Positions 1 to 64,000 of a stretch of DNA of 64,000 nucleotides are shown piece after piece. How positions within the stretch are numbered: the first letter of the stretch is position 1; every line of letters begins with the position of its first letter. A program made the position numbers and the translations under genes. This DNA comes from Styela clava (taxonomy: Eukaryota). The notes under the pieces are model-generated. The model was not told the DNA's origin and searched no databases. It saw nothing but the letters and a program-made list of their open reading frames with translations. The stretch is from the NCBI RefSeq assembly GCF_964204865.1, contig NC_135264.1:10974001-11038000 (forward strand). The letters are read 5' to 3'.

Positions 1-3000
1 TTCTTGATGTCATTGTTTAGCCATTTCACATCAATTAGAACACTGTAGAATGAATTATGTTAAAAGCTAACCAGTTAAAAACTACTTCTAAACATTTTCA
101 TGGCATATGAATTTATTATAAGGCAACATAAGGTAACTGAACTTGAATCACCTTTTCATCGTAGCCATAACGTAGTCCCCTCTTGGCTTTGGTTGCTGAA
201 TCGCGGACGTTTTAACTTTTGCTTCCAATACTCCCTGTATTTTTAATTGCAATCCGTAAATTTCTGAAGCGAGTTGCCAGTCAGGATCCAAGTCCACTAT
301 AGCTACAGGGGAGGTTTCTGCCAATAAAATGATGAATGATTAAGTATCGCGGAAGTAAAGCAGGCGACGCCGCCATGAGAAACGTCTTATTAAAACTTGT
401 AGGTTTCATCAATTTCATTATGTTGAAAATATCCATTTGAAATCGTATTATGTTCGCTTCAAAAGTACTGTGGCCGTTGTTTTGGCAACATAAGATTTTC
501 CTCTTGATACTGAATCTGATTTACCTTTTATTTCACTTCCAATGATGCTGTCATTGGTAGAATATTCACCATTTTCTCTAACCAGTGCTGTCACTTTAGC
601 GTCTATGTGAAATCTTCCACTTCCGTCTGGATTCCAATTTGTAGTTCCGGTCTCGTAACCGCCATCCTGTACAGAGAATAGCAAAAGCTTCAGCAATATA
701 TTTGCAGTTACCTGTACAAAATGTACCTTTGATACAAATACAACAGTATTTTCTGGAATATACATTTTTCCTGAAAAAAAAAAAACGTCGAGGTCTGAAC
801 TGAAAAGCACAAACATGAGATACACAATCATGCTTTAAATTTCACAACTGCCAATTCCACGTTTGATATGAAATTAACACCCGAAATCCCAAAATCAGAC
901 GTCTTTCGATTTTTTAAATATACTTAGTTTCCAAATATACGCTATTAAAATGTCAAGCATCACTACCTTTCTTGTCAAGATTTCTATATCTTCTTTTATA
1001 TTCGGAGCCGTGAATCTCTTGTTGACGTAATTACATCTTACATTATTTATGGTATTGACGTCAGCAGTAAATTGTCCGTAAAAATGCATTCGAGGAAATG
1101 AAAGATAACCTGGATATAACGTATGATAGTAAAGATTTCGTATGATATTTTATGCTATATTTTTAAACGTATAATAAACAATCATGCCTGTAGGAAGCGC
1201 GGTGTTGCACTGAAAACTGAGGTATTGAAATTCAAATGATGTGGATATGGATTTAATTAATCAATTGTTTATTGATCATTGTTAACTGTTAACCTACTTT
1301 TGGGCTCGGATAGAGTTTTGATCTGCATATAATACTAGCCCTAGGTATTCCCGTAGCTTACAAAAATAATATAAATATCTTTTACCGGTTCTGATAAAAA
1401 AAAATTGAAACTATGGTATCGTATATTAAGATTCAAATTACTACTTTTCAGTACGGCTTCCCTTGAAACATTGACGTGGCAACGCATTGTGTAATGTGTT
1501 ACGTGACTCCAATCACGAATTCTTGCACAACTATATATAGTCGTTTAGTTTCACTGTTTCACAGCAAGTGCTAAAGTAAATATGCGGGAACGTCCTTGGT
1601 AATTTTGGATTACTGAGATTTATAAAATGGGGCACATGTTGTATGTGGTTACCAGTGTGAAAAGAGATTACTTGGGCAAAACTTGATAAAGCATGGTCTT
1701 GTTTCATTGCTGCGGCACTCATCCATTCCACTAATGCAAATCCATCTTTGATATCCAGACCCACAAGAAGTACTGCATTGTGACCAGTATCCATAGAGTT
1801 TCTACAAAAAATAGGGTAATGAATTTAGTATATTTTTTCAAATTTACTAATAGCTTGTGAAGCAACATGAGTCAATGACGTTGTAGGGTAAAACGTATGA
1901 GAAGCTGACACAAATAAATGAGTTGCTCACGCACTATTTTATTGAACCCCGTCGCATTTTATATTTTTAATTTTATTAAAAGTTTTGCATTGCAACATTT
2001 GGCATGGCACTAGAAAGGAAGAATTAAAAGCAATCTAGTGTTATTTTCAAATTGCACCTCATCACTTTCAATAATCAAAAAAAAAAACGCCAATCTATCT
2101 CATTTGGCATGGGACTTGAAAGGAAGAATTGAAAGCAATCTAGTGCTATTTTTAAATCATATCTCATCACTTCTTTTAATCACAAAAGAACGCCAATCTA
2201 TCTCATTAGGGAAATAAGTAATAATGCAAATAATTCGCTCGCTAAATGCAACAAAATTTAATGATTACGTGCGTTTTTAAGCATATTGCATTATAATGAC
2301 TACATAAACAAATGAAAGAATCGTGACGTATTTGAGAAAAAGATGGAAATTTTTTGGGAAATGTGACGACATTATTACAATTTCCACTTTTCATCGATAG
2401 GTTACTTACTATGGTATTCAAAACATGGCGTGCCTGTTTCAATAGTAGTAGTGAGGTTTTGATTGATTGCGACGAAATAAAAGAGTGAAAAAGCTTTTGA
2501 TATTAACAATTTGATGATAATTGTGCTAAATGACCATTTATAAACGAAGTGAGGTATTCTCGGAATCATCATTCATTTCATTTGAGCAAAATTACTTTAA
2601 AATAAAAATGCAACGCAAACATTTTGCGAACAAATTTGGAAATTGAATCCTAAGAAATTCGAAACGAAATTGAAATTCCAATGTAAAAAAATTAAGGTCT
2701 TTTATCAATAGTTGGACGGGAATATAGTTTCATAACGGTAGGCTATTAACGACAATAAATAATCATATGATAAATCATTGTTCAAATTATTTTAACCATT
2801 ATGTATCACATTAACGAGCAAATAGACTTCCGGGAATAGAAATAACTTCCGGCCACGTTAGCTAAAAATAAAACACATCTAAATGAAAATATAATGTTTA
2901 GTCGTTTGGCTGAAAGTACGGAATAATCAGTAAATTCAACACCAAAAATAAAGGTTGAATTGTTTATACACTTGGTTTAATCTATCGATGGATATGAAAA

Positions 3001-5289
3001 ATTACTACGGCAAAATAAATCTAAATTTTATGACTTTGTTTCGTAGCATTTTTCTACAGTATGATTATGTTAATTATGATTGATAGTTAAGTATTTTGCG
3101 TGTCAGCCCGCGGTGATCAGTTTCACTATAGTGATGGGCACTTTTGATTTATGATTGATTTAAGTCACAATCTCACACCACCACACGACATAAGTAATGC
3201 TGCTGCACAAATTTGCAAAAAGCGCGAATTCGCGATGTGACAGATTTCCCCTATTCACAATTATCGTATGTGCCCCAATTATGAAATATAAATTAGTTTT
3301 AACTTATTGTTTCACTTATTTGTTTCTAACGAGTTTGACAATATGGTAGTCAATCGCGATTTACTTTGCAATTATCGTTATTGGGAAAAATCCACTTTAA
3401 CGTACTTATTGGCACAAAATCAACTAGAATTTGAAGAATGGTTCAAAATAAATAGTGACTTTGTGGTTGTTAAATTTCCTAGTGTATAACAATTTTTAAT
3501 TCTTCTATAATTACATATCGTAGGAGAAACGGGTAACGTTGTTTAGTGAGATGAAAACTGGTGGGTGTAAATTGCTATGCTCAACATATAGACACAAACC
3601 TTTTTCGCGTGTACCAGAGTTGAATCTCTATTATCCGGATGTTCGCCAAATTTATCTGAAAAATTAACGAAATCCCAATACAAAACATGTTCTTGAAGAT
3701 TTTTACGGAAATCATAAAATAGCCATCATTTTTACCTAATAGTGTAACTTTGGCTAAAAATCATGAACATTTTTCTGTGTTTTTACACTTTACCTATAAT
3801 GAAACTATGTACTAGCTACGATGATTTGCAATTACATCAAAATACTTGATGCTATATTACTCACTCGACTGCTAAAATTAAAATTTTGCAATAATTTTTT
3901 TCATTTTTGTAAAAATTTTTGAGATTTCAAATATATATTTCGACAATCGCTGTATGTATATGCAATGCAACATAGATGAGGCGGGTCGCCATTTTTTATT
4001 ATATCACCAAGGAAACGAACGCTACGCCCTTGTTAGCGCTTTTCAGTAACCAAAACCAGTTGTAATGGCTTTCAGTCAGAATGGCAAATCGAATGTACAT
4101 TTCCAAACAGTCAAATTCGTATTGCCTTCAAATACAATACGTCTAGATCAGGGATGCCAAACTTTTTCAGCTTGCGGCACACTAACAACAACATTGAAAA
4201 GTCGCGGCACACTTCTTACAAATCGGTTTTATTAAATCCCTTATTTGTAAATAATATTCGTTTCGGCAGTAAATGGGATTAAAACAAGATTTTTTGGGTC
4301 AATTGTAACAAGTCTTTATCGTTTTTATTTTTTTCTGTCAGCGCATAAAATTAATATTTGCAAAATCATGAAAATGTTATTGGAATTTTTTTTTTTTTGT
4401 ACTGTATATATTGTATTGCCTATGTTGTACTGATATACTGATAGAAAATTTGCATGGCAAAATTTGGGGTAAAATTAACTGGAAATATTTCATGTGAAAA
4501 ATTATAAAAATAATATCAATTCAAAAGTCTCTTCAATTTCTTAACTGCTGGCATTTTAAAAAAGATTATCTAGTTAAAATCTCGCGACTTTGTTTTGAGC
4601 GAACTTGCATTGCTGGGTTGGGGTCGAAAATGTATAATGCCTTATATATTAGAGAATTGTGGCATATTTTACATCACCCATCGATGGACAGAATAATAAA
4701 TCTTTTTACAGGGTGATACAATAAAACGATATTCATACAATATGTTCCAAATGGACTAGGATCCGATTTTTGGGTCAGCCTATATATGTGTGGTACCGAA
4801 CTACACCCATTACTGATTGCAATGTAATAAAGTTCATGTTACAGTGCTGATTATTGTGAAAAAATCTCGGGAATTTTGTGAAAATTTGCGACAAACTTTC
4901 AAGACCTTGGCGGCACGCTAGTGTGCCGTGGCACACAGTTTGGGAAACCCTGGCCTAGATGCTACCCACCCCGAGATAAATGTTTCTTTCGCTACTCCTC
5001 ACGTCAATCAAAATTAGACAAAAATAAAATTACGCAAAGGGTGTCATCTTTATGAAATATTCTTATTGTCCTGGTCTACATAGAAACCGTGTCAACAAAT
5101 TTTAAATTCTATTACACTTAATGTTTGTAATACACCAGTAAAACAAATTGTTTCTAAAAGCTGGAAAACTCTAGGATCAAAAAGTTGAATGTACTCACCT
5201 ATTTCATGACTTTCTAGCCATGAGTTGTTTTCAGTACAAAGAAATGTTGCAAAAATTACTACAACGTGCACTAAGTTTAAAATCTCCAT
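1..5289 (-). CDS. Partial multi-exon gene: signal peptide + thrombospondin type-1 repeat + VioB/RebD/StaD-like N-terminal domain (continues beyond the left edge)
   Basis: Phase-consistent GT-AG exons on the minus strand. Core exons: 1801-1672 (KLYGYWSQCSTSCGSGYQRWICISGMDECRSNETRPCFIKFCP, TSP1 WSxCSxSCG motif), 1109-967 (SYLSFPRMHFYGQFTADVNTINN...), 666-525 (...NWNPDGSGRFHIDAKVT...DSIIG), 317-152 (...IVDLDPDWQLASEIYGLQL...), 42-<1 (SVLIDVKW...). Less certain 5' exons: 5289-5199 (MEILNLVHVVVIFATFLC..., GTGAGT donor), 3655-3615 and an optional 24-nt exon 2433-2410. The family call rests on recalled motifs, not a search. Confidence 0.75.
1996..2205. repeat. Two-copy ~105-bp tandem duplication in an intron
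   Basis: catttggcatgg...aaaggaagaatt...gcaatctagtg...acgccaatctatct occurs at 1996 and again at 2101. Confidence 0.9.
4149..4952. mobile_element. Non-autonomous hAT-type element (MITE)
   Basis: Ends CAGGGATGCCAAAC / GTTTGGGAAACCCTG, subterminal gcggcac motifs, 8-bp TSD GTCTAGAT/GCCTAGAT. Confidence 0.85.
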
Positions 5290-6622
5290 GTATATTGCTT
5301 ACTAAAAATTATGATAAATATGCACTCAAAAAATGTTGTAAAATATAGAAACTCCTCGAAAGGATAAACCTTGGAAAATTATCAAGCAAAACCCTCCCAT
5401 CTCGATTAGGAAAAAACGAGAAATTCTTATTATGTTTCAATCGAAAATTTCGAATCAAATATGGACCTCAAAACTTCTCATGTTTCGATTCCGAGCAGTC
5501 TAAAATTACAACTTGACTTGGTTGTATAATCCAACCCCTATGATGTTGTCGTGCTTTTCGGTCAACATTGACAACTCCGAGTTGTTTTTTAATCCATTAT
5601 CTTCAACCAGGTATTTTGCTTTCCTCCATTGCCAGTATGTCGTGCAAAAATACCAACGCCCGTTTTATAAAGCAATTTTTTTTTCTCAATTGTATACGGC
5701 TTTCTGATCGTTTACTTTTGTGAAATGCGCACGTTATCACCAACGCTATCTGTCGATTCATAACCGATTAGGATAGGAAAAAACTGATATTTATGGCAGA
5801 ACTTGATATAAATCTTATTGTCCGCGGAAACAATGGAATAGTTATTAAAATATAAGAAAATGATACTGCGTCAGCCCTAGACCCTATATTATCCCGGGCA
5901 CAGGATCTCGCCCAAGGGCTTACTGACAATTATTTCGAATCACTGAATTGCTTTTGGCCTACGATCTATCACCCTTCGTAATTTTTACCGCTATCATTTA
6001 TTTCATTTTTAGCGTTCGTTCGCATTTCACACGAAACTATACAGCCATATATCAGACAATTTTATTCAAGATGAGTTTGTTTATTTTCCTTCTAAAACCA
6101 TTTAATTGGGTTATCGCGACTTATCAATCGAGAAACGGAAAAAATAAGAGAGATTGTCCTGGCAGTAATTTAGGATCCAACCTTACAAGATTTAGGATCT
6201 AATTAAAATTGTTGTTCTAGTTAGATGCTGAACTTATTGGTTATATCAGAGCACATATGGTGTACTAGGTTCAAATTCAATTTTACTCCTTTCTCCCAAT
6301 ACGAACTCATTCGTCTCCCCGTTCCCTTGTTGGATTCATTTCAAGCTAACTGAACGATTTACTTCGCGGTCGCGAAAGAACGATGTCCTGATTTCGTCGA
6401 TATTTTACTGAGTTCGTGTATCCTATTATATATTGGCATTATGCGTCTAGACCGAATGATGATGATTATCTCATCAAGACAAATAGATCGAACAGCAGGA
6501 AATTTCCAAGGTTTATCGAGTCCTAGCCAAGTGATTATCGCGAGGTAGTTTCGGTTAGTTTGTCATCGAAATTGTTTCTGGCTGACGGAACAACGCGACT
6601 ATAGCCAACGGAAGGAACATGA

Positions 6623-6679
6623 CCGGAAATTCTCAACTTGGCCGGAAATTCTCAACTTTGCCGGAAATTCTCAACTTGG
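6623..6679. repeat. 3 x 19-bp tandem repeat (ccggaaattctcaacttgg)
   Basis: Units at 6623, 6642 and 6661, directly next to the MITE at 6688. Confidence 0.9.
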
Positions 6680-6687
6680 CCTATAGT

Positions 6688-7265
6688 TATGCTTACCATA
6701 CGTCCCGCTTCAGGCGGGACAGTCCCGCTTTTTAGCGTCTTGTCCCGCCGTCCCGACAAGTCAGCCAAAAGTCCCGCTTTTGCGTTCCGCCATCCAGCAT
6801 AATACACGAACATGTTCTCGTTACTGTTGTTGCTGTGTAGGTCAACGCTAGCGTACTTACTGAAGGTGAATGCGTTATTTTGTTTGTTTCGTTGTTCCCC
6901 GCTAACATTGCTAGCGAACGTATCACATGTAAAATTAATTTTAATTGGTCCTGTTCGGACGTTCGCGTTAATGTAACATTGAACAACGTTTTTTTAAAGG
7001 TGCTATTTACAGAAAAGCATGCTTCGGCGAATAAGTAAATTCTCAATGCTTGAAAACGGCAGACTATTTCATGAACCTTCTTTTGCTGTACATAAAAAAT
7101 CTAAATTCGGATCAATTGTATCGTTAGCGTCTATTGCTTTATATTTTTCGAACTGAACTCGATATTTAGACAAAGAATATGCGCATGAACACTAGATGAC
7201 AATATGGCCGGTATGGCTTAAATGTAGGCCTATGTAGTAAAATCGGAAACTGTAAAGTTACAGAA
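6688..7265 (+). mobile_element. Truncated copy of the TAGG(G/C)TTACCATA-ended hAT-type MITE family
   Basis: Closely similar to 52736-53336 and to the reverse complement of 36438-37051. The right TIR is missing. Confidence 0.85.
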
Positions 7266-7859
7266 GGAACGTGCGAAAAAATTTGTCATGGAACGTGCGA
7301 AAAAATGTCTCGATGACTTCCTTATTACCGAATCGATAGATCACTGTCTTTAGTATTGTGTTGTAATGAGCTATATTTATTGTTTAATATATAGAAAAAA
7401 AGTAAAAAGGAAAAGTGAAAAAGGTTTTATTAATCAATAAAAATATTCATGGCTGAGTAACTTTGTTCATTCTTTTAAAACGTTGCTTTCGTATGGGGAT
7501 TCTACTATTCCAAACACTTGAACCGCAACTTGAAGTTAAACACGCTGTAACAAGTATACTTGATGCGTTTGGTCACCACATATATTTATTATGAATGATG
7601 TGCATAAGGATTCGACATTTGAAACAAGAAAAATGATAAAATTCCCGAAGAACTGACGCAATTAATTGAAAATGTTCTCGGTTAAGAATAACAATCATCC
7701 TCCATTGCTTTACGCAAAGAATTCATTAAAATCATTGGGTTTTATGCATGGAAGGAGTTATTGAATTAAAGTAACATTTTATACCATTGTTACGCTGAGG
7801 TTGCGAAGTCGCTCGCTGCAGCCTTTTTGACCATACATGAAGATAACTTATACACTTGC

Positions 7860-10800
7860 TTATTTTGAAAGCATTGACGTTGACGAGAAGGTTGGAACAC
7901 CAGTGCTGCCAGTATCACGCGCTGTAACAATATTTACCGACGAAGGCTTTCGTGTTATTCTTCGTCTTATAGAAGCTCTAACTTCTACGGTTTTATTAAA
8001 AAGAGCCGCTCGAGCAATAGAAAACCCACTCGAGTAAATGATTGGATTCAATGAACTATTTATGGGTAGCAGAAGAATCGCCGCCACAGCATACGCGTCC
8101 CCAGAGATATGCGCTCCAAGTTGGCTTGCGAGAGCCATAATGCAAATTGGAAGCCAGCAGCAGAGATCAGTTGCAATTAAAATCGTTATTTTTCTTTGCA
8201 TTGCTCGACTTCGATTTTCGTGTGTAGTTTCGCTGCCCACGACTTCATTGTGTGTGGACTTGTGGTAAATCTTACAGTATGCAATGATGATAAACATCAA
8301 GCTACAGAAATTTAGGCTTATTATGAACAAGGATAGTGCATGTAGAGGCAGCTCTCCTTTTATTCTAAATAGCCTAGGAATGCATACCCCGTCGGCACTG
8401 TAGAAGCCAAAGTATCCGAGCACTTCAGGAGCAACATCTGCATAGGTATTTTTCAGAATATCTTCAGCGCTCCCCCAAGTGTTAAAGTCGTTTGATGCGT
8501 GAGATGCACGGGCTCCGAGAACAACAATTCGTTGTGCAAATGTTTTGAAATCATCCCAAGATACGACTGTGTTTTCAAGGTACATCGACGGTCTTGTTAG
8601 TGCTGTAGTAACCGTGGTTTGATTAATCGATGGAATAATTGGGGTTAAGGCTAATATAATAGACAATGCCCATGTTGTAATTGCTGTCACGACAGCCCAT
8701 TTCGGTTTTGCATGTCTGCTTTGAAACGGTCGGTGAATTCCATAAAAACGATACACAGTCAAAGCTACGAGAGAAAACACGGATGTTTCACTGGACAAAA
8801 CAGTCATAACTCCAATTGCGTTACATAGTCCACTCATCCGCCATTTTTTGTCTTCCAAACAATATTCTCCAGACATTGAAACTGACTTCACTCCTATTAC
8901 AAGCAGTGTTACCCCCATGAGAAAGTCAGAAAATGCAAGATTCATAATTAATATCCTGTTGCAACGACTCATTGAACTTGATTGAGACTTGATTTCGGAG
9001 TAATAGGTTTCTATTATTACACCTATGTTACCAAGAATTGCTATACATGCCATGAACCAAATGAAATGCCGAAGAAATGGTAGTTTAATCATTTCCTCTG
9101 GGGAAGATAGTGGGTTTTCGTCGTTCCAATTATCTGGGCATTCGTCTGAATTGTCGTCACAGTCCTGTTTACCGTTCATTACTGATGAATATGGAATGTA
9201 AAGAGGGTTCCCGTCTTTACAATAGAAGTGAGTCAACTTACTGCAATTTCTTTCGTCTGACTGATCTAGGCAGTCTGGATGTAAATCGCACACTTTAGTG
9301 GGTTTGATGGCGATACGCTGAAACGAAGTACGTAAATGTAATTTAATATAACGCATTAAGAAAAGTAGCTATTAACAAATAACAACATAAGGATATTTAC
9401 GATGTATTCTATCACTCTTCAGATAAAGGTAAATGACAAACGATTGTGTATATAAGCCAAATTTATGTTAGCAAACAAATATCTATTTTATATTTAGGAA
9501 TGGTATATCACTGTTCAACTTGATGTAAAACAAAATCAGCAAAGTATACCAACCTGTCTTGTACCCAAAGGTGATTCTACAGTCCCGGCGTCGCACTTAA
9601 AATTTTCTGTGCAGTTTTGTTCATCCTCCCCGCCGTTACATTCTTGTATGCCATCGCATATGGATCGACCAAACACAAAGTTGGTGTAATCGTACCTATT
9701 TTCCGTAGTCGCATAATCGATGCATCTGCAAAAATAATTTCCATAGTTTTAATATTTTGGATAGATATATATATAAAATATACGAAACGAAGAGCTAACT
9801 TACGTCCGTACTTCCATTGCTACTTTTGCCCCGATGATTGATTCCCTTGGACTAATGTTTTTCAGTTGAAATGTTTCGCATTCTGGCATCTGACATTCTT
9901 CATTGCATTCATCCTCAAATCGTGGACAATCAAAAACGCCGTCACATCTTGTTGGTTAAAATTTTTAATGCTATCATATGTGAATACGATAACGATTGTT
10001 AAGGCAGAAACTTAGGGTAGGTGTGACAATGCCACTTTTACTTAGCGCTAGCGCAATAATATCCAAGTACAAGAGAGCGATGCTCAAATATATGGACACG
10101 AAGTGGTACCGGTCACACAATAGCCTACTGGTACCGTGTCGCAGCTGAGCAACAGATTTGAACTTACACGAAAGCGGGACCGCCACATGGAGGGGACTTT
10201 TAAATTTTGATGGCGTCTTCGCACACAAAAAACGAATCCCATAGGATAGGGCCTAGAGGTCACAAAATATTTGAGATAAATAAAAGTAATGGTCTTAATA
10301 ATTTTGAAGCAATTGGTCCAGTAGTTAATGAGAGAAGCGATTCTTTCGCAACAAGAAGAAGTCGAGAAATACGAGCATGATGAACAACAACAAAATAAGA
10401 AAACGATTCATAGGTTCATTTCGTGTCCAATAATTTAAGTAAAGCACTCAGATTCAATGAAGTATGATGAGATTGCTAGTAATTCAGAAAGAATTAGGAA
10501 AGCAAATATATATAAATTTTATTCATTATTGATTGCCATTGCCATCAACTTATAGAACTGTATTTCCTCGGGGAAGGATTTTATCTTTCAGATGATACGA
10601 TATATATACCCATAATCTACTTACTTTGTACCGTCTGTTGCATATATATTTTCGTATATTTCCATTAGGTTGAAAGCTTTCAATACATTTAATATGGCGT
10701 CGCTGATTTTCCAACATTTAAAATCGGTCGTATTTGATTTTAAACCGACTTCTGCTTCTGGTTGAACGCATAATTTTTCATCAAGAGCAGAAATTGTACA

Positions 10801-13318
10801 ATCTATAACACCGTCACATATTTTAAAGCGATTCACGCACATTTTGTCTTCTTTGCAATATAATTCTCCAGTTCGACAGTTGTTTTCACAATTTCCAGCG
10901 TTGTAGCAAATTGAATCGCAGAATTTCATTAGATTGGTGTTGTTGCGGTTCGAATTACAAAGGCATTCATCTGATAAATCTGTGCAGTCAATGACGCCGT
11001 CGCACATTTGTCGTCGTGCTATAATTTTGTTATCGGAGACGCAACGTGCGCAATTAAAGGACCCATTCTGGAAACATAAGTCCGATTTATCTTCGCACAG
11101 AGTGTGGTTATCGTACAGTGTCCATTGTGGTATGTTACACATTTCTTCCTTTGTTCCCAGAACAGTCTTTTTACATTCAAATCCTGGCAAATATTGAGGA
11201 TTGTCCTTCCCCGCTGGACAATCTCGGAATCCATCACACGCGTATGACTGGGGTATGCAAATTGATGGGTCATGAGGGCACCTCCACATACGTGCTTCAT
11301 TGCATCCTTCTATTTCATCGCTACAATCTCCACAGTGATCCATTCCATCACATAAATATTTTAACGCGATGCATCTTCGCCCGCTGTGACAACGAAATTC
11401 GTTCGATGAGCAAGTTTGATTCCAAGATATCACTTCATCACTTCCGTCTTTACAATTTTCAACTCCGTCTACAACCCAAGACCGCGGGATACATCTTCCA
11501 CTATCATTGCAACGAAATTCTGTTGTAGTTACGCATTGGGTTAAGTTTTTTCTTTCGTCAGCACCATTTTCGCAATCTGGATGGCCGTCCTTCACACGAA
11601 ATCGTTTTACACACTGCCCGTTGTCACATCGGAATTCTGCAGATTCGTTGCAAGAACTGAACGGTTCATTTTCATCTTCACCAGTTTTGCAATCATTCAT
11701 TTTATCAAAAACCCATTCTCTAGGAATACACCTCCCATTAGAACACTTGAATTCAGTTTCATTGCAATAATCAAGTGACGCCATTTCATCGCTGTCGTCA
11801 TCAACTTCGGTAGTTTTGCAATCGATGTTGCCATCTCTCACAACCCATCTCGGCAAACATAGCCTGCTGTGCTTGCATGTAAATTCTGAGTAAATAAGTT
11901 GACTATATACTAAAATTGATTACCGGTGAAAAAACTTCGTAAAATAATCGTTTTATGTGAAGAAAATATTAAACGATACAAAGGATGATTCCGTACACAG
12001 TATGGGCATTGAATAAAAACCGTTTTTACCATGTTCTGATGAACTGCATGATTTATTATTTTAGACAAACTTAATGCGTCAAAGCTGGCGTGTTTCATAT
12101 GATTATTATGAACCACATGTTTACATCCACACTGGAAAGCAATTGTTAGCTAGTAGCAAATTCAATTATATCCAGTTTTTGTTGAAGTTAGTCAAGTCAC
12201 GATTTTATTGAAATTAGTTATAGAGGAATTACAGCTCGATAATAAAGTAAACATACAACTTCATACTCTTTGCCTTAATACAGTTTCTTGATAAATATAA
12301 AAGGCACATAATATAAAAAACTTCGGAAGTGATAAGCAAGTTTGGCAAGTTTTCCATATTAAACTGCCTTTAACAAAATGGCGATACTGTATATTTACAA
12401 TGTACCATCGGATCTGCATGGCAAAGTGATGACTCCCTTTTTCCCCAGAAGACAGCCTTGCTTGGTCCCTAGCAACATTCTTGGTATACATCGGTTTATC
12501 CCGCGACATGCAAATTCATCATCTGTACAATTCACCCTTTCTGTTATGTACAAAAATATGAATGTATTATATCGCCACTTATTACACCATATGTTACCGT
12601 TTACTCTTTCTGGAAGTGGATTTGTTGATATCAGGTCCGAGAAATATAGATACAGGTAGGCCTACCTCACATCTACCATGGTTATTTCAGACTTCTTTAT
12701 TTTATGAGAATTGGGGTTCTGATTTCAGTATAGTTTGTTCCATTGATACAAAATATATGGACCGAGCTCACTCTACCAATTTATTTATATTCCCCGTTAT
12801 ATTTTCACATACCACTCCGAAAACAGGCGTGTTAGAATATGAAGTATAACCGAATAATTCTTTTAAAAATGCGCTTGAAAAAAAAACAGGCTTAATGCTG
12901 ACCTTTCTCGCAATAAGTTTTAAATACACCATCACGCCTTTGACATCGTCCGGTTAAAGAACACCTGTGATAACCATCTTCTATTCGACAGCCCGCGCGA
13001 AGTCTTCGTACGTTCAGAGAGTTGACTTTGACTGCAAAAACACCACGTTTTGCAAATTACTAATGGCTGAAAAAGTTTGTAATGCGGAGCTACAGATGAA
13101 AAATTTAAAATACTATTGAAGGTACGATCTTTGGATAAAAGACGTTTCGAAATATCGCTGGTTCGACTGTTATCCCAGCCCACTACCTTTTATCAAGAGA
13201 CAGCATGAAAGTACAACTGAATCTCTTTACTGGGTTTTGCAGGTCTACCAAACTTACCATAAACATTGATGCTGTGTAGAACAACTATATATAAAAGTAA
13301 CTTATAGAAACAAAACAT
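7860..13318 (-). CDS. LDLa-repeat GPCR copy A (GRL101/RXFP-like 7TM, no LRRs), 1119 aa
   Basis: Exons 13318-13258 (signal peptide MFCFYKLLLYIVVLHSINVY), 13031-12903, 12540-12406, 11885-10625, 9947-9804, 9725-9554, 9317-7860 = 3360 nt in frame, all GT-AG. About 13-15 LDLa-like modules. 7TM motifs GN (TM1), NLAFSDFLMG, FYSADGVC, TDLCCWLP, PINSSLNPIIY. Confidence 0.93.
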
Positions 13319-14288
13319 ATTGCAACCGCCTCTGCTGCTTAAAAGACAATCTGACGTTAGATTCTCAGCCTATTATATTTGGAAATTTTCGGACGTGACG
13401 GGGTGTAATATAAGGGTCGGAAGTCTCGAGAGCATGAGTCAACTCAAGTCTTTTTCGCTTGCCTTGATGTAAACTACAAATGCAAATTTGAATAAACTTA
13501 TTCACTACACGCTGACTCAGTGTATCAATACAAAATCATGGTACTGTAGTTGATTACATGAAAATGTGTTCAACTGAATTGGCGTGCTGTAAAAAACAAC
13601 CATAAAGCTCTATATTACATTGCGGTACTAACAGAACAATTATGTTTTCATAAAATCAATCATTTTCATTTCATTATACACTTTTATCTTGCTGAATTAA
13701 ATACAAAATAAAGAGCCTCTTGAATAATTGCCCTATTACGTCAAATAATGAGGAGAAGGAATTTCACATCAATTTTTACCCTCCACCAAACACGCAATTT
13801 CATAGATCGTAAGCGAACAATTACGCTCCTCATGTCATAACGTGACATCCCATCAACAGCAAGGCTCTACCAACGTACATGTAGAATGTGATCCAGATGT
13901 TTCTCATCGAAAGTTTAAAATGAAGGACGGCGGAATTGAAACGTTGATGCTACCATGCCACACACTTGAATCGAATCTTGAAATTAAACATGCGGTAACA
14001 AGTAGGCTTAATGCGCTTGGAAGATTTCATTACTCGCCGGTCAACACCTATATTCATTATGAATGCTATGCATAAGAATTCCACATTTAGAACAAGAAAA
14101 ATATTAAAATCACTGATGACAAAATGCATTTAAATATTAATTTTCTCGATTAAATATAAAAATTATCCTCTGTCGCTTCACGCATATATAATACATCGAA
14201 CATCATAAGTTTTATGCTCGAAATGAGTTCTTGATTTCCAGTAACATTTTATACAAGGCACACGGAGTTTGCAATGCTGTTAGCGAAA

Positions 14289-17200
14289 CTACTGTTGTAC
14301 AGTAGATATACTTGCTAATTTTGAAGGCATTGACGTTGATGCGAAGGTTGGAACACTTGTGCTGCCAGTATCGCGCGCTGTAACAGTATTTTCCAAGGGA
14401 GGTTTTCGTGTCATTTTTTGTCTCATAGAAGCTCTAACTTCTACGGTTTTATTAAAGAGGGCAGCTCGAGTAATGGCAAACCCACTCGAGTATATGATCG
14501 GATTTAATGAACTATTTATGGGTAGAAGAAGAATCGCCGCGACAGCATACGCGTCCCCAGAGATATGCGCTCCAAGTTGGCTTGCAAGAGCCATAATGCA
14601 AATTGGAAGCCAGCAGCAGAGATCAGTTGCAATTAAAATCGTTATTTTTCTTTGGATCGCTCGACTTCGATTCTCGTGTTTAGCTTCGCTGCCCTTGACT
14701 TTCCTATGCGTGGACTTGTGGTAAATTTTACCGTATGCAATGATGATGAACATCAAGCTACAGAAATTTAGACTTATTATGAACAAGGATAGCGCGTGTA
14801 GGGGCAGCTCTCCTTTTATTCGAAATAGCCTAGGAATGCATACTCCGTCAGCACTGTAGAAGCCAAAGTATCCGAGCACTTCCGGAGTAACATCTCCGTA
14901 GGTATTTTTTAGAATATCTCCTGCACTACCCCAAGTGTTAAAGTCGTTTGATGCTTGAGATTCACGGGCTCCAAGAACAGCAATTCGTTGTGCAAAAGTT
15001 TTGAAATCATCCCAAGATACGACTGTGTTTTCAAAGTACATTGACGGCCTTGTTAGTGCTGTAGTAACCATGGTTTGATTAATCGATGGAATAATGGGGG
15101 TTAAGGCTAATAGAATAGACAATGCCCATGTTGTAATTGCTGCCACGACAGCCCATTTCGGTTTTGCATGTCTGCTTTGAAACGGTCGGTGAATTCCATA
15201 AAAACGATACACAGTCAAAGCTACAAGAGAAAACACGGATGTTTCACTGGACAACACAGTCATAACTCCAATTGCGTTACATAGTCCACTGATCCGCCAT
15301 TTTTTGTCTTCCAAACAATATTCTCCAGACATTGAAACTGACCTCACTCCAATTACAAGCAGTGTTACCCCCATGAGAAAGTCAGAAAATGCGAGATTGA
15401 TAATTAATATTCTGTTGCATCGACTCAATGCACTTGATTGAGACTTGATCTCGGAGTAATAGGTTTCTATTATTACACCTATGTTACCAAGAATTGCTAT
15501 ACATGCCATGAACCAAATGAAATGCCGAAGAAATGGTAGTTTAATCATTTCCTCTGGGGAAGATAGTGGGTTTTCGTCGTTCCAATTATCTGGGCATTCG
15601 TCTGAATTGTCGTCGCAATCTTGTTTACCATTCATTACTGATGAATATGGAACGTAAAGTGGGTTCCCGTCTTTACAGTAGAAGTGAGTCAAGTTACTGC
15701 AATTTCTTTCGTCTGACTGATCTAGGCAGTCTGGATGTAAATCGCACACTTTAGTGGGTTTGATGGCGATACGCTGAAACGAATATGTACGTAAATGTAA
15801 TTCACTATAACGCATCAAGAAAAGTAGGTATTATCTAACAACAACATAAATGTATTCTATCCTATACTCTTCAGATCCGGGTAAATTTGTAATGACAGCC
15901 GCTTGTGCATTTAAGCCAAATATGAGAGGGCGCGAAAATTAATTTTAAGTTTCGAGTTGCTGATATCAGACAGAATCTTTATTTTTTCCAGTCACCAACA
16001 CACTACTCACTACAATAAAAACTTCCTACGTAAACATTATTCATAACCAAAAGCGCGCTCTGCTCCGATCAAATTTCTGTTGGCAGACAAATATCTAAAT
16101 TATATTTATGGATGATATATCATTATTTAGACTCTATGTAAAACAAAACACGTAAAATATACTAACCTGTCTTGTACCCAAAGGTGATTCTACGGTACCA
16201 GCGTCGCACTTAAAATTTTCTGTGCAGTTTTGTTCATCCTCCCCACCGTTACATTCTTGTATGCCATCGCATATTGATTGGCCAAAGACATAATTAGTGA
16301 AATCGTACGTATCTTTTGTTGTCGCATATTCGTTACATCTGCAAATATATTTTCCTTGAGTGTTTATATTTTCAATAAAATTTATTCACGAATATGATGA
16401 GCTAACTTACGATCGTAATAACATTGCTGCATCTACCCCGACGATTGATGCCATTAGTCCAATGTTTCTCAGTTGAAATTTTTTGCATTCTGGCATCTGA
16501 CATTCATCATTACATTCATCCTCGAATCGAAGACAATCAAAAACGCCGTCACATCTTGTTGGTTAAAAACAATTTTAATGGTATCATATTATGCGAACAC
16601 GATTGTTTAATCAGAGATGCCATCTCTTAAATATCGTACAACACTTAATTAGGAACATGTATCCAAATTATTCACAATATCCTAATATATGCGGAGTGAA
16701 GCACTCAGATTCATTATAGTACGGCGAGATTTCTAGTAATTCGCAAAGAATTCAGAAACCAAATATAAATTTTATTCATTATTATTCAATTATTGTACCA
16801 CCTTGTGGAATTATAGTTCCGTAACAAAAAAACTATCGCGGGAAAAAATTCACCTTTTCAGATAACTAAATTATTTAAAATACGATATGCTCATATTATA
16901 CTTACTTTGTACCGTGTGTTGAAAACAAATTTTCGTATAGTTCCATTAATTTGAAAGCTTCCAATACCTTTAACATGGCTTCGCTCAATTTCCAACATTC
17001 AAAATCGGTCGTATTCGATTTTAAACCGACTTCTGCTTCTGGTTGAACGCATAATTTTTCATCAAGGGCAGAAATTGGACAATCTATAACACCGTCACAT
17101 ATTTTAAAGCTATCCACGCACATTTTGTCTTCTTTGCAATATAATTCTCCAGTTCGACAGTCGTTTTTACAATTTCCAGCGTTGTAGCAAATTGAATCGC

Positions 17201-19570
17201 AAAATTTCATTAGATCGGTGTTGTTGCGGTTCGAATTACAAAGGCATTCATCTGATAAATCTGCGCAGTCAATGACTCCGTCGCACATTTGTCGTTGTGC
17301 TATAATTTTGTTATCGGAGACGCAACGAGCGCAATTAAAGGACCCATTCTGAAAACATAGGTCCGATTTATCTTCGCACAGAGTGTGGTTATCGTAAAGT
17401 GTCCATTGTGGTATGTTGCACATTTCTTCCTCTGTTGCCAGAACGGTCTTTTTACATTCAAATCCTGGCAAATATTGGGGATTGTCCTTTCCCCCTGGAC
17501 AGTCTCGGAATCCATCACATGCATATGCTTGTGGTATGCAAATTGATGGATCATGAGGACACCTCCACATACGTGCTTCATTGCATCCTTCTATTTCGTC
17601 GCTACAATCTCCACAGTGATCCATTCCATCACATAAATATTTTAACGCGATGCATCTTCGCCCGCTGTGACAATGAAATTCGTTCGGTGAGCAAGTTTGA
17701 TTCCAAGATATCACTTCATCACTCCCGTCTTTACAATTTTTAACTCCGTCTACAACCCAAGACCGCGGGATACATCTTCCACTATCGTTGCAACGAAATT
17801 CCGTTGTAGTTACGCATCGGGTTAAGTTTTCTTTTTCGTCAGCACCATTTTCGCAATCTGGATGGCCGTCCATCACACGAAATCGTTTTACACACTGCCC
17901 GTTGTCACATCGGAATTCTGCAGATTTGTTGCAAGAACTGAAAGGTTCATTTTCATCTTCACCAGTTTTGCAATCATTCATTTTATCAAAAACCCATTCC
18001 CTAGGAATACACCTCCCATTAGAACACTTGAATTCTGTTTCATTGCAAAAAGCTAGAGACATCATTTCATCGCTGTCGTCATCAACTTCAGTAGTATTGC
18101 AATCGATGTTGCCATCTCTCACAAACCGTCTCGGCAAGCATAGCCTGCTGTGCTGGCATGTAAATTCTGAGTGAATAAGTTGACGATATATTAAATTTGA
18201 TTATCAATGGGACAGAAATCGTAAAACGATCGTTTTTCTCGAAAAAATAAAATACTAAACAATACAAAGGATAATTCATAGTGTGGACATTGAGTAGAAA
18301 CCGACGTCATCAATGGAAGAAGAAGCTCGTATTTAGTTTTTACCATGTTCTGACGAACTGCGTGAGTAAGAAAACTTCGATGCGTCAAAACTGACGTGTT
18401 TGATATGATTGTTATGAACCACATGCTTACATCCACACTGAAAAGCAATGGTTAACTCTAATAGAAAATTCAATCACATTCAATTTCTTGTTCAAATTCG
18501 CGATTTTATTGAAATCAGTTGTTCAAAAAATACAGCTCAATAATAAAGCAAACATACGACTTCATACTCTCTGCCCCGATACAGTTGCTTGCTAATTATA
18601 ATAGTCACATAATATGGAAAACGTTGGAAGTGGAAGCAAGTTTGGTAAGAAAGGATCACTCACTGACTTGAACTAGATAGGGGGTTAGTGTATTTTAGAA
18701 AATTACAATATTTAAACAATGTACCATCGGTTCCGCATGGTAAAGTGATGACTCCTTTTTTTCCCAGAAGACAGCCATTTTTGGTCCCCAGTAACATTCT
18801 TGGTATACATCGGTTTACCCCGCGACATGCAAATTCATCATCTGTACAATTCACCCTTTCTGTTTTGGGAAAAAATATGAATACATTATATCGTCGCACA
18901 TAACAACATATTTTACCGTTTACTCTTTCTAGAAGTGAATTTGTTGATAGAAGGTTTGAGACATAGAGATACATGTACCATTCACATCTACCATGGGTAT
19001 TTCAATCTTCTTGGGGCTCTGATTTCAGTTTATCTTCTATTAATACAAAATATACGCCTATAACAAGCGCCGATAATGCTCTGTGTTAAGGTAGAATTTT
19101 AATTATAATCGAGTAATTCTATTAAAATGGTGCAATTAAAATTCTGGCTAGATGCTGACCTTTCTCGCAAAAAACTTTAAATACATCTTCACGTCTTTGA
19201 CATCGCCCGTTTAAAGAACATCTGTGATAACCATCTTCTATTCGGCAGCCCGCGCGAAGTCGTCGTACGTTCAGAGAATTGACACTGACTGCAAAAATAC
19301 CACACATTCGCAAATTTATAAGGCTGAAATAAGTTTGTAATGCGAAACTAGAGTTGGAGAATTTAAAATGCTATATAGGATAACCGATAATATTTTCTAA
19401 ATATCGCTGTGTTTCGACTATTATTCCATCCCATTACGCTTAATTAAAGAACAGTATAAAAGTAAAACTATTTCTCTAACTGTGTATCATGCGTCTATAC
19501 CAAACTTACCATAATATTTGATGTTATGTAGAATAACTATATATAAAAGAAACTTATAGAAACAAAGCAT
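14289..19570 (-). CDS. LDLa-repeat GPCR copy B, tandem duplicate of A, 1128 aa
   Basis: Exons 19570-19510, 19288-19160, 18859-18725, 18166-16906, 16554-16411, 16338-16167, 15773-14289 = 3387 nt in frame. Exon sizes equal copy A except the last. Confidence 0.93.
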
Positions 19571-20405
19571 ATTGCAGCAGCCAATATCTCTCAAAAAAAC
19601 AATACGTAAGGTTAGGCTCCCCAGAATATTAAATTTGAAAATATTTCTGACGTGACGTGGTGTAATAAAAAAGTTATAGGAAGTCTCGAGACCATGAGTC
19701 AACTCAGCCTTTTTCACTTCCCTTGATTTTAACTACAAATGTGAATTTGAGCACATTAAAATTATTGATTCACTACACGCCGATGCAGTATATAACACAA
19801 AATGATATTAGTTGATTACCTAAGATCGTGTTAAACTGAATTGCCGTGCTGTAAAAACATAAAGCCCCGTTTTAGATCTAGAAAGTTGTTCTTTGGTTTT
19901 AACACTTTATGAATCAAGTATTTTTGTATTTAGGGTATGACATATTGTAAAATACTTATTCAATTATTATCATTGGCTTCTCCGAACAATATATAATACA
20001 AAAATGAGTATTCTATTGTCTCCAAAGGGAAGCGATGGAATTTTTATTTCAATTCTCTATTCCTAACAATCCGACTGCATATGAATTTGGTCAAATAACG
20101 CCGGCGTTTTTTCCCAAGAACATACATCTGGCAACTGCATAAAAATAATCGGATCAACGGTTTAACTTGGGGTGGAGATTTTTCAGTTGATCCAAATAAT
20201 TATTTTCAATTCTATACACATTTTCATCTTGATGAAATAAAGAAAAAATAGTTAACCTTTTTAAACATTGCCCTATTTTGTCAAATACCGAGAAGAATGA
20301 GTTTCACATCAATTTTTACCTGCTACCTACATTTTTATAGCTCTTACGCGAACAATTACTCTTGCTCTTCGTGTCATACTTGAAAAATGGGGCTTCCCAT
20401 CAACT

Positions 20406-23400
20406 CAGTGGTTCTTAACCTTTTACTGACCGCTTATCATTTTACTGTTTTTTACTATGGCCGCGTACCACCGACAAAGCTCCTTTTTGGCGTGGGGAAA
20501 AAGACACAAGAAACATGCTATGTGTGTACTTTATAATGTGGCACTACAACCTTTGTGGCGTAACACGCAAAACGAAGAAAAACATGCCCATATCGCTTCA
20601 TTTAAGGTGGGCAATAGCGGGCGAGGGCGATCTCTAAAGACAAGAACTGATAGCGCACCAGCGCTATGAACGTTTCCTCGACCATTGACCCCGGAAAAAT
20701 TACTCTTATACTTTACTACTGCAAACTTTATGCTTATTCTGAGAGTGTTTTGGTGTGTTGGCATTGGCACATATAAACTGGTTTACGTGTTTGAAATCAT
20801 AATTTTTAATAAACTTAATCAACCATGTGCCGTTTGCAGGTACTGATATAGCTAATAGGCCGCGAGCCGAGGCCCTGAAAAACGCCTAGAAAGTGAGTTT
20901 CGTAGCGCACATCAGGTAACTATCTGAAAATGATTTTAAAATGTTCCTTAAAAATTTAGTAACAAATATTGCCTTGTTCCCACTTCCAAAAGTTGCACGT
21001 TTTACGGAAAAGATGCTTTTACTACAGGAAATATGTGCTACGATCTGTCCTATATTCTCTACATTTTCGGCAAGGAACAATGACTTCTGCATGACGTAAC
21101 AATTGAATTAAACCAGCTGATAGCGAGCGGATGAATATTAGTTATTACTGCTCGACCTTGCGCTGAGTTGGGCAGGCTTTCCATAGCCCTGTTTAGTTAT
21201 TATTGGTTAAGTTATGCTAAGACGTTGTTGAAAAATGTATAAGTAAATTATTAAACACTTGTAGATCCTTACCACGGATATGGGCCGTGAGACGAAACCA
21301 TGAAAACGCCCAGAAAATGAGTTTCGTAGCGCACATCTGGTAACTAAATAAATTCTTCAGTTTTGTGTGAAAACGAGCATAATGAACGCATTACAGCTTG
21401 TTCCAGAATCCTGGTGCGAAATTGAATATAAGAGGTTCCCGGAAATTCAATAACCATAAGTTTACAACACATACATAAGAACTATACAATTCGAGAGCCC
21501 TACAGCACACTAACACAAATGTATTCCTGTAATGTTTTGCCTGACCAAAATCGGACTTCCTCAGTCAATCATAATTTATTAGGTAGATTACGAAAAATAT
21601 GGCATACATGTAACCAACAACAAAATATACTTTAATTGTGTGACAGGAGTCGGGAGTGACCTCGAAAGCAGCGACACCAACAACGCTGATTCACATTTGC
21701 GAATAAATTTTATGTAATAACCACAAGCAGTTTACAACAAGAACAGCATAAAAAGCTACATCCATTTTATAGAAGCTATCAAACGTATTTATTTTTAAGC
21801 AATGAAGTCACAAATTAACATCGTGAGCACGAAAACACAAATAAATCAGTTATTTCTCACTTAGAAATTTACCGCAAAAGTCAAGAAAATTAAATGAATG
21901 TACAATATGTACATAACATAGTGAACAGAAATATTACAATTTACAATTAATCTTTTTTTAGTTTATGTGGTTATGTATTTGAACAAAGGCAATAATATTT
22001 CTAGAAACAGGACTACGACACTAACAAATGTCCGAAAAAAAAAACAAATGTATGATACTTATTAAATCAACTGTAATATCTAATTCACTTTCTTCTGAAT
22101 TGTTTTCGAAATCCACTATCTCAAAAATCGACTTTTCCTCTATAGGTGTAATGTGATTTAAGTTGATTTTGGCACACTTTCATAAATTATTTTGACTATT
22201 TTTCTCTCAGTTTGCCAACTCAAGAACTGATTTGAGGGCCACATGCTTCTTCAGTGAATCATTGTTGGGTGGAGAGTATAATCCTTATGTTTGACAGTGT
22301 TAAATAGACGTGCCCTGGTATCATTTACATTCTTCATATCCTCTTCAAATTCCTCAGCTTTATTTATTAATGCCTCGTTAACCTCAAAAGATCTTCATAG
22401 TCGAGGGAAAAAAATGAATTGAAAATCTCAATGAAGTCTCCAACATGAATTTGATGGGCAGTTCCAATTGCAGAAAAGTGCTAAAGTATTTCAATATGAA
22501 TAGCCCATCTAAGCTGTTTGCAACTATTATGAATCTCATATACCTTTAAGCTTCAAGACTTCTTGTTTAATCCATTTTATAGCACTGATAGCAGCAGGGA
22601 TCAGAGCCTGCATTAGGTCGGATTGGTGGAACAGTGCCGTTTTCTTTTGTAGTACAGTATCTAAAATAAGGAAGAAAATAATATTTGGAGCAGCATGATT
22701 TTAAAAATACCCCTAAATACTAACTAATACCTTGAATACATAATGCATTTTATCTGATGTACTAAATGAGCGTATATATGCTCATTGCATGTAAGACAGT
22801 CCAGCAGTGTTTGCATACCATTACTAGACTAGGCCTATATCTACACTAAATTTTGATATATCACAGTCTGAAATGTCCTATGACAGTACCGTATGAGTAT
22901 GGACTATAGACTATATTTTGAAACATCAACTGTGTGTCTACAACTTGATTTCTCACCTCTCAATCGTTTCCAATGCTACCTTTCTTTCCACTCCGGCATA
23001 ACTTATCATTGCTTCCCAGGTTCTTGTCGACTCTATGAATTTAGATTTAGACCAACCGACATTAGTAAAATTGATTAATTTCTTCTGTTCCACACAACCG
23101 TGCATTACAGAAACAGCCATTCATTTCTATTTCCAAATATGCTGTGGCCTATATAGTAGTATAAGTCTGCTGAATAGTCAAGAAGAGTCATTAAATTAAT
23201 CATAAACATTTCATGCAAGCCAGAAAATATCGTTGTTTGTGACATATTATTCTAGGTCTAGCCTTCCTTGGAGTTACCGCACCGTACCTATTTAACAACG
23301 TCTTATGAGCTAGTGCTCAACTAAAATTGCTATTTATGGTAAGGATATACAAGTGTTTAATATCTTACCTATACTTTTCAACACCTCCTTAGAATAACTG

Positions 23401-24257
23401 AACTAATATTATCGGTAACTGAAAAAAACTATGGAAAGGCTACTCAACGCAAAAGCGAGCAGTTGTAGTACATCTGATATTCATCCGACCACTGGGGATC
23501 CACCTACAGCTGACTAACTTGACTGTTACGTCGTACTGAAGTCTGCGTTCATTGGCCCATGATACCGGAAAAGCAGAGAAAATAGGACAGATGGTAACAC
23601 ATATTTATTGTAGTAAAAGCGTCTTTTCTGTAAAACGTGCAACTTTTGGAAGTGGGAACAAGGCAATATTTGTTACTAAATTTCTAAGGAACATTTTAAA
23701 ATCATTTTCAGGTAGTTACCTGATGTGCGCTACGAAACTGAAAGATAAATGGCCTCGGCTCGCGGCCTATAAGTTTAGCCTTGTCCATCGCAGCATTTGC
23801 GAGATTCAATTTCGATCATTGCAACTAAAGTAAAGCTCCGGGGAGGATATAATGACAATTAAGTTAATTATTTGACTATTATTTTCTTGAAATACAAATG
23901 AAAACTGACAAATATCACTCAAAACTACAAAAACGAGGCAATGTTCGCAACCATGCTTGAATATATGTTTGAGCGACAGAAGTGTCTGAGCGGCTGAGTG
24001 CAGAAATTGCAATTGTTATAGGCCTAGTGTTGCGTCATTATTGACTTATGGCTATTTGGTTATAGTTACGGAAATACACGAGGAAAACTGATGCCTGGGG
24101 AAAAATTCATAAACGCTGTTCAGCGAATACATACAGTAAGGAAGATAAAGCGTTGCCGGCATATTTTAGCCAACTGAAAGGTTAATTGTTGCAATATTTC
24201 AAATCTGCTCGCGTACCACTTAAAAAGCTCCCGCGTACCACAGGTTGAGAACCACTG
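20406..24257. mobile_element. hAT-type non-autonomous element carrying a nested insertion
   Basis: Ends CAGTGGTTCTTAACC / GGTTGAGAACCACTG, perfect 8-bp TSD CATCAACT (20398-20405, 24258-24265). The empty site is visible upstream of copy A (~13850). Confidence 0.9.
20858..23767. mobile_element. Nested DNA transposon with ~400-bp terminal inverted repeats, superfamily unresolved
   Basis: Termini GGCCGCGAGCCGAGGCC / GGCCTCGGCTCGCGGCC. 20895-21270 is an inverted match to ~23335-23740. Flanked by TA (or TAA). No intact internal ORF. Confidence 0.8.
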
Positions 24258-25000
24258 CATCAACTGCTACGCTCTACCAAACGCCATGTACACGTGTCGC
24301 AGGTTTTTCTTTCTCTATCTTTTCAAAACTTCTACTGCGATAAAATTAGAAGATCAGAAGTTTGACTGCGACTATATATACATCATAAACTAACTCAACA
24401 GACAATAACGCAACAAAACATGTCTATCCCTACCACAACGCAATTCGAGTGTCCTTTTCCCGGCCAAAACGTGTCAGACGATGCCTTCCTGCCTTTACGT
24501 TAGGCGGCAATCATCATCAAAGTAATAACCAAACCACAAAACAAACAGAAAAACAAAAAGGGTTAGCACACGGAAAAATCCTATCACAGAGTCCCTCCCT
24601 TAAAATGTCATGACATCCTTGGTCATGTTGAACCCGAAAAATGTTTAAAACAGATGGAACAGACTAAAGTGAGACTAACACGAAAATCAACCTCAAAACG
24701 AAATCATTTTTAAACTTCTAAACCATCCTCAAATTATACAAAATCGAAATCTAATAAGTATGACGTATCAGTTAAACTAGTGCTATACATATACACGAAT
24801 TACATATTAATTTATATTCCGAACACTGTGAACAAAACTACACAAATTGTAAAAAAAAACAGTTAAAATAAGGACGCAGTCATTTCATGTCACGAAATGC
24901 GGTTCGGGAAAAAATGAAATTATGTATCAGGCATCTCCAAATTTCGATTTGTACAGATTACTTTGTGGTCTGTCGAATGCTATCACTCTGCTGAACTGGG

Positions 25001-25264
25001 CAGGGTTACTCAACTATTTTTGCTAAAGGTCCGTATACAAAACTTAAAAATTCCTGGGGTCAGGTCTAACCAGGAAATGCATTTCATACCGCGCCTAACT
25101 ATATTTTAGTGGCCCTATTTTTTCGGTTACAAAAGTTAAGGAAACACGAGTTGTGGGAAACTGAGTAACCGCAAAATATTCCACATCTTTTTACGTATCC
25201 AAAGTTAAATGGAGACAATCCTCCAAAATAAAAATAAAATCGGCCCTGAAGTTGAGTAGCCCTG
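25001..25264. mobile_element. Short hAT-like MITE
   Basis: TIRs CAGGGTTACTCAAC / GTTGAGTAGCCCTG. TSD not clearly preserved. Confidence 0.65.
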
Positions 25265-26730
25265 GGCTAGGGTATGGAGCTGGGAACTGGATGATCGTGA
25301 ATTTGTGTTGTAACATAAACTGATATATACATGTACAGTATCTAAAACCACCTGCTTCTAGATTCGAGAAACATAGAAGTCCATGGCAACATTAAAATTT
25401 TGTGTGCCAAACTACTCAGAATTAGGATTTTTTAGACTCGGATCGTTGGTGTTACTACGGTTGTGAGTCGGACCATCTTGCAATTTCAATTCACGCTGTC
25501 ACAAGATAGGAACTTCTAAAGATAGGGCAGTTTCGGTTCCGTAACACAACGCGATGACACTGAAGTTAACTCGTAGCTGTCTGGTAAAAGCGGGGCTTGT
25601 TTTTGAAATTTTGTTCCAATATGGAGAAGGGAATGAAACAGATTACTTAATATTTCAATTCATGTTGCAATTCAATTAGAAGAGTAGATCATTGTCACGG
25701 GACATGTGAAATGGGAGGCAGACAACTCGACTACACACGGACAATTCACCAGAGACAACTCGACTACAGATAGACCTGGTGAGTTGTCCGTGTATTGTAG
25801 TCGAATTGTCCATCAGCCCTAAACGGCTATGACAGTCACTGTACCGAAATTTGTAACCTGATTCAGGTGGTGTTAAGTTGTTATTTAGTAACGTTTTTAT
25901 GCGAAATGTTTGACTGTGGTTCGGTACCTGATCCGTTAATACGGTACATAGTTGACTCATATCACGAGATATTTCAATTGATGTTTCAATATAATCAAGA
26001 AGAATGGATCATTGTCACATGACCTAAAATATATATGACAAGTCCCTGTACCGTCAGGGTACCCCGGTCCCCGATACATGTACTGGTAAGTCACCGTATA
26101 TGATTTTTGGGGAATTGTTCTGCGTATCCATATATTTGAGCATTGCTCTCTTGTTTAAGTCATATTGTCGAAATTTCGACACGAATGACAGCGGCTGTTT
26201 CGCCTGTCATATATTTCCATGTTCACTTCCGTAGCCTTTGAAAATCAGCAAGATGCTTGTGGTGACGTAACAATTTGAATAAACGTCGGATATTGCAATA
26301 TGCAATAGCTAGTTTTGTCATTTATTTGTCAGTTTTAGTTGCCTCCCAAATTCAGCCATAAATCAAAAAAAGTAATGATCATTTTGTCTTCCTTGGAGCT
26401 TTAGTCAGGTTGTAGTAAAAATGCTACCGTCAGTTTTAAAGGGCAAGTGTTTCAATATTTTGAATCCCAATTATGGTTATGAACATGTAAACCAGTTTAT
26501 AAGCATCAACTCGTAATAGTACTCCTAAAGTAAGCATCAAGAAGGGTGAAGCACAAGAAATATTTGTCATGGGTCTGGGAATTGGGAAACATCATCAGGC
26601 TATGATAACCCGAACAATAACGGCACGCGAGAACAGGTGAAAATCAACTTTTGAATATGAACATCATGATTTCGGAAAATAAAACGAATCTACAATGAAA
26701 ACCGATTTCAAAGCCGAGCCAAAAAAATGG

Positions 26731-27220
26731 GGTCTTTTGCTTATTCTGAATAATCTTGGAATACAGACCCCATCGGCGCTGTAGAAGCTGGGAGCAAAGT
26801 CCTTGTACATATTTTCCAACATATTACGTGCATTCTTACAAGTTTCAAAGGTTGTTGGTATTTTATTTACGCAACGTCCAAGAACAGCAATCCGTTTTGC
26901 AAAAATTGTGTAGTCATTCTATGATACGACAGTGTTTTCAAAGTACATTGATGACCGTGTTAGTGCTTCGAGTACCATGGTTTGATTAATTGTCAGAATC
27001 GGAGGCAACGCAGCTAAAATAAAAGACAAGCTCCACATTGTAGTCACTGCAACGATAGCCCATTCAGGTTTTACATTTCTGCTTTGAAGTGATCGATGAA
27101 TCCCATAAAAGCTATCCATGGCCAAGACAACCAGAAAAAAAACGCATGTTTCACCGCGCTAATGCTGTCATAAGTCCAATCGCATAAACCACTGATTTGC
27201 CATAGTTTGTCCTTTAATAC
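26731..27220 (-). pseudogene. Decayed 7TM-exon fragment of a fifth LDLa-GPCR (C/D type)
   Basis: The minus strand encodes recognisable YGIHRSLQSRNVKPEWAIVAV...SMYFENTVVS* (TGG>TAG) and FYSADGVCIPRLFRIS, with deletions. The adjoining 26520-26730 is an inverted match to the 3' flank of copy D (~63750-63960). Confidence 0.9.
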
Positions 27221-27775
27221 GAAACATCTGTATAGTTTTTATTCCTTAAATTATGACGGAATTCGACATAGATAAACTATATCGGAATATACAAACTATT
27301 AAATTTAGAAATGCGTATACAATGTCATTTTTTAAGGATTAGGATTGCGTGCTGAGATATCCCCAACTAATAGTGAGAAAATTAAGTATTAAATGACTCA
27401 CACGTTGATTTACGAGATTATACTTGCCAGGAAGACGTCCCTAGATATCAACCTATACCAGACTTGAACGATAACATTTAACCGCCTGGTAAAAGGTTAG
27501 TCGGACGGAAGTCCATGCATAAAAATTTGTTAACAAGCAAAAACAAAATGGTATTTTAACTGCTACTATTGAATGTGTATCCGATCTATCATGGGTAAAA
27601 TTGCAGCTTAGATTATATTAATATTGGAGTGTGGTCAGAAGTATCTGCAAGGTCTAATCGCACACGAGACTTCCTGCATGTAAGAATGACGTCTTTTGAA
27701 TCATTTTCTCAAACAATGATGAGCATCTAATTCTAAGGTCACTAGTAGGCTTTGAATTACAGCAGTAAATGCAAG

Positions 27776-27846
27776 ATGTGCTGTTTTTTGTTTTAATTTC
27801 TTTTGTATCTACCTCTCTTTTATAATGACGCGGTTTTTGGTAAGTT
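27776..27846 (+). pseudogene. Disabled duplicate of GPCR exon 1 upstream of copy C
   Basis: ATG TGC TGT TTT TTG TTT TAA (early stop) followed by ...tttttg|GTAAGT. Block ~27610-27855 repeats at ~28060-28290, which holds the intact exon 1. Confidence 0.7.
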
Positions 27847-28224
27847 GAATATATAGGGTTTCCATAAAGTTATGCCAATTTTTTTAAATTGTGAAAGGAA
27901 TTCATCGATACCATATATTGATTTGGCCTTCACATATGTATTAAAGGAACTAAAAATACTTAAACAATTGCTGATTAAGAAACAACGAACCTGGTTAGGA
28001 TATATTGTGAACTGACTTCATAACAACATTGAAATTGTCACAGAAGACATATTCAAATAATATAAACATTGTGGAGTGTGTTAAGAAGTACCTGCAAGGT
28101 TTAATCACGTACGGGACTTCCTGTAACGTTTGTTATAAGAATGACGTCCTTCGAATCATATTCTCAAATAATGGTGGGCATCTTAGATCACAAGCAGTCT
28201 TTGAATTACAGCTGAAAATGCGAG

Positions 28225-31200
28225 ATGTGCAGTTTTATTAAATTTCTTCTTCTCTGCTATAATGTTGCAATTTTGGGTAAGTTGAATATCTACACAGAAG
28301 ACAAAAATGTACAAGGATGCCCTATGTTTAATACCAGGGCTGGGGAGCTGGTAAGATTACAATAGCTCCGGCCTCACCTACGTAGCCTTTGTATATATAG
28401 GCTACAGCGCTTGCGCTCCATTTTTGCTTGAGTTCCGGATTCTTGGTTATTGATGTTTTGAGTGTGATCAAGAAAAAGAGTTTTGTAATTGTAATAAATG
28501 GTAAAAAATTATGAATGCGGGTAAATAATTAAATAGTTAGGAGCTGGAGACACTAAAATTTTTGGTAGCTTTGTCTTAATCTATTTTGGTAACCCTGACT
28601 CCAGCTACGTCAAAATTTCATGGCTCCGACTCCCCAGCCCTAGTATATAGTATAATGGAAAACTTCGATGGCGACATCTGTAACATTTTAAAAATTGCAC
28701 AACCAAAAAAATGAAGCAAAACATTCCGTGGTGATTTGATTACATTGATTTATATGGTATTTTTTAGTGACGAGTTTACATCTTTCTCACCATGTACACA
28801 TTTCTAGATCGTAATCATTTGTTTTACATCAAACAAGTTTTAGCTGATAACTTCATTTCCTATTCATCATCGAACAAACTAAATTAAAATCATCCATTCA
28901 GTCGAATAGTTTTTTATTTTTTTGTAATTTTCACAGTCAATTCTCTAAATGTACGAAGGCTTCGTCCAGGTTGTCGAATCGAAGATGGCTATCACAGATG
29001 TTCTTTAACTGGACGATGTCAAAAACGAGAAGGTGTTTTCGATGATAGGTGTGAGAATGGTCAGTATCAAATTGTAATTTTATTTGAGAAAACAAATATA
29101 TTTTTTTAAATATATTGATATGAATCGGCACTCTTGCGGTATGGATCATTTTGCCGACGTAAATTTGTATGCATTTCAAGAAATACCAGTATTATGCTAA
29201 CACATTTTGTCAGTTTAAGACGTGCATATCTTTTCCTTCCGTAACTACAAAAGTAATCAGTTACAATAACGATGTATTTAAGATGTTAATTAAAAACAAC
29301 TATAACTTTTTCGGAACTATTTGATTTGACAAACTACATTGAAATTCACGCACGCTTACATTTTTCTTTATCGCCCACACTCATTGCAGGAAATTAGATA
29401 TTGTTAAATAAATGTTGAACTCCTCAATGTGTGATGCACTTCGAGCATAATTAGTGCCAAAAGGTGGGATGAAGAGGAAGACGCTTTAGCGTAGGATAAA
29501 TTTTCGTTGACATTTCAATATCAGTAACTAAGCAATATCACTAGTCCAATCTTTTATTACCTTGTACGCAATCATAATTCTGCACACATTTTAACAACCG
29601 ATTTAAATAAGACACTTTTGTTTATTGTCTGTGCCAAGGAACCATTTTTTTGCCAAGTATCACAAAACAGCATTACAAAACATTGATAAATGTACAAAAT
29701 CGAATGATGAACAGTAACATAAAAACCATTTAACAATAAATTTTATAACAGAAAGAGTGAATTGTACGGATGATGAATTTACATGCCGTGGAATCAATAG
29801 ATGTCTACCAAGAATGTTACTGGGAACAAAGAATGGTTGTATTCTGGGAAAGAAAGGAGTCATTACTCTTCCCTGCAGGCCCGATGGTAAATTGCATTAA
29901 GGGAGTATGTATTTACACTGGTTTAAGTGTCCAAGCGCCAAATAAATTAAATTGAATATATATTCATTCGGGAGGAAGTGAATGTATATGTGCTGTCTCG
30001 AAGCTACTGCTCTGTTCTCAAGTATAAAAGACATGCAAGTGTTTCAATTCCATGTGAGTTACGCTTGACTGAAATCACTGAAAAATATACCAGGGTCGAC
30101 GTCACACATATCTTTTATCATCTTGTTGGACAAGCGAACCTTCGGATAATTTTGCTTTTTTTCGTTGTTCTTAATTCTGTGAAAATATCGCGACTGGTAG
30201 AATTGTAAACAATCTTAAAATAAAACTTTGAAATTCGAAACGCCGGAGCATAAAATTGAGCAAGCATTGCATTGTTCTCTTCATATAATAGTATCGAATC
30301 GACTATACCTTACACTTACAGAACGTAGTTCACCTGCTAATACAAATAAGGCCCGCCCTAAATATTGTTGGACCCACGCCAAACATATTGCGGGGGCCGT
30401 AGAGCCCATCCTGTGTACAGATAAGGATACTGCGCAAAAAATGAGATTTTGTAATAAAAAATGAATCAGACTTTACCTTTATCTAAGTACAAAATCACGG
30501 TTAAAATTAACTTTTCTTTTCGATTTCTTGCAAATGAGATTGCAAGATTTATATGTTACAATTTATAATGGTCAATTTTACTCATAAAATTACTGTGCGA
30601 CGAGGCCAATGAGCGGCTTAGGTTGCACTGGCTTTTTGTTGTGAAGCGTACTTTGCTGACACCGAATTTAGTCATTTTTGATAGCAACTAAGTTTTAGAT
30701 CATTTCTAAAGAAATTTTCAACAAGAGTAAGGTGCTAGGGGTATTAAGTTGCCAACGTTCATTTGCACATTTTCATACATGTCTTCTGAACAAGGGTGTA
30801 TAGGCTAAGTAGAGATTTTGAAATGACCATGATGTCCTTTCATAATATATTGTGTCTTGTATTCAGAATTTACCTGCGGAAAAAGCAGGCTATGCTTGCC
30901 CAGGTGGGCAGTAATGGATGGTAACGTAAATTGTAAAACTAACGAAGTTGATGACGACAGTGATGAAATGACACCTCTTAATGCTTGCAATGAAAGTGAA
31001 TTTAATTGCACGAACGGAAGATGCATTCCGCGGGAATGGGTTTTTGATAAAAATGACGATTGCAAAAATGGTGAAGATGAAATTGGACCTTTCAGACATT
31101 GCGACAATGCTGAAGAATTCCGATGTGATAACGGACAATGTGTAAAAAGATATCGAGTGAATGACGGACACCCAGATTGCGAAAATGCTACTGATGAAAG

Positions 31201-34200
31201 AAAACAGTTAGCGGAATGCATAGGTACGACAGAATTTCGTTGCAATGTTAGCGGAAGATGTATACCGCGCAACTGGGTTGTGAACGGAATTAAAGATTGT
31301 AGAGATGGCAGCGATGAAGTGATACTTTGGAAGCAAACTTGCTCACCGAATGAATTTTCTTGTCACAACGGGCGTCGATGCATTTCGTCTAAATATTTAT
31401 GTGATGGAATGGATCATTGTGGAGATTGTAGCGATGAAATAGAAGGATGCAATGAAGCACGTATGTGGAGGTGTCCCCTCGACTCATCAATTTGCATACC
31501 GCAGTCCTACGCCTGCGATGGATTCCAAGATTGTCCAAAAGGAATAGACAACCCACAATACATGCCTGGTTTTAAGTGTAGAAAAACTGTATTGGGAACA
31601 AAAGAAGAAATGTGTAATATTCCTCAATGGACATTACATGATAATCACACTATGTGCGAAGACAAATCAGACTTATGTTTCAAGAATAATTCATTTAACT
31701 GCGCTCGTTGTGTATCTGACAACAAAATAATAGCGAAACGTCAAATGTGTGATGGCGTCATTGATTGTACAGATTTATCAGATGAATGCCTTTGTAATTC
31801 GAACCGAAATAACGTCGATTTGATGAAGTTGTGCAATTCGATTTGTTATCATTCTAACAAATGTGGCGGTCTTAATAACTGTCAAGTCGGAGAGTTGTAT
31901 TGTCATACGAACAAAAAATGTTTAGGCCTTTCAAAGGTTTGTGATGGTGTTGTGGACTGTCCAATTTTAGCGATTGACGAGAAGCAATGTATCCTGCCTG
32001 TCAAGGACGTTGTTGCAATACAGAACACTACTGATTTTGATTGTTGGAAAGTTTCAGATAATATTTTGGAAATAGGACAGGCTTTAAATCTTATGGAAAT
32101 ATTCAACAATGTATATTCAACGCGCGGTAAAAAGTATGAGTTTCTCAAAATTTTGAAAGCATGAATTATCCAATAAACAAATTTAGTGACTTAAACTCAG
32201 AAAACTAATATCAATGGATAACTACTTGTGTAAAATTCGAAAAAAAAAAATTCGAAGGCTTGAATACATGACGCCAAAGACCAATTTCAGATATTTTTCT
32301 CCGGCATCGTTCCAACCAGAATATTATTAATTCGACATTTTTTTCTGGGAAAATGCTGTACTTACGATGATTTGTTGAACACAAAATGTACCTATGGATC
32401 GGTTTGCTTACTTTGTTGTTCTTGTTGTGGAAAATTACGCTTCTCCGCATTTAAAACACCAGTTGATCTTAGTTTTTCATTACATAAAGTTGAAAGTAGT
32501 CACGAGAATGCTATTATTGATTTTTTTCTGAATCCTACAGGGCTCGTTATTTCGATCTAAATTTAGCTGTTTTTTTTGTAATTCACGGAGACACCTTCAA
32601 TACATTTTGTAAGACGTTTAGTAGAATTCTCACACCATTTTGCAGTCATTGGCTTCCTTGATTCACCTTATACATGTCCATATATCTGAGTTTTGCTTTG
32701 TTATTTTCTTGTTACAAGGTGTGATGGTGTCATCAATTGCGCTCGCTTCGAAGATGAATGCAATGCGGAATGTTGTGTGCCAGAATGCGATAAATTCAAA
32801 CTCTCAAAAATAACCTTCAATGTATTTATTTTCAGTGGAGAACTAAAAGTCCGGGCGTAAGTGACAATTTCGATATCTCGTACTCTCTTCAAATTGTTTA
32901 CTATCTTACAGTATCTTTTTAATGCGATAAACCAAAATCTACCTTCAAATCATTCGCATTGTTTTCGACAGATGTAGTGATTTCGCGACGCAATTTGCTT
33001 ACGATTATACAAACTTTGTCATCGGAGAGTCAATATGCAATGGAATCAAAGATTGTACCGACGGTGCTGATGAACACAATTGCACAGATTATTTTAAATG
33101 CAACGCTGGTACAGTAGAATCACCACTCGGCACAAGACAGGTTAGAAGTTGATTTCTCATTAAAAACTTTACAAACGTATTTAGTTACAAACCATTTAAT
33201 ACATATGGTACAAGTTGGATTAATGGTGCAACTGAAAATAGTATGTAGGCGACAAGACGCGCATGTCAGAGGCACTGTAGTAAGTGCACGCAATCTCCAT
33301 ACTCCAATGCACATTCATTCAATGAATTTAGACAAAAAAATCTTTTCATAAATATGAATTTATCTAATGATATTCACAAATTTGTGCAACTTATTTTTGC
33401 TAATTTCAAATCTACATTTATAGCGCATTGCCGTCAAAAAGGACAAAGTATGTGATTTACAATCAGACTGTCTGGATCAATCAGATGAAAAAGGCTGCAG
33501 TGATATGACTCATTTTTATTGCAAAAGCGGGAGCCCTCTCTTTGTTCCATTTTCATCAGTAATGAATGGCAAACAAGACTGCGAAGACAATACCGACGAA
33601 TGTCCAGACAACTGGAATGACCTAAACCCGTTATCTTCGCCAGAAGAAATGATTAGACTTTCGTTTCTCCGTTATTTCATCTGGTTTATGTCATGTATCG
33701 CAATTCTAGGAAACATCGCCGTTATTATAGAAACTTGTTACTCTGAATTTGGCCCACAGTCTAGTGCGCAAAGCCCAATGAGTCGATGTAACAGAATACT
33801 GATAATAAACCTGGCAATATCTGATTTCCTCATGGGTGTCACCCTGCTTATAATTGGAATTAAGTCAGCTTCAATGTCCGGAGAATACTGTTTAAAAGAC
33901 AGGCAATGGAGGATCAGCGCTTCATGTAACGCAATTGGGGTTATGACTGTATTATCCAGTGAAACATCTGTTTTTTCTCTGGGTGCCTTGACCATGTATC
34001 GCTTTTATGGGATTCATCGACCGTTTCAAAGCAGGAATGTAAAACCAAAATGGGCTATCGCTGCGGTGATTATAACGTGGAGCTTGTCCCTTTTCTTAGC
34101 TGCGTTGCCTCTGATTCCGTCAATTAATCAAACCATGGTACCCGAGGTACTTACACGGCCATCAATGTACTTTGAAAACACTGTCGTATCATGGGATGAC

Positions 34201-34896
34201 TACAGAATTTTTGCAGAACGAATTGCTGTTCTTGGACGCCGTGTAAATAAAATATCAACAAACTTTGAAACTTGGAAGAATGCACGTAATATGTTGGAAA
34301 GTATTTACAAGGACTTTGCTCCCAGTGTACTCGGTTACTTTGGCTTCTATAGCGCCGATGGGGTCTGCATTCCAAGATTATTCAGAATAAGCGGAAGACC
34401 GTCTCTCCACGCGTTATCTTTGTTTATAATAACTCTGAATTTTTGTATCCTGCTGTTCATCATCATTGCTTATTGTAAAATATACCACAAGTCAACAAAT
34501 AGAAAAGTCAAGGGCAGTGCAACAAAGCACGATAATCGGAGTACAGTAATGCAAAGAAAAATCACAATACTAATTGCAACGGATCTGTGCTGTTGGCTTC
34601 CGATTTGCGTTATGTCTATAGCAAGTCAAGTTGGAACGAACTTCTCGGGAGACGCATATGCCGTTGCTGCGATTCTTCTGTTACCAATCAACAGTTCACT
34701 AAATCCTATTATATACTCAAGTGGTTTTGCCATTGCCCGAGCAGCTCTTTCTCACAGCACTGTCGAAGTTCGAGCTTCTATCAGACGCCGTCTAACGCGA
34801 GAGCCTGATCCGGAATTACAGCAAGATATCGCAATGCATGAAAGTGGGAAAACAGGCGTCCAGTCGCTGTCTTCAACATCAGCACTCAATACTTAG
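28225..34896 (+). CDS. LDLa-repeat GPCR copy C, 1118 aa
   Basis: Exons 28225-28276 (MCSFIKFLLLCYNVAIL), 28937-29059, 29752-29886, 30867-32133, 32719-32856, 32972-33140, 33424-34896 = 3357 nt in frame. Same intron positions and phases as A/B. Confidence 0.92.
28335..28642. mobile_element. MITE in intron 1 of copy C, with a degraded counterpart in intron 1 of copy D (~56672-57060)
   Basis: TIRs CAGGGCTGGGGAG / CTCCCCAGCCCTA and internal ggagc/gctcc motifs. Confidence 0.65.
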
Positions 34897-35506
34897 GCGC
34901 TAGCCAATGTCTCTCCAGCTGTGGAACGCGAAATTGATTGATTTGCTAAATTATCGGAATTATACTGTGAAGATTCGATCTCACTACACATTTATTTTTG
35001 ATTGGTTGGTCTGATTTGATTGGCTTGGATTGGCCCAAGTTTATCAACCTGACGATACCCAGTGGCAACAGAGAACACTCGATTGAAACACCTTATGAGT
35101 TTTATTACAATTCCGTCAACGTATACAGAATACAATGTACATAAAATTAGATCAATTCTTATTCTGATTAGCATTGAAAGTATAGCAGAAAATATAGGTC
35201 TTAACTACGTATATCAATATACTAAATGAACTAGCCAATGAAGGATCTTACGTCATATTCACGTTCTTGGCTTTTTCGGTTTTAATAATTAAACGTTATT
35301 AAAAGTGATTTCTCAAAGACAATCTCTCAAAGTTTCCGAAGCAGAAACAAGCTGTAACTGAGAAATTGAAAATGACGTGTTGTCTTTATGAAAAATAATA
35401 AATAATATGTAATTATGTTTAAAGATAGTATTACATAAGTAAATATAGTCATTTCTGGAATATTTATAATTTAAATATATGTATTTTGTGTATATATCTA
35501 ACTCAC

Positions 35507-36380
35507 CCAACACTACGACATTGTGGAAGAGAAGAAGATACCGCAGAAATTCAATAAAACAGCTCATCTTGCATTTACTACTGTAATTCAAAGACAACCA
35601 GTGACATTAGAGGCCCATCATTGTTTGAGAATGTGGTTCGAGAGACGTCATTCATACAACAAAAGATTAAGAGATTGGACCTTGCGGATACTGCTAACCA
35701 CTGACACAATGTTTTTATTACCTTTGCTACAACTACGCCCAGGGTACATCGAATACACATTCAATAGAAGCACTTAAAATACTATTTTGATATTGTCTGT
35801 TAACACATTTTTATGCATGAACTTCCGTCCGGCTAACTGTTCTCCAGACAGTTAAGTGTTATCGTTCAAATCTGGCATAGGTTGGTAGGCCTATATACCG
35901 ACGTCTTACTGGCAAGAATAATTTCGTAAATTAACGCGTGACTCATTTATACTTAATTTTCTCACCATTAGTTGGGAGTATGTTAGCACGCAATCTTATT
36001 CATTGAAAAATGACATTGTATACGCAGTCGTAAATTTACAGTGTGTATATTCCAAATACAGACTTATTTATGTCGAATCTCGTCCTAATTTAAGAAATAA
36101 GAAACTATACAGATGTTTCATGATCATTTCGTAATAAGATGCACAATAAAGACATTTTCCACAAGTGGGAATCACCGTATACACGTCATAGTATTACACA
36201 TATTAACATATTTTAACAATCGATTCTTTTTATTGTTTTGAAGAAAGGCGACGCGTCATAAAATTAACAATAAAATATAGTTTGTGCAAATCAATAATTG
36301 CTCACTATGCATCTTACTGCCAAATCTATTCGTAACTTGCTTAGTCTTATTTCCTTCGAAATTATTATGGTAATTTCGGA
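35507..36380 (-). pseudogene. Orphan GPCR exon 1 plus upstream region (5' half of the fifth copy)
   Basis: 35567-35507 is an open 61-nt exon (MSCFIEFLRYLLLFHNVVVL+G) with a GTGAGT donor, homologous to exon 1 of D. 35570-36380 is an inverted match, with gaps, to the region upstream of D (~55330-56290). Confidence 0.85.
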
Positions 36381-36437
36381 AGACGAGCTTAATACATATA
36401 TATATATATATGTATGATATTTATTAGGCCATTGATG

Positions 36438-37051
36438 TAGGGTTACCATATTTTTGTGACTTCAAAGCGGGACGCCTCCAAAGACAACGACCCCTCAGCT
36501 GTTATTTTGTTACTTTACATTTTCCGATTTTACTACATAGGGCTATTTTTAAACCATCCCGGCTGTCTTCATAGGCCATATTGTCATCGAGAGTTCATGC
36601 GCATATTCTCTGTCCAAATATCGGTTTCAGTTCGAATAATAGAAAGGAATTGACGTTAACGATACAAATAATTCGAATTTCGATTTTTTTATGTACAGCA
36701 AAAGGAAGAAAGAATAATAAAATAGCCTGGTTTTCAAGCATTGAGAATTTATTTATTCGCCCAAGCATGCTTTTCTGTAGATAACATCTTCTTCAAAAAG
36801 ACGTTGTTCAATGTTACATGTGATACGTTCGCAAACAATGTTAGCGGGAAACAACGAAACAAACAAAATAACGCATTCGCTTTCAGCAAGTAGGCTAGCG
36901 CTGCGCTACACAGCAAAAACAGTAACGAGAACATGTTAATTGGTAATGTTCGTGTATCATGCTGAATGGCTGAACGTCAAAGCGGGATGTTTGACTGACT
37001 TGTCGGGACGGCGAGACAAGACGCTAAAAAGCTGGGCGTATGGTAAGCCTA
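36438..37051 (-). mobile_element. Complete hAT-type MITE (TAGGGTTACCATA family)
   Basis: TIRs TAGGGTTACCATA / TATGGTAAGCCTA, perfect 8-bp TSD CATTGATG. Other copies at 6688 and 52736. Confidence 0.92.
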
Positions 37052-37551
37052 CATTGATGTGATATACAATCTTGCGAAATAAATTGTTTCTGTTGTCCTT
37101 ATATATGCACATATAAAATTGCGTAACTCAAATAATGGATGCAAATATCTAATCACTAACATAGTCAGCACAATGCATACAAAATTGCAGTCGATAGTTT
37201 AATGATCTGTATCAACGACAAGTGAAAAAGATTTGAAGGTGTAGTGTCAATGTCATGTGAAATACTGCCCTGGAGATTATAAAACTGGACTATGTAAAAC
37301 TCACGGTGAAATTTGAAAAAGTATAAGGGCATTAGCATTCTAGCGACTTCTTCCAACTATGAATACCGAAAATACACAACTGAATTCATCATTAGTTGCA
37401 GAAAGTAGGGAATTGTTATAGCTCCAGAAATAATTACAGCAAAAAATATAGGAAAACGATAAAGAGGCCCACTTCGATAATACTACGTTAATGGTGATAA
37501 ATGAAGATCTGCTTGAATGCTCCATAGCGCCACAATGCGTCGTACCTAACC

Positions 37552-37578
37552 GTTGCTATGGCAAAGCGTTATGGTAAC
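37552..37578. promoter_or_regulatory. RFX X-box plus adjacent half-site upstream of tektin-2
   Basis: GTTGCTATGGCAAA (37552-37565) is close to the X-box palindrome GTTNCCATGGNAAC and is followed by ATGGTAAC. It lies ~180 bp before the ATG of a ciliary gene. Confidence 0.75.
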
Positions 37579-37739
37579 AAGTGATCAATTGTTCTCGACG
37601 CTAATTCCACAGGCGGCTCGCGTTGTCTGTTTCGTCGCTTTCTTCTCGGTGTTTTACGTAACTTACTTGGATTTATTCGACTTGTATGTTGATCGTTCTC
37701 TAAGCAAAGTGTAATTAGCCTAATTTTTAATATACAGAC

Positions 37740-40700
37740 ATGGCAACGTTAAGTTTGAAGCCGACCCAACGGTTTGCACCATCGGATTGGTTTTCTTCAA
37801 ATGAATTAATTTCAACGAACGCTGAACGTCAAAGAGTCAGCTCGCATCAGATTCGCCAGGAAAGCAGAGCTTTAGCAAATGGTAAGTGAGTGCTTCAGGG
37901 AAATTACTGTAATAATTCTGAATAGCCTACGAGTTTGATGTCGGAATACAAAAAAAGAAATGTCCTTACAGCCTAATGCAAGACAGATTTTTTCTCAAAA
38001 ATTGAAAAGTTTGGTCTGTATTTTTAAGTCGAACCATATTTTTGCTTGGCATTATTTACGCAGCTAGACTACAGCGTTTATTTTCTCATCACATTTTTGT
38101 TTGAACAGTTATGGAATTTACATTGCTGTACCCCACATTCTTATTATTATTACTGTTTTATGGTGTTAACAATTAATACATCTAAATCTTTCATTAACAG
38201 TTACTGCAAATCAAACCAAGTGGGATCAACATGATAACAATACAAGATTAGATAACAGGATTGATGACATAACAAAATGGAGGGAAACACTTGAAAGATG
38301 TTTAGCGGAAACGGATGATGAAATCAGGGTAATAGTTGAATAGTATTAGAAAGATTTATCATAATCTGATATTCTTCTAAATTCTGATTTAGAGCTTTTC
38401 GAATCATGGTTCTTAACCTTAATATATATTTGTACTCATAAGTTTCTGAAATAAATCATAAAGCTTGAAAGCTATTCTAAAAATTCTTCAGACAAGAAAA
38501 AATTTGTATGAATTGGTGCTCTAGACCAGAGTTTCCCAAACTTTCCGGGCCGCGGACCCCTGTTTGTGGATATTATTTTTTACGAACCCCCATCCTATAT
38601 CAGTTTATGTGCCTAACCATCGAGGAAGGATATTGTTCCATTTGGACACAACAACACAAACGAAATTAATGTTACAGATCAATTTATGACAAGCAAACTC
38701 GTAAGCCCGACTCCACAACAACGATTCTATGCAGTTTTACATATATTTTGACGAAATAAAACCCCAAAAAGTCTGAATTAATACATACTAACGTTAAATA
38801 TTGGTAGGCCATTTATTAAGGAATCGTAACAATTATAATTTTGGGAGTCAACTTACAACTTTATCTCGTTTATGAATGACTATGTAACAGTGGATATACG
38901 TTAGAACAGGGGTGTCAAACATGCGGCCCGCGGGCCGCATGCGGCCCCAGAGAACTTCCAATGCTACCCTCGAACGCTTAACAATAATTGTAATATTTTG
39001 TAAAATTTTTTTTTCATCTAATTGATTATTCACACAAAAAAAGGACAATATACAGAAAGTAGTTTTGAAAAATTAATTTTTTTGTTTGTTTTCAATTTGA
39101 CCCAATTATGGATACACTTCAAGCTAACAAAAAAGAACACGAAGAAAGTAGCATTTTCAAAAAAAGGGGGTTGCGATATTTCTGTCTTTCTTAAAATTCT
39201 AAAGCACATTGTTCAATTTGGCGCATTTCTATCAGCACAATGAAAGAATACAATATAAGTAGACAATATCAGAATAAGCTCATCAGTCAATATGACAAAT
39301 TTGAAGATCAACTTGGAATAGAATATTTTTATGTGTTTATATATATATTACTATAATTAAACAACTACCTAGTTACTAAAAGTCAATATATATAAATCAT
39401 AATCCAAGCGGTCATATGCCACGTGGTGCCAATGGTAGGCAATGTGGCGGGAAATGTATGGTCCGAAAAGTCAGTCATTACTTTTGTTAACAGTATAACC
39501 GATAATCATGTGACCCCGTTAATTAGAGTTGGTACTGTAAAATCATTTCAGCCCGATATTAGTAAGCTGGTGGCACAAAAGAGATGCCAAACGTCAGGAC
39601 ATATGTAATGAAAAAAACATTGAGTTTATTCGTTAGTATTTTTGGGGTATATATTTAGATTAAGTCATTTTTATTATGTATTATTTTTTTTATCAAATCT
39701 TTGTTCAAAATTGTTTCGGGTAGTTGCAAAAAAAACTTGGATTTTTATAATAAATAAATTTGCAATAATAGTAAAATACCAAGAAATCAATATGTAAATG
39801 CCATTTTAAATTTTAGAAAATACCAAAACTCCATTCGGTTATTTAATTGCATCACAATATATGTCACAAACTACACATATCTAAAAATATGCTATTAAGT
39901 TATTATTACATTATCAAAATATATCAAAAGCTGTTTGCGGCCCTTTGCACAATTCCCAAAATGCAATGCGGCCCTTGAAAACCCACGAGTTTGACACCCC
40001 TGCGTTAGAATGTATATATTTCAGACTCCTAATATTGCTGCGAACCCCCTGTGTAGTCGTCACGGACCCCCAGGGGTCTGCGGACCCCAGGTTAGGAAAC
40101 CCTGCTCTAGACAAGGCTGTGGACAAGTCTCTGAAATTTTGATTATGTGCAGCTGGTCATCTATAAATCACTTCTCATATAAAATTGAGCCTCATTTATG
40201 ATATTTTGTAAAACAGTTTTCTTTTTCATTGTTCTAGGCTTTAAATCAGTCCAAGTTAACAACGGAGCAAGCTTTAGAAGCGAAGGCACTGCCACTAGAT
40301 GTTGCCATTGAGTGCTTGACTTTGCGTGAAGGTCGCCAGTCCATTGATATGGTTCGTGACAATGTGGAAGCCGAGTTACATAAGGTTTGTAAGAAGGCAA
40401 TATAAATCGAAGAAACTAAGGATGTCGTCATTATCAGTAGTTGAACTTTTTAACCCAGCAATTCATTTCACGACCTGGGTTTGTATGACTGTAGTTTATT
40501 AGCAATTCAAAATAGATTATACTTGACTTGAGCCAAGGCAACTTTACCACAGTCATTGGCTTGACTGGGACTTGAAATTGCATCAATTTTACTCAAGCAC
40601 AAATGGCAGGCTTTAAGCTAATGAACTGCAATCGATGAAAATGGAATATGGCTTACGTTAAAATGCTTTCTTGGTGCGACTGCTATATATTAAGAGAATT

Positions 40701-43700
40701 GATTGTACATTCACAAACTTTTCTGTAACGCTATTAAACTTACAGGAAGTGGAAGTAATTGAAGGGATCAAAGGTCAACTTCAGAAAAGAATTGCAGAAT
40801 CCTTTGAACAACTTTGGTAAGTGTGGTAATTATTACTGTAACAAATAAGCTACACAATAAAATTTCAACCAGCACTCTATTAAGTTTGAGTCCAAGATAT
40901 ATCTTTAACAATGTCTCAAATATACAAAAATACAAATTAAACTTGATTCTGTAAGCAGGTTTTCACTTCAACGATGATGAAATTTCATATTTTATAGTCT
41001 TTTGCAAGAAGCAAGACAACAATTGCAAAGTGATTTGAAAGACAAGACAGAGGCACAAAGTATTGATCGAACATGTTACGCTCTCAACAATGAATCCGCA
41101 GGGGTTTCATACAAACCGAACCCAACAAGAGTACCAAAGGAGTAGGTTATTGAGTGATTTTATGTTGCTCACTTCTCAAGTTCTATTCACTATAACTGGA
41201 TTGATGAATCATTTTATTGCATTGGTCACACATGATCTTTTCATCATTAAAATGAAGAATGCAGTTCATTGATATAAGCAATGTTAGGAAAAATTTCATA
41301 GCAACTACTATAGTATTTCACTTATTGTTAAATTAAATTGATGCAATACTTCATTATTTGTTGGGTCACTGAAAAAACATGATTGGTAACTCTGTTGTTC
41401 GCTAGCTCTACACTGGAAGTTATTGCCATTGTCAGTTGAATGCTAATATTCCAAGTTGGAAAGACTCTTCAGTCATCATTTATTGAAAACTCAGTGACTC
41501 AAGTTATCTAAATAAAATGACTTTGAGTCGTTACAACCTTATCACAAGTGAGGCTCATCTCAGTCATTGACTCGACTTGACTCAGTGCTAAGCCTTGAGA
41601 TTTCTACTTGACACTGCTATTATTACTAAGTATTTGAACTGCAAGTTCCCATGCCATACAAAGATGGGTTTTATCATAGCAATTCTGTATGGTATTCCAT
41701 ATGGCGAATATGGGGTTCGCATTTGTATCCATATGATTTAACCAGAAGCTCGCAAGCAGGGAGGCCGAACCTTTTATGATGAATGGGTTAATTATTATAT
41801 TCCTAATGTTGAAAAGAACTGTGAGTTATAGGTATTTAATCAGTAAATCAGTATTAACACCAATGAGTAATCTATTCATACATTATTTCTCAAGTTTTAT
41901 AATTCTTGGTTGTTATTGTGTGATTGCCTACCTTCATACCAGTATACCATAGTAGTTACCTCATTATTATTTAATTTTTTTTTTTATAACTCAAATGTCT
42001 GTATATTATTTTGCATTTATTCATGAGTTGTTAGCCATCCCTGCACTAGTGTTCATTGAATTATCCCTTTTTCAGCCTGTAATTGACCATCGTTTGTCAC
42101 TTCAAAATCGTGCCCAGAAGGTTTTACATCATGCATAAACAGAAAAATCATTATTTATGCATTGTTTAGGAGTACTACACCCGAGGCTTGGCATCAATTC
42201 TCGCAATACAACAAAGACCGTGCTGAAGCAGAAATGAGGGCAAGTGTCACTTTACGAGAAGCGACTGCTGCTACTTTGGCACAAACTCGAAATGAGTTGG
42301 AAGCGCAGAGAAATGCAACTGAATTTGCCTACCGTAAGCGTATTCATGAAACTGAGAGAGCAGAGGGAGAATTGGAATGGCAGAGAAAGAACGTGAGCAC
42401 ATTTAATTGAATTAAGTTTAAATTTTGATACGTAATATAGCTAAAGATAATTGTTATAGATTTGATAGTATTGAAAAATTCAAATATAAAAATCCCCAAT
42501 CATGTTTTTCTATCCCTAATCATGTGATGAAATTGTTACAATCATGCTAAGTGTTAGATATACGATTACTATCGCACCTCTGATTACTCTGCATGGGTTC
42601 ACTGGTTCAAATTCTGTGGAGTATAATTATGTGCCAAAAGACTGCACGACTCCTTACCCCAGGTAACCACTGTTCGGTTACGGCTTCCTCCGCCATAAAG
42701 TCCATGCATTTGAATCAAATAATTGGCTATCTAATCCCATGCCGTACATCAAATGGTAAAGGGACAACAGGCCGTAGTACGCCTGGTATCTATTATGGTT
42801 TCTTTTTTATTTTACTGATTTGTTATCTACTTTTCTTTTTGTCTATGTTCATCAAATACTTTTTATAAATATTTTTTTGCTTGCTAATCCAAGATGAAAT
42901 ATTTCAGACGAAAGAAGAGATTGAAGAAGTGGAAGCTGATATTCGTAACCTTGAGGAAGCAATTCGTGCCAAAGCAGCTCCATTGAAAGTTGCTCATACA
43001 AGACTGGAAACAAGAACTTACAGACCTAACGTGGAACTTTGCAGAGATAAGGTACTAAATTCAATTTTGCTAAGCGTTAGGAATACGCTCGCCACCGCAA
43101 CTCTGATTACCCTGCGTGGGTCCGCAGGTTCGAATCCCATGCAGGGATGGTTATGTGCGAGAGGATTGCTGGACTCCTCGCCACCTGGTCGGTTACGGCT
43201 TTCTCCACCATCAAGTCCACTTTTCTGAAAACTGGCTAGCAAATCTCATACCCGACGTGGACTGTTAACCGGACGAGATGATGTGGTTCACCATATGATT
43301 GATCTGTCTTATCGACTTAACTCTTCCTCGGGATAAATATGTAAATCCTATCACAACCAAACTATTTTCATATATTGAAATAAGGGATGTTAAATCAAAC
43401 ATATAGTCGTATTATAAATATCATTTTTATATGCAATATTTCTATGCCTTTGTCCTGAACATGTCTCTGCATAAGAAGTGTCTGATATCTGAGGAGTTAA
43501 TGTTTTTCATCATTTCAATCATTTACACTACATATACAAATCATGACTATATTATAGTTAATACAAAGTCGAGCATCCATTACTCATATTTGTCATAAGG
43601 AATCTCTGACTGTTTATAGTACACTGTAACCTCGATAAGCACATATGTGGGTGTATATTCAATATACCTACAATACATATAACATTTAAACTGAATTACT

Positions 43701-44604
43701 TTGTTTTGTATACAAAAGGTGGAATGTCATCTTTTGTCGTGAAGTCGTTTTCTTATTTCTATATGAACATTTCTTTTATTATTTTAAAGATTATACTGTA
43801 TATTCACATATAATGAAGTATTGATGGATCATCGACTATAATTGACTATCTCTAATCCACTCAAAAAAACCAAGGTATTGATGGATCACCGACTATAATT
43901 GACCATCTCTAATTCACTTGAAAAAAACAAGGTGCCATGAACTTATGCATGGACTGAAGTTTTAACTTTAAAAAGCAATCAGATGAAATAAATAAATGAA
44001 ACTGTTACTTAACTTGAATTCATATGTCATTTCTACTCGAAAATAAATTTTCAGCCTCAATATGGATTGGTTGAAGAAGTCAGACAGATTGAAGGAAGTA
44101 TTTCTCAATTAAAAGAAAAACTAGCTCAAGCACAGTAAGTATTACTTGATTAATATCACTGTAGTTAGGTGAATTCTATGACTTATTTTTATATTATCAC
44201 GAGAGTATTAAAAACTCGTATCAGCTTTATATAAAGCTATCAATCATGTTTCAACGGAACCAACTACTGAATCTCTTCTGTGTTTTTGCGCTGATTGGTT
44301 GTCTTATAATAAGCCTTCTTCATTACTGGAATAAATATGAAAATCCTATCTGGACACGTTTTTATTTCTTACCAGCCACGCGAGAGACGCTTTATACAAG
44401 CATCTATATCGCATCGAAGAGGACCTTGCTTGCAAACGCAATTCATTGGATTTGGATAGAAGATGCGTGGACGTTCGTCGCAAACTCATTGTACCAGCTG
44501 AAACCTTTGTGGCAGAACGTCCATCAGATGACTTCTCCCGTACCCAGCAACGTCGATCCACACCTGTGTCTCCTATCAAAACCAGTCAGCTTGATTTAGA
44601 GTGA
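37740..44604 (+). CDS. TEKT2: Tektin-2 (axonemal tektin), 435 aa
   Basis: Exons 37740-37881, 38201-38328, 40238-40384, 40746-40816, 40998-41141, 42170-42392, 42908-43051, 44055-44134, 44376-44604 = 1308 nt in frame. Tektin signature RPNVELCRD. The N-terminus MATLSLKP...SHQIRQE, LPLDVAIECLTLRE and NKDRAEAEM match recalled vertebrate TEKT2. Confidence 0.95.
38527..40104. mobile_element. hAT-type MITE in tektin intron 2 (host of a nested element)
   Basis: Ends CAGAGTTTCCCAAAC / GTTAGGAAACCCTG, perfect TSD CTCTAGAC. Confidence 0.9.
38907..40002. mobile_element. Nested hAT (Charlie-like) MITE
   Basis: TIRs CAGGGGTGTCAAAC / GTTTGACACCCCTG, gcggccc subterminal motifs, perfect TSD CGTTAGAA. Confidence 0.92.
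42543..42745 (+). mobile_element. Degraded tRNA-derived SINE
   Basis: Diverged match to the element at 43068 (gctaag.gttag, ctctgattac, ggttc.aat, cggttacggctt). Confidence 0.6.
43068..43352 (+). mobile_element. tRNA-derived SINE in tektin intron 7
   Basis: Pol III B-box GGTTCGAATCCC at 43127-43138 in a GC-richer ~290-bp segment. A second copy lies 500 bp upstream. No complete cloverleaf. Confidence 0.7.
43818..43932. repeat. Two-copy ~57-bp tandem repeat
   Basis: gtattgatggatca.cgactataattgac.atctctaat.cact occurs at 43818 and 43875. Confidence 0.85.
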
Positions 44605-46426
44605 TTTGACTCTTTTGCTTCTCGTTTTATTGATACTTTAAAATGAAATGTCTATTCTTTATTTTATTTTTTGAAGCCATTCGCACTTTTGTGGACTAGA
44701 TTAAGTTTTGTTAGCCCGTCAATAAATTTTAGTTTGCGTTTCACTAATTCACTGTTTTTAAAGTGCATCATCACTTACTCGCCACCGAGAAATCTTTATT
44801 CGATTTGTCACTTTAATTGACTTTATAAACCTGCCTGCATTACAAAACTGCTTTTGTCATTTTGCAACTCCGAAATTATCATTTATCATGCTTGAGTAAC
44901 TTAGCAAAACGCCTTTTCAATAATTGGCCGGCAAAAATAATAAAATGCATTTTCAATTATTGACCGATCACATCATAGTGATATAGTTTTGTTACTTTTC
45001 CACAATGTTGTTAAATGCTGTTGTGGTCGATAATTTTCACACTGTCATGTAATAAATGTAATGCATGCGTTGTAAAATAGTTACTGTCCGTTCCTTCGAG
45101 GGAATTCAGGCGGTTGAGTAGACGCGAAATGCAGCGTAGAATAGGATGGACATTACATATTGGATTTTAAATTGTAGTAAATCAGGTGGCTCTGTAGGAA
45201 GACAAGATGCGGTCTTAGGGATAAATACTGTTCACCCTAATATTCAAAGTTCGATTCCCACGTTATTAATTTCACGTGTTATGGAATGTGACTCCAATCT
45301 GGAATCCCTCAGATGATAATAAGCTCACGATGTTGATTGTCGAATTGTTGTATATTATTGAAAAGATGCACGATCCAAATTCCAAATACAGATGAAATTG
45401 TACACACTTAATTCTTAATGCAGTAAGATTACGGTCAGATCACAAGTCATATATCGAGTGAAACAAAAACACAATATTATAGAGCATTCTCGGCAGACCG
45501 GAAACGATACGTGGTCGAAACTAGAAAGGCAATACATGGAACGAATGCATTATCGCTGTTGCGAAACATAATGCGGCCTATTTTGTGAAATATTACATGC
45601 TATTAATATGAAAGAGTTAAATACATTATAATCCATCGTTACACAATGCACATTCGCTACAGCTCAATTGAATACCATAGTATCCGCAATACAACAAATA
45701 AAATCAACGCTAAATAGATTTGGTAACTTATCACGGTACCAGGTGCTAATCGATATTTAATTAAGATATATGCCTCATTTCTGTGAAATACACATATGGG
45801 AAATTAAATATATTTATTGTTGAGAGGAATTGAAACCAACCTCCGATTTAACTCACTGCCTTACCTTATTTGCACCGTCGATACCTAAAAGCTGGGTTAT
45901 CACACAAACATTTTTGTGGAAAATTCATAGCCTTTTTAGTTTATTTCAGGCTAATTTGTTGTTTGGAGGATGCTTCCTCTGTCGTCACACGGCGACGAAT
46001 ACCACTGTAGCGCCTTCACGATTCCCCAGTCTGTCAGACACACTTTAACGAGGCAATGTCTTTATCATCAGCATACGATTATCGTACAACATAACATTCG
46101 CAATACAACGATCCAGCCGGATGTAAAAACAGTGAATAATGATCTTATATAGTGAATAAGCATGTACGGAATAAATACAATCGAGTATGTAACTGAGATA
46201 AATTATATCGGAACTGATTCGTCATTGTGTTGTGGCTTGGGGCTATTAAACTTAATTGTGTCCAGTGAAAAAAAAGTTGAGGAGGTTTATAATTCTGAAA
46301 AGTGGCAACAAACTGGTTTTATTATTAATTTAAAAAACAACAATAAAATCTCACTAAAATAACAATATAATCCCTATAAATGTGGTTCTATACAATCAGA
46401 GATTTACAGATTTTTGTCGTTTACGG

Positions 46427-46574
46427 CTTGCATAAAGTGGACTTAGATTTCTACTAGTATTCTATTCTATACGGGACATATTAAAGTGTGCTTTGACATA
46501 CTAATTTGCGTTTGATTCCTACAGGGTTTACTTTTAAAAATTCGAATCTCGCAAACGAAGTCCACTTTATGCAA
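46427..46574. repeat. Short inverted repeat, probable MITE remnant
   Basis: ttgcataaagtggactt ... aagtccactttatgcaa, a perfect 17-bp inverted pair. Confidence 0.6.
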
Positions 46575-48297
46575 ACGGGGGAGACCAAAAATTTATCAAT
46601 TTTGAATTAACCTTTTAACAAAGTGAAGTCATCTATGAAGCACGAGTATAATAATTCGAGAGGAAAAGAAAAAGATGCTGCCAGCTCCCCAGAGGTGTAT
46701 GACTCATTCACTAAAAATGCATTCGTGCTGTTCAGGACTTATAACGCCCAAATAAGAGCTGTATTATAGCAATTCCGTACGTATGCTCTTCCGTATTGCG
46801 GCATTGGTGTTACTATTGGTATTCAATCATGCACTATTGCACGGCTAGAGAACCTTTGCGGTTGCACGAGTCAATAATTATACTTCATGAAATAGAGACT
46901 GTATGTTATTATGTATTTAATCAATGCTTAAATCGAGGAGAAACTTATTCTGCAAGTATAATAATTCGTGGTTGGTAATGTGTAGTTTTGAGCTTTATTA
47001 CCAGTAAATGTATAAACAAGTACGGTACCGTGGCATTTTTCGTATCTTTTCCAGTGTTTGGTTTTGTAATGTATCCTTTCGTGACATATATTACCCATTT
47101 GGAGGTTTATCGTTCTTGGGGCAAGGAAATACGTTCCCTACCAGTAATATGCTGAATATAGCATCGCAGGGTTTGCAACACCCTTAGATACTATCTATAT
47201 TATATAGTATATACTATAATTTTGTGGTAAATATGTTTACAACTTATACGGCCGTATTTATATACATTGTTGAAATCGAATTTATATGATGTATTCGGAT
47301 TCGGTGTCGTATATTAAAGCCAAGGTGGGATATGCGATCAGAGACTGGCGTTTGATCAATTTGTGTGGATTGTGGGAATGTTTGAAAGGTGTGTGATTAT
47401 ATTTTGTTATATTCGCCGATCTAACTTGCCAGGGCTGCGATCGCTCATATGCAAATTGTTAATTTTCAAGGCCGTTATGGTAATTTTAAAAGCCCTAGTT
47501 TTGGACGAATAACTGCACCGCTTTGTACCGTTATTCAGCTATTGGCTCTGACATCGTTTATGACATAACAATTCAATTGATCAGTTCCTTTTTTTGCAAC
47601 GTATTGACTCTGTGAAACAGTGAATCTTCAGACTGTTTTGGGGGTTATACGAGAACTAGATGCTACTTTGCATTTTATTAGTATCTCGCCTACGATGCCG
47701 TTGAGAAAAAAAAATCTTTCAGACTTGAAATAAAAACCTAGAAATCTGAAATATCAACAGGGCAGTGTAAAAGTGTCTTAATGTGGTTGAAGGCTGATCG
47801 AAAAATATAACACTCAGAGTGGAATTCCCTCCGAACTCTTTGGAATCGTAAAATAATTTGCCGCATCATCCTAAACGTTTTTGATAATTCATATGCGTGT
47901 TTTCGTACTCTGATTCCATAAATTCGAGTGCCATGAAAGTCCCTGATAAAATGCTGCATAAGTAAAGCCCAAAACTACACCAACTGAAGCTTATAAGATT
48001 GTTTCATAAGTTTTTTATAGATGCAAACATTGATTATATTTATATATCTGTGATCCACTCTCTTCGGTTCCGCGATAAAAATATAATTTTTGACCCATTC
48101 ATTGAAAAAGGTTCGCCATCCCTGTTATATAATATCAACCTTTGTATCCAATGTTCCTCGTTCATGTCATGTATTTATCGTTCTCAGTAGCCCCATGTGA
48201 GATTAATTGCTCAGAGAAGCTCATAGAGCAATTCTCTTTTATATTTAGAATAAATTCTTACATTTCACAGCAATGCCCCCGCGTTAAGAGTTAGAAT

Positions 48298-51200
48298 ATG
48301 GATTTGTCGCCAGCTGAAGAAATGACGCCATTAGGAAATGATGGCAACCCGCAAGAATATAAGGAAGAAAACATAACATATAATATGAAACATAAAAAGC
48401 ATGGGACGAGAAAGACCGCTAAGCAATTTTGGATATTCAATATATGTTTTTTGCTGGCTTTTGCGCCATACCTCTCAATTCTGGGTTTACAAAGCAGTAT
48501 CAACATCGAAGAGGGCATTGGTAATGTTTTAATATATTTAATATAGATATATCACAAAATTTTTGAAGCTTTTAACTAAACATCGACTCTATTTATTGTT
48601 TTATATTGCAGGAACACTTTCCTTGGGAGTGGCTTATGCATCGTCAATTGTTTTTGCTTTATTTATAACTCCCATTGCTGTTAGAAGGTGAGCATGGTTT
48701 TATGTTTAATGCAACAGTTAACTGAATGCATTTATTGCTTTATTGAATCAAATGCCCTTCGTTCAGATTGGGGTCACACCGAGCAATTGTCATTGGCGAA
48801 TTGGGATATTTGATTTACATTTTGGCTAACTTCTACCCCAGTGAGTATTTTAAACCAAGTTTATATAATTCTAGTTTGTTACATTTGCTTCTTTCTACTG
48901 TATTCTCTCTTATCTTTATCTTCAGAATCTTACATCATGATAATCGCTGGCGCTATAGTTGGGTGCGGTGAGGCCTTGGTGTGGACGACATTACCAATGT
49001 ATTTCTGGCATTTTGGGTATCAACATGGAGAGTTTGGAACCAAACCGTTTGAATCATATGTTTTGAAGTATACTGGCCTATTTTACACGGTGTTTCAATT
49101 GGGTCAGGTAAGTGTGATTCATTTATAAGATAATATCGAATTCAAAATCTACTTGCAGTCTTATAAAACGCACGCTTATAAAATAAAAGGTTTTGCCAGA
49201 ATGGTAATCGAGTTAGGAAAAATGTATACTATTTCATTAATGAGATTGATTATATGTAGTATTACTGCAGTACCATAAATCCATTATGTTCATGGGCTCT
49301 GAAAATACTCTATAAATGCCAGTTGATCTGGTGTCAAATGTTTAAGGGAAAATACTATATACTGTATAGTATAGACTCAGTGGTTCCCAAACTTTTTAGA
49401 GTTGGGACCCACTATTTATTACCACAGCTTATGGCGACCCATTTAACTTTTTATGACATAACACAGAACACAGTAATGGCAGCTAATCATAAGACCTGGC
49501 CTGAAAATAAGACCTAATTTGAATTTTAAATTGATTTTATTTAAACCCTACGCTTAAAATAAATTTAAAATGTGTGGAAGAGGAAAGGTTCAATGACCTT
49601 GGGTAAGGTGAAGTTCACGCCACTATTAAAGATTGTGTGATATCACAATTATGATATTTGTCGCCTGATTTTTGTATAGGAAATACAAATAAAAACAATG
49701 GAAGTCGGTTTCTATATAATGTTTATTAAAAAATCTCGTGATTTTTACAATGTAATTTTATATTTGATAAATGAACACAGGACCTTTTCCAAAAAAAACC
49801 ATAGTGTTATTCTTCAAAAGAAAATAAATCTAAATCCTGCCTAAATTTCGGGGAAACACGGTAAAGAGTGTTTTCTGGCAAATTTTTGTTCGTTTACAAA
49901 GATCGTAAAAAGGAAACTTTTACAGATTAGAATTTAAATTCAATTTAATTTATTTTGTTTTTTTGAAGATTTACGTGTTCGAGTCGCCACCGATCCTAAT
50001 AACCAGTATAACGAGAATATCGGTCGGAGACCGAAGACTTATCGATCGCTAGGGGATCCCCAAAACAGAAACTGCGGTTTCGATTCATGCGCTCTTACTT
50101 CATAGCGACATCGCGTGTCCCATCACTAATGAATTAATACCTCGCTAATTATACGACATAATTCAATCAACAGGCTTCTAATCCGAGATATGATGAATGC
50201 ACATGCAATATTCGGAGCGGATTCAATCTCGCTTTCGTGAGATATCGCGTGTATCTAACAAACAAATACACAAAAAGAAAAATACCTATCAACATACTTA
50301 CCGACCAAGATCGATAAGTAATGAATCAAAGCTTTCTACATCTTTTCACGACCCACTAAGTTTCCTTTCCTTTCCCATAGTTTGGGAACCGCTGGATAGT
50401 GTATGCAATTCGAAATTTTATTAATACTCAATTTTAAACCGGAGCCGCCAAATTTAGAGGCATAGGAGTCCAGTATCGTGGTATCAGTGATATAGCAAGC
50501 GGGGTAGTTTATAAAATTATTTACCTCATTCAGATTTTTGGCAGTTCCGTCAGCTATGGCGTGTTATATGGATTCAAAAATAAAACACAAGAAATCTCTA
50601 TATCATACAATTCATCCTCCGATCTTTTGCATGAAAACGAAACGGAGATGAACCTAAAATCACACCTTCAGTATCAATATTGTGGAGCAAACGATTGTCA
50701 AAGTCCAAATGTTACCAGCGAAAACATCGATAGCTACGTTCCGGCCGATCCATACTCATTGTATATCGTAATTTCTATATTTTGCGCAATCTCTCTCAGT
50801 GGAATTTGCCTTCATTTTAAATTTCTTCCGAGAGCCAAGTCAAAGCCACTAGAAATTGAATCTGATGATCAAAATGTATTGCACCAAAAAAAGGATACCG
50901 ACGATTCAAGTGAGATCATTATCCAGGTAATCGAGCAATTCATTTTTCTTGTATGCAGACTAAATAATATTAGTCGATCCAAAAGAGAAAAAACAAAATC
51001 GCTCCAATAGTAGGACGTAGGAGATTCCTACAATGCCACCTAAACTTTTTTCAACAAGTAGTCTCTCAAGCTAAATGCTTTGTCGTCATGTAATTGATCC
51101 AAATCAATTGGAATAAAGAGTTTATAAGTTGCGAGTAGCGACAATTGACATCTATATCTAGGTTGATAATATAATCAGGGGAAGGGCATTATTAAAAAAA

Positions 51201-54200
51201 AATTGAACACATTGACATTCAAAATTTATAAAATGATCGAAATAGACTACTGAATTAGGTACCAGTAGTTGAGATTAGCTGAAAAACATGCATTGAATAC
51301 CGCAGAAGTGACAAATCTTACCGATATCTTTGCAGTGTTCAAATTTCTTATCGTTTCTTATTTACAGAACGCAAACTTCTCGTATGTATCGACACTCAGG
51401 CAAACTTGCAAGCATTTTTTCAACCCGAAACAGTTGCTGGTGTCACCTATTTTGTTTTACATTGGAATATTCATTGCCTTCATATACAGTGAAATGAGTA
51501 GAGCGTACATTTCGTGTGTGCTTGGGGTCGAGCAAGTGAGATAATTAAACTGATTGTTCGCCTTTTCTTGAATTCGTACGAGTTTATGTGATTAAGCCAG
51601 AAGAGTAATTTAGGAAATCAATACTTATGTCTTGCATGTCTAATAGAAATGTCGTTGTCAGTGAGTGCCTCTAATCACCTGATTATCCAATAGCGATTCA
51701 ATTTTTGACCCAAAGATGAAAAAGTCGCCGGAAAGCTATTAATTTTTATTTTGGGCTTTAATTAAATTGAAACACTTTTTTCATACCGTCACACTTGACC
51801 GCCTCCACCATGTTTGCTAACCGATTTTTCGAGTAAGCTGCTCGTATCGTACCGGTATCTTTCGCGACTTTGGTATAGGTATAGCCAGTGATGGGATTCA
51901 AATTTTTTGTCAGCCGGTTCCATCACACAAATGACATATTTTCAGCCGGTTCTGTTACAAAAAGTCATGTTTTTTTCAGTAATTCTAACCGGTTCGCCGA
52001 TCTCAGAAAATTCCGTGAGACGCTTCTATAGAACCGGTGCGAACCGGCTGAATCCCACTACTGAGTATAGCCTATATAATTCTTCTAATAAAAGTTTTTT
52101 TTTCAGATGGGTGCCGTATTGATTGTTTACGCATTTGTCAGTGGCTGTATTTCAGCATTATCGCCAAGAATAATCTCTAAATTCGGTAGAAATATTGTAA
52201 TGAGTATCGCATGCTTGATAGACTTGTCAAACTTTGTATTTTGTTTGCTGTGGAGGCCACAAGATGATACAAAGTACCTTGTTTACTTGGTTGGTGTTAT
52301 GTGTGGCCTTTCTGATGGAACGTGGAGGAACTGCACCATGGGTATGTATTACTGCAAGGCTGGACAACCAGCGACTCGCGAGCGGCATGCTTGCAACTGA
52401 GTTGAAAATGATCGATCTTTATGAGTAAGACCAATCAAAATGCGCTTTGAGGAAATGGACCATTGAGTTATGGAAATACATACCAATGGAAAAGTACCTT
52501 AATGTTAAACGAGATGCGCTTAGAACATGGTCAATGTTTGAGTCAAATAGGTCTGCGAATCTGTGATTTTACCCTAAAACACATAAAACCAAAGCATTGA
52601 TCTGTTTTGACTGTCACCCATGTAAAAAAGCTGCTCCGCTTGGCTACAACGACATACAAGCAAAATTTGAAGAGAATTGTTCAATTCATGGAATGCCGGA
52701 AGTTCTACTAAGTAGCATGCATAACAATAAATGGCTAGGCTTACCATACGTCCCGCTTTTTAGCGTCTTGTCCCGCCTTCCCGACAAGTCAGCCAAATGT
52801 CCCGCTTTGGCGTTCAGCCATCCAGCGTAATACACGAACATGTTCTCGTTACTGTTGTTGTTGTGCAGCGCAACGCTAGCCTACTTACTGAAGGTGAATG
52901 CGTTATTTTGTTTGTTTCGTTGTTTCCCGATAACATTGTTAGCGAACGTATCACATGTAAAATAAATTCTAATTGGTCCTGTTCGGACGTTCACGTGAAT
53001 GTAACGTTGAACACCGTCTTTTTGAAGGTGTTATCTACAGAAAAGCATGATTGAGCGAATAGGTAAATTCTCAATGCTTGAAAATTTCATTATTCTTTTT
53101 GCTGTACATGAAAAAATCTGAATTCGGATCATTTGTATCGTTAGCGTCTATTTCTTTCTATTTTTTCGAACTGAACGCGATATTCAGAGAGAGACGGTCA
53201 ACGAAGACAGCCGGAATGGCTTTAAATGTAGGCATATGTAGTAAAATCGGAAACGGTAAAGTTACAGAATCACAGCTAAGGGGTCGTGTTTTTGGAGGCG
53301 TCCCGCTTTGAAGTCAAAAAAATATGCTAACCCCCATAAATGGCTTGTAAATTTTGTTATAATCATGTTGGTTAGTGACATTTACAATAAACTAAAACAC
53401 TAAAACAGAGCTAAATAACGTTATATGTGTGTTCTCGTTTACAATGTGGCTATTCGCAGGAATAAAGTACGAAATGCGGCTCTTGGTCTCCGACCAGTTG
53501 GCCACCCCTGCATTACTGTAATATTAAATATCTTGCGCATTGTCAGTGATAGATCGACAAAAAAATTTTAAAACTTTTTGTGAAATGATCGAAATGTTCA
53601 CAAATGAGCCCCTCGTAAAACTAATCTTTTCGGTATTTATACAGATTTTTACACGGAATATTTTCCACATAATCAAGAAATTTCTTTCACAATCTGGAAT
53701 TTTTGGATAACGCTTGGAATAGCCGTTGCATTCTTTTGGAGTCCCTACTTATGTGTCAGTGTGAAACTTTACATTCAAATCGGACTACTTATATTTGGTA
53801 TAATGTGCTATGGTAAGTTTCACTGACTGATATTTCACGATCCATCGCGCACACGTAGCCTAACCAACGTTGTTACGGTGGTGCATCGCGCATTGAAGAA
53901 TCTTCGTTTTATCAATTGAATAATTTCTTTTCAATCAAACATCAAGGGTTCCGCGATGGGTGCCCGACAAATTCGTTCTTGATCTTCCCACTCGTCTCTA
54001 GTATAATGTATATGTCTCCTTTGTATTATGGGCTCAGCTTAATTAGTTAATGTGGTCATTTATTTTTATTGTTCACCCCACCACCACACAAAACTGGCCT
54101 CGTTGAAGTAAACTCATTGGAACTGACTATGCATTACCTCAGGTCTGGTCTTGTAATATCAAGATAAATGCTTTCTAAACGAACCACAATTTTTTTCTTG

Positions 54201-54273
54201 TTTAGTGGGAGCGGAGTATATCCACTATAAAGAGAAGAAACTTGTTGAAAAAAGAAGAATATTCAATGAATGA
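48298..54273 (+). CDS. UNC-93A-like MFS-fold membrane protein, 528 aa
   Basis: Exons 48298-48520, 48612-48687, 48767-48840, 48926-49107, 50534-50926, 51368-51535, 52107-52341, 53645-53812, 54206-54273 = 1587 nt in frame. UNC-93 motifs LQSSIN..EG.G, ANFYP, CGANDC, AYISCVLGV, LCVSVKLYI. Confidence 0.9.
49378..50394. mobile_element. hAT-like MITE in UNC-93-like intron 4, containing a second repeat
   Basis: Ends CAGTGGTTCCCAAAC / GTTTGGGAACCGCTG. TSD degraded. Confidence 0.7.
50010..50322 (+). repeat. Interspersed ~300-bp repeat, copy 1 (possibly Helentron/HINE-like)
   Basis: Matches 54872-55163 (gaatatcggtc.gagaccgaagacttatcgatcg ... ttaccga....atcgataagtaa). No TSD seen. The class is a guess. 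Confidence 0.75.
51886..52063. mobile_element. Short hAT-type MITE
   Basis: TIRs CAGTGATGGGATTCA / TGAATCCCACTACTG, ccggttc subterminal motifs, TSD GGTATAGC/AGTATAGC. Confidence 0.88.
52355..53510. mobile_element. hAT-type MITE just inside UNC-93-like intron 7 (host of a nested element)
   Basis: Ends CAAGGCTGGACAAC / GTTGGCCACCCCTG, TSD TATTACTG/CATTACTG. Confidence 0.8.
52736..53336 (+). mobile_element. Nested TAGGCTTACCATA-family hAT MITE
   Basis: Same family as 36438-37051, TSD TAAATGGC on both sides. Confidence 0.9.
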
Positions 54274-54871
54274 ATATTCAGTATTGAAATTCTGTTGCAG
54301 TCGTCACATAAACATTTTAAAAACAATTATCCCGAAGCCACAATAAAAGCTAACTATATCCTCGTCAGAAACCAGCAAAATATTGACAAAAAAATACAAT
54401 TATAAATTTTGCAAAGAAGTCTATGATTGCCTGTTTATACTTTATTGTATACACTTAAAAGGCTTTCAGTTAACTTTAATAAATATCATGTATCAAACGT
54501 CCTGTTGTCCTACACTTATGCTACTTACTCGTACCCCACTCGAATTTAAATCATGCGTTCCCGGGTGGGAGAGATTGCGCAAGTGGGATTCGTTGTATAA
54601 ATGTGGAACGACTGTAGACTAATGAGAGAGGGGCAGATTTTAGAAATGTGAAAAGTGGTAGGCAAGGACAAAAGTAAAATTATGAGATGATACCGTTCCG
54701 ACAACGAGGTTTACATATTTTTAAGCTCCAATTACACCAAAACAACAAACCGTAGGTCATGAATGTAAAAAATTTGGTCAATAACTGCAAGTCTGGAATC
54801 AAAAAAACATATGGAAGCAATTGAAACAATTTAAAAGCAAATACGCATTTTCATGAATGCGCTAAGTAAGT

Positions 54872-55163
54872 AAACGTGAATATCGGTCAGAGACCGAAGA
54901 CTTATCGATCGAAAGTTAGGGGATCCCAAAACAGCGCTCTTACTCCATAGTGACACCTTGTGTCCCATCACTAATTAATTAATACCTCGCTAATTATACG
55001 ACATAATTCGCACAGAATCAATAGGCTTCTGGTCCGAGATATGATGGATGCACATGCAAAATCTGGAGCCGATTCGATTTCGTGAGATATCGCGTGCATC
55101 TAACAGACATACAGACAGACAAATACCTATTAACATACCTACCGATTAAAATCGATAAGTAAT
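54872..55163 (+). repeat. Interspersed ~300-bp repeat, copy 2
   Basis: Matches 50010-50322 and contains an acag microsatellite near the 3' end. Confidence 0.75.
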
Positions 55164-56549
55164 AACAATGTCACCATGTTAGTCATTAGATCTCTGCATC
55201 CATTATTTGAGTAACGCAATTTCATATATGCATCTAAAGACAGCAAAATCAATTTATTTTGCAAGATTGCATATCACATCAAGTCATCAAATCACATCAA
55301 TAGAATCATACATATGTATTTAGCTTGTCATTCGAAATTACCATAAACTTTTCGAAGAAAATAGGACTAAGCAAGTTACGAATAGATTTGGCAGTAAGAT
55401 GAATAGTGAGCAATTGATGATTCGCACCAGATCTTATTTGGATGAATAATAGCTTGATGATATACTGATTATACTTAATCATAGGGAAAGCATAATCGTT
55501 TCAAGTTTCTGATTTAAAGGAGAAGTGTGTTCACTATTCATCCGTCGTCAAACTAAAGGCATCTGTATCTAATACCCATTAGCTGGGTAGCTATTCCCGT
55601 TTCCAGGTCGATTTGATGTAAATATTATTGAAGCGTTGTCGTAAAAATGATATAGGCCCACTGCATTTGATAGTTAGTTTTACAAGGCGCTTTTCTTCAA
55701 AACAATTGAAAAAAAATCGATTATTCAAATATGTTAATAATAATAGGCTATACTATGACGTGTATACGGTGATTTCCACTTGTGGAAAATGTCTTTATTG
55801 TGCAGCTTATTACGAAACGATCATGAAACATCTGTATAGTTTCTTATTCCTTAAATTAAGACGGGATTCGCCATAGATAAATCTATATTGGGAATATACC
55901 TACTGTTAAATTTAGGATTGCGTATACATTGTAATTTTTTAATGGTTAAGACTGCGTGCTAACTAATAGTGAGAAAATTAAGTATTAAATTACCAGAAAG
56001 ACGTTGGTAGATATGAACCAATACCAGACTTGAAACGATAGAATTTACCTTACTGGTAAACGGTTAGCCGGAAGTTCATGCATGGAAATTTGTTAACAAG
56101 CAATAACAAAATGGTATTCTAACTGCTTCTATTGAGTTTCTACTGAAGTATCTGCAAGGTTTAATCACACACGAGACTTCCTGCAACGTTTGTTACAAGA
56201 ATGACGTCTTTCGAATCATATTCTTAAATAATGATGATCATCGTTAGGTCAAGAAGTCTTTGAATTACAGCAGTAAATGCAAGATGTGCTGTCTTACAAA
56301 CTTTTTAAATTACAAAAGGGATTTATCGATACCATATATTGCTTTGGCCTTCACAGATGTATTAAATGAAGTGAAAATACTTATACAATTACTGATTAAG
56401 TAACAACAAACCTGGTTAAGATATATTGAGAACTGACTTCATAACAAAATTGAAGTCGTAAAGGGACTTGAAAGAAGACAAATTCAAATAATATAAACCA
56501 TTCTGGAGTGTGTTAAGAAGTACCTGCAAGGTACAGCTGAGAACGCAAG

Positions 56550-59500
56550 ATGTGCTGTTTTTTTAAATTTCTTCAGTATCTTCTTCTCTATTATAATGTC
56601 GCAATTTTGGGTAAGTTGGTTATATACACCGGGGTGTATTTATAATTTACCTGGGTATCCTATGGTTAACACCAGGGCTAGGGAGCAAGTTAGACATAAT
56701 GGCTCCGGGGCCTCGGTATATACAACTCAAGTCTCCATCACCAGCGCTTCATATTTGTGCTGGAGTTCCGAATCCTTGGCCATTGATGTTGATGACCATA
56801 AACTTTAGCCCGAATTTTAAAAAGTTTCTTCGGAGTTTATATATCCAAATTCAACTTCGAACTTATAAAATAAAATTAGAAATCAAGTTAAAAAAAAATG
56901 AAGCTGAAAAGGAAAGAGTGATTTAAATGTATAAAATAAACAATTAGATAGTTAAGAGCTGGAGCCACTGAAATTTCTGGTAGCTTGGGCTTAATCTATT
57001 TTGTCAACCCTGGTTCCAGCTCAGTCAAAATGTCACGTTTCCCCGACCCCGCAGTCCAGGTGGATACAAAATAATAATGGAAAATTTCAATTGTGACATT
57101 TGTACCATTTTAAAAATTGAACAATCAAAAAATGAAGCAAAATATTCCGTGGGGATTTGACTCCCTTGGTTAAATAATTCGTATGATATATTATTCATAG
57201 TGGGGTGACGAGTTTACTCTTTTCTTACTATGTACACATTTCTAGGTCGTTATCATTTGTTTTACCTAAAGCAAATTCATTCTTATTCATCATCGGACGA
57301 ACTAAAACCGTTCAGTCGAATAGTTGTTTTTTTATTTTTTGCATTTTTCACAGTAAATTCTCTAAATGTACGAAGGCTTCGTCCAGGTTGTCGAATTGAA
57401 GATGGCTATCACATATGTTCTTTAACTGGACTCTGTCAAAAACGAGATGGTGTTTTCGATGATAGGTGCGAGAATGGTCAGTATCAAATTGTAATTTTAT
57501 TCGGGAAAACAAGCAAATATTTGAAAAAAAAATTGATGATATGAATCGGCACTTTGCGTTATGGATCTTTCTACCGACCTAACTTTTATGTATTTCCAGG
57601 AACTATCAGTATGCTCACACATCTTGTCAGTATAATGACAATATATCTTTTGCTTGGGTAACTACAAATGTAATCAGTTACTAAAAGTAACCTATTTAAG
57701 AGGGTTAAAAACAACTATCACTTTCTTGGAACCATTCAGTTTGACTGGTTACTTTGAATTTCACGTATGCTTAGATTTGACATTCTCTTTATCGCCCACT
57801 CTCAATGCAGGTAATTAGATAATGTTTAATAAATATTGACCTGCTCAACGTGTGAGACTCCGAGTATAAAGAGGTTTTAGCGTAGGATAAATTTTCGTTG
57901 ACATATCGATAACTAAGCAATAGTACTAGTCCAATCTTTCTTCACATATTAAGTATTTATTATTCTGCATACATTGACAACCAATAGAAATGGAACACTT
58001 TTGTTCATTGTCAGTACCAAGGAAACCATTTGTTGCAAAATACTAGCACTACAAAACATTGAGAAATGCGCAAAATCGAATGATAAACAGTAACATAAAC
58101 ACCATTTAACAATAAATCTTATCACAGCAAGAGTGAATTGTACGGATGATGAATTTACTTGCCGTGGAGTCAATAGATGTATACCAAGAATGTTACTGGG
58201 AACAAAGAATGGTTGTCTTTTGGGGAAGAAAGGAGTCATCACTCTCCCATGCAGGCCCGATGGTAAAATATATCAGTATTTCACAATTACAGCGGTATAT
58301 ATGTTTACACTATTGTAACAAAGCGTCAATAAAATTAAATAAATATTCATTGGCAACGAAGTGAATATGTGTTCTCTTGAATATACAGCATATTTCACAA
58401 TTACAGCGGTATATATGTTTACACTATTGTAACAAAGCGTCAATTAAATTAAATAAATATTCATTGGCAACAAAGTGGATATGTGTTCTCTTGAATATAC
58501 AGCATATTTCACAATTACAGCGGTATATATGTTTACACTATTGTAACAAAGCGTCAATTAAATTAAATAAATATTCATTGGCAACGAAGTGAATATGTGT
58601 TCTCTTGAATATACTATACTGTTCAGTGTTCACACGTATGAAAGATTCAACGTAGGTCACATTTTGCCTTGTGTCTTTGGTAGCACTCACAAAAAAAATA
58701 CCCGACGTCACACATATCTTTTGTCACCTTGTGGGACAAGCGAACCCATGGATAATTTTGCTCAATCTTTAGCATTGTTCTGTTTTTTGTGAAATCATCG
58801 TTTTTTTTCCAACTAATGGGCAGTCGATTTTGCTGTAAGGCTATTACTTCTATTTTTACAATATGTTATCTGAGTTATACGGGTCCCAATATTTAATCGC
58901 AAATTTTACTGGTTTTGAAAAATTCACGACAAACCTACATATGATTTCGGAGGAGTACTTATCGCGATTCTTCAAGTGGAATTACGCTTGCATCGCAGAG
59001 GCCGTGTACGTCATTTGAACTTGGGGTCTAATGGTTTCAAATCGCTCGGTAGTTGTGGATTGGCCTGGTAAAATTAGTAAACAATCTCAGAATAGCTTAA
59101 TTAAACGACGAAGAATAAAATTAATCTAGTAGTGCGTAGTTCTCTGCTTCTAATATTATCGGATCGACATACAGAACGTGGTTCACCTGCTAATACAAAT
59201 AGGGCCGACTTTAACTATTGCTAGGACCACACCAATAGGGAATGCGCAATCTGCAGGGCCCATCCTGGACACCGATAAAAATATTACGCGAAAAATTGAG
59301 ATTTTGTAATTAAAAATGAATCATAGTTTATTTTTCATCACCTTTTATCCAAGTATAAAATCACGGTTAAATGTAACGTTTATATGCACATATAATATAT
59401 GAGAATTTGCTTCTAAACAAGGATGTATATTAGAGATTCTAAATCACCATACGGTCGTTTTAATATATATATTTTTTTATATATTGTATTCAGAATTTAC

Positions 59501-62500
59501 ATGCCGATACAGCAGGCTATGCCTGCCAAGGTGGGCAGTGATGGACGGTAACGTAAATTGCGAAACTACCGAAGTTGTTGACGACAGTGACGAAATGGCA
59601 TCTCTCAATTCCTGCAGTGAAAGTGAATTCAACTGTACCAACGGAAGATGCATTCCCAGAGAATGGGTTTTTGATAAACATGACGATTGCAAAAATGGTG
59701 AAGATGAAATTGAACCTTTCAGATATTGTAACAATGCTGAAGAATTCCGATGTGACAACGGACAATGTGTAAAAAGATATCGAGTGAATGACGGCCATCC
59801 AGATTGCGAAAATGGTGCTGATGAAAGAAAACAGTTAGCGAAATGCATAACTACGACAGAGTTCCGTTGCAATGATAGCGGAAGATGTATTCCGCGCAAT
59901 TGGGTTGGGGACGGAGTCAAAAATTGTAAAGATAGCAGCGATGAAGTGATATTTTGGAATCAAACTTGCTCAACAAAAGAATTTTCTTGTCACAACGGGC
60001 GTCGATGCATTTTGTCTAAATATTTATGTGATGGGATGGATCATTGTGGAGATTGTAGCGATGAAATAGAAGGATGCAAAGAAGCACGAATGGTGAGGTG
60101 TCCTCTCGACTCATCAATTTGCATACCACAGTCCTACGCCTGCGATGGATTCCAAGATTGTCCAAAAGGAATCGACAACCCACAATACATGCCTGGTTTT
60201 AAGTGTAAAAAGACTGTCTTAGCAACAGAAGAAGAAATGTGTAATATTCCTCAATGGACATTACATGATAATCACACTATGTGCGAAGACAAATCAGACT
60301 TATGTTTCAAGAATAATTCATTTAATTGCGCTCGTTGTGTATCTGACAACAAAATAATAGCGAAACGTCAAATGTGTGATGGCGTCATTGATTGTACAGA
60401 TTTATCAGATGAATGCCTTTGTAATTCGAACCGAAATAACGTCGATTTGATGAAATTGTGCAATTCAATTTGTTATCATTCTAACAAATGTGGTGATCTT
60501 AACAACTGCCGAGTCGGAGAGTTGTATTGTGATACGAGCAAAAAATGTTTAAGCCTTTCAAAGGTGTGTGATGATGTTGTGGACTGTCCAATATCAGCGA
60601 TTGACGAGAAACTATGCATTCAGCCTGACAAGGATGTTGTTGCAATACACAACACTACTGATTTTGATTGTTGGAAAGTTTCAGATATCATTTTGGAAAT
60701 AGTAGAAACTGCAAATCTTATGGAACTTTTCAACAATCTATATTCAACGCACGGTAAAAAGTATGTAAATTTCCTAAAATTCCAAAAGCGAAAATTATCC
60801 GATATCCAAATTCAGTGATTTATTAGAAAAATAATATCAATACCTCATTACTTGTATAAAATTCGAATGCTTCGTGGTGTCAAAGACCAATTTCAGATAC
60901 TTTTCTTCATCATTGTTCTAACCAGGATATCATTAATTTGATAATTTTTGTGGTTCCAGTGAAGGACTTGTGATGATTTGTTGGACTCAAAATATACCTA
61001 TGGATCGGTTTTTTTACTTGTTTTTGTAATGGAAAATTACTTTTCTCCGCATGTAACACACCAATTGATCTCAATTTTTCAGTACGTAAAGATGAAAATA
61101 GTCACCAGAAGGCTATTAATAATTTTTCTCTGAATTCTACATGGTCTTAAAACTAACCATAAATTTAACTGGTTTTTGTTCTCACGAAGACAACACCTTG
61201 AGTAAAATCCCTTTACCAACTCGAATGACGATTTCTCTTAACACTGCGGTGGCTTAGTTACTTTGCCTTTGTGTCCATATATCCAAGTATTGCTTTTCTC
61301 ATTTATTTTTGTGTTACAAGGTGTGACGGTGTAATTGATTGTGCTCGCTTCGAAGATGAATGCAATACGGAATGTTATCTGCCAGAATGCGATAAATTTC
61401 AGCTGTTAGAAATACCGTTCAATGAGTTCATTTTTGGAGGAGTAGTAGAAAAAGTCCGGGCGTAAGTGACGATTTCGATATCTCGTACTCTCTTCGAAAT
61501 GTTTGCCAACTTACAGTATTGTTTCAATGCGACAAACCAAAATGTACCTACCTTCAAATCTTTAGCATTGTTTTCGACAGATGCAGTGATTATGTGACGG
61601 AAAGTGGTTACGATTATACAAACTTTGTCATCGGAGAGTCAATATGCAATGGAATCAAAGATTGTACAGACGGTGCCGATGAACAGAATTGCACAGATTT
61701 TTTCAAATGCAACGCTGGTACAGTAGAATCACCACTTGGCACAAGACAGGTTGAATTCTCATTAAAATCTTTACAAATGTATTTAATTACAAACCTTTTA
61801 ATATCTATGGTACAAGTCGTGTAAATGGTGTAACTGAAAGTAGTATGTATCCGACAAGTAGCAAACGGCATTTTAGTGGCACCGTAGTGAGTTCACGCGA
61901 GCTTGTTTCTCCAATATAAATCCATTTAATGAATTTGAACAAAACTATCTGATCATAAATATGAATTACCTGGTGATATTCCCAAATTAGTGCAACTCAC
62001 TTTTGTTAATTTTGAATCCACTTTTTTCCATTTTTTAGCGCATTGCCGTAAACAAAGACAAAGTATGTGATTTACAATTAGACTGCTTGGATCAATCAGA
62101 TGAAAAAAGCTGCAATGATTCGACTCATTTTTATTGCAAAAGCGGAAGCCCTCTCTTTGTTCCATTCTCATCAGTAATGAACGGCAAACAAGACTGCGAA
62201 GACAACACCGACGAATGTCCAGACAACTGGAATGACCTAAACCCGTTATCTTCGCCAGAAGAAATGATTAGACTTTCGTTTCTCCGTTATTTCATCTGGT
62301 TTATGTCATGTATCGCAATTCTAGGAAACCTCGCCGTTATTATAGAAACTTGTTACTCTGAATTTGGCTCACAGTCTAGTGCGCAAAGCCCAATGAGTCG
62401 ATGTAACAGAATACTGATAATAAACCTGGCAATATCTGATTTCCTCATGGGGGTCACCTTGCTTATAATTGGAATTAAGTCAGCTTCAATGTCCGGCGAA

Positions 62501-63514
62501 TACTGTTTAAAGGACAAACAATGGAGGATCAGTGGTTCTTGTAACGCAATCGGAGTTATGACAGTATTATCCAGTGAAACATCCGTGTTTTCTCTGGTTG
62601 TCTTGACCATGTATCGCTTTTATGGGATTCATAGACCGTTTCAAAGCAGGAATGTAAAACCAAAATGGGCTATCGTTGCAGTGATTATAACGTGGACCTT
62701 GTCCTTTATTCTAGCTGCGTTGCCTCTGATTCCTTCAATTAATCAAACTATGGTACCAGAGGCACTCACACAGCCATCAATGTACTTTGAAAACACTGTC
62801 GTATCATGGGATGACTACAGAATGTTTGCAGAACGAATTGCTGTTCTTGGACGCCGTGTAAATAAAATATCAACGAACTTTGAAACTTGGAAGAATGCAC
62901 GTAATATGTTAGAAAGTATTTACAAGGACTTTGCTCCGAGTGTACTCGGTTACTTCGGCTTCTACAGCGCCGATGGAGTCTGTATTCCAAGATTATTCAG
63001 AATAAGCGGAAGACCGTCTCTCCACGCGTTGTCTTTGTTTATAATAAGTCTGAATTTTTGTATCCTGCTGTTTATCATCATTGCTTATTGTAAAATATAC
63101 CATAAGTCAACGCATAGAAAAGTCAAGGGCAGTGCAACAAAGCACGATAACCGGAGTAGAGTAATGCAGAGAAAAATCACAATTCTAATTGCGACGGATC
63201 TGTGCTGTTGGCTTCCGATTTGCATCATGTCTATAGCAAGTCAAGTTGGAACGAACTTCTCGGGAGACGCATATGCCGTTGCTGCGATTCTTCTGTTACC
63301 AATCAACAGTTCACTAAATCCTATTATATACTCAAGTGGTTTTGCCGTTGCCCGAGCAGCTCTTTCTCACAAAACTGTAGCAATTCAAGCTTCTATCAGA
63401 CGCCGTATAACGCGAAAGCCTGATCCGGAATTCGAGCAAAATAACATCGCAATGCATGATAGTGGGAAAACAGGCGTGCAAACGCTGTCTCCAACATCAG
63501 TACTCAATTCTTAG
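56550..63514 (+). CDS. LDLa-repeat GPCR copy D, 1123 aa
   Basis: Exons 56550-56610 (MCCFFKFLQYLLLYYNVAIL), 57354-57476, 58128-58262, 59494-60760, 61321-61461, 61581-61749, 62039-63514 = 3372 nt in frame. Closest to copy C. Confidence 0.93.
58277..58616. repeat. 3 x 114-bp near-perfect tandem repeat in intron 3 of copy D
   Basis: tatttcacaattacagcgg... starts at 58277, 58391 and 58505. A single diverged counterpart is in intron 3 of copy C (~29905-30005). Confidence 0.92.
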
Positions 63515-64000
63515 ACGCCATCCAACCCAACGTCTCTACAGTTAGAGGACACGAAAAGAACTCAATAAATTGATTGATTTGCTAAGTTATCGGAATTATT
63601 GTTGTAAATAATCACTCTTCTCCGGCTGGGCCAGTATAGGAGAACTGCATTTTATCATAAGTAATGTCATTTATATGTGTATGTTCGAAATACAAATTGT
63701 GGGTATAATACCATCGTAACTGCACTAACACATTAACTGTTTATTTCTTTTTGGGTTTGGATTTGGAATCGGTTTTCATTGCAGATTCGTTTTATTTTGG
63801 AAATCATGATGCTCATTATCAAAAGTTTGGTATCTACATCTGTTCCCGCGTGCCGGTTTTGTTCGGATCCTCATAGCCTGATGATGCTTCCCCGAGCCAT
63901 GCCTATGACATCAGGAAAAATATTTCCTGTGCGTTACCCTTGTAAGATTCTTGATGCCTACTTTGGAACTGTTAGGCTTTGAAAATCACATAAATTGCCA

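Follow-up and report, generated by a model that had tools for sequence, protein, structure and literature searches.

Introduction

To our knowledge, the VioB superfamily has so far been recorded only in bacteria, where it comprises enzymes of pigment and alkaloid pathways and a large uncharacterised family, and the known VioB-type pathway is cytoplasmic. The CPA synthases of the VioB type are heme enzymes which couple Trp-derived imines (PMC10851217). VioB, StaD and RebD have a two-part, full-length layout, in which a beta-rich N-terminal region of ~600 aa is followed by a PF12902 ferritin-like domain.

Simakov et al. 2015 (PMC4729200) describe genes of microbial enzyme type that date to the deuterostome stem, carry introns and lie in animal-gene surroundings, and give convergent loss as an alternative explanation for such genes. 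Tunicate cellulose synthase and the eight Ciona groups of Tamura et al. 2026 (PMC13390645) are likewise intron-bearing and of microbial origin. The main text of neither paper names the family described here, and our literature search found no paper on an animal VioB-like family. A further point of comparison is offered by secreted enzymes such as the ADAMTS proteases, in which an animal thrombospondin type-1 (TSP1) repeat is attached to a catalytic body.

Here we describe LOC120334319 of Styela clava, part of which lies in the window, the stretch of 64,000 nucleotides that we analysed. We think it probable that its product is a secreted, TSP1-fused VioB-superfamily protein which stems from an ancient bacterial transfer and acts as an extracellular, metal-dependent oxidative enzyme.

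Results

LOC120334319 is an intact gene of ~17 coding exons over ~11.8 kb, corresponding to RefSeq XP_077965494.1 (1151 aa). An earlier note on this DNA had proposed a host-encoded, intron-bearing animal gene with five minus-strand exons, and had attached particular weight to it should the host be an ascidian. This proposal was borne out: the five exons (exons 3 to 6 and the first part of exon 7, Table 1) have AG/GT borders and compatible phases at the proposed coordinates, their translations are identical to the RefSeq protein, and the host is the ascidian Styela clava. The splice junctions are those predicted by the RefSeq model and by homology. Exon 1 has the donor GTGAGT and a sequence equal to residues 1-30 of the protein, and residues 31-49 map to exon 2 with 100% identity (tblastn). 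Left of the window, some ten further exons encode the remainder of the N-terminal domain and the ferritin-like domain. Five loci in the Styela clava genome hold both gene ends, namely LOC120334319 and four paralogues. Family scans were run exon by exon, and the public RefSeq protein was used for whole-protein analyses.

Table 1 Coding features of LOC120334319; plain numbers are window positions.
Feature	Position	Strand	Description
Coding exon 1	5199..5289	-	Start codon; hydrophobic, signal-like stretch; residues 1-30 and one further base; phase 1 end
Coding exon 2	3600..3655	-	19-residue linker, phase 1 to phase 0; AG/GT borders
Coding exon 3	1672..1801	-	Thrombospondin type-1 repeat, six Cys; phase 1 end in enzyme-initial Ser codon
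Coding exon 4	967..1109	-	Onset of VioB-superfamily N-terminal domain; S-Y-L-x-F-P-R-x-H-F-x-G ... N-N
Coding exon 5	525..666	-	N-terminal domain; W-N-P-D-G-S-G motif
Coding exon 6	152..317	-	N-terminal domain; V-D-L-D-P-D motif
Coding exon 7, first part	1..42	-	Gene extends left beyond window
PF12902 exons	L003:5028-5273, 4750-4953, 3490-4479	-	Three exons in profile order; ~5 kb left of window
Stop codon	G000:C19:10967487-10967489 (L003:3487-3489)	-	Left of window

Since the nearest non-animal relatives of the protein are bacterial, one explanation to consider is that the locus stems from contaminating bacterial DNA or a faulty assembly, or that it is a dead pseudogene. This is effectively refuted, and both contamination and a pseudogene were rejected. 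The contig around the gene measures 18.7 Mb and places it among animal genes (those upstream of it are LDLa-GPCRs); the gene has ~16 GT-AG introns, the AT-rich composition of an animal gene (36% GC) and an open frame of 1151 aa, and there are four paralogues as well as orthologues in other chordate genomes.

The product has a predicted signal peptide and a single TSP1 repeat, which are followed by a beta-rich domain of ~600 aa and a PF12902 domain with a C-terminal extension; these latter two are laid out as in VioB, StaD and RebD. PF12902 had been predicted by the earlier note and was found at 136.3 bits (E 1.8e-39; gathering cut-off 22.3), with residues 705-999 aligned to profile positions 1-220. 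In an AF2 model of the protein (pLDDT 83.4), the C-terminal domain is a ferritin-like four-helix bundle. The modelled fold of residues 685-1130 matches CC_0557 of Caulobacter (PDB 3HL1) with Z 25.4 and an rmsd of 2.8 A over 264 residues (25% identity, sequence E 2.5e-9), followed by the folds of Dps, bacterioferritin and Mn-catalase, which the C-terminal part of the model matches at Z 8-10. CC_0557 differs in being a stand-alone domain without the N-terminal 600 aa of the Styela protein. The last exon gave only chance matches when compared with PDB sequences.

Exons 4-6, taken singly, had no Pfam or NCBIfam match, because they are too short and because the N-terminal domain is not covered by any model. 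This domain also had no solved structural relative above noise in Foldseek or VIA. A model of P0183, a bacterial homologue comprising the N-domain only, had a pLDDT of 86 and reached no more than TM 0.17 in Foldseek, where the matches were macroglobulin- and Ig-like arrays; its highest Z in VIA was 5.8. As the model exceeds 400 aa, these values do not speak for a new fold.

The protein is predicted to be secreted, judging from its N-terminus: Kyte-Doolittle hydrophobicity has its maximum of 3.0 (10 residues) at residue 9, in the stretch 9-18. Hydrophobic N-termini were found in 14 of 19 animal members, from tunicates, hemichordates and amphioxus, whereas bacterial members begin directly at M-S-Y-L. 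Cysteine content is 2.56% in animal members versus 0.62% in the sister bacterial clade.

The fusion of an animal TSP1 module to a bacterial-type protein, as put forward in the earlier note, was supported. Exon 3 alone scored below the cut-offs of PF19035 (23.5 bits, cut-off 27) and PF00090 (11.9 bits, cut-off 21.6), and it keeps six Cys and W-S-Q-C-S-T-S-C-G; the paralogues exceed the PF00090 cut-off, at 24-35 bits, and the family profile matches solved thrombospondin-1 repeats at E 9.9e-21, ADAMTS proteases being among its PDB matches. Exons 2 and 3 together form a symmetric phase 1-1 block of 186 nt, and in the paralogue LOC120337767 the repeat is a single phase 1-1 exon. The note had also placed an intron exactly at the start of the bacterial protein, and this held: intron 1671/1110 splits the Ser codon of Styela residue 93, which pairs with residue 2 of the bacterial relatives and of VioB, and bacterial residues 2-5 first align in exon 4 at window position 1107. 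The TSP1 repeat occurs only in tunicate members of the family, amphioxus and hemichordate members having the same core without it. Compared with secreted TSP1-bearing enzymes such as the ADAMTS proteases, the Styela repeat is single and N-terminal, and the body to which it is attached is bacterial in type and not otherwise known from animals.

The closest relatives of the Styela protein are a widespread bacterial family of ~900-aa 'ferritin-like proteins' with ~30% identity, exemplified by MBS0358110.1 and by members from Undibacterium, Chitinophaga, Streptomyces and Acidobacteriota. Bacterial relatives are encoded at 559 or more loci, spread over many phyla. The ~900-aa proteins run colinear with the Styela protein along their whole length from residue 2 onwards, with full-length phmmer E values of 1e-60 to 1e-82; P0093, for example, reached E 2.6e-82, its residue 2 aligning with Styela residue 93. 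They differ from the Styela protein in having no signal peptide, TSP1 repeat or introns, and few cysteines. The family also occurs split into a gene of ~600-640 aa and a ferritin-like gene of ~350-420 aa. An ebo cluster adjoins the copy in Aureibacter and recurs in only ~2 loci.

In order to relate the protein to VioB itself, we used five true VioB genes as reference (TIGR04492 scores of 1779-1908 bits). The N-terminal motif that the earlier note had given for VioB was checked against these genes, which do begin with M-S-[IL]-L-D-[LF]-P-R-L-H-F-R-G. In a profile-profile comparison (hhalign), the Styela protein aligned with true VioB at a probability of 99.3% (E 4.1e-20) over 582 columns, Styela 93-~755 against VioB 2-694, and the ~900-aa bacterial family matched VioB at 99.9% (E 4e-31). 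Features shared with VioB, StaD and RebD are the S-x-L-x-x-P-R-x-H-F-x-G start, a Y-M-P-x-T-R-[DE]-L-S motif and an E/ExxH/E/H set. Animals, two bacterial clades and VioB have 41 conserved columns in common, among them E712, E747, H750, E973 and H991; E997 is conserved in animals and bacteria and is Ala in VioB. In contrast, XP_077965494.1 scored only 20.4 bits (E 9e-5; a single stretch, residues 610-726, profile 516-631) against the TIGR04492 equivalog, whose cut-off is 1250. The Styela protein is ~20% identical to VioB/StaD/RebD, from which it also differs in being predicted to be secreted, Cys-rich, TSP1-fused and encoded by an intron-bearing gene lacking a vio/sta/reb-type neighbourhood.

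Two alternative explanations concern the function of the protein. One is that the protein is a domesticated, inert matrix or adhesion protein, with the bacterial-type body as a scaffold displayed by the TSP1 repeat. The predicted signal peptide, the repeat and the many cysteines would suit such a role, as would an N-terminal region that resembles a string of beta-sandwiches and has weak Foldseek matches to macroglobulin- and Ig-like arrays. However, the retention of the five Glu and His residues together with 36 other columns from bacteria to animals is unexpected for a scaffold, and amphioxus and hemichordate members keep the core without any TSP1 repeat, making this explanation unlikely in our view.

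The other is that the protein is a true counterpart of VioB/StaD/RebD which couples two indole-3-pyruvate imines, so that ascidian and acorn-worm bis-indoles or indolocarbazoles would be at least partly host-made. Full-length colinear homology, the Glu/His set, an ascidian host and the heme-dependent coupling of Trp-derived imines by VioB-type enzymes speak for it. Nevertheless, besides the low equivalog score, VioB branches as a very remote outgroup in our trees, at a distance of 2 x 2.1 substitutions per site, and the predicted secretion does not fit the cytoplasmic pathway. Nor did the loci covered show partner genes: the window holds no Trp oxidase (VioA/StaO/RebO), P450 or VioE gene, no amine oxidase was found among the 25 commonest neighbour families at 42 loci of the nearest bacterial family, and no amine-oxidase, P450 or VioE-type partner recurs there, the commonest families reaching 5 of 84 neighbours. 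A counterpart of this kind is therefore quite unlikely, and membership of the VioB/RebD/StaD enzyme group itself was not supported. By profile and tree comparison, the product of LOC120334319 is not a VioB/StaD/RebD orthologue, yet it is a member of the VioB superfamily.

Homologues were found in ascidians (three genera), amphioxus and acorn worms (three); orthologues in Ciona include LOC100184225, LOC100181841, LOC100180317 and LOC100186290. We built trees under LG+G4 with all rows (63 rows x 905 columns) and under the LG+C20 PMSF mixture model with 40 rows. Under both models the animal members form one clade (support 99), which also holds two rows of unassigned source (P0017 and P0018). Bacterial clade A, which contains the ~900-aa family, is sister to the animals in both trees (support 94-95), and a second bacterial clade and VioB lie outside. 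A recent horizontal transfer, which the earlier note had considered, and an ascidian-specific one were thus rejected; since a single clade of ascidians, amphioxus and acorn worms is nested in bacteria, any transfer must be ancient.

It could also be that eukaryotes have passed the family down vertically since ancient times and lost it repeatedly. The monophyly of the animal clade, an internal order that fits an old age, and the convergent loss which Simakov et al. 2015 (PMC4729200) name as an alternative for such genes are compatible with this. Even so, we consider it improbable, as all non-animal relatives with a source name are bacterial, the animals lie between two bacterial clades when the tree is rooted on VioB, and large sequence searches retrieved no fungal, protist or protostome member. 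The direction of transfer was probably from a bacterium to a deuterostome, as this tree topology and taxon range suggest; a deuterostome-only distribution and a single transfer are provisional readings.

Discussion

The simplest origin of the animal family would be one ancient bacterium-to-deuterostome transfer, after which introns, a signal peptide and many cysteines may have been gained. On the tunicate stem, exon shuffling would then have placed the TSP1 module between signal peptide and enzyme. We propose that E712, E747, H750, E973 and H991, conserved from VioB to animals, bind metal, and that the enzyme acts oxidatively outside the cell, in analogy to VioB/StaD/RebD and their oxidative C-C coupling. 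The TSP1 repeat could tether it to the matrix or to cell-surface glycans.

A link to indolocarbazoles is only speculative, because membership of the VioB group is unsupported and a recent or ascidian-specific transfer is refuted. In a broader form, ascidians, lancelets and acorn worms might run an extracellular VioB-type coupling of imines or enamines derived from aromatic amino acids, with some bis-indoles or alkaloids being host-made or host-finished. This is unlikely; were it true, some of the bis-indoles and related pigments or alkaloids that are at present ascribed to symbionts would be owed to a host enzyme acquired from bacteria on the deuterostome stem.

Family members are called 'uncharacterized' in the databases and UniProt automatic naming already marks the PF12902-type domain, and therefore the novelty lies in the reading and not in the sequence. 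In chordates and hemichordates, the full-length VioB-superfamily architecture is a stable component of the genome, present in multiple copies and with introns, re-tooled for predicted secretion and, in tunicates, fused to TSP1 by what was probably exon shuffling. The family stands as a clear candidate for an ancient transfer from a bacterium to a deuterostome, and it offers a concrete protein with which to ask whether hosts add oxidative chemistry to the metabolites, tunic and mucus of marine invertebrates.

Gene structure and genomic setting

The window covers positions 10974001-11038000 of contig C19 in the 377-Mb genome of the ascidian Styela clava, and an exact look-up identified the gene as LOC120334319 (RefSeq protein XP_077965494.1, 1151 aa), which has about 17 coding exons across about 11.8 kb and a stop codon left of the window, at C19:10967487-10967489 (L003:3487-3489 in the extracted stretch). 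The five minus-strand exons proposed at 1-1801 in the earlier note were exact to the base: AG acceptors and GT donors are present throughout, reading phases are compatible, and tblastn of XP_077965494.1 reproduced them. The spliced model was searched exon by exon, and whole-protein analyses used XP_077965494.1. The intron directly upstream of the TSP1 exon contains, as seen by eye, a direct repeat of ~110 bases in two copies (1990-2215, minus strand; ending ...catgccaaatg, then agatagattggcgtt...).

Coding features in the window
Feature	Position	Strand	Evidence
Exon, TSP1 repeat	1801-1672	-	AG/GT borders, phase fit
Exon	1109-967	-	AG/GT borders, phase fit
Exon	666-525	-	AG/GT borders, phase fit
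Exon	317-152	-	AG/GT borders, phase fit
Exon, continues left of window	42-1	-	AG/GT borders, phase fit
Upstream coding exon	5289-5199	-	tblastn of XP_077965494.1
Upstream coding exon	3655-3600	-	tblastn of XP_077965494.1
Large ORF, LDL-receptor class A (LDLa) repeat and rhodopsin-type 7TM	7863-9368	-	Pfam
Large ORF, LDLa and rhodopsin-type 7TM, near-identical to 7863-9368	14292-15830	-	Pfam
Exon with at least four LDLa repeats	10624-11919	-	Pfam

Judging from their Pfam content, the three LDLa features together make up LDLa-GPCR genes arranged in tandem, a short way upstream of the VioB-like gene. RefSeq already lists the sequence as 'uncharacterized', and UniProt has it under an automatically assigned domain name of the PF12902 type; our literature search turned up no publication about the animal family.

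Domain architecture and relation to VioB

XP_077965494.1 opens with a hydrophobic, signal-like stretch (residues 1-22), followed by a six-Cys TSP1 repeat (residues ~50-92). This repeat scores 23.5 bits against a Pfam cut-off of 27; those of the paralogues exceed the PF00090 cut-off, and a profile of 14 animal members matches solved thrombospondin-1 repeats (E 9.9e-21). No Pfam model covers the N-terminal domain (residues 93-~700). The ferritin-like domain PF12902, predicted to lie left of the window, was found there at residues 705-999 (136 bits, cut-off 22.3); its exons, taken singly, also match and successively cover profile positions 1-55, 56-114 and 116-220. An AlphaFold2 model (pLDDT 83.4, pTM 0.71) is beta-rich in its N-terminal part and helical in its C-terminal part, residues 685-1130 of which match the Caulobacter ferritin-like protein 3HL1 (Z 25.4, rmsd 2.8 A over 264 residues), followed by Dps, bacterioferritin, di-iron and Mn-catalase bundles (Z 8-10). 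For the N-terminal domain, a search with the folded model of a natural N-domain-only bacterial homologue gave no match to a solved structure that rose above noise.

Five true VioB genes from Oxalobacteraceae-type genomes (1779-1908 bits on the VioB equivalog model TIGR04492) served for comparison, and their N-termini, M-S-[IL]-L-D-[LF]-P-R-L-H-F-R-G, bear out the motif given in the earlier note. By hhalign, the 14 animal proteins match true VioB with 99.3% probability (E 4e-20, 582 columns), Styela residue 93 falling on VioB residue 2, and an uncharacterised ~900-aa bacterial family matches it with 99.9% probability (E 4e-31, 790 columns). Forty-one columns are conserved in animals, two bacterial clades and VioB, including P98, R99, G104, the motif M-P-x-x-R-x-L-S and a ferritin-type set (E712, E747-x-x-H750, E973, H991). 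The VioB-type reading holds for the structure, a TSP1 repeat joined to a VioB-related body with PF12902, but not for orthology: XP_077965494.1 scores 20.4 bits on TIGR04492 against a cut-off of 1250, in one stretch colinear with the model, which rules it out as VioB by that equivalog criterion. On sequence comparison, it is not a VioB, StaD or RebD orthologue.

Bacterial relatives

Starting from a full HMMER scan of the last exon and continuing with tblastn and phmmer, we recovered many proteins of ~900-1070 aa that align from their own residue 2 on Styela residue 93 and stay colinear as far as the C-terminus (lowest E 1e-82). The intron between 1672 and 1109 interrupts the Ser codon of residue 93, so the earlier claim that this intron lies where the bacterial proteins start is correct. 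The bacterial family comprises at least 559 loci in Pseudomonadota, Acidobacteriota, Bacteroidota, Actinomycetota, Chloroflexota, Myxococcota and others, annotated merely as 'ferritin-like protein', and many genomes encode its two halves in two neighbouring genes. Among 84 flanking ORFs no neighbour is conserved (the commonest families, such as aminotransferase, reach at most 5) and amine oxidase is absent from the top 25 families; gene neighbourhoods give no tie to tryptophan-imine chemistry.

Plasmid pAT1 of Aureibacter tunicatorum carries a split version (L015:7980-17537 in the extracted stretch; a 588-aa N-domain gene and a 423-aa ferritin-like gene) directly upstream of an eboA-eboF cluster. 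Its DHQ-synthase and phosphodiesterase neighbours recur at just 2-3 other loci.

Animal distribution and origin

Homologues occur in tunicates (Styela, five loci; Ciona, at least six genes; Clavelina), cephalochordates (Branchiostoma floridae, B. lanceolatum, B. belcheri) and hemichordates (Ptychodera, Glandiceps, Saccoglossus). Echinoderms were not among the homologues returned, and four large, non-exhaustive searches yielded none from other eukaryotes. On contig C13 a tandem duplication has left two Styela paralogues in head-to-tail order inside about 23 kb (8172614-8182089 and 8186209-8195140), and further copies are at C13:2.17-2.18 Mb and C13:11.163-11.171 Mb.

In two trees (LG+G4 on 63 rows; LG+C20 PMSF on 40 rows), all animals and two rows of unnamed origin form one clade (support 99), whose sister group is the main bacterial clade (support 94-95); outside these lie VioB, which has a very long branch, and a further bacterial clade. 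The unnamed rows are P0017 (Logan, 901 aa) and P0018 (MetaClust, 998 aa), which starts with 125 additional, unrelated residues that may stem from a fused gene model; the hosts of both rows could widen the range of the family among animals. The single clade of tunicates, cephalochordates and hemichordates refutes a recent or ascidian-specific transfer. The topology is consistent with a single ancient acquisition from bacteria, placed on the deuterostome stem or close to it, and subsequent loss in vertebrates. A class of deuterostome genes with microbial relatives has been described (Simakov et al. 2015, PMC4729200).

Changes in animal members and likely function

Bacterial members begin directly at M-S-Y-L, whereas animal members have a hydrophobic N-terminal peptide, and Cys content is fourfold higher in animals (2.56% vs 0.62%). 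TSP1 is confined to tunicate members, in every case abutting C-P|S-Y-L. In the paralogue LOC120337767 (C13; L005:7707-7859 in the extracted stretch) it occupies one symmetric phase 1-1 exon, flanked by a phase-1 signal-peptide exon and the phase-1 first enzyme exon, and the junction intron interrupts the Ser codon that is also split in LOC120334319, whose exons 2 and 3 (56 + 130 nt) make up the same 1-1 block. Such a block is, by its phases, a classical exon-shuffling signature, and the shuffling is older than the split of tunicate orders.

LOC120334319 is intact, conserved and multi-copy, and keeps all the superfamily-wide Glu/His positions. Because these putative ligand residues are conserved, we consider it unlikely that the protein is an inert scaffold. 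CPA synthases, known members of the superfamily, contain heme and couple two Trp-derived imines (PMC10851217); that the Styela protein catalyses this same reaction is unlikely, given its large distance from these enzymes, the lack of partner genes and its predicted extracellular setting. We rather predict that the protein is secreted and acts as an oxidative enzyme dependent on metal (a di-metal site, heme or both), which TSP1 may anchor to matrix or glycans in tunicates.

What the first reader, a model, noticed from the sequence alone, without database searches (positions are those of the whole stretch)
7860..63514. Cluster of four intact LDLa-GPCRs that have lost the entire LRR domain
Seen: each gene goes directly from the last LDLa module (…KQDC.DN.DECPDNWND.NPL) into SSPEEMI and TM1, with no LxxLxLxxN repeats in any exon. 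Known: RXFP1/2 and molluscan GRL101 place LRRs between LDLa and the 7TM, and the LRRs are a main hormone-binding surface in RXFPs. The GRL101-type hinge SSCEDL has its Cys replaced by Pro in all four copies, as expected if its disulfide partner in the LRR cap is gone. The TM3 D/ERY position reads YRF. I recall LDL-repeat GPCRs being noted as an ascidian expansion, so the architecture may not be new, but I know of no ligand or function. A birth-and-death cluster suggests a recognition-receptor family (immune, chemosensory or gamete).
Basis: partly seen in the sequence, partly recalled or inferred. Interest (0 to 1): 0.75.

Follow-up and report, generated by a model that had tools for sequence, protein, structure and literature searches.

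The report
Sea-squirt LDLa receptors without leucine-rich repeats
The window holds four neighbouring copies of a sea-squirt cell-surface receptor that resembles the relaxin receptor but carries only LDL-receptor-type modules outside the cell; this receptor type was already described in another sea squirt in 2008 and its ligand is still unknown.

Summary
Four paralogous six-exon genes (two on each strand) each encode about a dozen LDLa modules. The last module runs within one exon into SSPEEMI, TM1 and a rhodopsin-class 7TM domain.

No LRR was found by Pfam, by a six-frame motif scan of all 64 kb, or by tblastn with LRR-bearing relatives. Spliced transcript contigs join exons 1 to 6 of gene 1 with GT..AG introns and no extra exon.

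The 7TM lies in the LGR family: RXFP1 is the best solved relative, then LHCGR/TSHR. It forms one clade (99/93) with Ciona and Clavelina LDLa-7TM proteins, nested among LRR-bearing receptors. So LRR loss is supported.

The architecture is not new. Kamesh et al. 2008 (PMC2396169) named it LDLRR-GPCR in Ciona. This scan also noted a fifth copy just outside the window (s1-823157).

Three changes travel with the LRR loss: no hinge Cys, no acidic residue before R3.50, and a structured ECL2 lengthened by about 65-70 residues. RXFP1's ECL2 core and hinge residues are kept.

"Intact" is only partly shown. The first exon is unresolved, and one gene-1 contig is mis-spliced.

Function remains inferred.

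The parts
12903..13031 (-). Gene 1 exon 1 (Cys-rich, start of the ectodomain). The 3' border comes from a transcript joint; the 5' border is inferred from a conserved YAG.
   Evidence: Joint 12903|12540; conserved acceptor; conserved block.
12406..12540 (-). Gene 1 exon 2 (LDLa-like half module).
   Evidence: Joints 12903|12540 and 12406|11885; Pfam LDLa E 0.022.
10625..11885 (-). Gene 1 exon 3 (large LDLa array).
   Evidence: Joints; Pfam Ldl_recept_a 1.9e-46, 7 stretches, no LRR.
9804..9947 (-). Gene 1 exon 4 (second half of an LDLa module plus a variable insert). The conserved in-frame acceptor is at 9947; the one observed contig uses 9970 and is out of frame.
9554..9725 (-). Gene 1 exon 5 (LDLa halves).
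   Evidence: Joints 9804|9725 and 9554|9317; Pfam LDLa E 0.0011.
7860..9317 (-). Gene 1 exon 6: end of one LDLa module, last LDLa module, hinge SSPEEMI, 7TM with long ECL2, C-tail, stop.
19160..19288 (-). Gene 2 exon 1 (5' border inferred).
18725..18859 (-). Gene 2 exon 2.
16906..18166 (-). Gene 2 exon 3 (LDLa array).
16411..16554 (-). Gene 2 exon 4.
16167..16338 (-). Gene 2 exon 5.
14289..15773 (-). Gene 2 exon 6 (last LDLa, hinge, 7TM, stop). This is the protein that was modelled.
26742..27152 (-). Decayed fragment of a 7TM exon (TM3 to ECL2), with an in-frame stop and a small deletion.
28225..28276 (+). Candidate first exon of gene 3: ATG, 17 mostly hydrophobic codons, donor GTAAGT, phase fits exon 1. 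Inferred only; the element is repeated nearby.
28937..29059 (+). Gene 3 exon 1 (5' border inferred).
29752..29886 (+). Gene 3 exon 2.
30867..32133 (+). Gene 3 exon 3 (LDLa array).
32719..32856 (+). Gene 3 exon 4.
32972..33140 (+). Gene 3 exon 5.
33424..34896 (+). Gene 3 exon 6 (last LDLa, hinge, 7TM, stop).
56550..56610 (+). Candidate first exon of gene 4 (same element as in gene 3, 9 nt longer, same phase). Inferred; coordinates approximate.
57354..57476 (+). Gene 4 exon 1 (5' border inferred).
58128..58262 (+). Gene 4 exon 2.
59494..60760 (+). Gene 4 exon 3 (LDLa array).
61321..61461 (+). Gene 4 exon 4.
61581..61749 (+). Gene 4 exon 5.
62039..63514 (+). Gene 4 exon 6 (last LDLa, hinge, 7TM, stop).

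Best explanation
What it is (shown). This is a tandem/inverted cluster of paralogues of the tunicate 'LDLRR-GPCR' family. These are rhodopsin-class receptors whose 7TM descends from LGR-type (relaxin-receptor/GRL101-like) receptors. Their ectodomain is an array of about a dozen LDLa modules with no leucine-rich repeats. The last LDLa module, the short hinge and the whole 7TM lie in one exon. The genes are under purifying selection, and at least gene 1 is transcribed and spliced.

History (inferred from the tree). The LRR block was lost once, in the ancestor of this clade. The same branch also lost the hinge Cys that LRR-bearing relatives keep, lost the acidic residue of D/E-R-Y, and gained a structured insertion of about 65-70 residues in ECL2.

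How it most likely works (inferred, about 35-40% for the whole chain). The Ca2+-type acidic LDLa modules bind a large protein or lipoprotein ligand through basic patches. Binding repositions the membrane-proximal LDLa module against the hinge and the enlarged ECL2. The RXFP1-type ECL2 core (aromatic pair ... G-V-C-hydrophobic-P, disulfide to TM3) and the hinge (hydrophobic-S-S-x-x-E-hydrophobic-hydrophobic) then act as the built-in agonist switch, as in RXFP1. Signalling goes through the retained R3.50, CWxP and NPxxY. In RXFP1 the LRR/hinge holds this switch in check. Here the ECL2 insertion and the adjacent LDLa module would have taken over that role.
For: Architecture:
- Pfam gives LDLa + 7tm_1 and no LRR.
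- LRR motif scan and tblastn are negative while the controls are positive.
- An LRR_8 + 7tm paralogue (L011) is detected in the same genome by the same method.

Transcripts: GT..AG joints link exons 1-2, 2-3, 3-4, 4-5 and 5-6 of gene 1, with 1-2 contigs each from 3 of the 4 runs laid; the fourth, X9, showed none.

Selection: dN/dS is 0.13-0.29 for the LDLa exon and 0.10-0.21 for the 7TM exon, over all six pairs.

LGR affinity:
- phmmer against PDB: the top ten are TSHR, a C. elegans LGR, RXFP1, LHCGR and FSHR (E 8e-24 to 1.5e-18); the next class A receptor is at 9e-10.
- Family profile: RXFP1 194.5 bits (its LDLa stretch adds only 5.9), LHCGR 161.9, TSHR 159.3, LGR4 88, non-LGR receptors at most 65.
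- Foldseek: every listed chain down to rank 29 is an LGR.

Clade:
- 31 long-ECL2/LRR-less rows form one clade, 99/93. They include named Ciona intestinalis, C. savignyi and Clavelina proteins.
- The sister is LRR-bearing L011 (98/94).
- The other ingroup clade holds 22 GRL101-like rows, 13 of them with Pfam LRRs. A Trichoplax LRR receptor is basal.
- The same topology holds with the ECL2 and hinge columns removed (SH-aLRT 92 and 90).

Co-changes:
- Hinge Cys 0/31 against 23/23; acid at 3.49 0/32 against 26/27; ECL2 75-93 against 10-17 residues.
- Among the 150 best of 443 representatives at E<=1e-30, 115 of 121 readable rows show all three derived states, and all 6 rows with the Cys have Asp.
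- 0 of the 48 long representatives that were scanned have a Pfam LRR; 47 of 48 have LDLa.

RXFP1 switch residues:
- The alignment puts window F-Y...G-V-C-I-P-R on RXFP1 Y556-Y557...G561-V562-C563-F564-P565-L566, and L-S-S-P-E-E-M-I on I396-S397-S398-L399-E400-N401-L402-L403.
- F564, P565, L566, I396/S397 and L402/L403 are the residues shown by mutagenesis to control RXFP1 signalling (bioRxiv 10.1101/2022.01.22.477343, sections 6 and 7 read; passages of 10.64898/2026.06.10.731386).

Model: AlphaFold gives pLDDT 72.4 and pTM 0.72. It shows seven helices and an ECL2 with strands and two helices at pLDDT 66-85.

The ligand idea and the haemocyte ESTs come from Kamesh 2008, section 14.
Against: - No ligand, G protein, tissue or cell type was tested here. 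The runs are coded and are contigs only, and their RNA nature is the tool's guess.
- The first exon is unresolved, so a signal peptide is not shown.
- RXFP1 L566 is Arg/Lys in this family and F564 is Ile/Leu/Met, so the 'built-in agonist' may not work the same way.
- The LDLa modules of the model have pLDDT under 50, so no contact between LDLa and ECL2 can be read from it.
- The three co-changes sit on one branch of the tree. That is one event, not repeated evidence of coupling.
- The tree has no vertebrate type A/B/C sequences. L011 and the Trichoplax row are long branches, and the root rests on two dopamine receptors.
- Gene 1's only exon 3/4 contig is out of frame.
Confidence: 0.8

Rival explanations
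1. The genes are ordinary type C LGRs whose LRR exons were missed. They could lie elsewhere, in unassembled sequence, or be used only in some isoforms.
For: The first exon is unresolved. Each junction rests on only 1-2 contigs, and contigs drop rare variants.
Against: In LGRs the LRRs lie between the LDLa module and TM1. Here the last LDLa module, hinge and TM1 are in one exon in all four copies. All junctions from exon 1 to exon 6 of gene 1 are covered without an extra exon. There is no LRR signal anywhere in the 64 kb. 0 of 48 long family representatives have a Pfam LRR. Kamesh 2008 reports the same for 14 Ciona genes.
Confidence: 0.03
2. The proteins are mainly endocytic or scavenger receptors, or decoys. 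The LDLa array captures cargo as in LDLR/LRP, and the 7TM serves as an anchor or a constitutively active or internalising module rather than a ligand-gated switch.
For: The ectodomain is a large LDLa array like those of LRP2 and VLDLR (one search hits them at E 1e-56 to 3e-19). The acidic 3.49 residue is lost family-wide; in other class A receptors this loss often raises basal activity (general knowledge, not tested here).
Against: R3.50 is kept in 146 of 148 rows. CWxP, NPxxY, the TM3-ECL2 Cys pair and the LLPINS motif of TM7 are invariant or nearly so. TM segments have the lowest dN/dS, 0.05-0.10 in the old pairs. That is the pattern of a working signalling core.
Confidence: 0.12
3. The cluster is decaying: some or all of the copies are transcribed pseudogenes.
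For: There is a decayed fragment at 26742-27152. Gene 1's exon 3/4 contig is out of frame. No own first exon was found for gene 1, which starts only about 1.26 kb below the stop of gene 2.
Against: Exons 1-6 are open with intact splice sites and phases in all four copies. dN/dS is 0.20-0.29 even within the young pairs (dS 0.14-0.24), which shows constraint after the last duplications.
Confidence: 0.05
4. The family is a chemosensory or gamete-recognition repertoire rather than a blood-cell or immune one.
For: The family is large and shows lineage-specific tandem expansion: 443 representatives at E<=1e-30, with arrays on several contigs. The loop inserts of two LDLa modules are locally relaxed or variable, with pN about equal to pS in exon 4 of the G1/G2 pair and omega 0.9-1.3 at the end of exon 3.
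Against: Nothing here speaks on tissue. The one published hint is haemocyte ESTs in Ciona (Kamesh 2008). The counts in the variable stretches are small (nd 14-17, sd 2-5).
Confidence: 0.15

Closest known systems
Ciona LDLRR-GPCRs (Kamesh, Aradhyam and Manoj 2008, BMC Evol Biol 8:129, PMC2396169)
   Same: Rhodopsin-class 7TM most like relaxin/INSL3 receptors, 1-10 or more N-terminal LDL-A repeats, no LRR, tunicate lineage expansion. Named Ciona proteins (P0013, P0063) fall in the same clade as the window's genes.
   Different: Another ascidian; the nearest database protein is only 52-53% identical. Here there is a compact five-copy cluster with a transcript-supported six-exon structure. The ECL2 insertion, the hinge Cys loss and the D/E3.49 loss are not mentioned in that paper's main text (term searches; its supplements could not be opened).
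RXFP1/RXFP2 (type C LGRs)
   Same: Best solved relative of the family profile. Shares an LDLa module in the ectodomain, the short hinge motif, and the ECL2 core with the TM3-ECL2 disulfide.
   Different: RXFP1 has one LDLa module, a linker and 10 LRRs that bind relaxin, a short ECL2, and E-K-Y at the DRY position. Here there are about a dozen LDLa modules, no linker or LRR, an ECL2 about 70 profile positions longer, and Y-R-F.
GRL101-type receptors (many LDLa modules + LRRs + 7TM; named 'GRL101-like' in echinoderm and hemichordate records)
   Same: Multi-LDLa ectodomain. They are the nearest non-tunicate relatives of the 7TM.
   Different: They keep LRRs, the hinge S-S-C-E-D-L type Cys, D-R-F/L and a 14-15 residue ECL2. 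The Lymnaea GRL101 sequence itself was not available to me; what I say of it is recalled or taken from Kamesh 2008.
Glycoprotein hormone receptors (type A LGRs: TSHR, LHCGR, FSHR)
   Same: 7TM similarity nearly as high as to RXFP1 in single-sequence search. The hinge segment next to TM1 aligns with their P10 region (alignment).
   Different: They have LRRs plus a long hinge with Cys bridges, no LDLa module, E-R-W and a short ECL2.

Membership tests
LDLRR-GPCR (tunicate LDLa-only LGR-like receptors, Kamesh 2008) | Rhodopsin-class 7TM most similar to LGR/relaxin-type receptors | tested here: met
LDLRR-GPCR (tunicate LDLa-only LGR-like receptors, Kamesh 2008) | One to many LDL-A repeats in the N-terminal ectodomain | tested here: met
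   Pfam: 5-7 stretches in exon 3, two in exon 6, half modules in exons 2 and 5. My count by eye of Cys/acidic patterns in the translations gives about 12-13 modules.
LDLRR-GPCR (tunicate LDLa-only LGR-like receptors, Kamesh 2008) | No leucine-rich repeats | tested here: met
   Positive controls: P0088, P0089 and L011.
LDLRR-GPCR (tunicate LDLa-only LGR-like receptors, Kamesh 2008) | Groups with the Ciona members in a 7TM tree | tested here: met
   One clade of 31 rows, 99/93, holding Ciona intestinalis P0013 and P0063, C. savignyi P0017 and P0034, and Clavelina P0016, P0022, P0028 and P0053. The clade still holds with trait columns removed.
Type C LGR (RXFP1/2, GRL101) | LRR domain between the LDLa module(s) and the 7TM | tested here: not met
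Type C LGR (RXFP1/2, GRL101) | N-terminal LDLa module(s) | tested here: met
Type C LGR (RXFP1/2, GRL101) | 7TM in the type C clade rather than type A or B | tested here: inconclusive
   The profile scores RXFP1 194.5 against LHCGR 161.9 and LGR4 88. The single sequence scores TSHR 87.6 against RXFP1 85.0. No named vertebrate type A/B/C rows could be put in the tree.
Type C LGR (RXFP1/2, GRL101) | Relaxin/insulin-like peptide as ligand, Gs coupling | not testable with these tools
   Needs receptor assays.
Type A LGR (glycoprotein hormone receptors) | LRR ectodomain plus a long Cys-bridged hinge with the P10 Cys | tested here: not met
   No LRR. The hinge Cys is absent in 0 of 31 rows, meaning none has it.

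The most novel reading that the evidence does not exclude
In the tunicate stem, an LGR of the relaxin-receptor/GRL101 kind rebuilt its activation switch. It discarded the LRR hormone-binding and autoinhibitory domain. On the same branch it grew a folded ECL2 domain of about 65-70 residues, dropped the hinge disulfide Cys, and dropped the D/E of DRY. It kept RXFP1's ECL2 'internal agonist' core and hinge residues. The ECL2 domain plus the membrane-proximal LDLa module would now gate the receptor. The LDLa array would make the family (hundreds of diverged members) a G-protein-coupled sensor of large proteins or lipoproteins, possibly in blood cells. That would be a natural experiment on how RXFP1-type autoinhibition works.
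Probability: 0.3. Interest if true: 0.6.

Novelty: new member of a known kind. Interest (0 to 1): 0.4.

Why it matters
The LDLa-only LGR-like receptor is a published but still orphan tunicate family. No ligand, G protein or role has been shown since 2008: my searches of the held library found no later study of it.

This locus adds three things:
- A compact, transcript-supported gene model.
- Evidence that the family is large and constrained.
- A concrete, testable link to the recently solved RXFP1 mechanism: the residues that act as RXFP1's internal switch are kept, while the domain that restrains them is replaced.

If the mechanism holds, these receptors would be the first G-protein-coupled readers of LDL-receptor-type ligands, and a useful comparison for relaxin-receptor pharmacology. 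As a genome finding it is solid but not a surprise to a specialist.

Tried and rejected
First exon. An ATG/hydrophobic/donor scan in the right phase gave one good candidate for gene 3 and a matching one for gene 4 and the fifth copy. Nothing convincing turned up for genes 1 and 2. The element is repeated at 27740-27860 and 35480-35600(-), so I left it as a candidate.

Reference sequences for the tree. A second homology search with the 7TM of the LRR-bearing P0089 brought echinoderm and hemichordate 'GRL101-like' proteins and unnamed proteins, but no named vertebrate RXFP, GPHR or LGR4-6. The tree therefore lacks bona fide type A/B/C anchors. I used profile scores against solved structures instead.

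Rows dropped from the trees:
- P0109 and P0134 (under 200 residues in the cut).
- own_L012 (very long branch; it turned out to carry an LGR-type hinge, so it is a poor outgroup) and P0082 (near-duplicate of P0075).

Labels. Rows labelled as tunicate are known to be tunicate only where a source names them (Ciona, Clavelina). The ENA, JGI and Logan rows are unnamed.

Failed or poor steps:
- My LDLa regular expression matched nothing and is discarded.
- The exon 1 query was mis-framed and is ignored.
- Paper search was badly built (no listed paper held 'GRL101') and gave nothing.
- The Styela clava genome paper has no mention of GPCR or LDL.

The deep patch of contigs at 10069-10103 was considered as a small RNA or spliced leader. 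There is no Rfam or tRNA match, and the own-genome search shows a dispersed repeat of about 175 nt. I rejected the small-RNA reading.

Supplements of Kamesh 2008 (EST table, domain figures) were not opened. They bear on the haemocyte claim and on whether the ECL2 feature was drawn there.


Full report
WHAT IS THERE

The window (36% G+C, no N) holds four large open frames that Pfam reads as Ldl_recept_a followed by 7tm_1 (E 1e-23 to 1e-27). It also holds four open frames of 411-444 codons that are pure LDLa arrays with 5-6 Pfam stretches each.

DNA comparison of the four loci shows six conserved blocks per gene. Two genes lie on the minus strand (G1 7860-13031, G2 14289-19288). Two lie on the plus strand (G3 28937-34896, G4 57354-63514).

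All 24 exons are open. They are flanked by AG/GT and agree in phase. The spliced protein was neither built nor searched, and everything below is exon by exon.

TRANSCRIPT EVIDENCE

Contigs of four public runs were laid on 7800-13799. The tool guesses these runs to be RNA.

They give minus-strand GT..AG joints at 12903|12540, 12406|11885, 10625|9970, 9804|9725 and 9554|9317. Each joint is seen in one contig of one run or one contig in each of two runs.

Together the joints chain exon 1 to exon 6 of G1, and no other exon is spliced in.

One detail goes against a clean reading. The only contig across exons 3/4 uses an AG at 9970. That is 23 nt upstream of the acceptor that is conserved in all four copies (9947), and it puts a stop in frame. 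Contigs cannot show whether the in-frame form also exists.

The exon with the start codon was not settled. Exon 1 begins at a conserved acceptor with stops upstream. A phase-compatible ATG/hydrophobic/GTAAGT mini-exon is present upstream of G3, G4 and the fifth copy. The element is repeated nearby, and nothing comparable was found for G1 or G2.

NO LRR

Pfam finds no LRR family in any exon translation, even at E<=1 for the small exons of G1.

A six-frame scan of all 64 kb gives these counts:
- Strict LRR motif: 2 hits against 1.5 +/- 1.3 in 30 shuffles.
- Loose motif: 158 hits against 148 +/- 9.
- No three hits at LRR spacing.
The LRR-bearing relatives P0088 and P0089 give 7-8 loose and 2-3 strict hits each. 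Their LRR parts find nothing in the window by tblastn.

The method does see LRRs in this genome. A paralogue on another contig (L011) has LRR_8 (E 1e-18) and 7tm_1 in one open frame.

In LGRs the LRRs lie between the LDLa module and TM1. Here that stretch is continuous coding sequence within exon 6.

RELATIVES

The single exon-6 protein finds 92 proteins.
- The best is 52% identical.
- The named ones down to E 1e-58 are from Ciona intestinalis, C. savignyi and Clavelina lepadiformis. All have LDLa and/or 7tm_1 and none has an LRR.
- Echinoderm 'GRL101-like' proteins follow at about 1e-30.
- The first LRR-bearing hits appear at 1.7e-23 and 8.5e-14.

An exhaustive HMMER scan gives 443 representatives (50% clusters) at E<=1e-30.
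- From the best 150, I took the first 48 with lengths of 600-1400 residues. All 48 have 7tm_1, 47 have LDLa and 0 have any LRR family.
- By motif count, 2 of the 150 look LRR-bearing.

In the window's own genome there is a fifth copy 23.6 kb beyond the window end. Its 7TM is 99% identical to G4 over the kept tree columns.

The own genome also holds:
- a 52%-identical gene on another contig;
- at least eight further LDLa+7TM genes with a single 7TM exon;
- arrays of members with a split 7TM on two other contigs.

PLACEMENT

Against solved structures, the ten best sequence matches are all LGRs: TSHR, a C. elegans LGR, RXFP1, LHCGR and FSHR, at E 8e-24 to 1.5e-18. The next receptor is at 9e-10.

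A profile of 20 family members scores as follows:
- RXFP1 194.5 bits, of which the LDLa stretch gives 5.9
- LHCGR 161.9
- TSHR 159.3
- FSHR and the nematode LGR 138.8
- LGR4 88
- other class A receptors at most 65

An AlphaFold model of the G2 exon-6 protein (pLDDT 72.4, pTM 0.72) has seven confident helices. In Foldseek every listed chain down to rank 29 is an LGR.

In a careful IQ-TREE tree (58 rows, 365 columns):
- The LGR-like ingroup is split from three amine-type receptors by a 100/100 branch.
- The 31 LRR-less rows form one clade (99/93).
- Its sister is the LRR-bearing L011 (98/94).
- The other ingroup clade has 22 GRL101-like rows, 13 of them with Pfam LRRs. Most of the rest are short models.
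- A Trichoplax LRR receptor is basal.

With the ECL2 and hinge columns removed, the clade and its sister remain (SH-aLRT 92 and 90, quick search).

Loss of LRRs is therefore the parsimonious reading. Three caveats apply: L011 and Trichoplax are long branches, the outgroup is distant, and no named vertebrate type A/B/C sequence could be included.

WHAT CHANGED WITH THE LOSS

In the 62-row alignment:
- Hinge position aligned to the Pro of SSPEEMI: Cys in 23 of 23 LRR-bearing or GRL101-like rows and in 0 of 31 LRR-less rows.
- Residue before R3.50: acidic in 26 of 27 relatives (the exception is L011, Thr) and in 0 of 32 LRR-less rows (Y, F, L, I, V or S).
- Stretch from the end of TM4 to the ECL2 Cys: 75-93 residues in the LRR-less rows against 10-17 in the relatives (0 in the partial model P0134, which lacks this stretch).

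In the wider set, 121 of the 150 representatives can be read at all three places:
- 115 show all three derived states.
- All 6 rows with the hinge Cys have Asp at 3.49; in 2 of these 6 the ECL2 length could not be read.
- 2 short fragments are odd.
- R3.50 is kept in 146 of 148 rows.

These changes lie on one branch, so they count as one event.

The ECL2 insertion is conserved in length. It has an invariant Trp and other conserved positions. It is modelled with strands and two helices at pLDDT 66-85. It evolves under constraint, more loosely than the helices: dN/dS 0.25-0.32 against 0.05-0.10 in the old pairs.

LINK TO THE RXFP1 MECHANISM

HMMER aligns the family's hinge and ECL2 core to RXFP1. 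After adding 1 to the chain numbering to match the numbering of the paper:
- Window L-S-S-P-E-E-M-I falls on I396-S397-S398-L399-E400-N401-L402-L403.
- Window F-Y-S-A-D-G-V-C-I-P-R falls on Y556-Y557-G558-T559-N560-G561-V562-C563-F564-P565-L566.

Erlandson et al. (bioRxiv 10.1101/2022.01.22.477343; abstract and sections 6 and 7 read) report the following:
- ECL2 fills the orthosteric pocket.
- F564A, L566D and a change at P565 cripple signalling.
- L402/L403 are essential.
- The ectodomain inhibits this switch until relaxin binds.

Passages of a 2026 preprint (10.64898/2026.06.10.731386) add that the hinge loop (P391-S405) is the ECD-TMD interface and contacts ECL2.

The tunicate family keeps the aromatic pair, the Cys, the hydrophobic residue and the Pro, and the hydrophobic pair of the hinge. 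It has Arg/Lys in place of L566.

My reading is that the RXFP1-type internal switch is retained, and that its restraint has passed from the LRR/hinge to the new ECL2 domain and the adjacent LDLa module. This is inference. The model's LDLa modules are below pLDDT 50, so it says nothing on contacts.

EVOLUTION OF THE CLUSTER

G1/G2 and G3/G4 are young pairs (dS 0.14-0.18 and 0.16-0.24). The two pairs are old relative to each other (dS 1.1-1.6, near saturation).

dN/dS is 0.10-0.29 in both large exons for all six pairs. All four copies have therefore been under purifying selection.

Two stretches are relaxed or variable, though the counts are small:
- The loop insert at the end of exon 3: omega 0.9-1.3, nd 10-14, sd 2-3.
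- Exon 4 in G1/G2: pN 0.155 against pS 0.162.
The C-terminal tail is also variable.

A decayed piece of a 7TM exon lies at 26742-27152. Tektin exons and a weak UNC-93-like match separate G3 from G4.

This fits birth-and-death turnover.

WHAT IS KNOWN

Kamesh et al. 2008 (PMC2396169; passages and section 14 read) described 14 Ciona 'LDLRR-GPCRs'. They report:
- 1 to 10 LDL-A repeats, no LRR, and TM regions like the INSL3/relaxin receptors.
- Clustering with LGRs in 999 of 1000 NJ trees.
- Most EST hits coming from blood/haemocytes. The table is a supplement that I could not open.

Their main text has no 'ECL2', 'DRY' or 'hinge', and its 'extracellular loop' occurrences are in reference titles on the PTH receptor.

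Searches of the held library found no later functional study of the family. They found no paper linking tunicate LDLa receptors to ECL2. One search was poorly built, and subscription journals are not covered.

VERDICT

The thing is a new member (a new species' cluster) of a known, orphan receptor family.

What this follow-up adds:
- The transcript-supported gene structure.
- The size of the family and the constraint on it.
- The single-branch package of changes: LRR loss, hinge Cys loss, D/E3.49 loss and ECL2 domain gain.
- The retention of RXFP1's switch residues.

Interest is moderate.

Noticed in passing
window 10069-10245: A dispersed repeat of about 175 nt sits in intron 3 of gene 1. The own-genome search gave 706 first-look candidates, of which 40 were scored at 75-83% identity. 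Contigs of all four runs pile up on 10069-10103 (summed depth 900-2500) with varied flanks. There is no Rfam or tRNA match. It looks like a SINE/MITE-type element carried in many transcripts.
   Followed up: partly
window 9947-9970 (-): In gene 1, the only transcript contig across exons 3/4 uses an AG 23 nt upstream of the conserved acceptor, giving a frameshift and a stop. Gene 2 lacks that AG. This may be an unproductive isoform or a sign that gene 1 is failing.
   Followed up: partly
window 26742-27152 (-): Decayed fragment of a 7TM exon of the G3/G4 type (TM3 to ECL2). It is 57% identical to G2, with an in-frame stop and a small deletion.
   Followed up: yes
window 27740-27860, 28195-28300, 35480-35600 (-), 56230-56320, 56520-56640; L001 890-941 and 1279-1387: A repeated element holds an ATG, 17-20 mostly hydrophobic codons and a GTAAGT (GTGAGT in the copy at 35480-35600) donor in the phase that exon 1 needs; the copies at 56230-56320 and L001 890-941 match only its first part. 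It is a candidate first exon/promoter unit of the G3/G4/fifth-copy lineage, with extra solo copies, one of them inverted just downstream of gene 3.
   Followed up: partly
window 13536-13799: One run (X9) has a contig at depth 27.6 here, between gene 2's stop and gene 1's exon 1. The other three runs have none. It could be the 3' UTR of gene 2 or an unrelated transcript.
   Followed up: no
window 42162-43228 (+) and 52107-52400 (+): Two Tektin-family exons (E 1.7e-22 and 6.8e-21) and a weak UNC-93-like match (E 0.0011, below the Pfam cut-off) lie between genes 3 and 4. The receptor cluster is therefore interrupted by unrelated genes.
   Followed up: partly
L011 2452-4467 (-) (own genome, contig C9): An LRR_8 + 7tm_1 receptor in one open frame. 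It keeps the hinge Cys and a short ECL2 but has Thr-Arg at the DRY position. It is the sister of the LRR-less clade in the trees (long branch), so it may be a transitional form.
   Followed up: partly
L014 2974-6464 and 9781-9972; L015 7066-7335 (own genome, contigs C2 and C13): Members of the same LDLa-7TM family with the 7TM split over several exons, in tandem arrays (many TM7-exon matches at 58-65% identity at C2 17.49-17.57 Mb and C13 5.22-5.25 Mb). The genome-wide family is well above the 15 or so loci I characterised.
   Followed up: partly
window 10625-10720 and 9804-9870 (-), and the same places in the other copies: The loop inserts inside two split LDLa modules (end of exon 3, second half of exon 4) change mostly at the protein level between the young paralogues (omega about 0.9-1.3; small counts). 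This is the subject of another note of this scan (s1-809874).
   Followed up: partly
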